Part shown: positions 1-64,000 of the stretch, in pieces
How the letters are laid out: each line of letters starts with the position of its first letter
How positions within the stretch are numbered: the stretch's first letter is position 1
From: Octopus vulgaris
Taxonomy: Eukaryota
NCBI GenBank assembly: GCA_951406725.2
Contig: OX597815.1
Location: forward strand, 152,582,001 to 152,646,000
Reading direction: 5' to 3'
Length of the DNA stretch: 64,000 nt
Position numbers and translations under genes: made by a program
Notes under the pieces: model-generated
Database searches by the model: none
What the model was told of the DNA's origin: nothing
Seen by the model: only the letters and a program-made list of their open reading frames with translations

Positions 1-1485
1 AGAATTCCGAGTAGAAGTAGGGGTCCATCAAGGTTCAGTCCTCATCCCCCTCCGATTTATCATAGTCCTCTAGGCAATAACAGAGGAATTCAAGACAGGA
101 TACCCCTGAGAGCTCCTCTATGCTGACGACCTTGCTCTAATTGCTGAGTCACTATCAGAACTAGAGGAAAAGTTTCAGGTGTGAAAGCAAGGATTAGAAT
201 CGAAGGGTCTTAGAGTCAATCTAGCTAAAACCAAAGTCCTTAATATGTAGGAAGGCAGACAAACTACAAATCCCTTCAGGTAGATGGCCTTGCTCGATCT
301 GTAGAAAAGGTGTAGGTAGAAACTCTGTAAGATGTACCCAATGTAAGCTATGAACACATAAGAAGTGCAGCAATATCAAATGAAGGCTAACTGGGAAGGT
401 AGTTTTTGTATGTTGCGGATGCTCAGGAGCAATAAACACTGGAAATGTGCAGAGAACAACTTCCACCACATTCCAGGGAGAAAAACTAGAAGTAGCTGAT
501 AGCTTCCATTACGTAGGTGACCAAATCAGTTGCGGGGGAGTGTGCACTGAAAGTGTAACTGCTAGAATAAGAAAAGCCTGGGCAAAGTTCAGAGAGCTCT
601 TACCCCTGCTGGCGACAAAGGGCCTCTCGCTCAGAGTAAAAGGTAGACTGTATGATGCATGTGTATGAACAGCCATGCTACATGGCAGTGGAACATGGGC
701 TGTGACTACTAAGGACATGTGTAAGCTCGCAAGGAATGAAGCCAGTACGCTCCGATGGATGTGTAATGTTATTGTGCATACTCAACAGAATGTAAGTACC
801 TTGAGAGAAAAGTTGGGCCTAAGAAGCATCAGAATTGATGTGCAAGAGAGATGACTGTGCTGGTATGGTCATGTAGTGAAAATGGATGAAGATAGCTGTG
901 TGAAAAGTGCCACACCCTAGCAGTTGAGGGAACCTGTGGAAGAAGTAGACCCAGGAAGACCTGGGATGAGGTGGTGAAGCATGACCTTCGAACATTAGGC
1001 CTCACCGAGGCAATGACTAGTGACCAAGACCTTTGGAAATATGCTGTGCGTGAGAAGACCCAGCAAGCCAAGTGAGACCATAATCCATGGCCTTCGCCAG
1101 GGGTGTAACCAGCCCACTTATGCATATCTTTCCTTCATTGAACACCTAACTCTGCTTGTGAAGACCTGTTGATGCAAGTGAAATCAAAATCGAATCAATT
1201 TCAGTGACTGGCACTCATGCCAGTGGAGCACTAAGAGCACCATTCGAGTGTGATCATTGCCAGAGCAGCTGACTGGCTTCCATGCCAGTGGCACGTAAGA
1301 ATGCCAGTGGCACATAAAAAAATATTCGAGCAAGGTCATTGTTAGTGCTGCTGGACTGGCTCCTGTGCAGGTGGCATGTAAAAAATACCATTTGAGCATG
1401 GCCATTGCCAGTACCACCTGACTGGCCCTCATGCCGGCACATAAAAGCACCCATAAAAGCGGACGTTAAACAATGATGATGATGA
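1..1485 (+). mobile_element. RTE-clade LINE 3' portion, degenerate RT plus 3' UTR
   Basis: GVHQGSVL..LF, ELLYADDL, L.VN..KTK, F.Y.G motifs with in-frame stops; ends in (gat)n tail. Confidence 0.85.
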
Positions 1486-2789
1486 TATATATATGTATAT
1501 ATATACCTTGTATTTCTTATTCATTTATGTCATTAGACTGTGGCCATGCTGGAGCATCATCTTGAAAATCTTTAGTTAAATGAATCATCCTCAGAACTTA
1601 TTTTTTCTTAAGCCTGATACTGATTCTACCAGTCTCCTTTGCCAGACTACAAGAAATGATAAACAAAGTCTAGAAGGTATCAAATGTACATGACCTCTAA
1701 CTCAACTGTAAGAAAATAAAAATCATGGAAGTAGGAAAAGAAAAAGTAAATGTTAACATTTTACCGGGCAGAGAGAGGCACAAACAGGTTGAAAATTGGT
1801 GGTGCAGTACAGAATGGTATTGTTGTCGGAAAAATTAATAGTAGTAGTAGTAGATATTTAGGGCTAGAATTGGAGTCTAAAAACAGTTTGCCAACTAAAA
1901 TGTGAGTGTTGATGAAGTGTGGGCTTGATGAAACTTTACATTGAAGTCGTCTCGATGCCACTCCATTTATGGAGCTGTTCACTTCTAAAGTTCCGTTAGG
2001 CTGAAAAAAGCTTTCAGAAACACTTTTGCTGCAGGTAAAGTTATTTCATTTCTGTTTCTGTTGAAAAGATTATTTTATTTTGAGAACACTAGAAGAGATG
2101 ACCAGGGCTGTCGCTAAGCCCCTGCAACCCCTACAGTTACAAGGGGCCTCTGTGGTTGAAATCAAAGTGCATAGATGAGTCATCATCTATTTACTTTGGT
2201 TAAGATGTTGAACAAGAATTAAACTATGTTAACTGAAATTTTCAACAAATAAAATGGTAATACATTGTACCTGCAAAAGTTCTATATTGAACCACGAACG
2301 TGTACCAGACTTTGTGGATTGTCTATGATATCTATTGAACACAAACTTAGCTCTCGGCTTGATTATTCTGAACTGATTGATGATTTCAGGAAGTGAAAAG
2401 TGTGCTGTGTTTGTCTTTGAAAGTTGCCTGGATTATAAAAGTGCTCTTTTATTCATATCTGCGAGTTTTACTTGTTGAAATTTGTAATAGACCTAAATGA
2501 ATTTAACTTGTACTTTTAAGGATGTTCTTTGGGATAACGTGAAATATTGAACTTCAGATAGAATAAAGTAAAATATAGCTGTGAATAAAAGGTGCATAGA
2601 TTATGAATTTTGATTGAAGGAATGGGACCTCGGGACAAAAAGTCATGCGACAGAACTGGATATGACTTATGCAAGAGAACTGTATTGTCAAGGTAGAATA
2701 TGAGCTATGAATAACACGACTAGAGAGAATCAGACTATGATGTGCTTTTTTTAATTGATTATCTAAGACATGTCTTGTTTCTTTTACAG

Positions 2790-2904
2790 CGATTTGTAAT
2801 GAAGACACAATATTTACTGACAATATATTTTTCAACTGGCCAATGACAAAAATAGGAACTTCTGTGACAATTCCATGTCATGCGAATATAGCAACAAGAT
2901 ACTG
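2790..2904 (+). CDS. aGPCR exon: HormR N-half ([38 protein letters not shown])
   Basis: Acceptor ttttacag, donor gttcgt; phase 1/2; WP.T..G...PC and TRYC motif. Confidence 0.88.
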
Positions 2905-3902
2905 GTTCGTTTGCATTGTTTTATTCTTTTTCTAATTTCAAAGTTTTCATTGTGTCATCATTTTCACAAGAGATTTAGATGACAGAATTAATATCCATCA
3001 GTTCAAATCATTGAACACACCTATTTTACATTTACTTGGTATATGGCATAATTTTGCTTTGGTCTAACTACCAATGCTTGGATTGTTGTTAATGTCAGAC
3101 AGAGCTTTAGAAGATTTGGAAAGATTCATGTGAATCCAGGATTCTCAAGTTACAAAATAAATGTAAGAAAGAAAACATATCTAGATACAGCCAATAGAAT
3201 TTATGAAGTAATTCTATTGATTTCAAGGTAATTTTATTTAATAGAAATATTGCATTTCTAAACCTCTCATAGAGATTTATACAGTAGCAGCACTGTAGCA
3301 ACACTAAATATGTTGCCAACTTTATGTGGTAGTCCCATGAAAGGGAGGAATGCTACTGTTATTTAGCCCTTGGAAACGGTGTTTCCTAGGGCTAAGTAGC
3401 AGTAATATTCTTCCCTTTCATGGGACTGCCACATCAAATTGGCAACATAACATCACTTTATGTAATTTTATGATAAAGGATAGAATATGATGCGAAGCAA
3501 AGAAAGCAGGTTGTGTTGGGACTTAACTCTTCATAGATGATGTTACAAGGTGACTCTTTTCTGATTTCTACCACACCATTCCACTTACTAATCCCCTAAA
3601 TTGTTCCTCTCAGAGGCTGAGATTTATAAGTTTTAAGATAAAGTCAGCAGGTGCAATTAATCAAACCAGTCTAATTATGGAAAACTGGATGTATAGCTGC
3701 TGTTGTGACAGATGATGACAACGATGATGATAATGAAGATGATGAAAAGAAGATGAAAGAAAAAGAAAGAGAAAAAGAAGGGAGGGGATGGAATGAAGAG
3801 AGGATGAGGAAAAGGAAGGTATTCATCTACTGAACAAGATTATATATATGCTCATTTAACACTAAATGTCATCAATAGACATTCCCATAACATTACCACT
3901 AC

Positions 3903-3938
<36 letters not shown>

Positions 3939-4221
3939 CAAGATAAGAAAATGGAGAAATACATCTAAATCAAATATCAATTACCAGATAATACTCAATC
4001 ACATACTTTATTAAACCACCACATAAGAGACTGTCGGGTTAAACATAAAAAAGCAGAACAAATCAGATATATATATATATATATACTATCTCCACCAAAT
4101 CAGCCCCAGTGCATTTTTTTAAGCCTACTTATTCTACCGGTCTCTTCTGTCAAACCACTATGTTACATGGATGTAAACAAACCAACACCAGTTGTCAAGC
4201 AGTATTGTGGACAAACATACT

Positions 4222-4253
<32 letters not shown>

Positions 4254-4558
4254 CACATATGATGAGCTTCTTTGTGTTTCTGTCAACCAAATCTACTCAC
4301 AAGGCTTTGGTTGACCCAAGGATTTGGTAGAAAGCACTTGCCCAAGGTGACACGCAGCAGGACAGAACCCTGAACCATGTAGTTGGGAAGCAAACATCTT
4401 ACCTCACATCCATGCCTAACACTGCTTAAACATTGCATTCATGGTACTTTTACTCAAAGGAAGATTTCAGCATGAACTGTAATCTAATGAAATCCTAATT
4501 AATCATTTGTGTGTATGTGTATCTATGTGTGTACACGAGTGTGTATTGGTGTGTGTGC

Positions 4559-4596
<38 letters not shown>

Positions 4597-7500
4597 TGTG
4601 TCACTTAAAGTTGTGCTTGGAAACTGAATAAGGTGCAAGTTACTAGTACTTGTCGGTAACATTTTGTCTTTTTTTTGTCTCCTCATCTTCTTATAGTAAT
4701 TACCCAGCTTTCTAGGCCCTTCTCACAGCTATCACACATTCAAAAATCATACTCGTATTTAAAAAGAATTTCATTCAATAAATAATGTTTTTGCATTAAC
4801 AGTGAATTAAAACTTAAAAGAGAAAGTGAGAGACTTTGTAAATGAAAATGGAATACTCCACAGTGGATGCAATAAATATTTAAATTTGTGATGAATTAGA
4901 CACGGTGAATACTTAAATTTGTGAGAAATCGGAGTTAAAATTCAATAAACTGAGAAATTGAAATTATAGGAAATTTCTTGGGACATGAATTTATAAAAAA
5001 TTTTCAGACGGTCAACCCTTTAATGATAGCTTTCTTTTAGTACTTTTAATAATTGTTATATACCTAATTAATAAACAGCCTTCTCCATTATCATATAGAT
5101 AATGTCTGTAACATAACAATAATTATTCATATAATGTTTATAGCATAACAATAATTATTTATATAATACCTATAACATAATGATAATTATTTATATAATG
5201 TCTATATTGAAACCACTAATTAGTTATGTAATATTTATGTCAAATGTTTCTGCCTGTAAACTTTATTTCTTCCTGGTTCTGTGGATTGTATTTTTCTTTT
5301 TTTTTTAGTTGTTGTTTTCCAGCAGGGAACTCTTCTATTCCATCATACATGTTTTACTGTCCTATTCATTGACCCAAATTTACTTCACTATTTAGAGCAC
5401 TTGTTTTTCGGCTAGGCAAATACAAATCCATTAAATGATAAATCTAATCTGTTGTTAGGAATGTAACAGAAGGCTAGAGATGGAATATGAACATTTGACC
5501 CCATTCCTCAACTTTAATTAGCAGGCTATTGCCCTAATTACTTATACCACTTAAACCTAACTTGTATCAGATAATCATAAAAAATAACAAAGCATAAAGT
5601 AGTAAATGGATGTAGACAGTAATTTTTTGTTAAATCTTGATAGGGAATGTTTTTGATAGGCTTTTGTGGACAGTGAATTGGTGCAAACAACAGGTTGATG
5701 GACAAACTATTTACGTGTTCTGTATTTATGTTTGTCCTGCTAGACTATGAGTTCACATCCAAGCATGACCAATATTTTCCTTACGTTCCTGTGAGATTGA
5801 TAAAATAACCACAAATAAACACGACTGACAATATTTTACTTTTATTTTTCAGTTCTTACAGCACAGCTTTACATCTAGGAATTCCAACAAGCCACTCAAA
5901 CACAACACAAAAGTGTAAACCATTTACTGGTGTCTGGCAAAAACCAAAAATGTCTCAGTGTAACAATACAGAATGGATCACTCAGAAACTCAAAGACATC
6001 CACAGACAAGACATTAATCAAGGTAAGTGAACAACTGTGTTTCGAAATCATCATCATCAGCATCCCTTAAATGATGCTGCCAGTTGTTTGGTTGCATCTC
6101 TAGTTACTTTTATAGTCAACTGTTGTCACTGTTCTCTGTTCTCTGTCATGCATAGCAGGTTTGCTGTGTTGCGACCTGTCCACTCCTTGAGATTGGCAAA
6201 CTAGGATATTTTCTGTCTGTCTGTTTCTCTTTCACCCACCCTCAACTGTTTCCTGAAGAATGGTTTTTGACAGGGAGTTGTGGCAGGATACATGACCATA
6301 CCAGGAAAGCTTTTGTATTTTTACCTGTGCAAGAGGAAGATGAGCAAGGGGAATAACCATGTAGTATAATATTGGGTTGGTGCATAATTATTGCGGTTTT
6401 TTCTCTACAAATTTTATTCAACATAAACAATAACAATATTTTACAAAAACAGTAATTGAAGTGGATGGTGAACATGCTCCAGAATAATCATTTAAGGATG
6501 TTTTTTGTTACATGTTGTTATTGTTTTTGTTCAACTAAATTTGTTGAAAAAAAAAAAGCTACAATAATTATGCATCAACCCAATATTAGTAAAAGTAGTT
6601 CGGTCCCAGATCAGCTTCAACTCAGCATAGGCATTTTAATCATGACCATTCCATTTTCTCTCTAATGCAGTGGAGTGTGATTTGAGCAGAAGTGTAGTTG
6701 CTATTTCTAGTAGAACAGGTGACTAATTAGAGGCTCTTTCAATGATTCACAGTATATTAGTTGATATGTGTGAGTTGTTTTAATGTAAGGTGGATATGGT
6801 GCTATGTGGAGGTTGACTGCCAAGCAGGGGGGAAAAGCTCCAGACCAGTAAGCCATGTAGATTTTGGGTGTGTTTGAAGGAAGGGATTGGGGAAGAAAGA
6901 GGAAGTGGTGAGGTCGGATTAAAGTGCACAGAAAGTGCATAAAATAGTACGATGAAGAGGAAGAGTAGAGGGGATAGGTGTAGGACAGTCAGAGATGTTT
7001 GATGCAGGGTCAATAACTCAAGCATAAGTGAGGGAAGCATGGACTATAGTGGAGGGTGCATCCATGGTAGTTGAAGTAGCAGGCCATGAATTGGGACTGT
7101 CTGGAAGTCATTGCCATCATTAGAGTGCCAATGGAGAGAGAGAGAGGAACTGAAAGTAGGAGGTAGACAATTTGGTGTGGGTGAGGTGGGAGGAAGTGAA
7201 TTTGAGGTAGGAGCATGAGTCCATATCCTTCTTGTAGATGGAAGTGGTAAGGAGGGGTAGTTAATGGAAACTGAAATATCGAGGAAGTTAACAGAAGTGT
7301 CGGAGACAGAGCAGGAGAATTCAAAGGTGGGGTGGAAGGACAGGATGAAAGAGAGGGAGCTTAGATTTTTGCACGTGAGTGAGGTGGTGCTGATGCAATC
7401 GTTGATATACTGACCATAAAGCTCAGGAGTGGGACCTGTGAACTATGAGAGTATTTGGGCTTCAACATAGCCGACAATCAGGTTTATGTAGTTTTGGCCC

Positions 7501-10500
7501 ACACAGGTTCCTATAACCACTCCTGAGACCAGTTAATAGAACTCTCTAGCAAATGAAAAGCAATTTAGTTGAGAACAAGTTCAGCCCACCAGATGAGGAT
7601 ATAAGTGGTTGGTTGGGAATGGGGACGGAGGTCTAGAAAAATGTTTGACAGTGAGGAGGCCTTATTTATGACGGCCTTGATATTGATGGTAAACAGGAGT
7701 CAGGAAGTTTCAGGAGTAAAAGAGAAAGAATTAAAGAGATAAAGAGCATGGTTGGTGTTGTGAATGTGGGAGAGAAGAGAAGTGATGAGGGGCGTGAGGA
7801 TGAGGTTGATGTTAGATATTGGGAGATTAATTCTGTAGGGCTGAGACAATGGCACAGCCGTATGGGGAGGAAGTAAATGGTAGGGGTGCATTTGATCTGG
7901 ACAATGATGTTGGAGATTATGTGGAATAGAAGGGAGGTGGAAATGAGTTTGTGAATAGTAAAGGATGCAAATTGTTGGTAGTGAGGCATGGGTTGGAGGG
8001 CAGATGATGAAAGAAAGAAGTGTATCTTGGTGGAGAACTTCAGCTCCGTAGAGATCTTCATGCAACAAAACCACAGCTCCTCCCTTGTTAACCGTTTTGA
8101 TGATGAGATCCCCCATTGCGTCAGAGGGAATGAGAGTTTTGCTTTGGGAGTTGCACTGTTTTAGGGTCCGGTAACAAGTGTTTTTGAACTGATCACCTAC
8201 ATGGAACTAGCCAAGTGTTTGACATCCAGCGGGATGGTCAACGACCCAAGTCAGAGAAGCAGTCTTGTCCGTTAGATGCAGGTGGAGAATTATGAAAGTA
8301 TACAAAGTGTTGGACACCAGCATGAGTGTGAAACTTGTTACTGGACAATGTGACACACATGAAATGGAGATCCATAATAAAGAGAAAATGCTCAGCTTCA
8401 GAGAGAGGAAGATCAGGCGGGATAGTTACCCTGGTCTTGTTCCCTATATCTATTACTGAAGGTGGTACTGAAATGACTGCTGACTTCTCATTTCAAACAG
8501 GTAGTTCGCTACTGTGCCTTTGCTCCAGTAGTTATTTCATAAATCAACATAGATTTTCTAGAAGTGCAACTTGCATCCTGGTTCCCTCCTTCCATCATTT
8601 CTAGTGCCATGTAGCTCTTCTCATTGTTATGAGTTTCCTGTGGAGAATGCTCAACAGGTCCATGAAAAGTTCTCACACCTCTACCTTCATCTACCTTAAA
8701 CTCTTAAGCTTCTGTACAAATTGATGGATTTTACTGGCTGTGTTACTCAAGATTTAGGTAAGATTCACTTATTTCTTCTCCACCAGACTGAACATCTCAG
8801 CTGCTAGAGCAATGATGGTGGTGGTGGTGGTGGTGGTGGTAGTCATCTGAATCAATGATACACATTATCCTTAACCATCACTTCCAAAATGGTATCAATA
8901 TCTTAATAAAAATGGAGTCCTATTTTGTTAGCTTGTAGCCAATTTATCTGGTGGTGTTCTGTCTCTTTGTGAGAGTTTGGGGCTTGCAAAAACTGAAAGT
9001 AGTGCATCCTATTGTCCTTTTGGTTTCTCAAACTGAGTGATATGGTCTTCATGAAAACTGATCAATATTCATTCTTAGACCTATTTTCATCTAGGTTCAC
9101 CTTGTCAATGCATCAATACTTTCATTAAAATTAATGACTGTTTGTGATGGTTATCCATCACTCATAAATGACATTTAAGTACAAACAGCCACCACTAAAT
9201 GTATACCTTACTCAGCTACAAGGAGTTCCGTGATGAGTGTTATACTTCAGTGTTCATTCAACTCACCCAATGCTATCACCATCATCATTATCATTTAACG
9301 TCCATCTTCCATGCTAGCATGGGTGGGATGGTACCACAAGAGCTAGCCAGGCTGAAGCCTGCACCAGTTTCTGTGACTGTTTTGGCGCAGGCTTCAGCCT
9401 GGCTGGCTCTTGTGGTACTGTCCTGCCCATAACAATGAGTTCACAACTGAGGAACTGAACATATCTCTATGTTATATGAAGTGAAGTTGTTAATTAACTT
9501 CCAGTGATTCCTTAATTGTTTTGTGGCATTTAATTTACATCTGATATTTCATCTCAAAGTAACTGCAAATTTCATTAAATTTCCTGTTGAATTTTCCATT
9601 GCAGGAAATATCGAAAAGTTCTCAAGACAGCTCAGGAATATTTCAGAGAAATCATTGTATTTCAAAGAAGAAGATTTTAATTTGGCTGTGGACATTCATG
9701 AGAAAATGGTGCCATTGATATCGAGGGTGTCCACAAATATAACTCTGAACTATATACTGCTTAGTATTAACAATATGGAAGACACACCAGAGAGGATTTT
9801 GAATGGGGCAGAACAAGCTAGTAGAAGTGTCACCAGGTAATACTCAAATCCCTTGTTGTTGTTGTAGTAGTAGTAGTAGTAGTAGTAGTTACTGTTGTTG
9901 TTGTAGTGGTGGTTGCAGCAGCAGTGAACAGTATTAGAAGAAGAAGAAGAAGAAGAAAAAGAAGAAGACGACGACGACATAACAACAGCAGCATAAACAA
10001 TGAAATTAGATGCATTAACACTGTCAATAGCAAAAGCAAAAGTAGAGGAAACAACAGCAACATATCAACATTTGTTAATTGAAATTAGTGTAATTACACC
10101 TGTAGTTAATAATGAATTTGAAAAATACACTGTTTACTGAAAGTTATTTTCTTGATTTTCCTATAGAATGCTGGACATTATAGAAACAATCCCAGACCAG
10201 ATTTCATTGGAAGAACAGCAAGTCACAGTTTTATATTCTAATCTTGGTATTGGTGTTATCAAAGTGGAAAACGACACTTTCAATGGTTCTTCTTTTGGTG
10301 TTTTACCTGGAAATCCTGAAACTAAAGCCAAGACATTGGTACAATACTTTTTTCTGATTACTTTCTAACTAACTGTTTATTCTAGTCATTCAAGTTGATA
10401 AAATTTGAGGGTGAACTGAAAAGTTCATACATTCACTATGAAAGAATTAATGATAGAGCTGTGAAATCTTGCTTGCATTAATTTCAGGCTTTCTTATTAA

Positions 10501-13500
10501 TAACTACATTATTTCTTTCCAGGTAAACTGACATCTGACTGTTGAAAGAAAACTTCAAAAGTAACTAGTAGCAACAACAGATATGACATTATCATCACTG
10601 CAATACTCCTTCTCAGTCAACTGATTTTTTTATGTTGGGAAACATGATAGTCTGATGGGTCCAAATCAGGAAAATAGGGAGGGTGATCAACCAGTTCAAA
10701 GCCACCGTCATTAAACAACAGCCATTAAAACCAAGGACTTGCATACTGGAGCATTGTACTGATGAAACAAGATTCCTTTAATCAGTTTTCCTGGACATTT
10801 GGTTTTCATAGCCTTTTATAACTCCCCCAGCAAGTCAGCATAACACTCTCCATTGATGATGTGACCCGTTTGAAGATAGTCAATAACCACACTGCCTTTT
10901 GCATCCCAAAAAACTGAGGCCATTATCTTCCCTGCAGATGAAATGACCTTGGCCTTGTTTGGAGCAGATGAGGAAGGGTGTTTCCACTGCATAGACTGTC
11001 TCTTTGTCTCTGGCTCAAAGTGATGAACTCAACACTCATCCTGGCTTAGGAAACAAAACAGTGCCAGATTTTCCTGTGATGTAATCAACCTGGTGTGCTT
11101 TTGATCAGGTGTTAGAAGACGTAGCCCTCACCAAGCAGAAACTTTCATCCTGCAAAGTTTGTTGAGCAGAATGTTCTCAACTTTTTCACAGGATATGCTA
11201 ATAGCATTGGCTATTTGATTTATAGTCAATCGCCTGTCATCCATCTGCATGTGGTAAGCATGATCAATGTTTTCCTCGGTGGTGGCAGTTACAAATGTTC
11301 AGAACTTAGGTCGTCTTCAAGACTCTCCCTGTCCATCCTGAATTCAGCTGCCCACTTTTGCATGGTGTCATCCCCTATATGTAGCAATTATGTCGATATG
11401 AATGTCCTTGGGGGCTAAAGACTTTTTCTACAGGTACATGATGTCACCATGATGCCAAATTTTGTCAGAAGTCACAACTAGTTACTTTCAAAATCTTCTT
11501 TGAACAGTCAGATGTCAGTTTACCCCCCAAAAAAACAAAAAACAATGCCATTATTAAGAAGGGCTGAAATTAATGCATGCAAGGTTTCACAGATCTAGCA
11601 TCATTCCTTTATAGTCAGCCTATAAACCTTTTAGCCACCCTCAGACATTAGAACAAAATATATCTTTATTGTCGTATAGAGTTGTTATGGTACATTATTT
11701 CACACAGCTTACAATTTAAATGCAAAATTATATATATATATATATATATTAGGGAGTATGGTTCCAAACTTACAAGGAAAAATTAGATTTAGTATTAAAA
11801 CAAATTTAACAGTATAAATATATAAAATATGAATTAGAGATAAAACCACTATTAGGCAACTCAAACAGTGATAGACATAAACCAATACATAAATAACAAA
11901 TAATATAAATATAATTAATATAATATATAATATATATATATAAAAATTCTTTTTTGTTATGTTTTACTTTTTATTTTTTTATTTTATTCTTTTTTTTTCA
12001 AAAAGTATAAAAAGAATGCTAAATATAATATAAGTAAAACCACAATATACGTTTCATGGCTATAATCAAATTCGAATTACAATTAATTTTAAATTCAATT
12101 GAAATAAATTTGAACTAAAATTATAGTCAATCTTCAGGTTAATGATAATAGTTAAATAAATAAGCAAATTGAGTTAAACAATATTTTTTAAGAAATAAAT
12201 AAAATAATAATTTTTCTTATAAAAACACTGCATTATCTAAAATTATATAAAATTAATCAATTTTTATAAGATTTTTAGAGTATATACAGTAATTAGTAGT
12301 TATATAAATTATTTAATTTATAGAGTTTTGAGTATAATTTATTGTATTTATTTTTAATTATAAATTTTATAGTATATAGTGATTATATCCTCTAATAGTG
12401 ACTTTGTTCTCTTTATCTATTATAGCTAAAACAGCCGTCTTTTCCATTGATAATATTTATTCGTAATTTTCATTGATAAAATATATTCGTAGTTTTCATT
12501 GTTAAAAGAATTTTCCATCTGTTTATCCTATTTCTGTTAATAACGTAATTCCACGAGTATTCTTATAAACGCTTAAAAGACGTTTTTCGTTTTAAAATTT
12601 TAGTTAATGACATGGTTTTTGAAAGCTAAATAACCCTTTTCTATTTAAGATTTTTAAAGATATTTCAATAAGTTTTATTGTATCGTATTGTATACTATAT
12701 AACTACTGATTGTTAATTTGATTCTATAATTATTTAGTTGTTGATAATATGTATCTAATTATTAGATTATAACTGTACGTTATTTGTAAGATATTACTTA
12801 GCCAACGAGATATATAGATCATAAAATAGTTATACGGTTCTTTTAAGATAGGTTATACGTTTATAATTTGATTTTTAATCTTTAATTTTTTTAATGTATT
12901 TCATAAATATATTATATTGATATTTAATATTTAAGTAAGTAATAATGGGCTAATTAATTAATTTACTTTTCATTATATGTCTCTATATTTATTGATAGAG
13001 TAAATTTTAGATTTTAATTACTATATTTGTTGATAATAATTTAGCTATTATTTTAAATATTTTATAATTATTAGATGTGAACTTAAATCTAAAAATATGA
13101 ATAGTGATTATTTTGTTAAATAATTTGGTAATTAGATATTGGACTATAACTGAGTTAAGGATATTCATGAGTTTATTATGTTTTTAAAGCTATATTATAT
13201 CTTCATAGATAAATACATATTTCTATCAATTTTTTTACCTTAAAAATAAATATTAATATAATAAATGGGTTGTATGACATAATCCTAACGTTTTAATTTT
13301 CTAATTTAGATAATGCAGTTTTTTTATAAGAAAAATTATTATTTTATTTATTTCTTAAAAATATTGTTTAACTCTATTTGCTTATTTATTTAACTATTAT
13401 CATTAACCTGAAGATTGATTCTAATTCTAGTTCAAATTTATTTCAATTGAATTTAAACTTAATAGAAATTCAAATTTAACTATAGCCATGAAACGTACGT

Positions 13501-13595
13501 AGTGGTTTTACTTATTATATTATATTTATCATTCTTTTTCTACTTTTTGAAAAAATAAATAAATTTTAAAAAAATTAAAAATTGAAAAAAGGAAT

Positions 13596-13634
<39 letters not shown>

Positions 13635-16600
13635 ATATATTAGATATTATATTAATTATATTTAAATTATTTGTTATTTATGTATTGGTTTATGTCTATC
13701 ACTGTTTGAGTTGCCTAATAGTGATTTTATCTCTAATTCATATTTTATATATATATATATGAATGGATTATACTCTTTCATTACAACTATTTCATAAAGA
13801 GATTTTATTGCATGGAAACATCGTACATGTAGGTATGTATGTAGTGCAACTTGTATAAGATACTGCAAAACACAAAAGAGACCCTGTTAAACCTTCAGGT
13901 TCTACAATGTTGCATAAGTGCAAATATCGATGAGCCACTAAATAGTGTAGCCCAATAGCATGGGCTAATCAAATAAAGAAAACCAACAGTCCAAAACTGG
14001 AAAGAAGCTGGAATGTAACATGCTAACTGGAAAGGTAGGTAGGTCAATTAGGCTGTCAGAGAAAGTAGACATCACAGAAAAGGAGTGACCAGATGTATAA
14101 GGAATTATTGGACCAAATATTATTGATTAGAATAAAAAAATTCAAAGGCAAAGAATAGAGAAAGATAAGTAGCAATTCTTGTTTCAAAGTTTCAATGATC
14201 GTGGTGAAATCCTGTAGAATAAGTATATATTAACTACTTTCAGTGGCATCGAATCAGTTTTACTTCATTTTTTTAAGCATTCTGTAGACAGCATTTACAA
14301 AGGTACTATAGTGATATTAAGCTTCCATGAGCTTTCTCTTAGGTTATATTATTATAGTATATTCTCTATTTAGTTTTGTTACAGTAATGTAATACTATTT
14401 ATTGTGTTTCCTATTGGGAAATAGATTATTTTATTTGGCTTTTTTAGTAAGGGTGTATATAATGATTAAAACACCACTTATAACTTAAGTATTATCATTA
14501 TACACAAATCCGAACCACAGTATATAACGCCATAGAGAAATCTACTTATGGAACGCTAACGAATATTAGCGTTATGTATGTCATATTGCCAATTGCCACC
14601 AATTCGCGCCTTATTTCAAAATGGCTAAAATGGCTACTTGCTACAGTACAATTTATTCAGTTTCGTTGGCTTACTTAATTAGCTTAGTTTAAGGGATTTA
14701 GGGTTAAAATATAGGCTGCGCTATTTATTTTAAATAAACACTTAAATAACTATAATATTTATGGTTGTGATCAGCATAATAGAATAGCATTGCCAAAGAT
14801 AATATACAAGTGTTTTTAAGGAGATATTGCTAATTATTATAGAGAGGAAGTTACTCAGCGGAGATTACAAAAATACCATAGAAATTTAGCTGAGAGAAGA
14901 AAGAATAAATGATAAAAAAAGGATAAATGCCACAAAGAACAATGACAAAGGATTGGGATGATTAGCAATGTGTTATGCTCAAGGCAGGGAGCTGGCAGAA
15001 ACGTTAGCACGCCAGGCAAAATGCTTAGCGGTATTTTGTCTGCTGCTACATTCTAACTTCAAATTCCATCGAGGTCGATTTAGCCTTTCATCCTTTTGGG
15101 GTCAATTAAATAAGTACCAGGTACGCACTGGGGTCGATGTAATTGACTTAATTCCTTGTTTTTCTCCTCTATGTTTAGCACCTGTAGGCAATGAAGAAAT
15201 AAATGTGTGGTAGCAGCAGCAGCAGTAGTAGTAGTAGTTATTTATTAATTTCGATTTTCCTTTCACTTTCCTTTGTCAGATATACAACTCCTCACAGCCA
15301 GAAGATACAATGAAGATCTTCATTTCATTGCCAAGGAGTTTATTTCAACATCTGAAAAGTGAAGAACAGTCATCCATTTCCCGAATTTCTTTTTTCTTCA
15401 TTGAGGATGATAAACTATACAAGGTATGGAACAAACATGGGAAATTCTTCTTCAAACTGATTAAAGAATGCTTGAATTCATACTTTTTGATAATTGAGGA
15501 AACAATACTAATATAACACAACTACATGGTTCTGGGTTCAGTTCCACTGTGTGCTACCTTGGGCAAGTGTCTTCACCTACAGACACTTGTGAGTGGATTT
15601 GGTGGATGGAAACTGAAAAAAACAACCTATCATGTATGGGTATGTGTGTGTGCATGCATGTGCATGTAAGTGTGTGTGTGTGCACATGCACGTGTGTGTG
15701 TTGTATGTGTGTATGGGCATGCATGTGTATGTGTGTGTGCATGTGGCTGTGTTGTGTGTGCATGTGTGTGTGATGTGTATGTGCAGGTTGTATGTGTGCA
15801 TCCACGTGTGTGTGTTGTGTGTGTACAGGTTGTGTGTATGTGCATGCATGTATATAGGTGTGTGTGTGTGCATATGGGTGCACGTGTGTGTCCTGTGTGT
15901 GCACTGGCTGTATGTGTGTTGTGTGTGTTTTTTGTTAGGCCCAAAGCTTCAAAGGAACTCAGCCACTTTGTCTCCATGAGGCCCAACACTCAAAGGGAAC
16001 TCAGCCACTTAGCACTTGACCAAAAATTCTTCAAGGTTGTGCTGTGCCTGGCTGTGGACTAATGACTGAAACAAGCAAAAGACAAATGATAAAATGATGA
16101 AAGGTGTATATGTGTGTGTGTGTGTGTATGTGTGTTTGTGTGTGTGTATGTGTGTGTACGTGTACCATTTATAATGCATATACAAACTCAGAACAGCACT
16201 TGTCCCTCTTCTAAGGGACTTGGTGTGTTAGAAACACATCTCACTCAGAAGTGACATCAACAAATCAATTGATACCTGAATTTTGGTCTGTTTTGGACCC
16301 CACAGCAACAAATACCCCAGACATCCTTAGTTTATTCAGGATCTTTGCTCCAATATAAATATATCAACAAACAAAACATTCACTGATTTATTCAGGAGTT
16401 GGCTGGGTTTAAATTCAATCAATACATACACTTGAAACAGCTGTAGAGTAAAATAATTATATTTATAACATTTATGAATTAAATGCAAATGCAGAATAGG
16501 TCAAGTTATAATATTTTGTCATTAGGACCCTACGTTATAACACATCAAGTCCCTTAAGAGAAATTTCTTTGAGACACACATACATACACACATGCACACA

Positions 16601-19600
16601 TACACAAACACACTCACTTTTCCCCCGCACTCTCTTTCTTTCTTCCTCTCCCTCTCTCACACTCACACAGGCATACACACACACACATACACACACATGC
16701 ACATATAAAAACATGTAATGTCAACATTGTTTTAAGATTCATTTTTCCATGCTTGCAAAGGCTAGGCAGGATTCCTTGAGCCTGATTTCCAGTTGATAAC
16801 CCTCTCTTGTTTCAAACAAGATAGTCTTTCCTTGTGGCTAGACATGTCCTCGTGCAAAACTGGAAACAAAGAACACCACTTATATGACCATGATGTTTTA
16901 TCCCTAGCATATCAACTCTTCAAAACTATAAAGCTACCATTCCAGATTGTTTTAGAAAATATTCAAATCAATCATATTCACTGTGATCCAGATGACATTT
17001 CCAGTATGCCTAAAGCTACAAAGCTTTGTGAAATTAAACAAGAGAAGATCCTTGCTCTGAAAGTAAAAGGAATGAGTAACTGGAAGATTGCCGAGAAGAG
17101 AACACTAGTGGACAATTTTCTGAAGATCCTGATAGCTACTACAAGGTTCATGCTGGTGGACCTCCCAAGGCTATATCGGAAAAGGATGAAAGGCTCATTG
17201 TCAGAGTTGTGAAGATGTCATGCTGCTCTTCTGTTTTCAAAATCAAAACATCAGCCTTGATATCCACCATATGAAGAGTGATTTTGAACCGTGGTTTCCA
17301 CCCGTATAAGTGGTTAGGACATCCGTTATTGTCCCCTTCCCACGAAGCTGTTACACTGAAGTTTGCTAGGCCGCATCAGTGAGATGGTAAATGGACCAGG
17401 GTTCTGTTCTCTGGTGAGAAAAATGGAATTTGGACAGCGATGACGGTTATAAATATTACTGGGCAGGTAAATGTATTGGAGGAGATCTTATGATATGGGG
17501 AGAAATAGCTGCCACTGGGAAGCTGCCACTTGTCATCAAGGATGGCCATTTCAATGCTGTATGATACATCGATATGTTGGACGGAGCTGACATCAACAAA
17601 GAAGGAAGAAAGCTGTGTGGAGAAAACTTCATATTTCAAGAGGACAACGCTCCTATTCATAAAACAAAGGCAGCTCTAGATTTCCTTCATGCAATAGGGG
17701 TTGAAGTCATGACATGGCCAGCAAGAAGTCCTGACCTTAATCCGTTAGAGAATGCCTGGGGTTATCTCATGAACATTGTGTACAGTGAAGGCAAACAGTA
17801 TTCATCTGTTGGTGAACTCAAAATGACAATAAAGAAGGCCTGGAAAGATCTTTTACTGGTCTGCAGCAGAAGATGATTGAGAGCCTGAAATCACATGTTT
17901 TTAAAGTAATTCAGAAAGGTGACGGTCAGACACACAATTGTTGATGTATTGCATGAGAATATCATTGAAATATATCATAATTTCCCCATTTTGCATCATT
18001 TTTGCAACATTATTCAACCTGGCATTATAGTTTTGTACACAGGGTTTCTGACTTTGTATGTTTTTTTTAATTATTATCTTATTTGCTTTTGGATTTCAAT
18101 AAATTTAAAGACTGCAATGGCTTCTTCTAGTCCATTTCCTATTTAGAGGGGAATTTCATGAATTTGTGTTGTGTATTTTGCCAGAAAGAAAAAAGGACTG
18201 TGTTCTGGCTTTATAGCTTTGAACAGCAGTTTACCACAACACAGATGTTTCATACTTTAAAAATGCATTGAACTCTTCTATTGGATAAATTAGTTTATTT
18301 GATGACTTCTCTTTACAGGTGATACAAACATCTTCTACCAAAGAATATAACAAAAGTACCAGTCATATTATTTCTGCAAATATTCCTAACATTCAGATAA
18401 CTAACCTCAATGAACCAGTAACCGTGTTGTTCAATTCAGTATATCAGGTAACGGCTAAGTATTATATTTGTAATAGCTGTTGTTTGTGTTGTTGTAAATG
18501 TTGTCAATGTTTTATTTGAAGGCTCTCTCTGATTCCTCCCAAATAAAATACGGACCATGGCAGCAGCAGAAGCATAAATGCATTAATATTTGCAGTGATT
18601 AAGGCAGTGAGCTGGCAGAAACATTAGCATGCCGGGCAAAATGCTTAGTGGTATTTCGTTGAGGTCAACTTTGCTTTTCATCCTTTCAGGGTCGATAAAT
18701 TAAGTACCAGTTGCATACTGGGGTTGATCTAATCAACTGGCCCCCTCCACACAAATTTCGGGCCTTGTGCCTAAAAGTAAAAAAGAATATTTGTTGTGGT
18801 TAAGGCAGCAAGCTGGCAGAAACATTAGCACACTGGGCGAAATGCTTAGTAGTATTTCGTCTGTCTTTACATTCCAAGTTCAAATTCCGCCAAGGTCGAT
18901 TTTGTCTATCAGGGTCGATAAATTAGGTACTAGATGCATAATGGGGTCGATCTAACTGACTGCCCCACACCCCAAAATTTTGGGCCTTTTGCCTAGAGTA
19001 GAAAAAAGAAATTTTGCTTTGAATCTAATTGACTTTTGCATTCAGTATCATCCGTGCTCTGATCCCTGATATACATATGTAGTCTCTGTTAAACAAGTTA
19101 CAATTCACATATCTAGAGTTCCAGAAACATCATTTTCACATAGTTGAGGGATATACTCCACCCACATTTCCATATATACGAGAGGGTGCTGAAAAAGTTC
19201 ATAGTATTCACGTAAGCGCGCATGTTCATACCTACACATGCACACCCACGTGCATGCGCCTAAAAGTATATATATATATATAAATGTAATATTTGACAAT
19301 TATTCGGTAGCCATGATAAAACTCTGAGTTTTGGATGTTGGGGGGAAATCCACTCCGCCATCTCTTCAGTTATTCGGCCATCAGAAAATATGTTCTGTAA
19401 TTTTCTCCTAAAGTTTCTTAGAGTATAGTTCCCTTGATGGTATAGGTATGTTTTTCATAGAATAATCGATGTAGTAGGCGTCCAAATTGAATTTTTCTGC
19501 AGGGCAGTGTCCTCAACTGATGTCTGACAATTTTCCAAAATAAACTGTATTAGCCCTTAGGGAAAAACAGCAGTGCACATATATATGTATATATATATGT

Positions 19601-22600
19601 ATGTATGTATGTGTGTGTGTATGTATGTATGTATGTATGTATAATTTAGGAAATTACTTGTTACAGCTATAATATATACACTTTTCACTTACGTTGGGTA
19701 AGTGTCTTCTACTGTAGCCTTGGGCCGACCAAAGCCTTGTGAGTGGATTTGGTAGACAGAAACTAAAAGAAGCCCTTCGTATATATGTATATATATATGT
19801 ATTTATGTATGCGTGTGTATATGTTTGTGTGTCTGTGTTTGTCCCCCCAACATCGCTTGACAACCAATGCTGTTGTGTTTACGTCCTCATAACTTAGCGG
19901 TTCGGCAAAAGAGACCGATAGAATAAGTACTTGGCTTACAAAAAATACGTCCTAAGGTCGATTTGCTCGAATAAAGGTGGTGCTCCGGCATGGCCACAGT
20001 CAAATGACTGAAACAAGTAAAAGAGTAAATCTATAAATGAGATGGAATGGTCTGCTAAACTGTCCTAGCCTGTGATATGGGAATTACAATGTTAATAATA
20101 ACCAAATACAAATGACAATGATGTTTTCTATGTCAAATAGGTAGACATAATAATAAACATGTATTCTAATTACAAAGCAAGTTGATTAAATAAATTATCA
20201 GAATTTTAATTTTTTCTATTTTTTCAGAACCAACAGTGTGCTTATTGGGATGAATCCTCTGATCAGAAACCCCGTTGGTCAACAAATGGCTGTAAAACAT
20301 CCAACTATGTGCCTGGAGAGAAAGTAGTTTGTTCCTGTAACCACCTTACAAGTTTTACTCTACTGGTTGGTAACAATATGACAAGTCATAATTACCAGTA
20401 ATTCAGCAGTTACGTTTATGTATCAATAATTTTAATGAGTTGTATATACTAACACACCTACTGGACTTTATGTTGGTTGGTATTATAGAAATATTAATAG
20501 TGATTATTGTATTGTTATCCTTAAATTTTCGATTGAAATGAGAGTTGCATTTGTGATATATAATGATTTTTAGATATATGAGATTACAATATTTAAAAAT
20601 TGATTATAGGGGGATGAGAGAATTTTGCTTTTTTTTTTTTGTTATGATAATATATCAAGAGTTTCAATTTTATTAGGGTTGATAAATGGTAAGACAGCAC
20701 TGTTCTTGTTGCTATTTCTGTTATTAGTTTAAATTCAGGATGGTACCTTTTAGAGGTATCAAACTACCATTTTCAATGAAATGCATAGGAATTCCTCCAG
20801 CATTGATATGAATTGGAGGGAGGCAGAATCATTTCTCCTGGTTTTGAAATTTATTGTGTTGTCTAACTAACAGAGTCATATTTAAGGTATAACAAACCTC
20901 CATAGCACATTAAACATGATCGTTGATCAGATGTTAAACCCTTGGCCTCTTCATGATTCCTCTCCAAGATCTCATTCATTGGATTTCTCTGCCTGAGACT
21001 TTCATGTCAATAATGGACATGTATCTAATACCTGTCATTTACACAACATTTCTGCTACTTACAACAATAAAACATAATCCTGTCTAGAGTATCTAGTTGC
21101 CTAATAGTTGAACTAACTCAACATGTTCACTCCATACCAGTTCTACTATCACTTGATATGAGAAGGACGGAGATCAAATAGTCAGGTCACTGACGTTGTT
21201 CCTATTATTGTCAGCACTGCCAGGAACATTACTGAATCAGTTCATCTGGTGTCTTTCTTATTGTTTTCATCTCTGTTAGTTTTGTTACCAAAGTAATTTT
21301 AATTTATATTTCTTTCTATCTCAACATTCATTGATCATATATTGACCCAAAATTAGATAAACAATCTCTCAATAAGTCTGTCATTCATATCCTGTCAATG
21401 ACTGACAATCTATAATATCCATGGTTAAAGCCTCTCTGAAGTAGACAAGTCTCCCCAGTATGTATTAAAAATACTGCCCTGTGTGAAAAAAAGATGGATA
21501 AATAACATTAAAAAGGTATGAGGATTTCAAGAATTAGCTTCCATTTCCTGGTGTTAAGTGGATGGGAAAGAAATAATTACTTTCTACATAAAACATCAGT
21601 CTGTCTCAGTTAAGAGATGGTTTAAGTGAAGTAGCTCTTGAATTAACTCTACCAGTAAAATACACAAAGACATATCTTCATTGAATTTGAGCCAAAGATC
21701 TATGGATTGGTGGTACATTCTGCCTCTAATTAGATGTCTTATATATCAGGTTGAGTAAAAAGTATACAATGTTTTAAAACATAAAACTCATCACAATATT
21801 TTTCAACAATGAGGAAATTTTGTTCATCAAAATAAGTACCATTGAAATCAACACATTTTTGCCAATGAGTTACAAGTTTGTTTCTTCTGCTAACATAAAA
21901 ATCTGGAGTTCTGGAGCTGATGGACTCTTTGAATGCACTTTCGGCATTGGTTTGATTTTTGAACTCCTTCTCTCGCAGGAAACCATCAAGGTGCTTAAAA
22001 AAGTGGTAGTCTGCAGGAGAAAAATCTGGGGAATAAGCTGGGTGGGGAAGAACTTTGTAGCCAAGTTCCCTCAACTTCTGGAGCATCATTAGTGAAACAT
22101 GTGGTCAAGCATTGTCATGAAGAATGATTGGCCCGTTTCTGTTGACCAATCTGTGATGGAGGAATAGCAGTTTTTCCTTTTGGCAATTTCGTGGCAATAT
22201 GTTTCTGCAGTAATGGTTTTGCTGGGTTATAAGAAGTTATAGTGGATGAGTCCAGCAGTACACCACCAAACAATCATCATTACCTTCTTTTTGAAGAGCT
22301 TGGGTTTAGGGAAGGTCTTTGGTGCTTCATTTTGCTCCAGCAACTGCAAAGAACATTTTTTTATCTGCTCTACGTCCTTTTTTGAAGTTGAATAGCAAAA
22401 TTGCTCGAATATCACTCTTTGACAGTTCCATTTCAGATGATTATGACAACATTGAAAAAAAATATCAATGTTAATTTATTGATGCATTTGGGCAAGTCTA
22501 TGTCTGTATTATCAGACAATTGCAAGAAAATGTTTTCAAAAAATTCAAAATTCTGCCAAAATCCGGTACAAATTCTTCATGGTTCAACATTTTATTCAAC

Positions 22601-23243
22601 CTGATATACATTATGAAGGCAGTGAAAATTCATATTAGAGTTGTGTAACACATAATAGAAGAAAGCCCAATAATACATTGTTTCTAATGCAGTTTACTGT
22701 AGTCCTCGTTTTCTACATCAGTGCTATATCCATTTATAATTTATATTGATTGACACAGAGGAAATGAAGTGGAGGGTGAGTTAATATGTTGTTGTTTGTG
22801 TCTGTTTCAGGATGCCTCCGAGCAACACTTATTTGTTTTGTCTCACATTAGCTGTGGAATATCATTAGTCTTACACATTCTTACAGCAATCTTTTATGGT
22901 TGTATCAAGTAAGCATTTCAATTTCCATTTCCTTTTAAAAACTGTTTAAATACTGAGAGACAGCATCCATCACTTTGTCGGGTTCTCACAGGCTGGTAAG
23001 ATCAATGTGGGGTTGATGTCTACAGGAAAAACCATGAATGAACGGACAATTTCGAAATGTCACTCTGATGAGGATTGACTGGACAAAAACGGTAGTGTAG
23101 ATTTTTTGAGTGACTCACAATAAGGATGACATAAAAAAGAGAGAGGTTTAGGGATGAGGGAAATCTATCATGTGTGTTTAGTCTATAGCTTGTTAATTCA
23201 GAAAATTACAGACCAATGAGTAGTGACGGTAATGACTCTGTCT

Positions 23244-23281
<38 letters not shown>

Positions 23282-24670
23282 GTATTGATATTTACTATTT
23301 TTATGCAGTATAATGGTAAGCAAGTTGCTATAGTGTGTTGGTGAGTTAAGCTTGATACCATTCTTCCAGATCAACTTCTTTTTGAGTGTGGTCTACAATA
23401 TATGTGTGTGTGGTGTATGTGTGTGTAGATAGAGGCAACACCCTTGCATAGATGTGAGCAGTACTCTATTTTGAAACTGACTTGAGATTTGTAGAATGTC
23501 AGCATTTGCTTAAAGTTAGTCAGTATCACCTGACCCTAAACAGTAATCTAAGTCTTCCTGGCATAGTGTTAGCAATGGTCTATACATACATACATATACA
23601 TACATACATATATACATACATACTTACATACATACCTGTAATTATTGGGACCTTGGGATATGTAACACACTGCCTAAATACCAATCTTGAGAAATTAGGC
23701 TTCTCAAAACCAGAAAAGAGAAAACTAATATGTGGACAACGGATCCAATCCATCACTGAAACTGTAAAAAATCTGTATAACTTTACAAAACTCTATCATT
23801 TAAATATATATGAGCATGTCTAGAGATGCAACTATATGCATGAAAATGCATACATGAAGCAAAACATACAAATTTGCATCACTAGTCTGGAATCCCTATC
23901 TTGCTAAGGATATTGACTCCCTGGAAACTGTTCAGAGATGTGGAACCAAGTAAATACCTTCCATCAGGTATCTACCATATTCTGTATACCTGGGCATAAA
24001 TAATTTGAAGTTCTGATGTCTGGCAACTGACTTAGTAAACACCCACAAAATTACTAACCATCGTGCCAACAACCTCCTTGAGCACCCTTTTGAGCTCCAT
24101 GTGTCTAACACATGTGGGCATGTCTATAAAGTCAGAAAACAGCACTGCTCCCATGACTTTCGGAAACATTTTTTCACACTCAGAGTTGCTGAAGCATGGA
24201 ATAAACTACCTGCATCAGTTGTTAGCTGCCGAGACAGTTCATTCTTTAAAACCTCCATGCTTCCTGAAATTCACCAACACTACACCTGATAATGCAGTTC
24301 TATATTTAAGAGATGAGAAATTATATACAATATTTACACTATTTACATTTGACGGATATTTGTCCTCATCTTGTTTGTTGTTAACGCAAACAAGATGAGG
24401 ACACTAACCAAAATGTAGTGTTAACGTTTCGGCTGGTATACTCTCCAGCCTTTATCAGATGTCTTGGGGAAAAGTTCTCATTCCTAAGGTATTTTTTAAT
24501 GTTTTTATTCAGGTCACTACCTAGAATCGAACTTGGAATCTTGGGGTTAGTAGCCTGCACTCTTAACCACTACATCATATGCCCATGGGCATAGTGATTA
24601 AGAGCACAGGCTACTAGCCCCAAGATTCCGAGTTCAATTCCAGGCAGTGAACTGAATAATAATGATGATG

Positions 24671-24719
<49 letters not shown>

Positions 24720-26585
24720 CAACATCGAAAAATATCTTAGAAATTAGAACTTTTCCCCAAGACACCTGTTGAAGACTGGAGGGTATATCAGCTGAAACAT
24801 TGTGTTAATAACAAACAAGATAAGAACAAATATCTGTAAAATGTAAGTAGTGTAAATAATGTACTACACCTGATATCCCCTGCTCTATATGCATGCACAC
24901 AAGTCGGGGTTCTGAAAAGCAAAACTATATTGTTTCTTGGGAAAGGAGTCCATCACCCTGAACATATCATCCTCTATTATGACCTCTGCAGTTACCTGCG
25001 GAGGCCAATCCAGATCTTCAGTCCAGTACTGGATCCCCTCCCTGCGGCCCTCTAGCTTCTTCGCAAAACTCTGTACAGCCCCACCCTTATGAAAGAAGAT
25101 CAGAAAATCCTCCTTCATCATAATGGGAGGGGCCATTGTTTCTTCCGTTGGCACAATTCCCACCGAAGAGGTTTCAGGACATGCTGGCAGTGTACTACTA
25201 ACTGCTGACAATGTCCCATTCTTCATCTTCTTTTTTTCTCCCTTGTGCTACAAGAGGGTGTAGTTCCTCTGCTCTATCCAGAGGATCTTTCCTCCCTCCT
25301 GCAGCCTTGGGGTCCTTCAGTAGGCAACCATTGTTGCCCACCTTCTTCCTTTTTCCCTTTTTTTCGGGGAAGTGGAGACCTCCTTATATGCCTCCACGTT
25401 TCCCTTCAAAGGAGGAGGGGTTGCTACTTTTATTAACTGCTCCAGGACCCTACTTTAGTCTTGGGGACAGTTCTTAATATGGCCCGGTTCCAGGCACAGG
25501 TGACACTTGGTGGGGGGCGTCCCACAAGTATTACTGGGTACCTGCAACCAGCCATTTAAAAAAATCTGGAAATACCAGATCTTTAGCGGCTGATTTGGTC
25601 CATAGGATCAAAAGCGGTTTTAACCCCACCCAATCAGCTGCCAGTAACAATTTCATATTTACAAGCTAGGGCCCGCTGCCACCCAGACCACAGCAGATAG
25701 TGTTCACTATCCATTCCGAGTCAATGCCCAGTGGCAGCCCACAGACCCAATCTCTTGTTAATTTCTTTTGCCCTTCTAAGGGCTGGTTCGCAAATTTACC
25801 AGCCACCTCAGGGGTGTCAAATAGCAACCACACCGTTGCATATCTAACACCCCTGGAAATAAACTTAATAGTTGGCAGATGTTCTGACAACTCTTTTTCT
25901 ATTTCTCTCTTAGTGATGGTCCTCAACACCACCATTCTTTCCTCTAAGTCTTTTAACCATTGCTTGGGTGGAATGATTTCCCACCCCAACACAGTGTTCA
26001 TTTTCTTCGCCTTTGAAGAAAAAGTTCAGGAAACATTTCAAAACAAAAGTCCAAACAAAATCAAAAAGTATTTTCAAGGAAGACAAAGAAGAGAAAAGAA
26101 AGAAGGAAGACAGTTCAAAACACAGCAACACACAATTCCGGCCAACTGGTACTCCTGGCCAAAAGGTACTCCAGAAGGGAACAGGGACACAGCAGCAGGA
26201 ACACAGCTTCAAAAAAATCGCCACAAACTGGTAAAAATTCAGAAATTTTTCCAAAAAAATTTCAATTTTTGGAGGTGGGATATGCTCCCAAAACAACACA
26301 ATTAAGTGAGACAGTGCAACTATAGGCAGACAAATGCCCCGGAATGCAAAAACTTCTATTAAAAAGTAATAATCAATATTAGTTAATTGCTGTTGATCAA
26401 TATTTCTCCATTTTCTGCTGCATTTAAATTTAATTCCTGATAAACTTATTTTTTGTCATTGCTTGTATCCTATAAGCGTAATATGTTTGCATATGTATGC
26501 CCTGGGTTAACATAGGTAATTTATACCTGTAGTTAAATAGATATTCTTATCCCTTAGATAGTTATTCCAACCGCTAACTCTACTA

Positions 26586-26667
<82 letters not shown>

Positions 26668-29600
26668 TACACACACTCACACACACACATATATAAACAA
26701 AATACAGAAGGGTATTAAAATACCACTTGCATAACAGAGATATCTCTCTGAAACCACAATTTACTCACTATAAAACTATGCATGTTGGATGCAATAAACA
26801 TAACAGAAATAGGTTTACCTTGCATTGAATACAAAAGTAGGTAATGTATATTCCAGGATCAATTGATCTCACTTTCTGTATATAAAACATACTTAAGCTC
26901 ATCAGCTGGACCTAACACTATGGCATCTATTTCTGAAATATTCATCACATTACACGTCATTCAAAAATGAATCTAACATAACCTAGTAATATATAAATTT
27001 AAGTATCATTAATAATATTAATAATAATAATGATAATAATAGAGTGGCTAGCAAGTTTAGACCTTTATAGGTTATTAATATTATATTACTTGAATTATTG
27101 ACCCCGAAAGGATGAAAGGCAAAGTCAACCTCAGCAGAATTTGAACTCAGTATGTAAAGAAAGACAAAATACTGCTCAGCATTTTATCTGATGTGCTAAC
27201 ATTTCTGCCAGCTTGCCACTTTTGTGTGTGTGTATATTATCATTTCTTTTTCTGTTATTCAGAAAAAAGTGGAGTTTGTTGTCTTCAAAGATTTTGATAT
27301 GCCAGTGCACTTCTTTAAGTGTTGTTAATATCATCTTCCTCATTGGGATGAAGCCTTATGCCTTAAAAATAACAGCTGCTTGTAAGGTAAGTAGAAGCAT
27401 ATTTTAGCAAGTAGATATTTTTCTTATATTAAATATTATGTTCAACAGTCTTTTACTTCAAATAGATTTAATCCATTCGAATTCAAGTTGTCTCAATAAA
27501 TGTTACATTTAACCCTGTTGTTACCATATTTCTGTTGAGATGCTCCATGTTTCTTTCAGTTAATTCTAAATTTAACAAGGAATTTAGTAAAATAACTTAG
27601 TTATCATTAAGCTAGAGTTAGGAACATAAATTGTGACTAAGGTTTGGTGGAAGATTTTAATTCAGAACTTTTGAAAACAAGACATTTGTACTACAGAACC
27701 AGAGGTGGTTTCAGCCAGGTTGGCATCATATGGGTTAATGTTTGCATTGATCATTCTTGCGTTCTTTCATTTATTGCTAAATGATGACATCCATATTTAT
27801 AATTGGAAAGACCATGTAATAAACGATCAGTTTTTTAACTTGTCAAATTGCATTTTGTTTCATGTTCAACATCTTACCCTCACCTCTAAGTTAGCCCTTC
27901 TACATGTCTGTGTTAGCTTCCTGTTCAACATTCTTTGAAGTTTGTTGTATCTCTTTAAACCATTCCATCTAATCAGACAGCAAATATTTATTGTTGTTAT
28001 TGTTTTCAATTTTGGTACAAGGCCCGAAATTATCAAGGAGGGGAGGTTAACCGATTACATTGACCTCACCATTTGACCGGAACTTAAATTTATCAACCCT
28101 GGAAGGATGAAATGCAAAGTTGACTCTTTTCATCCCTCCAGGGTTGATAAAGTAACATACCAGTCACATTTTGGGGTTGATGCCCCACACCACAGGAAAA
28201 TATTCAACAAAACTACATCTCTGTTACCCTCCCTCGCTCTCCAGCTTTTTCAAACACATGGGGTTAGACACATGCAAACATACTTCAACTTCTTCCTGCT
28301 TCAGATATCCCCAACATGGTATACCATCTTGTGAGGCAACCTAACATGTAAAAAGAATAGACACAGAAGTTTTTAAAAGATGCATCAGCTCCGAACAAGC
28401 CGCACAATTGTGACAGCATTGTGGAAACCACACCCACATGGACAAATCCACCACCGCCAGCAACAACAATACACATCTCAACTGAAAGAAAAAGAAACAC
28501 AGTAGACTGATACATAAACATAACGTCAACAAAACATCTCCAGTCCAAACATTTTGCCTGTTAGGGATACAAACAAAAAGCTGATGCTCTTTATAGCACA
28601 TAAGGAAAATGCTGAAATAGAAGGATAAGTTATCATGACCAGCACTTCCAAAGAGCCACGAAATTTGAAAATAATAAAACTGGACTTGGAGACATACAAA
28701 ATACTGAGGAAGGATTTCCCTGATGCTGTGTGAAGTCCTAATGAAAGAGCCAACTGTAGGCTTCTAAAGGATTTCCCTAAGGAAGCTCAAAACCCTATGG
28801 AGACCAAGTCATTCAGTCACTGGTACCATGAAATAGTTAAGTAGTCTGTTTCCTTTTCTCCTCATCATCTTTTAGCCAACACAGCAGCCCCAACAATAGA
28901 ATGTATAAATGCATGTGGATTGGGGTCACTCTGGGAGCAGAGTCACCTGCTCAGTGGCCTCAGATAACTGGGTTTGGATGTGAAAGCCATTAGTGAGACC
29001 AAAATTTCCAAGATTTCATCCATCCTTACATTCTGAGTTCAAGTCTGCTGAGATCAATCTTGCTTTCATCTCTTTGGGGCCTTGTACCAAAATTTGAAAT
29101 TATCATCATCATTGTTATTATTATTATTATTATCATCATCATCATCATCATCATTATAATTTTAAAAGGGTTAACATAACTCCTTACAAAGGTAAGTAGA
29201 CAATACGAAGAGCACAATGCAATTTCAATAGATATTTTATAGGTTTGAACAATATTTCAACAGCTTGCCTGTTTTTGTCGAGTACAAAATGAAAAGTGAT
29301 ACATAGAAATTCAAAATTATAGAAATTCAAATTCAAAAATTTGAACGAGAGCAACCTGCGTTCCCACATTATATATCATCTTTACTGTACTGAAATATGT
29401 GTTCTCATGTTCTGTGTTGAAATTTCAGAAGGTTCTCTTTTAATTTTTAACTTTCTGGATTCAAAACTATAAAATATAAAACTATTACTGATATCAAAAT
29501 AGTTGACCCCACCTCCATTCCTACCCCTGAAATACAATATATATTTGAAGCCAAACATATGTCAATGTTAGAAACCTTTATTGTTGTTGTTATTGTTGTC

Positions 29601-29792
29601 ATTCAAGGCAGTGGCTGCTCTGTTACACTACTCCCTCATAGCAACTGTCATGTGGATGTGTATCACAGCTTTTCATGGTTATAAAGATAGTGACATGGAA
29701 AGCTACAAAAAATATTTTATGATCGTGAGTTCAATTTTGGCCTGGGGTAGGTATAATTTCTATCTTCAGTTTTCTATTTTCGGGTCACTTTA

Positions 29793-29823
<31 letters not shown>

Positions 29824-32800
29824 TACACTCTCTCTCTCTCTCTCTCTCACACACATACACACACATACGCTATCTCTCTCTCTCTCAAACACACGTACAC
29901 ACATTTCTTTGTGTTTAATATTTGTACATGAATGTTAGTTGATGGCAAAAATTTCTCTTGAATGATCCAGACAATTGTATTCATTTCATTGAACAAAAAA
30001 TTTTGAAGGAAAAGTTAACCTTTTTGGGATTTGAACTCAGGACACTAAACTAAACATTATTAACCATGTTTTTTGACATTATCTAAGTGGATGTTGCCTA
30101 GTAAGAGTTCAATTTATTTTTCTCGATTTTGTTATTCTGTTCTAATGTTGTAGAAAGTATTGAAAATCAATCACTGCAGTAAAATATCTCAGGAAGGGGC
30201 TCTATATCACGAATCCACTTCAGTGGTTCCAAAAGTGGGTGTTACCATCCCCTTGGGGCAGTAGAAAGGTCCAGAGACAGTGGAAAGATCCAGGAGGCAG
30301 TGGAAAGATCTGGTGGGGTGGGCACTGGAAAAAATAGGGCAATAAGGGAGTTATGGATGGCCTTGCCGGGGTCTATTTTTCAATGGTACACTCAAGTTTA
30401 AAAAATAGATGTTTAGTAATACTAACTTAAAGAACAAAGAACAAAAATAAATTTGAAAAACAACAAAAGTTCTCTAACAAAGCTGGTCATAAAATTCACA
30501 AGAGAATTCCCCAAAAAGACGAAACATGACACTGAACATATGGCATTTTTTCATCATGTATTTTTTCCACATTTTGAAAACTTATAATCCGTATTCTTTC
30601 AGAAAACATTTTTCGAAAGGCTATCATACATGAATCGTAATTTGTTTTTGTTTTTATTTTTATTTTTTGGTGGTGGGGTTTCCAGATTTTAATTATGAAA
30701 ATCAAAATGAAATGGATGTATGGAATTTTTTTTCTAACAAGGCATACTACAAATGTTTTAAAATGTGGAATATTATAGCATTGAAAATAAATAGTGCAAC
30801 CTACTTAGAACCTCCAAACTTGGCTTGCTTGGCGAGATTAGTCCCCCTTGTCAAACAATAAAAGTATATTTCTTGCTTATGTTTGCTTTGTCAAAGATTA
30901 ACATTTTGTTCAAGAGTAATAATTTGTAAGACAACTAGAAACAGATACACAAGAGGAATCAATATTTTGTGTTTGAGCAATAGAAGGGACACCATCGATG
31001 GTAGGTTGTCATTGCAGCTTCATCAGTTTATTGTAAAAGTTATACCTAGCATGTCTAGTGCACACTCTATAATCCTCAGGCAACACCTGGTTGCAAATAA
31101 CCTAAGTTGTGGACTTAACAAATCAATGAGCACTGTTATCACAGCAGTAAATAAAATCAACACACATGCTCACAATTCCTCACTGTTTCAACTCCTGCAC
31201 ACAGAAATTTAATGGCTGTCAAAGGGGAACTGCCTAGAAGTTTCTATTCCCTTTTTAAAACAGTTGTTGAGACTCTTATTCTGTTCGTTATTTTCATTTG
31301 ATGGATATTTGTCCTCATCTTGTTTGTTGTTAACACAAATATCCATCAAATGTAAATAATATACATAATTCCTCATCTCTTAAATATAGAACTGTTTATT
31401 CTGTTCTTTGTGATGAACCAAGAAATATCAAGCATGGCATTGCTTACATGGCAGATATATTCACAAAGTTCAATGAAGTTTACTTGCAACTGCAAGGAAA
31501 TTAGGTTAAACCATACCAAAGTAAAACCAACCATTCAAATGTAACATAAGCCTCCAGTTTCTGAGACTCACTGAATTGGAGAAGGAAAAGTGCACAGCAG
31601 AAGATGGCATACAAGTGTATTGTTCACACCTGGATGAGCTGTACTGAGACATGTCTGACAGGTTTCAGGATATTATTTTTAGTTACTTTACCAAGATATC
31701 AGCAATGAGGAAACATGAATAGTGGTTTCACTTAAAGTTAAATGACACTGAGCTGAGGCCAAAGTTTCAAAAATCACATCAAGAATTTTGATTACAGAAA
31801 TACATTTCTGATTGCTACCCTGCTCTGAAGAACAAAGCCAAGATGTAGTCTATTGCTGTTCCAACGTCATATTTCGTAGAGCAGAGCTTCAGTATCGAAT
31901 GTGATGACCTAAAACTACTTTTTAGAACCTTTCAACCAGATGTTGAGAAGCTAATATCGCTGCACAATGTATATCCATTGCATTAAAAATATGAAAATAA
32001 AGTATTTACAAGTGAGATGTAAATTTACTCTTTCGTATTGTAAAAGCAACAAAACAATGGGTTAAGTTTATTTGTGAAATACAGTTGTTTTGTATTTGCA
32101 GCTTAAAGAGGTCTGTGTTTGTGGTGGTGAGTGTTGGAGAGAGACACTAGGAATGTGGTATGGGTGCCAAGTGGGTGGCAGTCTGAAAAAGTTTGGCAAT
32201 CACTGCTCTACCCCATTATAGATCCTACCATCTTTAAAGATACTTTTGAAACTAGAAATTAAAGTGTTGTTGCATAAAACAACCCAAATTTAGATTACAG
32301 ATATGTTTTACTGTAAAATCCAAGTTTACAAAACCAGGAGCATTAAATCCTGAGTGAAAAGATCCCTGACCTACAACTTCAGTCTGATCTTGTCTCCAGG
32401 GGGAACCCAAGAGTTACTCGTTATGCACTTTCACCAAATAATAGTTGAGGAGAGTGAATTTCTGTTGTCATCCTTGTCATTCTGTCTTCTTACCAATGTC
32501 CAGAACTTCCATGATTTTCCACTTTTTGCAGCCCTCTAAAGCATAATTGATAGGATGGAAATAGTATATTAGTCGTAGCTATTTCTAGAAACCAAAGGAG
32601 CAAATGGCAAGAAGTGAATTGTGTGTGGTAAGAAATGAAATATCGATCGGTTCCTTTTGAACTAGCCAATTTTCTGGGCAAAAACATACTAAACCAAATC
32701 AATTCACATATCATTTATTTATGATTTCAAAAGTTAATTAATATCTAAAGATTCATATTTGTTTCTGTAAATATCATTGTCAGGTCTTCCAGCTGTCATT

Positions 32801-35156
32801 ACTCTGGCAGTTAACTACACAAACAATTACATCAGTGTTGCACAAGTGTAAGTATTTCGCTGTTTCCTTCACCTCATTTTTCTCTGATCTTCCAAATTAA
32901 TACTTTGCTAGACTCATTTATATTTTGAAAAACTATAAAATAATGGATAAGCTACCATCAAGCTAAAGTCATGATGATCGCTGTTTATAGCAACCCTATT
33001 TCATTAACATTGTTTATATATTTTTCTTATTGAGGAACATGGGTGTCAGTGATCACATTTGTCTCTCCTCTCCTCTCAATTGGAAATCGAAGATATCTCT
33101 TTTACTCTTTTACTTGTTTCAGTCATTTGACTGTGACCATGCTGGAGCACTGCATTTAGTTGAGCAAATCGACCCCAGGACTTATTCTTTGCAAACCTAG
33201 TACTTATTCTATCGGTCTCTTTTGCCAAACAGCTAAGTTACAGGGATGTAAACACACCAGCATTGGTTGTCAAGCGATGTTGGGGGAACAAACACAGACA
33301 CACAAACATATACACACTTACATATGTATATACATATATACGACGGGCTTCTTTCAGTTTCCCTCTACCAAATCCACTCACAAGGCTTTGGTCGGCCCGA
33401 GGCTATAGTAGAAGACATTTGCCTAAAGTGCCATGCAGTGGGACTGAACCTGGGACCATGTCTATTCACAAATAACTTAAAATATGAATGCAATCAACAT
33501 ATAAGTATAAAACAAAGCATCATACATTTTTCAACTTAATTATTATATGATACAGAAGATTGCATTAATTGCTAATTATTACTTTTCTTGTCTTTTTTCA
33601 CTAATATTAGGAATATTTGACACATAAGCTAGTGAAATTTACTATAACAATCAACTAGCTTCTCTTTTAACATTGTAAGTGTCAATGAGGAAACGGTCAT
33701 ATAATTAGGTGACAGCCTCAAAGGTTAGAGGCTGATGAGTTACTATTTCATCACTTCTGAGTATTCCAGGCTCTATATCAGTTATGTATGTATGTATGTA
33801 TGTATGTATGTATGTATGTATGCATGCATGCATGCATGTATGCATGTATGCATGCATGCATGCATGTATGTATGTATGCATGTATGCATGCATGCATGCA
33901 TGTATGTATGTATGTATGCATGCATGCATGCATGTATGTATGTATGTATGTATGTATGTATGTATGTATGTATGTATGTATATATGTATGTCTCTTCTGT
34001 AGTTAATCACTTAAATTGTTCCTCTAAAGAAGGAGCTGGATTCTAACAAAGATACAAAGCACATCTTTAGAATGTAGATAAGAAAAGCAATGTCATATTT
34101 TAAACCTGAGAAAAGTCTTGCGTATCTTTATTGTTCCACTTACAGATTGCATTTGTAATGTCCAAGTCTGTTGGTTGAATTCGTTTCCTGAAAATCCATG
34201 CTTATCCAGAATGACAGGCATTTACTTACAAAACCAAGTGCTCCAATTATTATTGTTATAAATGTAAATTTGTAATCCGGATATAAAAGCGGGTGGTTTT
34301 GAAACAGTTGTCCGTAGTTATCATCTTTTATTTTTGATTTTCAAAGAAATATTCTCATCAGCAGGACAGCTAACCTCTTGACGGTACATATTGTCCCAAA
34401 CAATATCTGGCCTGTTATATTTACAGTTGATAGATGTTTTGACGGGAATGTTCCACCAGTATTTCTTGTGCTGATATTTGTGTATGTATTCAATAACAGG
34501 GGGATTCTCTATATATTCTAGGAAGAGTCTTTTTGCCTAATGGCATTGTATATTGTTTTTGAGACAATGTCATGTCCCATAAGGAAGTAGCCCCTTGATG
34601 ACAAGTTTGGGCAGCGGCTAATCACATGTGTAATGTCTTCCACAGAAATGAGACATAATCTACATTCACAGTTGCATCTTGGAACTCTAAGGGTTTCACT
34701 GTCTCTTTTGTTGATTAGATATTTAACTGCAATCTCCTGTTCTTGGATTGCAAATGCATAGCCATCAAAGTGGGATGTAATGTGACAATTATGCGTCCAA
34801 AAGAAGCTTCGCTTCATGTTAAAGTTACCATCTTTTTAAAGTCTACAAGAAACATAGCCATGCATGGCCTTTTTTTTGTATGTATGTATGTATGTATGTA
34901 TGTATGTATGTATGTATGTATGTATGTATATGTGTATATTTGTATGTGTATGTATTTCCTTTGTGTTTTTCTTTTTGTCTTCTTCCTTATCAGCACCCCT
35001 TGTTTAAATAGCATCTGCTTAGATAAGCAACTAAAAAACAGTCTTTTACTCAGCTTCAAAAATGGCAAAATATATTCATGTTTTGACCAGGAAATTCCTG
35101 GGTAATTGTATTTGACAGGAATTGTGATTTTCATTATAACATTATACATGTATATA

Positions 35157-35192
<36 letters not shown>

Positions 35193-38100
35193 TGTATGTA
35201 TGTATGTATGTATGTATGTATGTATGTATGTATGTACGTATGTACGTATGTACGTATGTACGTACGTACGTACGTACGTATGTATGTATTCTGATACAAC
35301 GATTCTGATACTGATGATAAGGAAAATAAGGAAATCATTGTAAAAAAAGGGAGGAGCAATTTTAATGATAGTGTTGATTAGGATAAAGGGTTGATGGGTA
35401 GTGATTATTATGGAAAGATGTTACTGTTATCCTGTTTGTGGCTGGAATTCTCCAGGGAAGGAGTATATTTTAATAATTGTAGACTGAATTTTTTCCCATA
35501 TAAACAAGAGTGGGGCAAGTGTCTCCTCTCTTAAGTTTAAGATGTTAATTGCAGACAGGATGTGCAGTTTTTCTGTTACTACAGATTACACCTTGTACCT
35601 TGTCCATTTTAGACACTTGCTTTGATATTTGATGGTAGGATTATTTATATCATGGCCCTTTAGGTACTAGATATACTTAGATAATGATGTAACATTCCTT
35701 CTACTACCGTTACAGATTGTGTAAAAATGTTGCATGAAACAGGCCTTAAAGGTGTTTTCTGTGAGCCCTCATCATTATCATCATGTGTGTGTGTGTGATC
35801 ATGATCATGATCATGGTTTTACTGGAACTGGTAAACCAGAGAATTGCACCAGGTTCCAGTCTGATATGGCATGGCTTCTATGGCTGGATGCCCTTCGTAA
35901 CACCAACCACTCTGAGAGTGTAATGGGTGTTTTTATGTGCCACCGGCACAGGTGCCAGCTATGTAACACTGGCTTGGCCACAACTATGATTTCACTTGGC
36001 TTGATGAATTTTCTCAAGTACAGCATATCGCCAAAGTGTCATCACTTGTCCTCCATGAGGCCCACCTATATACGATTTTCATAACGCCTTCCTTGTCCTA
36101 GATTTCAGCCTTATCAACGAGATCTAACAAAAGGCACTTATTATCTAGTGGACTCTGTGACCAGTTTCTCTTACTGATACAGTCATGCCTGAACTTATAT
36201 TCTTTTGTGCCAGCTTACTGCATTTACTAGAAAGATGGTTAATACTGTCATTTTTTTCTACAGATTCTGCCTTTGTTCTCTGGCTGAGTTTTAGTAATCT
36301 TTGTATCAAGTTTGTTCAATGCCTTGTTCATCAGCAACTATGATTAGCGATTGAGCTTCTCATTTCAGATTTCCATATTGAGGACCTTTAGTTTCAAGAT
36401 TGACAATGTAATTCCTTTTCTTACCAGCTCATAGTCTAGTTGTTTTGCTTCTGTTTTGGAATTTTCTTGGATGTTTTCTTATCTAGTTTTGTTTTGTATG
36501 ATGTGACATAATGTATTGTTATAGCTCTTTGTTTAAATTTGTGGTAGATCAATAGCAATGTCATACTTTTAAACAGAATGCATTGCAAAACTAGGCAATT
36601 AATATTGGAAGCAATACTCCTTATAGAGAACGATGCAAAACTAAATACACAAATAACTTACACATAAATAATGCTTGACACTGATATACAAATCTGAGAA
36701 TCAAATTTATAGAAGGATATGTTTTCCATGTTGGTGTTCACATTATGGATGGATATGTTCATTTTCACATTCGGGTTCACCATATTAGAAGTATAGCTCT
36801 GTTCCGCATCGAGTCACCATTATAGTTAGATAGTTGTCCATGTCAGTATCACCAGTGAATGGATGGACTGACTTGTGGACGGGTTTTGGTCAGGTGGGTA
36901 GGTGGGCGTATGGATGGATGGATGGATGGATGGAACAGATGGACCGGATGGATGGATGATTGGATGGATGGATGGATGGATGGATGGATGGACTGGATGG
37001 ATGGAAAGATGGATGGATGAGTGAATGGATAGATGGGTGAATGGATAGAAGGATGGATGGGTGAGTGAGGGTTTCAGGGTGAAATGATTGATGGATGTCT
37101 GAGATGACAATGTACAACCAGTAATGAAATGTCTTCTTTCATTTTGGATCAAAATCACTTTCCCATAATGCCTCTTTGATTTATCAGTTTATTCAGTGAA
37201 TATTTGGTAAGTTTCCTTTCTTAATTGATTTTCTATTTCTTTGTAGCTGTTGGTTATCCAAGACATCATTTTACATTACTTTCCTGGCTCCTGTGGTGAT
37301 CATGTGCATCTTACAATTTAACTTCAGTTTTCTTCCAAGTAAAAGAAAAATCAAACAGGAACTGAATAGAACAGATTTCTGTTGCTTCATTTGTTTGTTT
37401 TACCTATTGATCCTGTTCAGATTGTCATGGTTATTTGCATTCTTAGCTTTTGATGAAGTAGTTGAAGTGTTCGACATACTCTTTGGTATATTCAACTTAT
37501 TACAAAGTCTCTTTATCTTCTTATTTTACCATATAAACAACAAACGCATTCAACAGGAAGGGAACAACAACACATGTAAGTGCAATTAAGGACTTTTTTT
37601 TATTCTTACCATCATCAGAATCAACGCCAATAGTGTTATGATGAGGATAGCCACAAACATCGCATCTAGCGACCCAACCACTATTGACACCACCTTAGGA
37701 TAGACATCACCATAAATACCAACTTTACTATGTGTGCATGTGTGTGTGAGCGTGTGCATCTGTGTGTGCATGAATGTGTGCGTGCATGAGAAGTTTAAGT
37801 GATAACGGAAGAATAATGAGGATGCAGGGACTGAAAGTTACAAGAAAATGAGGATAAGAACAATGACGTGAAAGAGAGGTGGAGAATGACATGACCGAAT
37901 GGATGAAGCTAAGATACAATTATTTGTGAGACGGTTAATGATTTACAAATATCTTGAGAATACAATAGTCAAAGACAGTGTTACTTGCTAGAACATCAAT
38001 GTTGGCTTTGGTAAAGTATGAGGCTCAATTACAAAATCTCAACAAAAATTTGAAAATATAACTGTGAAATCATTTGGTCAGTGCTGCTGTGAATGTCCTT

Positions 38101-41100
38101 AGTTGGTAAAACTTTAGATTAATAATGATAGCTTTTTGTGTGAATGTGAATGCTGGTAAATTTTACTATAAACTATAACACTTGAAATTATGATTTTCAG
38201 ACCGACATATGCAGTCTAGAAATGAACATCCAGGTACAACACGTCAAAGAACATCACAGCCACATGGTGAGTATAAAACTGAAGTACCAAATTGATTTCT
38301 ATAAGTTTTCCTTTGAGCACTAGCATTGGTGAGTTTTTCTTGTGTCCCATAAAATTAGACAGTTCTTACTGCTCTTATGTTGTGTTTTTTCCTTTCAAGG
38401 TGACATGTTGAGAAGTGATGACAGAAGAATAATGAGGATGCAGGGAGTGAAAGTTGTGAGAAAATGAGGATAAGAATGGTGATTTGAAAGAGAGGTGGAA
38501 AATGACAAGACTGAGTGACTGTCAGTTGTGAGCCAACAGAGATGATTAACAACTTGGGAGTGTGATAATTAATGTCAAAATACTTATCAGAACATCATTT
38601 TCAGCATTCAAATGTAGGAGATTCAATAACAAATCTCAACTAGAAATGTTTTTAAGTGGTAAAATTTGTTAGAGATGATTTCCTTTGTTTACAAAATTGT
38701 TCTCCAGAATTTCTTCTTGATTTATCATCTCATGGAGATGTCAGATTTTTACAGTAGTCTGATGTTTGATATGAGAACATCTCTCACCAGAGTGTCTTCC
38801 TAGAATGTCTCAGGCTAGAATATGTCTATATATATATCTCCCTGAATGTTCAAAAACACAACTGTTTTCACTAACTGGACGTACAAACAAACATTTCTAG
38901 AAAAGTCAACTTCAATCTCTACAATAGTACCTTTATTTTCTTCTTGACTACCTGAAATATGCAAACATACTTTTTATTGCAATAACAGAAATAAACATGT
39001 GGTTAAGTGTGTATGTAAACAAATACGTAACCCGATTCATGATTGAAAGGAATTTATTTACAGGGTTTGATTTGTTATAGGTAGGAAACTCCTAAGAGTT
39101 GCTAGAAATACAGAGTACATATTAGGAATGAATATGTTTGTGTGTGTGCGTGTTTGATTCGAAACAGTTGTCTATCGGCACTTCGAACATTTCTCTCTGT
39201 CTCTGCGGTCTGCCAAAACCTGCCTCTCCTGTTTCACCGGGTTTTATAATATTTGTGGCAGTTAGAAAGACAGACATGTTGCAGCAGAGTTTGTACCTAA
39301 ATAGGTCAGCGCTTGTCCAGTTGAACTTCGCCTGTCAGAGGGAGATGATCAATCAATTTTTGACAGGACAAAGAAAACCTTTTTACGCGTCTGTTGATCA
39401 TCGTGGTTTGGACGACCGAGAATTCTTGGATTCGGTTTCGAATCTAGGCTTGGAGAAGGAAGTGTTAATTCTTACACTACCCCTCTTCTAGTGAGAAAGC
39501 CACAGAGATCGAGCGATATTGGAAATGTTATTTTTTGTGTGTATGCAGAAAAAATTTGCACATTGTAACAGACAAATGAATATATATATCAAAAACATGG
39601 GATATAAAAATATGAAGCAAAGGTTTACTTTACTGCTGATGTGTGCTATATGGTGGGCAATACATATATGTGCCCAGGCAGAAATATGTTGGCGTGTTGA
39701 AAGAGATGTGCGTCTATTGATTACTCGACCCACTAGAGGTCTAATAGAGGCAAGGCGTCTTTCAGTGGCGTAAAAGAATTGAGTGGTAGCACACATAAGA
39801 ATATGACTGTTGTAAATGTGTGTAAGCATACAGGTAGCAACATATTTTTACAAGAAGGCAAAACATTTTAAAGAGAAAGCAAAACATATGTACATACAAA
39901 AAATGAAAGAAATGTTCATCGAAAAAGTTCGTTTGTGAAATGTTCAGTAAATGTTCATACAGACAGTTTTTCGTTGATGTGGAACAACGTTTTTGTTTTC
40001 TTTTTTTTTTGTATACAAATGTTCTTTGATTTCTTTGGGTTTGTATGTGGGTGATGCAGTTATGTGAGTTATGTGTTGAAGTATGATGGATAGGTTAAGA
40101 GTTTGGAACTTACCCGAAAAACTTACATAAACCTTGCGGGCCATTGAACTGTTCTTCCCGATTTGGTTCGTCGGGGTTGTGCAGAATTTGTGGTGTTTGC
40201 TGGAATTGGTGAGTCCGTTCGAGGAAAGGAGGGAAATGAATGTAAGTCCTCCTCGATGAAGGCTTTTTTCAAACGATCAATCGATACCGTATTTCATTTA
40301 CCTCCAATATCAAGAACAAAGTACTTGGGTTTTCTTTTGATAACCTTGTAGGGCCCGGAATATGGTGGCTGAAGTTGAGATGGTATCCCATCATTCCTCA
40401 CGAAAACATGAGTCCAAGTGTTGATGTCTTTTGGGACATGTGAAACGACGTTCTGTTGTCTGGGGCCTAAAGGTGATAAATGCGACATGGATGTCCGTAA
40501 TCGGTGCACATATTGTGCTGGGTCAGGAAAGTCTTGTGAAGAAACAGGTTTGGTCATCTGCCCAGGTAAGGTGAGTGCTGTGCCATAGACGAGTTCAGCC
40601 AGAGTATATTCAAGTTCCTCCTTAACCGTGGATGGAATACCAAGGAGGATGAGAGGGAGGTGTTCCAGCCAGTGAGAACTGTCTGAAGCTGCTTTTATAG
40701 ATGCCTTGAGTTGGCGGTGAAAACGTTCGACCATGCCATTTGCTGCAGGGTGGTAAGCCGTAGTGCAGGTGTGTTTACACCCGAGGAGACGAGTCAGCTT
40801 GGTGAAGAGGTGGGAATCGAACTGACATCCTCTGTCAGTGGTGATTGTTGCGGGTGTGCCAAAATGCGAAACCCATTGTGATATCAGCGTTTTGATGACC
40901 GTTTCTGCTGATGTATCAGATAAGGGCCAGGCTTCGGGCCATCGTGAAAAACAATCTACGCAGGTGAGCAAATGTGTATAATTCTGCGAAGGTGGCAGAT
41001 GTCCCACGATATCAATGTGAACGTGTTGAAATCATGCATCAGGTTGCGAAACGGAACCGATTGGTGATTTTATGTGCCGGTAGATTTTCGCTTTTTGGCA

Positions 41101-44100
41101 CGCAACACAGCACTTGGTCCATTCTCTGATATCCTTGTTGATACTGGTCCACACAAAACAGGTTGATATCAGCTTTTGAGTGGAGCGAATACCAGGATGT
41201 GACAGAGAATGCAGAGTGGAGAAAACTTCTCGACCTTGTTTCTGTGGTATATAGGGGCGTTGGTGACCAGTGGAGATATCACACCAAATATGGGCCATGG
41301 ATGATGGTAGCGGAACATGCTGAAATTTCATAGATGACGAATTCCGGAGCTTTAGAAGCTCTTCGTCATTCTCCTGATTAGCTGCTATACGTGCCAGATC
41401 AATTGTAGCCGTGGTGTGGATAGCATTGATCTGCGTGCGTGAAAGTGCATCGGCTGCTAAGTTGGTGTGGCATATATCCGTTCGTATACTGCGATATGAA
41501 GTCGAGGTGGCAGATTTCTCTCGGCGAGTGGCGATCTGGCTTGGTGTTAAATGCATATACCAGTGGCTTGTGGTCAGTGTATATGGCAAAATTGGTACCT
41601 TCTAGCATGTGACGGAAATGCTTAATGGCCAGGTAAGCCGCTAATAATTCTCAACTGAATGTACTGTATTTGGTTTCCGCGGGTTTTAACCGCTTAGAAA
41701 AGAAGGACAACGGTTGGCATATACCGTCAACAAGCTGCTGTACTACACCTCCAACTCCGGAATCAGATGCATCAACGAGTAAACACCATGGGGCGTCTGG
41801 TTTTGGATAAACCAACATGGTAGTGTTGGATAACGCTTTTTTCAGGGCACCGAATGAGGCGAGTTGATCTTTGGTCAGTGCAATTTCCGTATTTTTGCAA
41901 GTTCGCTGACGTAGCAAATCCGTGAGCGGTTGCGCTATCTCAGCGAGATGGGGTACGAACCGTCGATAGAAATTCGCTAGACCGAGATATTCCCTTAATT
42001 TGCAGAGCGATGTGGGTGGTGGGAAATCCGCGATGGCCTTGACTTTCTCAGGAAGGGGACGAATTCCATCCTTATCGACGATGTGCCCGAGAAAATGAAG
42101 GGAAGCAACTCCGAACAAACACTTACTGGGGTTGATAACAACACTGTGTTTGCGGAGGCGTTCGAATAGCAGGTGATGGTGTTGGTTATGTTCTTCGCCC
42201 AAGTTACTGACCACGAGTATGTGGCAAACCTCTAGTCACCATGTCGATAAACCTTTGGGATATCTGTGTGGTGTTGTGTAAACTGAAAGGCATACGCTGG
42301 AATTCAAACATTCCGAAGGGTGTAATAACTGCTGTCTTCGAGATGTCCGCAGGTTCCACTGGGATTTGGTAGTATGCTTGCACAAGGTCGATTTTGGAAA
42401 AGATGCAAGCTCCATGCAGCGAGCTTGAAAAATCTTGAAGAAATGGGACCGGGTAGGCATCACTGATAGTACTTTTATTCAGCGATCGATAATCACTGCA
42501 AACCCGCCAATCAGTCGAGGATTTTTTGGGGGACGCAGTGTATCGGCGAGGACCAGTTGCTGCTAGAAGGGCGGATGATTCCGAGGTCGAGCATGTGCTG
42601 GAATTCCCGCTTGACAGCCTTGAGGCGCTCAGGTGGTAGCCTTCTGGGTCTTGCAGCAACAGGTGGACCACTGGTTTTGATGTGGTGGGTAACGTCGTGC
42701 TTGATCGGCTGGTTGTGGAATACTGGTCAAGTGACGTCCGGATATTCCTTCAGGATAGAACTGTGACGAGTCGTTGTTGTGAGCAATATAGTTGGGGTGA
42801 CTGTGGCCATACGAGCGGCTATACCGCACACAGTAAGCTTTGTGGTGCTGTCGATAAGTCGTCTATTTTTGATGTCTAACAGGAGACCGAAATGATGCAG
42901 GAAATCGGCTCCCAAGATAGGGGTTGGCAGTTTAGCGATGACAAATACCCACTGAAAGGTGCAGCGTAGTCCTAAGTTCAGTGTTAGGGACTGTTCACCG
43001 TAGGTTGAGATGGGTGAATGGTTGACTGCCTGAAGACAGACTGGTGTCTCTTTTCTTTCTCCTGAAGTGTTGGAGACAGGGATGATGCTGACTTCCGCGC
43101 TGGTATCAACCAGGAAATGCGTGCCTGTTACTCGATCGCAAACGAAAAATAGGCGACTGTGTGGGTGCGAGCCAGGAACTTCTGTCGCGTTCAATTCCTG
43201 GCTGTGTCATTTCCCGAAATAAATGAGGAAAACGAGCATGGTATCGTGCATTTTTGCGTCTGTGTTCCAAACTTTCGGTGGGACCAACACAAGTCATGTC
43301 AGTTGCGGGTAGCACTGGGTTGGCTTCGGGGCCATCTACCATCTCGGCGCGATCGGCTACTGCTTCGACACTGCATTCCACGCGATAGAGCTTGTATCTG
43401 GTCTATCAGGGCCTGTATCCGTGAAGCCCGCTGAGTGACCAATGCATGCAAGTCAGAAATTTCCGAAACACTGGACGCCAAAAGGAAAGGGTTGGGGGAA
43501 GGAATCGCTGCCTGGAATGACATGTCGACTGAAGATGTGTTTTCCGCTGGGGTTCAGTTCTGGCAGGGCCATTGTGTTCGCCGGAATTCTCAGTTGTTTC
43601 GTTACCGGGTGATGTGCAAGCTGTGATTCTTCGACGCGGTTGATGAAGCTGGTTCAGGGGAAGGCCACAATTCGTTGATGGGGTAACCAAATGTAGAGGT
43701 TAAGTGTGTATGTAAACAAATGCGTAAACCGATTCATGATTGAAAGGAATTTATTTACAGGGTTTGATTTGTTATAGGTACACTCCCTACAAAATGAAGG
43801 AACTCCTACGAGTTGCTAGAAATACAGAGTACATATTAGGAATGAAAATGTTTGTGTGTGTGCGTGTTTGATTCGAAACAGTTGTCTATCGGCACTTCGA
43901 ACATTTCTCTCTGCCTCTGCGGTCTGCCAAAACCTGCCTCTCCTGTTTCACCGGGTTTTATAATATTTGTGGCAGTTAGAAAGACAGACATGTTGCAGCA
44001 GAGTTTGTACCTAAATAGGTCAGCGCTTGTCCAGTTGAACTTCGCCTGTCAGAGGGAGATGATCAATCAATTTTTGACAGGACAAAGAAAACCTTTTTAC

Positions 44101-47100
44101 GCGCCTGTTGATCGTCGTGGTTTGGACGACCGATAATTCTTGGATTCGGTTTCGAATCTAGGCTTGGAGAAGGAAGTGAAAATTCTTACAAACACGTCCA
44201 AGTCAGTTCTTATTCATCCAATGTCCAAGTCAGTTCTTATTCTGAGTTAACATCCACTTTCACTGCTTCAGGTACACACATGTCTCACTTAAATACTCTG
44301 GATTTTCTTTGAGGAGATACCCTTCTTAACACCAACCATTTTATAAAGGATCTTGGGTATGTTTTATTGTAACACAGGCAATAATAAGATTGTCATCATC
44401 ATCACCATTTATCGTCCATTGTCCATGCTGGCATGGGGTGGATAGTGTGACCAGAGCTGACAAGCGGAGGGGCTGTACCAGACTCTAATGTCCACAACTA
44501 GATTGAACGTTGCACTCAAAATTACACTATCTCTTCTCATTCACCAATTGCTTTCATGTGTGCACTGGGGCCATTTTCTCATAGTGCTAGCACTGGTCAG
44601 GTTGTCTAGCATCTCATAATATTATACAATTCTCATTGCACTTTCATGTGTTTTTACAATCATGAAGACATTTTGAGAAAGTGAGATGTTTAAGTGATAA
44701 AGGAAGAATTCTGAGGATGCAGGTACTGGAAGTTACAAGAAAATGAGGATAGCAAGAATGACTTGAAAGAGAGGTGGAGAATGACATGACCGAATGGATG
44801 AAGCTAAGATACAATTATTTGTGAGATGGTTAATGATTCACTAACATCTTGAGAATCCAATTATCAAAGACAGTGTTACTTGCTAGAACATCAATGCTGG
44901 CTTTGGTAAAGTATGAGGCTCAATCACAAAATCTCGACAAGACTTAGAATATCTACCTGTGAAATCATTTGGTCAGTGAATGTTTGTAAAGGGTAAAAGT
45001 TTAGATTAATAATTATAGCTTTTTGTATGAATGTGAATGTTGGTAAATTATACTATAATTTATAACACTTAAAATTATGTATTTAAGGCTTACAAAGGCA
45101 GGTTACAAATGAAGAGCCAGCATGTGAGATTGAAACTGAAGTACCAAATAGATTTCTATAAGTTTTCCCTTGAGCACTAGCATTGGTCAGTTTCTCTTGT
45201 GTCCCATAAAATTAGACTATTCTTACTGCTCTTATGATGTGTTTTTTCATTCAAGGTGACAAGTTGAGAAGTGATGACAGAGAAAGAATGAGGATGCAGG
45301 GAGTGAAAGTTGTGAGAAAATGATGATAAGAATGGTGATTTGAAAGAGAGGTGAAGAATGACAAGACTGAGTGACTGTCAGTTGTGAGCCAACAGAGATG
45401 ATTTATGATGTATTAACATCTTGGCAGTGTGATAATTAGAGTCAAAAGTACTTATAAGAACATCATTTTCAGCATTCTAATGTAGGAGATTCAATAACAA
45501 ATCTCAACTGGAAATGTTTTTAAGTGGTAAAAATTGTTAAAGATAATTTCCTTTGTTTACAAAATCATTGTCCAGAATTTCTTCTTGATTTATCATCTTA
45601 TGAAGATGTCAGATTTTTTACAGTAGTCTGATGTGTGATATGAGATATCATCTCTCACAGGAGTTTCTTCCCAGAATGTCTCAGGCTTACAAGGGCATTA
45701 TAGTATTATAATATGTATTATAGTCTATATATATATCTCACTGAATGATCAAAAACAAATGTTTTTTATTGCAAAAACACAACTGTTTTCACTAACTGGA
45801 CATACAAATAAACATCTCTATAAAAGTTAGCTTCAATCTCCACAATTTTACCTTTATTTTCTTCTTGACTACCCGAAATATGCAAACATACTTTTTATTG
45901 GAATACCAGAAATAAACACATGGAGAAAAAGAAGGAAATAAAAATAGATGATACTAATAATAGATTCTCTATCATCGAACACAACTCTATTCACAAATAC
46001 AGATCAAAGTCGGCCCTTCGTTGATTTTTTTCTCAAAGTCATGGTCACAGTTTGCATGTTCCAACAACAATATAGTAGACATTTGAAATCTTTTTGACCG
46101 ATCAGACTCCATCATACTTAAAAAAAAAGTAGTAGTTGCGTATCTTTTCCTTTTGAACGGCACTTTGTAATTAAAAAGTTTTAAACTTTGTATACTGGTA
46201 GAATGTGTTTGTAAAACATCTTTTCTCTTGGCTTTATTGAGAAAATTGTATAGGTTGTAAGATATTTTGTCTTTAATTTCAAGCATTTTGGCAATTTTAA
46301 CTAATCGCTGAGGCCCATTTAGGTAAATAACATTCTGTGCATAATGAATATGTCCCTTCTATAAGAAACAGATTGCATATATTTAGATTTGTGAAGAAAA
46401 CAAGATACCCTTCCCCAAACCCTAACCCTAACCCTAACTAACCCTAACTCTAATCCTAAATCTAAAATAGACTGAAATGCAATAGATCGATACTAGGTCC
46501 ATAATTATGGGTGACATTTTCATTTGAGATCGCTAGAAAAAAATCCCATTTACCATAGCGGTGTCGTATGAAATTGTCACCGATAATTATAATCCTAGTA
46601 TTGATCTATTGCATTTCAATCTATTTAGGGTTAGTCAGGGTTAGGGTTAGGGGTGGGGGAAGGGTATCTTATTTTCTTCACAAATGTAAATAAATCCAAT
46701 CTGTTTCGTAAAGGAGGGACATATTTATTATGTACAGAATGTTATTTACCTAAATGGACGTCAGCCATTGGTTAAAATTGCCAAAATGCTCGAAATTAAA
46801 GACAAAATATCTTACAACATATAGAATTTTCTCAATAAAGCCAAGAGAAGAATGAAGTTTTACAAACACATTCTACCAGTATACGAAGTTTAAAACATTT
46901 GAGTTACCTAGATATTATGTCACAAAGTGCCGTTCAAAAGGAAAAGATCCGTAGTTGCTGCTACAACTACTACCACTGCTACTATCAGAAATAACTACTA
47001 CTACTACTGCTACAATTAGAAACATAAGTTGACAGTGACATTGAGATGTTTTTCCCTGTGTCTGAATCATACCGGTGACACCAATGAAAAATCCCTTCCT

Positions 47101-50100
47101 TCTTTTCTTTTGTCGGGAGAAAAGAGAATTTACAGTAAAAACAAACCTTCAGCTCTCCCTCCAGCATAAAAATTACTTTAACAAAATATTTTAATAGGGC
47201 AAAACGTGCGAAAAATTTAAATTAAATTAATGAAAGACAAATACATGAGCCTTCTCGCACATAAACACATTTATTCACATATATACAAACACATAAGCAG
47301 ACGCAAATATTGAAGTACTAAATAGTACAACAAATAATATTTAACCATGTGGAGCATTTTACATGCATATCAATATTCTAAAGTTGGACCTACTATTCCT
47401 TATCCTAAAGCTACTAACAGATAAAGAAGAAAAGTTCCTGACTCATTTCACCGTCTACTTTCAATCTTTGATTGTGACTCTGCTCAACCCAAACTTTCTC
47501 AGATTTTGCCTGCTGTTATCTACACCTACAAAGATTGCAGCTGTTTTTATTCCTGCTTTTAACTATCAGAATTATCCTAGAACCCCTGGCAGCTATAGAA
47601 GATTGTTTTTGTCAACCATCTATCATGTCGTCCGAGCCTGGCTCAGCTACCTACAAATCGAAACTGAGATCTGCGAAAAGGGCTCGATCTGCTGATCCTA
47701 TTTTGGAAAATTTAGTTAATAAGGTGAACAGTGATATCAAGCTTTCACATGAAGACCCTGAAATCAAGATTTCTCATCAAGAAGATGGTCTTACTAACAA
47801 ATATCTCAATGAGCAGTTGCTGTTGCTTAAACAAGAGGTCGAACACCTTAAGTCTGTTGTTGCTGAATTACAGAATAAAAAAAACTGAATCCCATTCAAA
47901 GTCTCCTATTGATGAAGAGCCACTCTTGATTTCTTCCCTAAAGACTTCCAAACTGAAGAGATCAAAATCGAAGCGGTCAAAGAAGGCAAAAGTTCTGGCA
48001 GTCGTTTCCACTCATGATCCTATCTGTGCAGATTCTTCCTCATCTGCCTTTTTGGTCCCGGAGGTTCCCCAACCTGAATTGAGGAGCGTACACTCAAACC
48101 CACCTGAAGTCCATTGTTCTCCCCAAAAGAAGAAATGTAGTCAAAACTCCGGTGGGGCAGATTTAGATGCGAAACCTGCTCAAGATCAAATCTGTTTGGA
48201 TTCTCCCTCGTTTGTCCTTCTCATCAATGCCATTGCTCAAACAATTCTGCATGATCTTGATGTGAGTTCATCTGGGGAGTGGTGCTCCTCCAAAACAAAA
48301 AGAGGCAGTGCAGTTCCAAACCAGGCGGTAAAGTTATGACCACTAAACCCATTCCTTCGACCCCAAAGGCCTACATAAGTGTGATGGCTACGAAACTGCC
48401 CTTTCTGATTTATCAGATGAAGAATCGAATGCCGTAGTTCACAGTAGAGAACAGAACGACCATTTTGCCCACTCAAGATCAGCAATCATTTATGGTAAAG
48501 CTGAATCCACCAGTGATACAAGCATAAACCGCCTAAAAGATGACATAAATTTTGTTTCCGTTTTAGTTGGAGAATTGCACTTTGTCAACGAAAATGTCAT
48601 TATCCATAAGGTCGCTCGGCTAGGAAGATTCCAAGTGAACTCAACCTCAGACACAAGACCACGCCCAATAAGAGTAATCTTTTCTTCCGATCAGGAGGCT
48701 TCAACCTTTCTGAACAGAGTTCAGAAGCATGCCCGGGAGGATTCTATATGGGTTTTCGCAAGGAATACTCACTTTGAAGTGTGTACAGGGGCCATTTTCA
48801 CTTATAGTGCTAGCACTGGTCAGGTTGTCTTGCATCTCATATTATACAATTCTCATTGTTCTCTGATGTGTTTTTACAATCATGAAGACATGTTGAAAAG
48901 TGAGATGTTTAAGTGATAAGGGAAGAATAATGTGGATGCAGGTACTGAAAGTTACAAGAAAATGAGGATAAGAACAATGACATTAAAGAGAGGTGGAGAA
49001 TGACATGACCAAACGGATGAAGCTAAGATACAATTATTTGTGAGATGGTTAATGATTCACTAACATCTTGAGAATCCAATAATCAAAGACAGTGTTACTT
49101 AATGGAACATCAATGCTGGCTTTGGTAAAGTATGAGGCTCAATCACAAAATCTCAACAAGCGTTAGAAAGTCTACCTGTGAAATCATTTGTTCAGTGTTG
49201 TTGTGAATATTTGTAAAAGGTAAAAGTTTTGATTAATAATTAAAGGTTTTTGTGTGAATGTGAATGTTGGTAAATTTTACTATAAATTATAACACTTGAA
49301 ATTATGAATTTCAGACATTAATCTGCAGAATACACTTGCACAGCCACATGGTGAGTATAAAACTGAAGTATCAAATTGATTTCTATAAGTTTTCGCCTGA
49401 GGACTGGCATTGGTCAGTTTCTCTTGTGTCCCATAAAATTAGACACTTCTTACTGCTCTAAATGTGTTCTTTCATTCAAGGTGACAAGTTGAGAAGTGAT
49501 GACAGAGAAAGAATGAGGATGCAGGGAGTGAAAGTTGTGAGATAATGAGGATAAGAATGGTGATTTGAAAGAGAGGAGGAGAATGACAAAACTGAGTGAC
49601 TGTCAGTTGTGAGCCAACAGAGATGATTATTGATGTATTAACATCTAGGGAAACTGATAATTAAAGTCAAAAGTACTTATAAGAACATCATTTTCAGCTT
49701 TCTAATGTAGGAAATTCAATAACAAATCTCAACTGAAAATGTTTCAGTTGTTGACGATAATTGTTAAAGATAATTTCCTTTGTTTACAAAATCGTTCTCC
49801 AGAAGTCCTTCTTGATTCAACATCTTATGAAGTTGTCAGATTTGTACAGTAGTCTGATGTTTGATATGAGATATCCTCTCTTGCAGGAGTATCTTCCCAA
49901 AATGTCTCAGGCTAGAATATGTATTATAATCTATATATATATATATATATATATATATGAGTATATATATATATATATATATATTTGTAACTTAGATTGC
50001 ATGTATCTGTGCGTGTAAATGTGTGTCTGTCTGTATGTGTGCTTCACTAAAACTCAAGAACTAACCAACTGATTTCATTCAAATTTCACACCTGCCTTAG

Positions 50101-53100
50101 TTATGGTCCATGTTGTCATGGGCCAAACAAAGTTTCAACGTCTTGCGTAATGTGATCCTGGAGCAATCTCTTATCTCTTACGCTATTTCGGTATTACTTG
50201 TCAGAAGGGAAACAATAAAATCTCTATTGTAATGTGAACTAATACATTCACTGTGATATATTTATGTATGTATCTGTAAGTATATATATGCATGTATATG
50301 TATGTTTACATATACATGCACACATATCAGATCAGATTGGAGCCTGGTGCAGCCTTCTGGCTTGCTAGACCTCAGCATGGAAAGCAGATATTAAAATACG
50401 ATGATGATAATGATGATGATCATGATCATGGAGCTTCTACTTTATAGATCTGTGCTGAGACAATCATATTCACTGTAATGAAAGCCACATATTTTTTAGT
50501 CAGATTATATACAATTTATATAGATATCTAGTATTGCAATGTCAGACAGTGTTTTTTGTATTGCATATACAACCTGTTAACATGATAATGAATCAGATAT
50601 TATTCATTAATTGATTTACATTTGTATGTCTGAAATTTAACCTTATTTTGTCATAGCATCATCTTGTATCCTCACCAAACAGATTTAAACTTTATTACCA
50701 TCTGTGTAAATAATTCAACTGTTTTTCTTGGGCATGCAACCACTCCACTACAAAATGGTATTATTGACTTCTGTAGTCCAATAAGGTCCAGATGTTATTG
50801 TGTCCTAAAACAAAATGTGAAACATATCTGTATATTTATGGTACTATTTTGGTATATTTTATAAAGCATTATTGTGACATTTTGTAATTAGTTGGTCTTA
50901 ATTCACATCAATGACAAATGTAGTACAACAGTGGTAATGTGAAAGGGATTACATATTCCTTGTGATGTTGTCCTTATATTAGCTATAACATCACATACAG
51001 TTTCTGTCAGTCACACCCTGCTACACAGGTGTAAGTTCCAAGTCCTCAAGTTAGATACAGGCTGCTTGATGCAAAATAATAAATGATAGTGTCTTTACCA
51101 TTCACCATCAGCTTCCATGCTCCCATCAATTAGATGGGTCATCAATGTCCCAGTCAGTTCTTATTCTGACTTAACATCCACTTTCACTGCTTGAGGTACA
51201 CACGCGTCTCACTTAAATACTCTGGATTTTTTTTGAGGAGATACCCTTCTTAACACCAACCATTTTATAAAGGATCTTGGGTATGTTTTATTGTAACACA
51301 GGCAATAATAAGACTGTCATCATCATCACCATTTATCGTCCATTGTCCATGCTGGCATGGGGTGGACAGTGTGACCAGAGCTGACAAGCGGAGGGGCTGT
51401 ACCAGACTCTAATGTCCACAACTAGATTGAACATTGCACTCAAAATTACGCTGTCTCCTCTCATTCATCAATCACTTTCATGTGTGTACTGGGGCCATTT
51501 TCTCATAGTGCTAGCACTGGTCAGTTTGTCTAGCATCTCATAATATTATACAATTCTCATTGCACTTTCATGTGTTTTTACAATCATGAAGACATTTTGA
51601 GAAAGTGAGATGTTTAAGTGATAAAGGAAGAATTCTGAGGATGCAGGTACTGAAAGTTACAAGAAAATGAGGATAGCAAGAATGACTTGAAAGAGAGGTG
51701 GAGAATGACATGACCGAATGGATGAAGCTAAGATACAATTATTTGTGAGATGGTTAATGATTCACTAACATCTTGAGAATCCAATTATCAAAGACAGTGT
51801 TACATGCTAGAACATCAATGTTGGCTTTGGTAATCACAAAATCTCAACAAGACTTAGAATGTCTACCTGTGAAATCATTTGGTCAGTGAATGTTTGTAAA
51901 AGGTAAAAGTTTAGATTAATAATTATAGCTTTTTGTATGAATGTGAATGTTGGTAAATTATACTATAATTTATAACACTTGAAATTATGTATTTCAGGCT
52001 TACAAAGGCAGGATACATATGAAGAGCCAATAAGTGAGTATAAAACTGAAGTACCAAATTGATTTCTATAAGTTTTCCCTTGAGCACTAGCATTGGTCAG
52101 TTTCTCTTGTGTCCCATAAAATTAGACTATTCTTACTGCTCTTATGATGTGTTTTTTCATTCTAGGTGACAAGTTGAGAAGTGATGACAGAGAAAGAATG
52201 AGGATGCAGGGAATGCAAGTTGTGAGAAAATGATAAGAATGGTGATTTGAAAGAAAGGTGGAGAATGACAAGACTGAGTGACAATCAGCTGTGAGCCAAC
52301 AGAGATGATTTATGACGTATTAACATCTTGGGAGTGTGATAATTAAAGTCAAAAGTACTTATAAGAACATCATTTTCAGCATTCTAATGTAGGAAATTCA
52401 ATAACAAATCTCAACTGGAAATTTTTTTAAGTGTAAAAATTGTTAAAGATAATTTCCTTTGTTTAATAAATCATTGTCCAGAATTTCTTCTTGATTTATC
52501 ATCTTATGGAGATGTCAGATTTTTACAGTAGTCTGATGTGTGATATGAGATATCATCTCTCACAGAAGTTTCTTCCCAGAATGTCTCAGGCTTACAAGGG
52601 CATTATAGTATTATAATATGTATTATAGTCTATATATATATATCTCACTGAATGTTCAAAAACAAATGTTTTTTATTGCAAAAACACAACTGTTTTCACT
52701 AACTGGACATACAAATAAACATCTCTATAAAAGTTAGCTTCAATCTCCACAATTTTACCTTTATTTTCTTCTTGACTACCCGAAATATGCAAACATACTT
52801 TTTATTGGAATACCAGAAATAAACACACGGAGAAAAAGAAGGAAATAAAAATAGATGATACTAATAATAGATTCTCTATCATCGAACACAACTCTATTCA
52901 CAAATACAGATCAAAGTCGGCCCTTCGTTGATTTTTTTCTCAAAGTCATGGTCACTGTTTGCATGTTCCAACAACAATATAGTAGACATTTGAACTCTTT
53001 TTGACCGATCAGACTCCATCATACTTTAAAAAAAAAAGTAGTAGTTGCGTATCTTTTCCTTTTGAACGGCACTTTGTAATTAAAAAGTTTTAAACTTTGT

Positions 53101-56100
53101 ATACTGGTAGAATGTGTTTGTAAAACATCTTTTTCTCTTGGCTTTATTGAGAAAATTGTATAGGTTGTAAGATATTTTGTCTTTAATTTCAAGCATTTTG
53201 GCAATTTTAACTAATCGCTGAGGCCCATTTAGGTAAATAACATTTTGTGCATAATGAATATGTCCCTCCTATAAGAAACAGATTGCTTATATTTACATTT
53301 GTGAAGAAAACAAGATACACTTCCCCAACCCCTATCCCTAACACTAACTAACTCTAACTCTAATCCTAAATCTAAATTAGACTGAAATGCAATAGATCGA
53401 TACTAGGTCCATAATTATGGGTGACATTTTCATTTGACACCGCTAGAAAAAAATCCCATTTTCCATAGCGGTGTCATATGAAATTGTCACCCATAATTAT
53501 AACCCTAGTATTGATCTATTGCATTTCAATCTATTTAGGGTTAGAGTTAGGGTTGGTCAGGGTTAGGGTTATGGGTGGGGGAAGGGTATCTTATTTTCTT
53601 CACAAATGTAAATAAATCCAATCTGTTTCTTAAAGGAGGGACATATTCATTATGTACAGAATGTTATTTACCTAAATGGACGTCAGCCATTGGTTAAAGT
53701 TGCCAAAATGCTCGAAATTAAAGACGAAATATCTTACAACATATAGAATTTTCTCAATAAAAACAAGAGAAAAATGATGTTTTACAAACACATTCTACCA
53801 GTATACGAAGTTTAAAACTTTTTAGTTACCTAGATATTATGTCACAAAGTGCCGTTCAAAAGGAAGAGATCCGTAGTAGCTGCTACAACTACTACCACTG
53901 CTACTGTCAGGAATAACTACTACTACTACTGCTACAATTAGAAACATAAGTTGACAGTGACATCGAGATGTTTTTCCCTGTGTCTCAATCATAACGGTGA
54001 CACCAATGAAAAATCCCTTCTTTTTTTCTTTTTTTATGGGAGAAAAGAGAATTTACAGTAAAAACAAACCTTCAGCTCTCCCTCCAGCGTAAAAATTACT
54101 TTAACAAAATATTTTAATAGGGAAAAACGTGCGAAAAAAATTAAATTAAATTAACGAAAGACAAATACATGAGCCTTCTCGCACATAAACACATTTATTC
54201 ACATATATACAAACACATAAGCAGACGCAAATATTGAAGTAATAAATAGTAAAACAAATAATATTTAACCACATGGAGCATTTTACATGCATATCAATAT
54301 TCTAAAGTTGGACCTACTATTCCTTATCCTAAAGCTACTAACAGATAAAGAAGAAAAGTTCCTGACTCATTTCACCGTCTACTTTCAATCTTTGACTGTG
54401 ATTCTGCTCAACCCAAACTTTCTCAGATTTTGCCTGCTGTTATCTACACCTACAAAGATTGCAGCTGTTTTTGTTCCTGCTTTTAACTATCAGAATTATC
54501 CTAGAACCCCTGGCAGCTATAGAAGATTGTTTTTGTCAAACATCTATCATGTCGTCCGAGCCTGGCTTAGCTACCTACAAATCGAAACTGAGATCTGCGA
54601 AAAGGGCTCGATCTGCTGATCCTATTTTGGAAAATTTAGTTAAAAATGTGATCAGTGATATCAAGCTTTCACATGAAGACCCTGAAATCAAGATTTCTTT
54701 TCAAGAAGATGGTCTTACTAACAAATATCTCAACGAGCAGTTGCTGTTGCTTAAACAAGAGGTCGAACACCTTAAGGCTTTTGTTGCTGAATTACAGAAT
54801 AAACAAGCTGAATCCCATTCAAAGTCTCCTATTGATGAAGAGCCACTCTTGATTTCTTCCCTAAAGACTTCCAAACTGAAGAGATCAAAATCGAAGCGGT
54901 CAAAGAAGGCAAAAGTTCTGGCAGTCGTTTCCACTCATGATCCTATCTGTGCAGATTCTTCCTCATCTGCCTTTTTGGTCCCAGAGGTTCCCCAACCTGA
55001 ATTGAGGAGCGTACACTCAAACCCACCTGAAGACCATTGTTCTCCCCAAAAGAAGAAATGTAGTCAAAACTCCGGTGGGGCAGATTTAGATGCGAAACCT
55101 GCTCAAGATCAAATCTGTTTGGATTCTCCCTCGTTTGTCCTTCTCATCAATGCCATTGCTCAACCAATTCTGCATGATCTTGATGTGAGTTCATCTGGGG
55201 AGTGGTGCTCCTCCAAAACAAAAAGAGGCAGTGCAGTTCCAAACCAGGCGGTAAAGTTATGACCACTAAACACATTCTGTTCGACTCCAATGGCCCACAT
55301 AAGTGTGATGGCTATGAAACAGCCCTTTCTGATTTATCAGATGAAGAATCGAATGCCGTAGTTCACAGTAGAGAACAGAACGACCATTTTGCCCACTCAA
55401 GATCAGCAATCATTTATGGTAAAGCTGAATCCACCAGTGATACAAGCATAAACCGCCTAAAAGATGACATAAATTTTGTTTCCGTTTTAGTTGGAGAATT
55501 GCACTTTGTCAACGAAAATGTCATTATCCATAAGGTCGCTCGGCTAGGAAGATTCCAAGTGAACTCAACCTCAGACACAAGACCACGCCCAATAAGAGTA
55601 ATCTTTTCTTCCGATCAGGAGGCTTCAACCTTTCTGAACAGAGTTCAGAAGCATTCCTGGGAGGACCTATATATGGGTTTTCGCAAGAAATACTCACTTT
55701 GAAGTGTGTACTTAGATTGCATGTATCTGTGCGTGTAAATGTGTGTCTGTCTGTATGTGTGCATCACTAAAACTCAAGAACTAACCAACTGATTTCATTC
55801 AAATTTCACACCTGCCTTAGTTATGGTCCATGTGGTGTCATGGGCCAAACAAAGTTTCAACGTCTTGCGTAATGTGATCCTGGAGCAATCTCTTATCTCT
55901 TACGCTATTTCGGTATTACTTGTCAGAAGGGAAACAATAAAATCTCTATTGTAATGTGAACTAATACATTCACTGTGATATATTTATGTATGTATCTGTA
56001 AGTATATATATGCATGTATATGTATGTTTACATATACATGCACACATATCAGATCAGATTGGAGCCTGGTGCAGCCTTCTGGCTTGCTAGACCTCAGCAT

Positions 56101-59100
56101 GGAAAGCAGATATTAAAATACGATGATGATAATGATGATGATCATGATCATGGAGCTTCTACTTTATAGATCTGTGCTGAGACAATCATATTCACTGTAA
56201 TGAAAGCCACATATTTTTTAGTCAGATTATATACAATTTATATAGATATCTAGTATTGCAATGTCAGACAGTGTTTTTTGTATTGCATATACAACCTGTT
56301 AACATGATAATGAATCAGATATTATTCATTAATTGATTTACATTTGTATGTCTGAAATTTAACCTTATTTTGTCATAGCATCATCTTGTATCCTCACCAA
56401 ACAGATTTAAACTTTATTACCATCTGTGTAAATAATTCAACTGTTTTTCTTGGGCATGCAACCACTCCACTACAAAATGGTATTATTGACTTCTGTAGTC
56501 CAATAAGGTCCAGATGTTATTGTGTCCTAAAACAAAATGTGAAACATATCTGTATATTTATGGTACTATTTTGGTATATTTTATAAAGCATTATTGTGAC
56601 ATTTTGTAATTAGTTGGTCTTAATTCACATCAATGACAAATGTAGTACAACAGTGGTAATGTGAAAGGGATTACATATTCCTTGTGATGTCTGCGAAAAG
56701 GGCTCGATCTGCTGATCCTATTTTGGAAAGTTCAGTTAAAAAGGTGATCAGTGATATCAAGCTTTCACATGAAGACCCTGAAATCAAGATTTCTAATCAA
56801 GAAGATGGTCTTACTAACAAATATCTCAACGAGCAGTTGCTGTTGCTTAAACAAGAGGTCGAACACCTTAAGTCTGTTGTTGCTGAATTACAGAATAAAC
56901 AAACTGAATCCCATTCAAAGTCTCCTATTGATGCAGAGCCACCCTTGATTTCTTCCCTAAAGGCTTCCAAACTGAAGAGATCAAAATCGAAGCAGTCAAA
57001 GAAGGCAATAGAACTGGCAGTTGTTTCCACTCATGATCCTATCTGTGCAGATTCTTCCTCATCTGCCTTTTTGGTCCCGGAGGTTCCCCAACCTGAATTG
57101 AGGAGCGTACACTCAAACCCACCTGAAGTCCATTGTTCTCCCCAAAAGAAGAAACGTAGTCAAAACTCCGGTGGGGCAGATTTAGCTGCGAAACCTGCTC
57201 AAGATCAGATCTGTTTGGATTCTCCCTCATTTGTCCTTCTCATCAATGTCATTGCTCAACCAATTCTGCATGATCTTGATGTGAGTTCATCTGGGGAGTG
57301 GTGCTCCTCCAAAACAAAGAAGGGGCAGTGCAGTTCCAAACCAGGTGGTAAAGTTATGACCACTAAACCCATTTCGATCATCCCCAATGGACTACATAAG
57401 TGTGATGGCAACGAAACCGCCCTTTCTGATTTATCAGATGAAGAATCGAATGCCGTAGTTCACAGTAGAGAACAGAACGACCATTTTGCCCACTCAAGAT
57501 CAGCAATCATTTATGGTAAAGCTGAATCGACCGGTGATACAAGCATAAACCGCCTAAAAGATGACATAAATTTTGTTTCCGTTTTAGTTGGAGAATTGCA
57601 CTTTGTCAACGAAAATGTCATTATCCATAAGGTCGCTCGGCTAGGAAGATTCCAAGTGAACTCAACCTCAGACACTAGACCATGCCCAATAAGAGTAATC
57701 TTTTCTTCAGATCAGGAGGCTTCAACCTTTCTGAACAGAGTTCAGAAGCATGCCCGGGAGGATTCTATATGGGTTTTCGCAAGGAATACTCACTTTGAAG
57801 TGTGTACTGGGGCCATTTTCTCATGGTGCTAGCACTGGTCAGGTTGTCTTGCATCTCATATTATACAATTGTCATTGTTCTCTGATGTGTTTTTACAATC
57901 ATGAAGACATGTTGAGAAAGTGATAAGTTTAAGTGATAACAGAAGAATAATGTAGATGCAGGTACTGAAAGTTACAAGTAAATGAGAATAAGAACAATGG
58001 CATTAAAGAGAGGTGGAGAATGACATGACCAAACGGATGAAGCTAAGATACAATTATTTGTGAGATGGTTAATGATTCACTAACATCTTGAGAATCCAAT
58101 AATCAAAGACAGTGTTACTTAATGGAACATCAATGCTGGCTTTGGTAAAGTATGAGGCTCAATCACAAAATCTCAACAAGCGTTAGAAAGTCTACCTGTG
58201 AAATCATTTGGTCAGTGTTGCTGTGAATGTTCGTAAAAGGTAAAAGTTTTGATTAATAATTAAAGGTTTTTGTGTGAATGTGAATGTTGGTAAATTTTAC
58301 TATAAATTATAACACTTGAAATTATGAATTTCAGACATTAATCTGCAGAATACACTTGCACAGCCACATGGTGAGTATAAAACTGAAGTACCAAATTGAT
58401 TTCTATAAGTTTTCGCCTGAGGACTAGCATTGGTCAGTTTCTCTTGTGTCCCATAAAATTATACTGTTCTTACTGCTCTTAATGTGTTCTTTCATTCAAA
58501 GTGACATGTTGAGAAGTGATGACAGAGAAAGAATGAGGATGCAGGGAGTGAAAGTTGTGAGAAAATGAGGATAAGAATGGTGATTTGAAAGAGATGTGGA
58601 GAATGACAAAACTGAGTGACTGTCAGTTGTGAGCCAACAGAGATGATTATTGATGTATTAACATCTAGGGAAACTGATAATTAACCCTTTAGTGTTCACA
58701 TTATTCTGCCAAAATTAATGCTTTTTCATCCTCTTTGTTTTGAACTAATCATGCATTATCTTGTAGTTATGAGATTTTGATGAGGTAGCTGTTAATTTTT
58801 AAAATGATATTGTAGGGTTGGTGTGAGAGACCAGATCTGGCCAGTTTGAACATAAAACAGGCAGAATACTTTTGGCTGGATATGGCCGGTTTAAATGCTA
58901 AAGGGTTAAAGTAAAAAGTAGTAGTTGCGTATCTTTTCCTTTTGAACGGCACTTTGTAATTAAAAAGTTTTAAACTTTGTATACTGGTAGAATGTGTTTG
59001 TAAAACATCTTTTTCTCTTGGCTTTATTGAGAAAATTGTATAGGTTGTAAGATATTTTGTCTTTAATTTCAAGCATTTTGGCAATTTTAACTAATCGCTG

Positions 59101-61976
59101 AGGCCCATTTAGGTAAATAACATTTTGTGCATAATGAATATGTCCCTCCTATAAGAAACAGATTGCTTATATTTACATTTGTGAAGAAAACAAGATACCC
59201 TTCCCCAAACCCTAACCCTAACCCTAACTAACCCTAACTCTAATCCTAAATCTAAAATAGACTGAAATGCAATAGATCGATACTAGGTCCATAATTATGG
59301 GTGACATTTTCATTTGACACCGCTAGAAAAAAATCCCATTTCCATAGCGGTGTCATATGAAATTGTCACCCATAATTATAACCCTAGTATTGATCTATTG
59401 CATTTCAATCTATTTAGGGTTAGAGTTAGGGTTGGTCAGGGTTAGGGTTATGGGTGGGGGAAGGGTATCTTATTTTCTTCACAAATGTAAATAAATCCAA
59501 TCTGTTTCTTAAAGGAGGGACATATTCATTATGTACAGAATGTTATTTACCTAAATGGACGTCAGCCATTGGTTAAAGTTGCCAAAATGCTCGAAATTAA
59601 AGACGAAATATCTTACAACATATAGAATTTTCTCAATAAAAACAAGAGAAAAATGATGTTTTACAAACACTTTCTACCAGTATACGAAGTTGAAAACTTT
59701 TTAGTTACCTAGATATTATGTCACAAAGTGCCGTTCAAAAGGAAGAGATCCGTAGTAGCTGCTACAACTACTACCACTGCTACTATCAGAAATAACTACT
59801 ACTACTACTGCTACAATTAGAAACATAAGTTGACAGTGACATCGAGATGTTTTTCTCTGTGTCTGAATCATACCGGTGACACCAATGAAAAATCCCTTTC
59901 TTTTTTTCTTTTGTTGCGAAAAAAGAGAATTTACAGTAAAAACAAACCTTCAGCTCTCCCTCCAGCATAAAAATTACTTTAACAAAATATTTTAATAGGG
60001 CAAAACGTGCGAAAAAATTAAATTAAATTAACGAAAGACAAATACATGAGCCTTCTCGCACATAAACACATTTATTCACATATATACAAACACATAAGCA
60101 GACGCAAATATTGAAGTACTAAATAGTAAAACAAATATTTAACCATGTAGAGCATTTTGCATGCATATTAATATTCTAAAGTTGGACCTACTATTCCTTA
60201 TCCTAAAGCTACTAACAGATAAAGAAGAAAAGTTTTTGATTCATTTCACCGTCTATAGAAGATTGGTTTTGTCAACCATCTATCATGTCGTCCGAGCCTG
60301 GCTCAGCTACCTACAAATCGAAACTGAGATCTGCGAAAAGGGCTCGATCTGCTGATCCTATTTTGGAAAATTCAGTTAAAAAGGCGATCAGCTTTCACAT
60401 GAAGACCCTGAAATCAAGATTTCTCATCAAGAAGATGGTCTTACTAACAAATATCTCGACGAGCAGTTGCTGTTGCTTAAACAAGAGGTCGAACACCTTA
60501 AGTCTGTTGTTGCTGAATTACAGAATAAACAAACTGAATCCCATTCAAAGTCTCCTATTGATGCAGAACCACCCTTGATTTCTTCCCTAAAGACTTCCAA
60601 ACTGAAGAGATCAAAATCGAAGCGGTCAAAGAAGGCAAAAGATCTGGCAGTCGTTTCCACTCATGATCCTATCTGTGCGGATTCTTCCTCATCTGCCTTT
60701 TTGGTCCCGGAGGTTCCCCAACCTGAATTGAGGAGCGTACACACAAACCCACCTGAAGTCCATTGTTCTCCCCAAAAGAAGAAACGTAGTCAATACTCCG
60801 GTGGGGCAGATTTAGATGTGAAACCTGCTCAAGATCAAATCTGTTTGGATTCTCCCTCATTTGTCCTTCTCATCAATGCCATTGCTCAACCAATTCTGCA
60901 TGATCTTGATGTGAGTTCATCTGGGGAGTGGTGCTCCTCTAAAACAAAGAAGAGGCAGTGCAGTTCCAAACCAGGTGGTAAAGTTATGACCACTAAACCC
61001 CTTTCGATCAACCCCAACGGCCTACATAAGTGTGATGGCAACGAAACCGCCCTTTCTAATTTATCAGATGAAGAATCGAATGCCGTAGTTCACAGTAGAG
61101 AACAGAACGACCATTTTGCCCACTCAAGATCAGCAATCATTTATGGTAACGCTGAATCCACCGGTGATACAAGCATAAACCGCCTAAAAGATGACATAAA
61201 TTTTGTTTCCGTTTTAGTTGGAGAATTGCACTTTCTCAACGAAAATATCATTATCCGTAAGGTCGCTCGGCTAGGAAGATTCCAAGTGAACTCAACCTCA
61301 GACACTAGACCACGCCCAATAAGAGTAATCTTTTCTTCCGATCAGGAGGCTTCCACCTTTCTGAACAGTTCAGAAGCATGCCTGGGAGGACCTCTATATG
61401 GGTTTTCGCAAGGAATACTCACTTTGAAGTGTGTACTGGGGCCATTTTCTCATAGTGCTAGCACTGGTCAGGTTGTCTTGCATCTCATATTATACAATTC
61501 TCATTGTTCTCTGATGTGTTTTTACAATCATGAAGACATGTTGAAAAGTGAGATGTTTAAGTGATAACAGAAGAATTATGTGGATGCAGGTACTGAAAGT
61601 TACAAGAAAATGAGGATAAGAACAATGACATTAAAGAGAGGTGGAGAATGACATGACCGAATGGATGAAGCTAAGATACAATTATCTGTGTGATGGTTAA
61701 TCCAATAATCAAAGACAGTGTTACTTAATGGAACATCAATGCTGGCTTTGGTAAAGTATGAGGCTCAATCACAAAATCTCAACAACACTTAGAATGTGTA
61801 CTTGTGAAATCATTTGGTCAGTGTTGCTGTGGATGTTTGTAAAAGGTAAAAGTTTATATTAATAATTATAGCTCTTTGTGTGAATGTGAATGTTGGTAAA
61901 TTATATTATAATTTATAACACTTGAAATTATGTATTTCAGGCTTACAAAGGCAGGTTACAAATGAAGAGCCAGCAT
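2790..61976 (+). CDS. Adhesion GPCR gene (HormR-GAIN/GPS-7TM, ADGRG-like), multi-exon, 5'-incomplete; tail extended by duplicated microexons; stop codon not located
   Basis: 13 core exons (2790-38266) join in frame via GT-AG sites with matching phases. They encode the HormR motif (C..WP.T..G....PC....ATRYC...W..P..SQC), GAIN, GPS (CAYWD...WSTNGC...CSCNHLTSF) and 7 hydrophobic helices. Five homologous 36-nt exons follow in frame. Confidence 0.9.
4110..4420 (+). mobile_element. SINE fragment with internal (CA)n
   Basis: Homologous to copies at 19690-20020 (opposite strand) and 33100-33460 (same strand): caaatccactcacaaggctttggtcggcc core. Confidence 0.6.
5853..6022 (+). CDS. aGPCR exon: HormR C-half (SYST...[26 protein letters not shown]...)
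   Basis: Acceptor tttttcag, donor gtaagt; phase 2/1; G.W..P.MSQC motif. Confidence 0.88.
6750..8270 (-). mobile_element. Degenerate Penelope-like retroelement RT
   Basis: [12 protein letters not shown] (cf. IKPADKG..VV), G.VIGT..GQNYINL.VGYVE (cf. G.AMG..AP.YA.LFM..E) and YIND (cf. YIDD); many frameshifts. Confidence 0.7.
9605..9836 (+). CDS. aGPCR exon: GAIN subdomain A helices ([10 protein letters not shown]...EQASRSVTR)
   Basis: Acceptor ccattgcag, donor gtaata; phase 1/2; matches ORF 9523-9840. Confidence 0.88.
9853..9990. repeat. Compound trinucleotide microsatellite (TTG/TAG/GAA/GAC/CAA)
   Basis: Direct reading. Confidence 0.9.
10167..10338 (+). CDS. aGPCR exon: GAIN ([12 protein letters not shown]...PETKAKTL)
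   Basis: Acceptor ttcctatag, donor gtacaa; phase 2/0. Confidence 0.85.
10407..11642 (-). mobile_element. Mariner-type DNA transposon, defective, with long (~165 bp) TIRs
   Basis: gagggtgaactgaaaagttc ... aaaccttttagccaccctc; internal taaactgacatctgactgtt mirrored; minus-strand [25 protein letters not shown]. Confidence 0.85.
11816..13750. mobile_element. Foldback element with ~430-bp inverted arms and very AT-rich core (probably decayed Penelope-like)
   Basis: 11816-12245 is the reverse complement of 13302-13750 (e.g. taggcaactcaaacagtgatagacataaacc / ggtttatgtctatcactgtttgagttgccta). Confidence 0.8.
14982..15200 (+). mobile_element. tRNA-related SINE (aggcaggGagctggcagaaacgttagc family)
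   Basis: Homologous to tandem copies at 18601-19000 and to a reverse fragment at 27095-27218. Confidence 0.7.
15280..15423 (+). CDS. aGPCR exon: GAIN (IYNSS...ISLPRSLF...[14 protein letters not shown])
   Basis: Acceptor ctttgtcag, donor gtatgg; phase 0/0; I.LP.SLF and F.....KL[FY] GAIN motifs. Confidence 0.88.
15636..15930. repeat. Degenerate (TG)n/(TGCA) microsatellite
   Basis: Direct reading; source of spurious C/V/H/T-rich ORFs. Confidence 0.9.
17000..18050 (+). mobile_element. Tc1-family transposase remnant
   Basis: MPKATKL...ILAL...[11 protein letters not shown] start; FQEDNAPIH and [15 protein letters not shown] (DD34E) in ORF 17574-17876. Confidence 0.85.
18319..18447 (+). CDS. aGPCR exon: GAIN (VIQT...[24 protein letters not shown])
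   Basis: Acceptor ctttacag, donor gtaacg; phase 0/0; S.IISA...I.NL.EPV motif. Confidence 0.9.
18601..19000 (+). mobile_element. Two tandem SINE copies
   Basis: aaggcag..agctggcagaaacattagca starts at 18601 and 18802. Confidence 0.7.
19690..20025 (-). mobile_element. SINE copy
   Basis: Reverse-orientation homologue of 33100-33460. Confidence 0.7.
20228..20365 (+). CDS. aGPCR exon: GPS motif (NQQCAYWDE...WSTNGC...[13 protein letters not shown])
   Basis: Canonical GPS with H-L/T cleavage triad; acceptor ttttcag; in-frame donor gttggt (see finding on the competing donor). Confidence 0.9.
21746..22604 (-). mobile_element. Mariner transposon, internally deleted
   Basis: TIRs tcaggttga.taaaa / ttttattcaacctga with TA flanks; [33 protein letters not shown]. 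Confidence 0.9.
22811..22908 (+). CDS. aGPCR exon: TM1 ([33 protein letters not shown])
   Basis: Acceptor ctgtttcag, donor gtaagc; phase 0/2; LS.I.C.IS TM1 motif. Confidence 0.87.
23632..23825 (+). mobile_element. 3' end of an RLE-type non-LTR retrotransposon
   Basis: [11 protein letters not shown]...L.KLGF...LI motif; same family as 34090-34860. Confidence 0.55.
24000..24291 (+). mobile_element. CR1/L2-like LINE ORF2 3' fragment
   Basis: T.GH.YK.........[19 protein letters not shown]......FK motif. Confidence 0.75.
24292..24862. mobile_element. Head-to-head palindromic pair of a tRNA-headed repeat with hammerhead-like motif; 13-bp flanking direct repeat
   Basis: Centre gcccatgggc (24581-24590); A/B-box-like tRNA heads; actacacctgata at 24279-24291 and 24863-24875. 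Confidence 0.75.
24885..26320 (-). mobile_element. Probable LINE 5' end/ORF1 remnant
   Basis: GC-richer block with broken coding-like minus-strand ORFs (25666-26001, 24885-25226); no exon signals; family not certain. Confidence 0.4.
27263..27386 (+). CDS. aGPCR exon: TM2 ([28 protein letters not shown]...AACK)
   Basis: Acceptor ttattcag, donor gtaagt; phase 2/0. Confidence 0.88.
27513..27734. mobile_element. piggyBac-type MITE
   Basis: TTAA-CCC...GGG-TTAA termini. Confidence 0.75.
28850..29015 (+). mobile_element. APE-endonuclease N-terminal fragment of a LINE (L1/Tx1-like)
   Basis: INACGL.......LL..L..LGLDV.AISET (cf. N..GL...DI..LQET). Confidence 0.5.
29608..29746 (+). CDS. aGPCR exon: TM3-TM4 start ([17 protein letters not shown]...ILAWG)
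   Basis: LLHY...WM and WG motifs; acceptor ttcaag, donor gtaggt; phase 0/1. Confidence 0.88.
30221..32205 (+). mobile_element. hAT (Charlie/ZBED-like) transposon, degenerate
   Basis: Termini cagtggttccaaa / tttggcaatcactg; [27 protein letters not shown] and PTSY.VEQ.FS remnants; TSD not recognisable. Confidence 0.75.
32784..32847 (+). CDS. aGPCR exon: TM4-ECL2 ([22 protein letters not shown])
   Basis: Acceptor ttgtcag, donor gtaagt; phase 1/2; completes WGLP. Confidence 0.85.
33100..33460 (+). mobile_element. SINE copy
   Basis: tttacttgtttcagtcatttgactg...caaatccactcacaaggctttggtcggcc...gggactgaacc. Confidence 0.75.
33784..33990. repeat. (ATGT)n/(ATGC)n compound tetranucleotide microsatellite
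   Basis: Direct reading. Confidence 0.95.
34090..34860 (-). mobile_element. RLE-type (R2/R4/NeSL-like) non-LTR retrotransposon 3' fragment
   Basis: AIQEQ, CRLC...[10 protein letters not shown] (CCHC), HDIV...IY, WWN.P...[16 protein letters not shown]. Confidence 0.8.
35150..35290. repeat. (ATGT)n/(ACGT)n microsatellite
   Basis: Direct reading. Confidence 0.9.
36908..37062. repeat. (GGAT)n microsatellite
   Basis: Direct reading. Confidence 0.9.
37247..37575 (+). CDS. aGPCR exon: ECL2-TM5-TM6-TM7 (CWLS...FLAPV...LSWLFAF...[13 protein letters not shown]...)
   Basis: CWL motif and N.LQ..FIF TM7 motif; acceptor ttgtag, donor gtaagt; phase 2/1. Confidence 0.9.
38201..38266 (+). CDS. aGPCR cytoplasmic-tail exon, 66 nt ([23 protein letters not shown])
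   Basis: Acceptor gattttcag, donor gtgagt; phase 1/1, in frame with the TM7 exon; flanks homologous to the downstream cassettes. Confidence 0.75.
38998..44190 (-). mobile_element. Ty3/Gypsy LTR retrotransposon, non-autonomous (gag mostly deleted; PR-RT-RH-IN frameshifted)
   Basis: LTRs 38998-39476 and 43692-44190 (TG...CA); 4-bp TSD AACA; PPT 39477-39488; PBS tggttacccc; [10 protein letters not shown] protease, DYRSLN/FSKIDL RT, DAS RNaseH, integrase TDRG.QF/YHP..NG.VERFH and GPY. Confidence 0.95.
45088..45123 (+). CDS. Tail microexon type A ([12 protein letters not shown]), weaker splice sites
   Basis: 36 nt at the position homologous to exon 38201; acceptor atttaag, donor gtgaga. Confidence 0.55.
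46140..46950. mobile_element. Palindromic foldback MITE with internal (CCCTAA)n/(TTAGGG)n; 8-bp TSD gtagttgc
   Basis: ~400-bp inverted arms g.atcttttcc...ggaaaagatcc; gtagttgc at 46132-46139 and 46951-46958. Confidence 0.85.
47625..48780 (+). pseudogene. LINE ORF1-like fragment (coiled coil + RRM-like), copy 1, frameshifted
   Basis: [16 protein letters not shown] coil; AIIYG..ES...D...V ... V.RLG......PRPIRV.F (CR1/L2-type ORF1 pattern); no ORF2 follows. Confidence 0.65.
49315..49350 (+). CDS. Tail microexon type B ([12 protein letters not shown])
   Basis: 36 nt; aatttcag / gtgagt; phase 1/1. Confidence 0.65.
51998..52033 (+). CDS. Tail microexon type A' ([12 protein letters not shown])
   Basis: 36 nt; atttcag / gtgagt; phase 1/1. 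Confidence 0.65.
   Translation, partial: AYKGRIHMKSQ
53049..53872. mobile_element. Foldback MITE copy 2
   Basis: Same arms and same flanks. Confidence 0.85.
54549..55702 (+). pseudogene. LINE ORF1-like fragment copy 2 (one frameshift near 55220)
   Basis: ORFs 54459-55262 and 55202-55702. Confidence 0.65.
56690..57832 (+). pseudogene. LINE ORF1-like fragment copy 3 (open for ~380 codons, 5'-truncated)
   Basis: ORF 56684-57832. Confidence 0.65.
58335..58370 (+). CDS. Tail microexon type B, second copy (identical to 49315-49350)
   Basis: 36 nt; aatttcag / gtgagt. Confidence 0.65.
58685..58905. mobile_element. piggyBac-type MITE, unique to this array unit
   Basis: TTAA-ccctttag...ctaaaggg-TTAA; absent from the paralogous site near 49661. 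Confidence 0.85.
58929..59751. mobile_element. Foldback MITE copy 3
   Basis: Same arms and same flanks. Confidence 0.85.
60285..61420 (+). pseudogene. LINE ORF1-like fragment copy 4 (small deletions)
   Basis: ORFs 60285-60578 and 60467-61564. Confidence 0.65.
61941..61976 (+). CDS. Tail microexon type A, second copy (exon identical to 45088-45123)
   Basis: 36 nt; atttcag / gtgagt. Confidence 0.65.
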
Positions 61977-62980
61977 GTGAGTATAAAACTGAAGTACCAA
62001 ATTGATTTCTATAAGTTTTCACTTGAGCACTAGCATTGGTCAGTTTTTCTTGTGTCCCATAAAATTAGACTATTCTTACTGCTCTTATGATGTGTTTTTT
62101 CATTCTAGGTGACAAGTTGAGAAGTGATGACAGAGAAAGAATGAGGATGCAGGGAGTGAAAGTTGTGAGAAAATGATGATAAGAATGGTGATTTGAAAGA
62201 AAGGTGGAGAATGACAAGACTGACTGACAGTTGTGAGCCAACAGAGATGATTAATGATGTTATTAACATCTTGGGAGTGTGATAATTAAAGTCAAAAGTA
62301 CTTATAAGAACATCATTCTCAGCTTTCTAATGTAGGAAATTCAATAACAAATCTCAACTAGAAATGTTTATAAGTGGTAAAAATTGTTAAAGATAATTTC
62401 CTTTGTTTACAAAATCGTTCTCCAGAATTTCTTCTTGATTTATCATCTTATGGAGATGTCAGATTTTTACAGTAGTCTGATGTGTGGAGTTTCTTCCCAG
62501 AATGTCTCAGGTTTACAAGGGCATTATAGTATTATAATATGTATTATAGTCTATATATATATCTCACTGAATGTTCAAAAACAAATGTTTTTTATTGCAA
62601 AAACACAACTGTTTTCACTAACTAGACATACAAATAAACATCTCTATAAAAGTTAGCTTCAATCTCCACAATTTTACCTTTATTTTCTTCTTGACTACCC
62701 GAAATATGCAAACATACTTTTTATTGGAATACCAGAAACATACTTTTTATTGGAATACACGGAGAAAAAGAAGGAAATAAAAATAGATGATACTAATAAT
62801 AGATTCTCTATCATCGAACACAACTCTATTCACAAACACAGATCAAAGTCGGCCCTTCGTTGATTTTTTTCTCAAAGTCATGGTCACTATTTGCATGTTC
62901 CAACAACAATATAGTAGACATTTGAACTCTTTTTGACCGATCAGACTCCATCATACTTTTAAAAAAAAAGTAGTAGTTGC

Positions 62981-63799
62981 GTATCTTTTCCTTTTGAACG
63001 GCACTTTGTAATTAAAAAGTTTTAAACTTTGTATACTGGTAGAATGTGTTTGTAAAACATCTTTTTCTCTTGGCTTTATTGAGAAAATTGTATAGGTTGT
63101 AAGATATTTTGTCTTTAATTTCAAGCATTTTGGCAATTTTAACCAATCGCTGAGGCCCATTTAGGTAAGTAACATTCTGTGCATAATGAATATGTCCCTC
63201 CTATGAGAAACAGATTGCATATATTTACATTTGTGAAGAAAACAAGATACCCTTCCCCAACCCCTAACCCTAACTAACCCTAACTCTAATCCTAAATCTA
63301 AAATAGACTGAAATGCAATAGATTGATACTAGGTCCATAATTATGGATGACATTTTCATTTGACACTGCTAGAAAAAAAATCCCATTTTCCATAGCGGTG
63401 TCGTATGAAATTGTCACCCATAATTATAACCCTAGTATTGATCTATTGCATTTCAATCTATTTAGGGTTAGAGTTAGGGTTGGTCAGGTTTAGGGTTATG
63501 GGTGGGGGAAGGGTATCTTATTTTCTTCACAAATGTAAATAAATCCAATCTGTTTCTTAAAGGGGGGACATATTCATTATGTACAGAATGTTATTTACCT
63601 AAATGGACGTCAGCCATTGGTTAAAGTTGCCAAAATGCTCGAAATTAAAGACGAAATATCTTACAACATATAGAATTTTCTCAATAAAAACAAGAGAAAA
63701 ATGATGTTTTACAAACACATTCTACCAGTATACGAAGTTGATAACTTTTTAGTTACCTAGATATTATGTCACAAAGTGCCGTTCAAAAGGAAGAGATCC
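62981..63799. mobile_element. Foldback MITE copy 4
   Basis: Same arms and same flanks. Confidence 0.85.
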
Positions 63800-64000
63800 G
63801 TAGTAGCTGCTACAACTACTACCACTGCTACTATCAGAAATAACTACTACTACTACTGCTACAATTAGAAACATAAGTTGACAGTGACATCGAGATGTTT
63901 TTCCCTGTGTCTGAATCATACTGGTGACACCAATGAAAAATCCCTTTCTTTTTTTCTTTTGTTGGGAGAAAAGAGAATTTACAGTAACAACAAACCTTCA

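Follow-up and report, generated by a model that had tools for sequence, protein, structure and literature searches.

What does an adhesion G protein-coupled receptor (GPCR) gain from a run of very small symmetric exons, multiplied together with their introns behind its last transmembrane helix, and how is the resulting tail varied? The question is raised by a 64,000-nucleotide stretch of the 2.8-Gb Octopus vulgaris genome (C2:152582001-152646000, hereafter the window). The reading that we favour, with slightly more confidence than doubt, is that serial exon duplication, in-frame shortening and diversification would have produced a mostly included repeat tail, whose motifs replace a decayed Death module.

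Gene model and identity of the receptor

The ectodomain and TM1-TM4 exons of the array gene within the window were located by tblastn and checked for splice sites and frame (Table 1). When the part of the array beyond the window is included, the whole-gene model comprises 30 exons, every one of them bounded by AG and GT, which join into a single open reading frame of 1104 aa; seven of these exons lie upstream of the window. The tail following TM7 is 196 residues long in this model, and the cassette exons contribute 354 of the 3315 coding bases.

Table 1. Positions of the features discussed in the text, numbered from the first base of the window; numbering is continued past its end.
Feature	Position	Strand	Remarks
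Seven ectodomain exons	2790-2904, 5853-6022, 9605-9836, 10167-10338, 15280-15423, 18319-18447, 20228-20365	+	tblastn with P0002 and P0056; AG/GT and frame
Ectodomain content: hormone-receptor-like region, GAIN, GPS with His-Leu/Thr motif	2790..20365	+	Pfam GPS on P0056
Four TM1-TM4 exons	22811-22908, 27263-27386, 29608-29746, 32784-32847	+	tblastn; AG/GT and frame
TM5-TM7 exon	37247-37575	+	phase 1; last base T (G in paralogues)
66-nt cassette exon	38201-38266	+	long form, presumably ancestral
Broken LTR retrotransposon	39001-44190	-	intron between 66-nt and first 36-nt exon; terminal repeats 94% alike
Higher-order duplication, multiplied cassettes	44214-48786 / 51139-55711	+	96% identity, up to 4.6 kb
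36-nt exon, type A	45088-45123	+	acceptor AAG, donor GTGAGA
36-nt exon, type B	49315-49350	+	A-to-B junction creates Tyr codon
36-nt exon, type A'	51998-52033	+	internal Tyr; 5 differences from A, all amino-acid changing
36-nt exon, type B	58335-58370	+	identical to 49315; flanks differ at 9/240 sites
36-nt exon, type A	61941-61976	+	identical to 45088; flanks differ at 20/240 sites
36-nt exons beyond window	66126, 68822, 78457
72-nt Death helix-1 exon beyond window	78277-78348
Terminal exon beyond window	from 84024		truncated Death remnant

The original prediction had named one 66-nt and five 36-nt exons, all of phase 1/1, arranged as A-B-A'-B-A within a common duplicated cassette. All six were found where it had placed them, with AG before and GT after; order and peptides agree with the claim, each exon is open in the phase-1 frame, and the six sit in one cassette of about 0.8-1.3 kb with 82-87% identity to the first copy. 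The list of real exons was nevertheless incomplete. Following the array past base 64000, as had been proposed, leads through three more 36-nt exons and a 72-nt Death exon to the terminal exon, with the 1104-aa frame open throughout. The array thus totals one 66-nt and eight 36-nt exons (nine cassette exons), accompanied by Death-derived exons, and phase 1 is the one frame that stays open in all nine. By the size limit for micro-exons (51 nt or less, listing of PMC4317164, with canonical splice sites), the eight 36-nt exons are micro-exons and the 66-nt exon is not.

The assignment to the adhesion GPCRs was borne out by Pfam. A GPS was detected on P0056, a protein matching the window exons (E 4e-13), and the His-Leu/Thr cleavage motif sits in exon 20228-20365, ahead of TM1. 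The secretin-type seven-transmembrane region (7tm_2) was detected on the relative P0002 (E 1e-23), which is identical to the array gene at 186 of 244 7TM residues; the TM7 exon alone scores under the Pfam cut-off. The ectodomain carries a signal peptide and extends for 663 residues ahead of the GPS, 572 of 598 residues being identical to P0004, and an O. vulgaris protein entry matches the upstream exons nearly letter for letter. As judged from sequence, an octopus-specific adhesion GPCR is supported. Ritschard et al. 2019 (PMC6408891), in the available text, describe an octopus-specific adhesion GPCR expansion under positive selection, in which 5 of 22 sequences have leucine-rich repeats (LRRs) and one has a Death domain. 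The array gene resembles their group 3 in having GPS and 7TM and clustered paralogues, with LRRs in some members, Death in one O. bimaculoides sequence and signs of positive selection; what is added here to the available text of that paper, whose supplements may name the relative, is the tail microexon array together with the variation in its copy number and the decay of Death.

Three close paralogues of the TM7 exon (A, B and C) lie within 530 kb. Paralogue A, the sister gene, is full length and has LRR exons, whereas B and C are 5'-truncated pieces arranged head to head; near 151.9 Mb there are two more fragments. The B/C pair starts head to head inside the ectodomain (C2:152374070-152378213), an inverted partial duplication, and a similar layout is seen near 151.93 Mb. 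No LRR exons were found in the array gene between its signal exon and its LRR C-cap exon (C2:152535405-152549657, upstream of the window), which join in frame. In the sister gene LRR exons number about 18; this is a second symmetric-exon array, contracted in the array gene.

The TM7 donor is the same site in the array gene and in the three paralogues, and its phase 1 is kept despite exon lengths of 329, 332, 344 and 344 nt. Reading through this donor (37576-37592) gives a short Cys-Lys-Cys-Asn end and then a stop; a similar end occurs in the paralogues.

Duplication and divergence of the cassette

An exact acceptor-exon-donor pattern matched 24 times in the 2.8-Gb genome, in every case at C2:152.04-152.66 Mb, and the reversed control gave no match. 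Together with the one frame open in all nine exons and the shared TM7 donor, this indicates that the exons are not chance occurrences. The cassette DNA likewise gave 40 of 40 scored matches in the same interval (40 of 52 candidates were scored). A dispersed transposon-derived repeat was rejected, as neither the 24 pattern matches nor the 40 scored ones include a copy at an unrelated locus. An assembly artefact was rejected for the array gene because its copies differ by 3-18%; the 13 units of the sister gene are 97.6-99.8% alike (12 compared), and their count is therefore less certain.

Transposon remnants and another repeated element are also present in the window. The broken LTR element contains minus-strand pieces of protease, reverse transcriptase, RNase H and integrase. 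An element of about 830 nt, with an imperfect inverted repeat and a short CCCTAA run, is carried in the duplicated units (46139-46951, 53048-53873, 58928-59752 and 62980-63800), and a fragment of a DDE transposase (Pfam DDE_3) lies in an ectodomain intron at 17565-17876.

In alignment, removal of 30 nt between two CAGCCA direct repeats turns the 66-nt form into the 36-nt form, and removal of 9 nt gives the 57-nt exons. A tree of the downstream flanks grouped the copies mostly by exon class, the base of the tree being unresolved. In-frame length changes numbered 6 of 9 (P 0.04), which is weak evidence taken alone. In the reading that we favour, one phase-1 linker exon between TM7 and Death would have been duplicated repeatedly along with its flanking intron, unequal crossing-over being the presumed engine of cassette multiplication; the duplicated exon would then have been shortened in frame from 66 to 36 nt and diversified. 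Symmetry is also simply a survival condition for a duplicated exon.

Type A and type B units differ at 0.47 of sites within the exon, compared with 0.01-0.15 in 21 adjoining 36-nt flank bins and 0.23 in the outermost bin, and this peak is bounded exactly by the AG and GT splice sites. Most cross-gene exon pairs display the same excess of exon over flank divergence. On a minimum spanning tree of the 22 distinct in-frame exons, none of 139 substitutions created a stop (rough P 0.0006), and the single changes comprised 63 amino-acid-changing vs 10 silent ones (rough P 0.006); these counts are rough rather than phylogenetic, and many of the rows come from fragments B and C. The divergence of the exons over their flanks, the lack of stops and the excess of amino-acid changes support the view that the cassette units behave as coding exons under diversifying pressure, presumably selection for new tail sequence. 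Two observations temper this. In the 66-nt class silent sites also diverge more than the flanks (0.2-0.3 vs less than 0.1 in many pairs), and divergence of the TM7 exon likewise outpaces that of its own intron, so that flank homogenisation could account for part of the excess and family-wide selection may contribute.

These data bear on two other explanations. According to one, the cassette is an intronic repeat with splice-like ends that is never included, the mRNA either reading through after TM7 or splicing straight to a terminal exon. The stop that lies five codons past the TM7 donor in all four paralogues would suit such a transcript. We nevertheless regard this explanation as very improbable: the divergence peak is delimited exactly by AG/GT, frame and open reading are preserved in 42 of 46 cassette exons of the cluster (9 of 9 in the array gene), the cassette is found genome-wide only in this cluster, and two independent annotations join such exons. 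One is RefSeq XP_029651540.2 of O. sinensis, a predicted model that itself lacks the TM1-TM2 exons, in which the 12-aa unit of the sister gene is joined in 11 copies (the sister gene has 13 here), together with three other cassette exons and a truncated Death exon; the other is the annotation model CAI9718374.1, in which TM7 is followed directly by paralogue B's first 66-nt exon. The public model of the array gene itself, CAI9718378.1, ends before TM7 and has no tail, and protein searches found no transcript-derived tail for this gene. In a word screen of sequencing runs, 13 of 24 guessed to be RNA hold 0.87 of the TM7-exon words, which counts neither way on splicing.

According to the other explanation, the exons are spliced but serve as an inert or length-setting spacer, expanded by recombination under relaxed constraint, and the motifs are incidental. 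Both full-length genes have a truncated Death domain, and the array gene yielded no LRR exons and has several gene fragments around it, all of which would agree with relaxation; moreover, the exon peptides are not conserved among paralogues, and the sister gene's 12-aa unit contains no tyrosine. Losing both its LRR exons and its Death domain may also mark a gene in decay, a point against the reading that we favour. Relaxed exons, however, should follow their flanks and gain stops, yet these exons diverge about two to five times faster than the flanks with zero stops, and identical exon copies persist amid drifting flanks. We therefore consider a mere spacer improbable.

Position of the array and fate of the Death domain

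The best protein match to the array gene, an O. bimaculoides relative (XP_014788728.1 / XP_052821851.1), is organised as LRR - GPS - 7TM - Gln/Ser/Thr repeat linker - Death domain, and its Death domain (P0002) scores 28.8 bits in Pfam against a cut-off of 22.6. Since the repeat linker of this relative lies between the 7TM and Death regions, the array occupies the position of the linker. Local alignments of the O. bimaculoides linker with the exon peptides were low-scoring and of low complexity, had no control, and are suggestive only. The earlier reading had missed that the array separates TM7 from a Death domain, which the O. bimaculoides relative keeps intact and which has decayed in the array gene.

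A complete C-terminal Death domain is absent from the array gene, where it is truncated by 29 residues with the loss of two tryptophans. It is also split, as the last 36-nt exon lies between two Death exons: the helix-1 exon is still open with its tryptophan gone, and in the terminal exon there are deletions and a premature stop, both also found in the sister gene. The Death domain of fragment C can be aligned end to end. Pfam scans of single Death exons gave no match, whether the copy was intact or decayed.

Compared with the donor flank of the cassette, that of the Death helix-1 exon scores 31-32, vs 14-22.5 for 18 other donors of the gene. With 300-nt flanks, comparison of this exon with the cassette gave scores of 60 and 65, which are not significant against block-shuffle maxima of 76 and 72. 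Because of the donor-flank resemblance, and because the helix-1 exon occurs in triplicate in fragments C and D, a partial common ancestry of this exon and the microexon cassette is likely, the donor side alone standing out. The triplication consists of 1.1-kb units, the third copy lacking a donor (C2:152479630-152482228 and C2:151941650-151944106).

A Death tail as a family-wide trait was rejected: only 4 of 56 TM7 exons are followed within 120 kb by a Death match on the same strand, and 7 by one on the opposite strand, in a count that used 123 of the 150 listed Death matches, those dropped being mostly stop-containing arrays. Overall, Death-domain matches number at least 150, on C29, C31, C30, C26, C10 and C1:216.93-216.96 Mb, and most are a separate exon of the terminal type; at C1:216.93-216.96 Mb there are tandem unsplit Death copies with stops, and the whole amounts to a large Death-domain expansion.

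The paralogues use the same cassette with other exons, 18 in A (13 of them copies of one 36-nt unit), 7 in B and 12 in C. Exon sets and copy numbers thus differ among paralogues, in support of the earlier proposal of diversification by copy number. In some paralogue exons an upstream acceptor is used and acidic tyrosine-bearing peptides are coded; in fragment C (C2:152440787-152476392) the upstream acceptor gives acidic exons of 90-129 nt, some with Y-x-x-L and Y-x-x-V cores. Three of the four frame-breaking copies belong to 5'-truncated gene fragments. The fourth, a 58-nt copy, is in the full-length sister gene; the single base by which it differs lies in an A run and could stem from misassembly.

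Tail motifs, splicing and comparable receptors

The predicted tail contains four L-x-R-x-x-T motifs, which by motif consensus are predicted Ser/Thr kinase sites, as well as two E-E-P-A-Y-x-N-L and one Y-E-E-P, whose Y-x-N-L and Y-E-E-P are likewise predicted SH2 docking sites. Three Y-x-x-L/I cores are present, none of them with the required upstream residues; by eye, the tail lacks a canonical ITIM or hemITAM (I/L/V-x-Y-x-x-I/L/V, or three acidic residues-x-Y-x-x-L) as given in the available text of PMC12582321. The tyrosine of both Y-x-N-L motifs and the tyrosine after TM7 are coded across exon junctions, where the last base of the upstream exon is T and that of the paralogues is G. Joins of A to B or of TM7 to B give Tyr; other joins give Cys, Asp, Gly, Asn or Ser.

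One possible explanation for this arrangement is a combinatorial splicing device, as originally proposed, in which cells would include or skip symmetric exons; the choice of neighbour would then toggle the tyrosine motifs, since a Tyr codon arises only where T meets AC at a junction (T|AC). The earlier reading had noted that the choice of symmetric exons is neutral to frame. No junction of any exon pair yields a stop, and the partner determines whether a Tyr is formed. The cassette acceptors are pyrimidine-poor (0.50-0.55 vs at least 0.60 in 18 other acceptors), which could favour skipping, but the acceptor of the Death helix-1 exon is equally weak (0.50). The frame-breaking 58-nt exon of the sister gene would have to be left out of the mRNA, and exons of its type are missing from the O. 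sinensis model; the possible origin of this copy as an assembly error weakens the point. Precedents are offered by the seven skippable tail exons of shrimp Dscam (PMC6851185) and by motif swaps in Botryllus FcoR (PMC12582321), as far as the accessible text of these papers goes. On the other side, since several copies are identical, skipping would mostly alter length, and the RefSeq proteins of both relatives bear no isoform label, with P0004 alone in its cluster, which is a weak sign. We hold this device to be possible, if rather doubtful.

The reading that we favour would instead have most copies included in the mRNA and spliced in series, giving a 196-residue repeat tail in which putative kinase and tyrosine docking motifs stand where the Death domain has decayed. 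Given the predicted kinase and SH2 motifs, copy number would set the valency of the tail; diversity would reside mainly in DNA (copy number and paralogue), splicing being a possible extra layer. The array lends itself to a direct test of how the valency of the tail tunes adhesion GPCR output. A bolder version is that this is a repeatable route, in which a cassette akin to the first Death exon amplifies and overwrites the Death module, combinatorial splicing makes phosphotyrosine motifs at the junctions, and a second subfamily has converged on the same solution with unrelated exons. We judge it unlikely; if true, a 7TM receptor would carry an intracellular code that can be programmed.

The array itself is a real, well-supported structure, in which known kinds of organisation (exon-duplication tails and MEG-like arrays) are now found on an adhesion GPCR, in addition to the replacement of Death. 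The original contrast with aGPCR variation of the ectodomain type was overstated, as tail splicing that alters signalling has been published for LPHN2 (PMC12236479, available text). There too an adhesion GPCR tail is varied by exon use, which sets signalling bias; LPHN2, however, has distinct alternative exons and demonstrated splicing, whereas the octopus gene has tandem copies of one small exon, described here from genomic anatomy. Schistosoma MEGs (PMC4350168, in the text at hand) share with it series of very small symmetric exons that expanded recently and evolve rapidly, but there most of the protein, which is secreted or anchored, is encoded by microexons, and alternative splicing has been demonstrated. 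With 354 of 3315 coding bases in cassette exons, on the inner side of a 7TM receptor, the octopus gene does not consist mostly of small symmetric exons and falls outside the MEG definition. Shrimp Dscam and Botryllus FcoR (PMC6851185 and PMC12582321) are similar in being invertebrate receptors with tail tyrosine motifs altered by exon use; they differ in being single-pass Ig receptors, their tail exons are not described in the accessible text as tandem copies of one cassette, and FcoR has the canonical ITIM or hemITAM that the octopus tail lacks. PMC11703226, which in its available part concerns intra-exon repeats, was set aside as no match. A search by title and start of abstract, with most subscription papers outside its scope, found no description of a tandem microexon array in a GPCR tail.

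The locus would represent a receptor tail caught in the middle of being rebuilt, with a folded Death module lost and a tandem array of putative kinase and tyrosine motifs growing, its contents differing from paralogue to paralogue. It is unusual for a GPCR to diversify fast on its inner side, and this may point to an immune or recognition role, or to intracellular conflict. Annotation of the octopus-specific adhesion GPCRs is poor: in the public model of the array gene, TM7 and the entire tail are missing.

A second octopus adhesion GPCR, at about 2.88 Mb on C31 (C31:2845900-2885147; CAJ1099247.1), has duplicated phase-1 exons of 42 and 60 nt after TM7, each with tyrosine motifs. The one donor flank tested is unrelated to the cassette; tails of small exons with tyrosine motifs are thus seen at least twice among octopus adhesion GPCRs. 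Tail exons of the C31 type are also present at C31:9125500-9134300, and one such exon has matches on C5 and C28.

What the first reader, a model, noticed from the sequence alone, without database searches (positions are those of the whole stretch)
45088..52033. Microexons diverge faster than their flanking introns, and all changes are amino-acid altering
Seen: exon A (45088) vs A' (51998) differ at 5 of 36 nt: V>D, N>Y, A>I (2 nt) and the split-codon base. The 87 nt upstream differ at only 2 positions by my count. A and B exons are barely alignable although their flanking introns align readily, while A/A and B/B copies are identical. Inference: diversifying selection on the tail peptide, the intron-conserved/exon-variable pattern known from toxin and immune gene families. 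It also argues that these exons are functional.
Basis: partly seen in the sequence, partly recalled or inferred. Interest (0 to 1): 0.75.

Follow-up and report, generated by a model that had tools for sequence, protein, structure and literature searches.

The report
Octopus receptor with fast-evolving cytoplasmic face
In an octopus adhesion-receptor gene family, tiny repeated exons that build the tail inside the cell change two to four times faster than the introns around them, mainly at protein-changing positions, and the receptor's other inside-the-cell loops do the same while its outside stays nearly identical, which likely means selection is rewiring the signalling side of near-identical sensors.

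Summary
Confirmed and wider than reported. The window holds most of an Octopus vulgaris adhesion GPCR (GAIN/GPS, 7TM). Its O. bimaculoides relative has LRRs and a Death domain and is skin-enriched. The linker between TM7 and the Death domain is built from tandem intron-microexon cassettes: 46 exons in four paralogs. A versus A' differ at 5/36, all non-synonymous, against 2/87 upstream. That pair alone is weak: five intron windows of the same duplicated block reach 5 differences, the copies are recombinant mosaics, and exon 45088 has decayed splice sites. Family-wide the signal is strong: codon positions 1+2 evolve 3.2-3.9 times faster than flanks, position 3 only 0.9-2.3 times; omega is 1.8-6.0 (pooled p=0.028). 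'All changes are amino-acid altering' does not hold family-wide (15-19 of 114 are synonymous). RNA-type contigs from four studies splice TM7 into the first microexon; a sister-species RefSeq model uses the 36-nt class. Exons A, A' and B were not seen spliced. New here: the whole cytoplasmic face diverges (31/50 residues versus 26/403 outside the cell), and the Death domain is broken in three paralogs. The scan noted tyrosine motifs on this same stretch before.

The parts
2790..20365 (+). Seven extracellular exons of the receptor (pre-GAIN region, GAIN, GPS with the HL/T site): 2790-2904, 5853-6022, 9605-9836, 10167-10338, 15280-15423, 18319-18447, 20228-20365
   Evidence: tblastn with P0001; open frame across 12 exons; nearly identical among paralogs
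22811..37575 (+). Five 7TM exons: 22811-22908, 27263-27386, 29608-29746, 32784-32847, 37247-37575. ICL1, ICL2, ICL3 and helix 8 are hypervariable
   Evidence: contigs of 4 of 4 runs show the joins on both sides of 37247-37575
38201..38266 (+). First tail microexon, 66 nt, symmetric phase 1 ([21 protein letters not shown])
   Evidence: spliced directly behind TM7 in contigs of 4 of 4 runs, 4 studies
45088..45123 (+). Microexon A, 36 nt ([11 protein letters not shown]); splice sites decayed (AAG acceptor, GTGAGA donor), possibly weak or skipped
   Evidence: splicing not observed
49315..49350 (+). Microexon B, 36 nt ([11 protein letters not shown])
   Evidence: splicing inferred
51998..52033 (+). 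Microexon A', 36 nt ([11 protein letters not shown])
   Evidence: splicing inferred
58335..58370 (+). Microexon B, second copy, identical to 49315
61941..61976 (+). Microexon A, second copy, identical to 45088, intact splice sites, B-like upstream flank (recombinant)
44551..45736 (+). One example of the ~1.2-kb conserved intron cassette around each microexon. Three more linker exons and two Death-domain exons lie beyond the window end (G000:C2:152648126-152666140)
   Evidence: self-BLAST; genome search

Best explanation
The microexons are tandemly duplicated, frame-preserving exons that build the cytoplasmic linker of an octopus adhesion GPCR, and their faster-than-intron, mostly amino-acid-changing divergence likely reflects bursts of positive selection on the receptor's whole intracellular face, which would rewire the signalling output of paralogs that keep nearly the same ectodomain. 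Shown: gene identity, cassette architecture, the rate excess at codon positions 1+2, hypervariable ICL1-3 and helix 8, mosaic cassettes, broken Death domains in three of four paralogs, and splicing of the first microexon. Inferred: new exon types arise under positive selection and are then amplified and shuffled by unequal crossing-over or conversion through the conserved introns. Because every exon is symmetric in phase 1, any number and order keeps the frame, and the split codon lets a neighbour create or remove a tyrosine. Inferred, untested: the linker is a disordered docking platform of tyrosine and Ser/Thr phospho-motifs that replaces or tunes G-protein and Death-domain output, in the manner of paired immune receptors, in a barrier tissue.
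For: Rates on flank trees: positions 1+2 at 3.3, 3.2 and 3.9 times flank; position 3 at 1.2, 0.9 and 2.3 times (36, 57, 66-nt classes; 2dlnL 33.8, 21.3, 45.9 on 2 df). Neutral simulation at flank rate: observed 41, 36, 46 changes versus means 23, 17, 20; P 0.0025, 0/400, 0/400. Synonymous at most 19 of 114 versus 26% expected, p=0.011. Omega 2.6, 6.0, 1.8; pooled test against omega=1 p=0.028, omega=0.3 rejected in each class. 36 of 39 standard-class exons are multiples of 3 and stop-free. Window gene versus paralog G1: intracellular 31/50 residues differ (pN 0.435), extracellular 26/403 (pN 0.031), TM 23/164, introns 0.052. Splicing into the 66-nt exon in 4 of 4 runs, with 2 non-synonymous differences from the genome in 30 nt versus 1 in the 329-nt TM exon. 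The O. sinensis RefSeq model XP_029651540.2 joins eleven 36-nt exons in the phase deduced here. The O. bimaculoides relative is LRR-GPS-7tm_2-linker-Death and 71% skin, 17% sucker in expression. 13 of 20 distinct tyrosine contexts have L/I/V/M/P at +3 versus 26% background.
Against: A, A' and B themselves were not seen in spliced RNA; only 30 letters of each loose end are shown, the runs are only guessed to be RNA, and the public O. vulgaris model of this gene uses none of the microexons (P0224). Exon-internal omega>1 is modest: per class p=0.08, 0.045, 0.17. Position 3 is raised in the 66-nt class (2.3 times), and intracellular pS is raised (0.22). Recombination inflates tree-based rates; the minimum-spanning count gives only 1.8-2.3 times. 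There is no acceleration among recent copies. Two paralogs are 5'-truncated and carry frameshifts, and the window gene lacks the LRR exon array, so part of the family may be decaying. The tyrosine test uses a residue set chosen after looking and non-independent contexts; motif meanings are recalled. No binding partner or phosphorylation was tested.
Confidence: 0.6

Rival explanations
1. The intracellular face is an arms-race surface: a pathogen effector or protease attacks the loops and linker, and the fast-changing microexon peptides are escape variants, decoys or baits placed between the membrane anchor and the Death domain.
For: Selection covers every intracellular segment and spares the ectodomain. 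The relative is skin-enriched with an LRR plus Death-domain architecture. Differences from the genome in the RNA-type contigs are non-synonymous. Repeated LQ/MQ and D-G dipeptides resemble protease sites (recalled, untested).
Against: The Death domain is truncated or broken in three of four paralogs, so a release-on-cleavage output is missing there. The 36-nt unit of G1 is identical in O. sinensis and almost invariant over 13 copies, unlike a continuously escaping bait. No pathogen factor was identified.
Confidence: 0.2
2. [quoted passage not shown]
For: Same architecture as SmPoMuc (passages of PMC2576457). Mosaic flanks, and identical exons in flanks that differ at 23/466. Stasis within types.
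Against: This predicts raised synonymous divergence and omega below 1. Position 3 runs at about the intron rate in two of three classes, and omega=0.3 is rejected (2dlnL 15-19). Single-copy loops inside ordinary TM exons show the same excess, for example ICL1 with 9 non-synonymous and 0 synonymous changes in 12 codons.
Confidence: 0.13
3. Relaxed or decaying tail plus a local mutation hotspot or assembly noise.
For: Frameshifts in 3 of 39 exons and in two paralogs; decayed splice sites at 45088; exons richer in CpG (0.039 versus 0.004 per nt).
Against: Relaxation cannot exceed the intron rate. The transition share is the same in exon and flank (26/65 versus 128/295). The excess follows codon position and stops at exon borders. 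The chance of no stop codon at the matched rate is 0.04-0.10 per class. The TM exon is confirmed by contigs at 328/329.
Confidence: 0.07

Closest known systems
Octopus-specific LRR adhesion GPCR expansion, group 3 of Ritschard et al. 2019 (PMC6408891); member A0A0L8FLR8 / Ocbimv22014869 / LOC106882527
   Same: Best relative (68% in the last TM exon; 82% outside the cell); it is the one Death-domain member of group 3. Branch-level positive selection was reported for the group.
   Different: That paper found no selected sites, and the word 'intracellular' does not occur in its main text. In O. vulgaris the gene has four copies, a microexon-built linker and mostly broken Death domains.
Conotoxin genes (PMC3862624); snake-venom phospholipase A2 genes (recalled)
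   Same: Coding exon diverges faster than introns, with positively selected sites and in-frame indels.
   Different: Those are secreted effectors with one mature-peptide exon. Here the selected peptide is cytoplasmic and repeated inside one gene.
Schistosoma SmPoMuc mucins (PMC2576457) and spider flagelliform silk (as cited there)
   Same: A tiny exon plus flanking introns repeated in tandem as ~1-kb units, introns more alike than exons, exon types mixed by recombination.
   Different: Explained there by intron homogenisation plus purifying selection on secreted proteins. Here omega is above 1 and the repeat is an intracellular receptor linker.
Schistosome micro-exon genes, MEGs (PMC4350168)
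   Same: Small exons with accelerated evolution; symmetric phase (recalled).
   Different: MEGs are mostly made of micro-exons and are secreted. Here only the tail is, and the exons come from whole-cassette duplication.
Paired immune receptors such as KIR, SIRP, PILR, Siglecs (recalled)
   Same: Tandem paralogs with near-identical ectodomains and different cytoplasmic parts bearing tyrosine motifs.
   Different: Those are single-pass, and selection usually hits the ligand-binding domain. Opposite signalling was not tested here.

Membership tests
Adhesion GPCR | GAIN domain with GPS motif and HL/T cleavage site | tested here: met
   Exons translate to ...CSCNHLTSF...; relative hits PF01825 above cut-off
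Adhesion GPCR | Secretin-type 7TM domain | tested here: met
   Seven segments in an open frame, 80% identical to P0001, which hits PF00002 at 1e-23; the last exon alone scores below the cut-off
Adhesion GPCR | Autoproteolysis, tethered agonist and G-protein coupling | not testable with these tools
   The stalk after the GPS is shorter than in other octopus members (P0009) and ICL2 is charged, so coupling may be atypical
Octopus group 3 LRR adhesion GPCRs | Closest relative is a listed group 3 member | tested here: met
   P0001 clusters with A0A0L8FLR8, listed in group 3; no tree was built
Octopus group 3 LRR adhesion GPCRs | LRR ectodomain (present in 5 of 22 members in the paper) | tested here: inconclusive
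   Paralog G1 has the LRR exon array; none was found between the first exon and the LRR C-cap exon of the window gene
Death-domain protein | Complete Death domain | tested here: not met
   Window gene: second Death exon ends after 38 aa against 67 in G3, and a microexon lies between the two Death exons. No Pfam hit for single exons, nor a Death hit in P0156. G3 aligns over the full length.
Accelerated-exon genes (toxin type) | Exon divergence above intron divergence with dN above dS | tested here: met
Accelerated-exon genes (toxin type) | Selected segment is a secreted or extracellular effector | tested here: not met
   The segment follows TM7
SmPoMuc-type exon-intron arrays | Tandem exon-plus-intron units with recombination | tested here: met
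SmPoMuc-type exon-intron arrays | Exon types held by purifying selection | tested here: not met
   omega=0.3 rejected between types; compatible only within types
Paired receptors | Similar ectodomain, divergent cytoplasmic part | tested here: met
Paired receptors | Opposing activating and inhibitory signalling through ITAM or ITIM | not testable with these tools
   Only single YxxL/I/V/M/P motifs were seen; no formal ITAM or ITIM test was made

The most novel reading that the evidence does not exclude
An octopus barrier-tissue GPCR family whose arms race is fought inside the cell: a modular, splice-tunable microexon linker acts as bait or tripwire for pathogen effectors or proteases between the seven-pass anchor and a Death domain, with Death-less paralogs as decoys.
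Probability: 0.15. Interest if true: 0.9.

Novelty: new variant of a known kind. Interest (0 to 1): 0.7.

Why it matters
Accelerated exons between conserved introns are known from secreted toxins and parasite surface proteins. Here the pattern is turned inside-out: a GPCR keeps its ectodomain and diversifies every cytoplasmic loop, a microexon-built tail and a Death domain. It locates the positive selection that was reported for this octopus expansion without any site, and it gives a natural series of four paralogs with nearly the same sensor and different insides, in which signalling output or pathogen interference can be tested. The public O. vulgaris gene model misses the tail.

Tried and rejected
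Homologue search with the last TM exon against longer proteins found nothing; the HMMER search succeeded. No listed sequencing run is on record as RNA, so 'RNA' is the tool's guess. No intron cover was seen behind the TM7 donor in 4 runs, which contigs cannot prove absent. Word shares of 0.32-0.45 in six runs exceed what the TM exon explains (about 0.24), so intron sequence of a cassette may be present in them; unresolved. Loose-end lengths (90, 90, 84, 70) exceed 66 but cannot tell a next exon from intron. I first read the terminal 'IYLDI' as an ITIM-like motif and dropped it: it aligns to 'IFLGI' of the Death domain. CpG hypermutation was rejected. A-to-I editing does not explain the contig differences (G>A, T>C, T>A). 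Pfam scans of single Death exons gave no hit. Homology of 66-nt exons to the O. bimaculoides linker is only suggestive (6 of 9 with shuffle p<0.05). One cassette has a non-homologous upstream flank that inflated flank values (conservative); it was removed or masked. The 3 out-of-frame exons and the 7 exons of the other acceptor class were left out of the rate tests (36 of 46 used). No structure or complex prediction was run.
Full report
Setting. The window is G000:C2:152582001-152646000 of a 2.8-Gb genome. A protein named Octopus vulgaris lies on a contig of the same length and matches the exons found here (P0224). The plus strand carries twelve exons in one open frame, from the pre-GAIN region through GAIN, GPS and seven TM segments. 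The best relative is O. bimaculoides XP_014788728.1, with LRR, GPS, 7tm_2, a Ser/Thr/Gln linker and a Death domain. It clusters with A0A0L8FLR8, the one Death-domain member of the octopus-specific group 3 of Ritschard et al. 2019 (supplement rows), which is 71% skin and 17% sucker in expression. Four close paralogs exist, all within 0.65 Mb on C2; I call them G1 to G4, G4 being the window gene.

The cassettes. Behind TM7 each paralog has tandem cassettes of about 1.2 kb of conserved intron around one small exon: 18, 7, 12 and 9 exons, 46 in all. Thirty-nine share one acceptor type (22 of 36 nt, 5 of 57, 9 of 66, and 3 out of frame at 58, 65, 65 nt). Seven use an upstream acceptor, most of them acidic and tyrosine-rich. 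All in-frame exons are symmetric in phase 1, matching the TM7 donor and the terminal exon. The first Death-domain exon shares the same donor and downstream intron, so the cassettes are probably related to it (inference).

Are they exons? In 4 of 4 runs laid (4 studies, contigs, RNA status guessed by the tool), contigs leave the genome exactly at 37575 and continue into the 66-nt exon at 38201, with two non-synonymous differences in the 30 letters shown. The RefSeq model of the G1 orthologue in O. sinensis joins the first exon, eleven 36-nt units and two 57-nt units in the phase deduced here. Exons A, A' and B were not observed spliced. Their status rests on intact splice sites, frame, absence of stops and homology to the annotated class.

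The reported pair. The counts are right: 5/36 against 2/87. But copy 45088 also carries four private changes at its splice signals, five intronic regions of the same block reach 5 differences in 36 nt, and the four A-type copies are mosaics, one with a B-like upstream flank. A and B are colinear and 19/36 identical. The pair is suggestive; the family decides.

Family tests (36 in-frame exons of 46). On trees built from flanks, codon positions 1+2 evolve 3.3, 3.2 and 3.9 times faster than flanks, and position 3 1.2, 0.9 and 2.3 times. A recombination-conservative count gives 1.8-2.3 times, beyond nearly all neutral simulations. Seventeen disjoint nearest pairs give 68/774 versus 244/7912. The diversity step coincides with both exon borders. 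At most 19 of 114 changes are synonymous against 26% expected (p=0.011). Omega is 2.6, 6.0 and 1.8; the pooled test against 1 gives p=0.028, and 0.3 is rejected. This separates positive selection from the model of homogenised introns around old conserved exons described for SmPoMuc. The acceleration is episodic: the 13-copy G1 array shows none, and its unit is unchanged in O. sinensis.

The wider pattern. Between G4 and G1, 31 of 50 intracellular residues differ (ICL1 6/12, ICL2 7/10, ICL3 9/15, helix 8 region 9/13), against 26 of 403 extracellular and 23 of 164 TM residues, while the neighbouring introns differ at 5.2%. Identity to the O. bimaculoides protein is 46% inside and 82% outside. 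The Death domain aligns over its full length only in G3. In G4 its second exon stops after 38 residues and a microexon lies between its two exons; in G2 its first exon has a stop; in G1 the first exon is frameshifted and the second truncated. G4 lacks the LRR exon array that G1 has; G2 and G3 form an inverted, 5'-truncated pair with frameshifts, which could be decay or assembly error.

Mechanism. The most likely reading is that, after duplication of a skin LRR-GPCR-Death receptor, selection rewired the cytoplasmic output while the sensor stayed the same. Symmetric microexons allow any number and order of short motifs. The split codon creates tyrosines at junctions (Y-RHM, Y-INL, Y-MNL), and Y-E-E/Q-P occurs in three exon types. 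Thirteen of 20 distinct tyrosines have a hydrophobic or proline residue at +3 (set chosen after looking; SH2-ligand meaning recalled). This step is inference. The main rival is conflict with an intracellular pathogen factor, which fits the same topology but fits broken Death domains and invariant arrays less well.

Literature seen. PMC6408891: passages, section 18 and supplement rows. PMC2576457, PMC3862624 and PMC4350168: passages. Snake phospholipases, paired receptors and protease tripwires are recalled. Searches (listings only, open-access library) showed no description of this microexon tail or of intracellular-face selection in this family; subscription papers and bioRxiv supplements were not searchable. 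The scan's own index holds one title on this same stretch and nothing by words.

Verdict. A real feature, a new variant of a known evolutionary pattern, in an unexpected place. Interest 0.7.

Noticed in passing
window 39001-44190: Gypsy-type LTR retroelement in the intron after the first microexon; terminal repeats about 490 nt, 94% identical; protease, RT and integrase frames broken.
   Followed up: no
window 47600-48770, 54517-55712, 56660-57829, 60380-61561: A ~1.2-kb insertion with frames up to 394 aa, amplified with the cassettes; coiled-coil and RPRPIRVIF motif recall a LINE ORF1 (from memory); no Pfam hit above cut-off.
   Followed up: partly
window 46139-46951, 53048-53873, 58928-59752, 62980-63800: Palindromic element with ~240-nt arms and CCCTAA runs, copied with the A-type cassettes.
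   Followed up: no
window 52165-52233 and the same place in each cassette: A short phase-1 frame ending in a stop about 130 nt after each microexon donor; the public O. vulgaris model uses it as last exon (P0224). It could be an alternative terminal exon that truncates the tail.
   Followed up: no
G000:C2:152535214-152549814: The window gene seems to join its signal-peptide/LRR N-cap exon to the LRR C-cap exon, with the 72-nt LRR exon array of G1 missing.
   Followed up: partly
G000:C2:152290000-152490000: G2 and G3 are a head-to-head inverted duplication lacking 5' exons; G3 has the only full-length Death domain, with its first exon tandemly repeated, and acidic tyrosine-rich linker exons.
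   Followed up: partly
window 44587-44938 versus 45177-45508: The upstream and downstream introns of each cassette share a ~350-nt segment at about 69% identity, the trace of an older tandem duplication.
   Followed up: no
window 37436: All four runs and the three paralogs read A where the genome has T (Phe/Leu in TM6): a rare allele or an assembly error.
   Followed up: no

Follow-up and report, generated by a model that had tools for sequence, protein, structure and literature searches.

An adhesion GPCR gene with micro-exons in its tail

The window, a stretch of 64,000 nucleotides of Octopus vulgaris DNA, carries an intact octopus adhesion GPCR gene. Our 18-exon model extends from 2790 to 61976 and encodes 699 amino acids without a stop codon (Table 1). 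The GAIN/GPS region lies directly before TM1, with a PF01825 score of 58.2 bits (cut-off 22.5) on 20231-20365, and a putative GPS cleavage site (H-L/T) is present. The frame is open through TM1-7, in keeping with a secretin-type 7TM region. PF00002 gave 84.3 bits with the orthologue P0001 from O. bimaculoides and 14.5 bits, below the cut-off, with a single window exon alone. The best 7TM matches among solved structures were ADGRG2/G6, and seven helices are predicted in the AlphaFold model of P0003; the ESM Atlas returned only generic 7tm_2 clusters (0.80-0.81), which were uninformative. When longer proteins were searched with the TM exons, one of 44 candidates (P0001) was recovered. LRRs were found in P0001 and in P0004 from O. 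sinensis, and the corresponding N-terminus would fall upstream of the window.

Six micro-exons lie downstream of the TM5-7 exon, one of 66 nt followed by five of 36 nt. All six have AG/GT borders and phase 1-1, and length, phase and open frame are kept in every one. The introns between them are 2647-6821 nt long with near-identical splice contexts, and the splice sites of A1 (aag acceptor, gtgaga donor) are weaker than those of the other five. A' differs from A by four non-synonymous changes in whole codons and by the terminal T>A change. The annotated protein of the locus, P0073, is out of frame after the GPS, ends in intronic sequence and contains none of the micro-exons, which the current annotation misses. 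No transcript with the micro-exons was seen; a run search listed 24 runs, 17 of which covered part of 37247-38270 and none of which was catalogued as RNA. The LTR retrotransposon between E66 and A1 is, judging from its motifs, presumably of the Ty3/gypsy type. A crude micro-exon scan of poor sensitivity recovered three of the six known micro-exons and one intronic candidate. In an HMMER search of representatives (best 150 of 159), the A/B tail words were absent from the fetched proteins, save for P0004's own repeat and one or two chance 4-mers, and no paper on this tail was found in a literature search that reached a minority of the subscription journals.

Table 1. Positions of gene parts, tail micro-exons and repeats in the window
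Feature	Position	Strand	Remarks
GAIN/GPS ectodomain, seven exons	2790..20365	+	Agrees with P0073, the annotated O. vulgaris protein, at 366/366 residues
GPS exon	20228-20365	+	Carries 10-residue cleavage-site stretch; PF01825 E=1.2e-15
TM1-TM4/ECL2, four exons (22811-22908, 27263-27386, 29608-29746, 32784-32847)	22811..32847	+	Open frame, GT-AG borders, P0001 match
TM5-TM7/helix 8 exon	37247..37575	+	Last base T, phase 1; open frame in 18-exon model
Tandem duplication array with micro-exons	37787..64000	+	Core common to the units, from about -410 to at least +300 relative to the exon; identity between blocks 82-99.7%
E66	38201..38266	+	First bases AC, last base G; CAG/GTACAA after 38233 may be an internal donor
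LTR retrotransposon in E66-A1 intron	39001..44190	-	LTRs 39001-39476 and 43698-44190, 94.1% identical; pol fragmented, ORF pieces
A1	45088..45123	+	11 residues + T; AG/GT borders, phase 1-1
B1	49315..49350	+	AC + 11 residues + G; AG/GT borders, phase 1-1
A'	51998..52033	+	11 residues + A; 5 differences from A
B2	58335..58370	+	Same sequence as B1; ends G
A3	61941..61976	+	Same sequence as A1, ends T; beyond the coordinates of the earlier note; duplication unit reaches window end

Divergence of the micro-exons and of the cytoplasmic face

Comparison of the duplicated units, with 700 nt of flank per exon, revealed that divergence is concentrated in the micro-exons. A1 and B1 differ at 17 of 36 nt within the exon versus 54 of 690 nt in the flanking intron (Fisher p=2e-9), the exonic changes being nearly all non-synonymous (Sd 1.5, Nd 13.5), and none of the 620 flank windows of 36 nt had more than six differences. 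For A1 and A' the values were 5/36 and 21/683 (p=0.007) with no synonymous change; for A3 and A' (5/36 versus 38/674) the difference was not significant (p=0.059). At the flank rates, the joint probability of identity between A1 and A3 and between B1 and B2 is 0.037. Each exon is followed, some 600 nt downstream, by a relic exon-like site that was tried as a neutral control; it showed 0-1 differences in 36 nt among the A units, comparisons with B1 being confounded by a unit breakpoint and a TA run. The micro-exons look like real coding exons under selection at the protein level. Taken by itself, pN>pS within the exons does not settle this, with about seven synonymous sites and a pS of 0.2, and homogenisation of the introns by gene conversion could contribute to the contrast between exon and flank.

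In the phylogenetic tree, the window sequence grouped with P0004 (support 100/99), the two grouped with P0001 (100/100), and an 11-row octopus clade surrounded them (100/100). A0A0L8FLR8 (P0003) is listed in the supplement of PMC6408891 as a member of group 3, an assignment that extends to the clade of the window, P0004 and P0001. The ectodomains of the window and P0004 are identical at 357 of 366 positions (97.5%). Across TM3-H8, divided according to the helices predicted by the AlphaFold model of P0003, the outer half is identical at 75 of 87 positions and the inner, cytoplasmic half at 51 of 84 (61%; p=1e-4), P0004 being a gene model without TM1-2 whose TM5-7 exon might derive from a diverged allele or paralogue. 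The inner half was also the less conserved in two of four paralogue pairs (p=0.047 and 0.004). ICL2, in regions drawn after inspection of the alignment, is identical at just 7 of 17 positions in all three pairwise orthologue comparisons.

The tails are built from different repeats. That of O. sinensis contains a 12-mer in 11 copies with no Tyr in any of them, that of O. bimaculoides about 15 Ser/Thr pentamers with no Tyr in the linker, and LxRxx[ST] was found in neither; the paralogue P0012, separately, has repeated tail motifs of the YLEL/YVNV type. A death domain (PF00531) is present in P0001 and a remnant of it in P0004 (E=4e-6). The AlphaFold model of P0003 predicts a linker without structure and a death-domain region with pLDDT <50. 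Within the window, whose end the duplication array overruns, tblastn gave no death-domain match (best E=0.31), and a death-domain search among shorter proteins, aimed at finding this tail, recovered none of 32. The O. bimaculoides orthologue Ocbimv22014869m shows expression biased to skin (0.71) and sucker (0.17) with a Tau of 0.96, according to the PMC6408891 supplement.

Junction codons and docking motifs

The earlier note had claimed that codons split across the tail junctions create docking motifs, and each of its junction codons and motifs was verified in the sequence. Joining A to B creates TAC (Tyr, EEPA-YINL), joining A' to B creates AAC (Asn) while A' holds an internal YEEP, and the TM7 exon gives Tyr with E66 or B and Cys with A. 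We also found that TM7 joined to E66 yields YRHM (YxxM), which had been overlooked. The YxxM, Nck and CaMK/PKD matches in the tail refer to general consensus motifs. The 21 forward pairings comprise 5 Tyr, 5 Cys, 6 Gly, 3 Asp, 1 Asn and 1 Ser, and the six junctions, taken in order along the genome, give Y, G, Y, G, N, G. In this order an AC exon follows each of the two T-ending exons whose successor is known, so linear splicing alone makes both junction tyrosines and no switch is needed. A terminal T was rejected as a rare feature, as 2 of 12 constitutive exons of this gene end in T.

Chance occurrence was assessed with 100,000 residue shuffles of the 66-residue non-redundant tail. All three tyrosines matched YxN or Yxx[LIVMP] in 1.9% of shuffles, YxN[LIVM] was present in 3.9%, hydrophobic-x-R-x-x-S/T in 9.3%, and two tyrosines with an upstream acid in 29%. 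Because the motif set was picked after inspection of the sequence, this enrichment is only modest; the tyrosine contexts are somewhat better than chance. YINL and YEEP fit the pYxN (Grb2) and pYxx(P/L) (Crk) consensus given in PMC10279719, in which the YSNL site of PEAK3 resembles YINL.

A proposed diversifying linker and its relation to known systems

With moderate confidence, we interpret the tail as a docking linker that is diversifying rapidly and in which the dose of motifs depends on the number of exon copies. The gene would belong, as the O. vulgaris-type member, to an octopus lineage of LRR-GAIN-7TM adhesion GPCRs; a death domain or what remains of one forms the C-terminus of the orthologues, and the same end is predicted here beyond the window. 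The DNA shows that the cytoplasmic linker grows by unequal crossing-over of kilobase units, and because each unit carries one symmetric phase-1 micro-exon, the frame is preserved at any copy number. The divergence of the exon copies and of the whole cytoplasmic face has statistical support, and its probable cause is amino-acid selection. Default linear splicing would yield A-B modules of 24 residues that contain a single LxRxxT and a single SH2-type Tyr, the Tyr lying at the joint in A-B (YINL) and five residues upstream in A'-B (YEEP). In what would be a surveillance receptor of skin and sucker, the tail most likely acts as a disordered linker with multiple docking sites, tuned by the number of modules and by sequence specific to each lineage. 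The junction Tyr itself is best regarded as a likely product of phase-1 exon architecture rather than a demonstrated regulated switch.

Alternatively, the tail might separate the 7TM region from the death domain as a variable spacer or decoy, diversifying to evade pathogen effectors or proteases, with incidental Tyr and LxRxxT matches. We consider this somewhat unlikely: the three orthologues have unrelated-looking repeats, two of them without repeat tyrosines, their ICL2 has diverged in every pair and one is expressed in skin, which favours this reading, but the tyrosine contexts beat the shuffles, A' gains its internal Tyr exactly where the junction Tyr goes, copies of the same type are identical and P0012 repeats SH2-type motifs.

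The earlier note went further and proposed that exon order and inclusion act as a docking code. Part of this held, in that the coding exons appear to be under protein-level selection and the tyrosine contexts exceed chance. However, linear splicing suffices, and the conservation that the note had put forward as a check failed at the protein level, the junction Tyr motif being absent from the O. sinensis and O. bimaculoides tails; this absence also weakens an essential docking role. In such a regulated code, combinatorial skipping would let split codons encode Tyr, turning an SH2 site on, or Cys/Asp/Asn, turning it off, much as splicing of the latrophilin tail reroutes signalling. All 64 inclusion subsets are in frame and give 54 peptides without a stop, so skipping is possible in principle, and YxN occurs in 24 of the 54. 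The uniform splice contexts across 2.6-6.8 kb introns, the weaker sites of A1, the strict A/B alternation that holds T before AC, and the precedents of the LPHN2/LPHN3 tails and schistosome MEGs are likewise compatible with a code. Against it, when a B exon is skipped, Cys appears at the joint no less frequently than Tyr (5 versus 5 of 21 pairings) and the orthologue repeats lack the motifs. Moreover, single-residue changes at split codons account for 17% (3213/19,263) of altered internal regions among human isoforms in the available text of PMC12047184, and are therefore ordinary. Thus the junction tyrosines are real at the level of the codons, splicing as an on/off switch is unproven, and we judge a regulated code unlikely. 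Mutual exclusivity imposed by frame or spacing was rejected, as all exons are multiples of three, none of the 54 peptides contains a stop and the introns are long. Less probable again is a scenario in which a skin receptor (LRR, adhesion 7TM, death domain) is engaged in an arms race fought on the cytoplasmic side, with the MEG-like array as a combinatorial generator in which skipping makes or destroys SH2 tyrosines to give a docking code per cell or condition, and unequal crossing-over rewrites that code between species in short evolutionary time. Finally, the 36-nt segments are very unlikely to be unused pseudo-exons of a duplicated intron or partly an assembly artefact: although P0073 lacks them, no transcript with them was seen and one duplicated block is 99.7% identical over 981 nt, hyper-divergence stops precisely at the AG and GT borders while all six copies keep their length, phase and open frame, the 12-residue register and H-M...N-E-x-P recur in the O. 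sinensis protein model, and the units carry distinct indels with flanks 2-12% different.

The evolutionary signal is stronger than the splice-code signal. When surface receptors evolve quickly, it is usually their outer parts that vary. In this octopus receptor the outside is kept, the inner half of the 7TM region is divergent and each of three species has a tail assembled from repeats of its own, a pattern indicative of selection on the signalling side of an LRR/death-domain GPCR expressed in skin. For barrier immunity or sensing in cephalopods the receptor is a concrete candidate, and its micro-exon array could act as a constant scaffold or generate isoforms.

Ritschard et al. 2019 (PMC6408891) described the octopus-specific adhesion GPCR expansion termed group 3, which includes the orthologue A0A0L8FLR8 with its GPS and death domain. 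The available parts of that account report positive selection on group 3 branches without selected sites and note a death domain in one sequence; they do not treat splicing, intracellular topics, a micro-exon tail or hypervariability of the cytoplasmic face. The latrophilins ADGRL2/ADGRL3 are likewise adhesion GPCRs whose C-tail exons could set intracellular partners, and in the accessible portions of PMC11043342 and PMC12236479 their tail variants are shown by experiment to be regulated and to act via G protein, arrestin and PDZ binding. Unlike these, the octopus exons are young tandem duplicates that differ between close species and whose regulation is putative. Schistosome MEGs, as far as the available text of PMC4350168 extends, share very small symmetrical exons, high dN/dS and transposon-rich surroundings, and accelerated non-synonymous evolution was found here as well. 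However, MEG products are secreted and mostly encoded by micro-exons with documented alternative splicing, whereas this gene encodes a membrane receptor in which 6 of 18 window exons are micro-exons, all cytoplasmic. Dscam arrays also consist of tandem duplicated exons under selection (PMC3236188, in part); those exons are mutually exclusive and extracellular, whereas joint inclusion is in frame here and nothing was seen that would enforce exclusion. The junction-dependent residue is the same phenomenon as the ragged codons described with Biosurfer in the portion of PMC12047184 cited above, but here, unlike in typical ragged codons, the residue is the putative phospho-acceptor of a motif.

Gene identity and origin of the tail array

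The 18-exon model (2790 to 61976) has an intact adhesion GPCR frame of 699 residues. Its first seven exons match P0073, the annotated Octopus vulgaris protein of this locus, at 366 of 366 residues; the P0073 gene model goes astray past the GPS and leaves the tail exons unused. The GPS exon scored 58 bits against PF01825. In a tree of 19 GAIN-7TM sequences the window joined the O. sinensis orthologue P0004 (100/99) and then the O. bimaculoides orthologue P0001 (100/100), and the three were nested in an 11-member octopus clade. In P0001 the LRRs, the GPS, the 7TM region and a death domain exceeded the Pfam cut-off, and P0004 retains a remnant of the death domain at its C-terminal end (E=4e-6 among 10 sequences). 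The UniRef protein clustered with P0001, P0003, is A0A0L8FLR8. According to the accessible text of Ritschard et al. (PMC6408891), it alone in the octopus-specific 'group 3' has a death domain, and its expression shares are 0.71 in skin and 0.17 in sucker, with a Tau of 0.96 (O. bimaculoides gills were unsampled). The O. bimaculoides orthologue combines a death domain with skin bias, and the window's gene is an adhesion GPCR of group 3. No death-domain exon was found within the window, and the micro-exon array extends past its end.

The segments that an earlier note had read as tail micro-exons were confirmed in place and in their splice borders. Each lies within a copy of one genomic unit, the duplicated blocks being 82-99.7% identical over 0.8-4.6 kb and the separating introns 2647-6821 nt long; the symmetric micro-exons were multiplied through tandem duplication. 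The flanks of A3 are about equidistant from the A and B units upstream and A-like downstream, a pattern that would be expected of unequal crossing-over or conversion. E66 is A-like in its first half and B-like at its end, and an internal CAG|GTACAA after 38233 is a possible alternative donor that would leave a 33-nt in-frame exon. Within every unit lies an older internal duplicate (~69% identical), at whose exon-equivalent position the A units carry a relic acceptor.

Features of the window
Feature	Position	Strand	Properties
Very AT-rich block	11900-13800		GC ~0.20 in 12001-14000; mitochondrial-type insertion by appearance
Transposase fragments	16900-17900, 21739-22475		Intronic; presumably Tc1/mariner-like (ORF motifs)
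TM5-7 exon	37247-37575		Final base T
E66 micro-exon	38201-38266		AG/GT borders, phase 1-1
LTR retrotransposon	39001-44190	minus	LTRs 94% identical, pol in pieces; between E66 and A1
A1 micro-exon	45088-45123		AG/GT borders, phase 1-1
B1 micro-exon	49315-49350		AG/GT borders, phase 1-1
A' micro-exon	51998-52033		AG/GT borders, phase 1-1
B2 micro-exon	58335-58370		AG/GT borders, phase 1-1
A3 micro-exon	61941-61976		AG/GT borders, phase 1-1
Relic acceptors, A units	~45685-45700, 52590-52605, 62510-62525		No donor; the initial 13-14 bases of exon A follow
1.1-kb intronic insert	47625-48770, 54550-55700, 56690-57800, 60285-61420		Four copies; long sense-strand ORFs
~820-nt MITE-like element	46139-46951, 53048-53873, 58928-59752, 62980-63800		Copied along with units; inverted symmetry, CCCTAA/TTAGGG-like runs

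The ORFs of the 1.1-kb insert reach 394 aa, with a coiled-coil-like start and an RLG...RPRPIRVIF stretch at the end that we take to be reminiscent of LINE ORF1 proteins; the single copy scanned gave no Pfam match at cut-off.

Divergence confined to exons and to the inner face

Exon-restricted divergence among the copies was the strongest signal of the analysis. A1 and B1 differed at 17 of 36 exon bases and, in the flanks, at 54 of 690 (p=2e-9), and none of 620 flanking windows of 36 nt had more than 6 differences. Over the 11 whole codons, synonymous and non-synonymous differences were 1.5 and 13.5, respectively; the non-synonymous divergence is confined to exons. A' differed from A1 at 5/36 exon and 21/683 flanking bases (p=0.007), with 0 synonymous changes, and the same contrast between A' and A3 fell short of significance (p=0.059). 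Within a type the copies were identical (A1=A3, B1=B2), for which the flank rates give a joint P of 0.037. Because divergence stops at the splice sites and length and frame are preserved in 6/6 copies, this indirect evidence suggests that the micro-exons are translated and under selection. With ~7 synonymous sites per micro-exon, diversifying selection is inseparable from exon-sparing homogenisation of introns; either would imply selection on the micro-exons.

Orthologues were hypervariable on the inner face. Between the window and P0004, the ectodomain (357/366) and TM4-ECL2 (47/47) were nearly or fully identical, as against 7/17 at the TM3 end and ICL2, 14/30 in the ICL3 region and 3/8 in helix 8, regions chosen post hoc. 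From TM3 to helix 8, identity was 75/87 in the outer half and 51/84 in the inner half (p=1e-4), with helix halves set by an AlphaFold model of P0003 (mean pLDDT 68). This contrast was also found between the window and P0003 (p=0.003), between P0004 and P0003 (p=0.03) and in two of four paralogue pairs, being absent from the other two. As ECL3 (4/8) and TM7 (14/18) likewise diverged between the window and P0004, and P0004 is a gene model without TM1-2, P0004 may include a diverged allele or paralogous exon. TM6 reads FR/FR/LR-L/F-S/L-W in the three orthologues, the window's TM5-7 exon included, and LGL-T/S-W in paralogues, and all three have lost the hydrophobic ICL2 stretch of the paralogues. 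This lineage may have altered coupling to G proteins.

Tyrosines of the tail and their possible function

Each junction codon takes one base from the end of an exon and two from the start of the exon that follows. Tyr is encoded by T+AC, Cys by T+GC, Asp by G+AC, Gly by G+GC, Asn by A+AC and Ser by A+GC. Tyr arises from 5 of 21 forward pairings, as does Cys, and splicing in genomic order gives Y, G, Y, G, N and G at the six joints. The fully included tail has three tyrosines, in YRHM (absent from the earlier note), YINL and YEEP. All three fell in a YxN or Yxx[LIVMP] context in 1.9% of 100,000 residue shuffles of the 66-residue non-redundant tail; YxN[LIVM] was present in 3.9%, hydrophobic-x-R-x-x-S/T in 9.3% and two acid-preceded tyrosines in 29%. 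As the motif list was picked after the fact, this support is only modest. The tail of P0012, an O. vulgaris paralogue, begins TNEEQY, close to TNEEPA-Y of the window, and its repeats (YAEA-x-YLEL and YVNV/YVNA) are ITAM/ITIM- and Grb2-like.

We give about an even chance to a mechanism, taken as a whole, in which the micro-exons are included in genomic order and the tail forms a disordered linker with a death domain at its end. Each A-B pair would form a module of 24 residues that holds a single Ser/Thr-kinase site and a single SH2-type Tyr, and module number and lineage-specific sequence would tune signalling. The pressure would come from contact at the cytoplasmic face, e.g. with a pathogen effector or fast-evolving partner.

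Conservation in orthologues, which the earlier note had proposed as a test, failed at the protein level: the O. sinensis repeats and O. bimaculoides linker contain 0 Tyr, and LxRxx[ST] was found in neither tail. The O. sinensis tail consists of 11 copies of a 12-residue unit (DPHMRDGNEAPV) in the register of E66 and A, sharing H-M and N-E-x-P, with two tyrosines immediately ahead of the repeats; if units are exons, the joints would be Asp or Gly, implying a terminal G. The O. bimaculoides linker comprises ~15 xQSTS-type pentamers (counted by eye). That the tail is a spacer or decoy with incidental motifs is possible, though we consider it unlikely.

More doubtful is a regulated splice code, proposed in the earlier note, in which exon order and inclusion toggle docking sites. 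All 64 inclusion subsets stay open, yielding 54 peptides, 24 with YxN, and the A1 splice sites are weaker. A' has an internal Tyr where the joint Tyr is lost, so every A-B pair retains one. YINL fits the consensus for Grb2 and Crk and is similar to the YSNL site of PEAK3, as far as PMC10279719 sets these out, and P0012 separately carries repeated YLEL and YVNV/YVNA. Latrophilins offer a precedent, signalling being rerouted by tail splicing in the accounts consulted (PMC11043342, PMC12236479). However, the orthologue repeats lack the Tyr and LxRxx[ST] motifs, and linear splicing already yields both junction tyrosines. Junction-dependent residues are in general commonplace: in GENCODE, according to the accessible text of PMC12047184, they account for 3213 of 19,263 altered internal regions. 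Taken by itself, the Tyr switch is unproven and nothing out of the ordinary. Least probable, given divergence that stops at splice sites, is that the micro-exons are unused or an artefact.

Comparison with known arrays

A literature search of mostly open-access papers found no description of this tail. What deserves following is that a skin-biased receptor lineage with LRRs and a death domain has a micro-exon tail that evolves fast. The tail's micro-exons are a minority of the exons and cytoplasmic, unlike the defining feature of MEGs as outlined in PMC4350168, and nothing enforces in it the mutual exclusion that the available part of PMC3236188 describes for Dscam. In their evolution, however, the MEG and Dscam arrays are like the octopus tail array.
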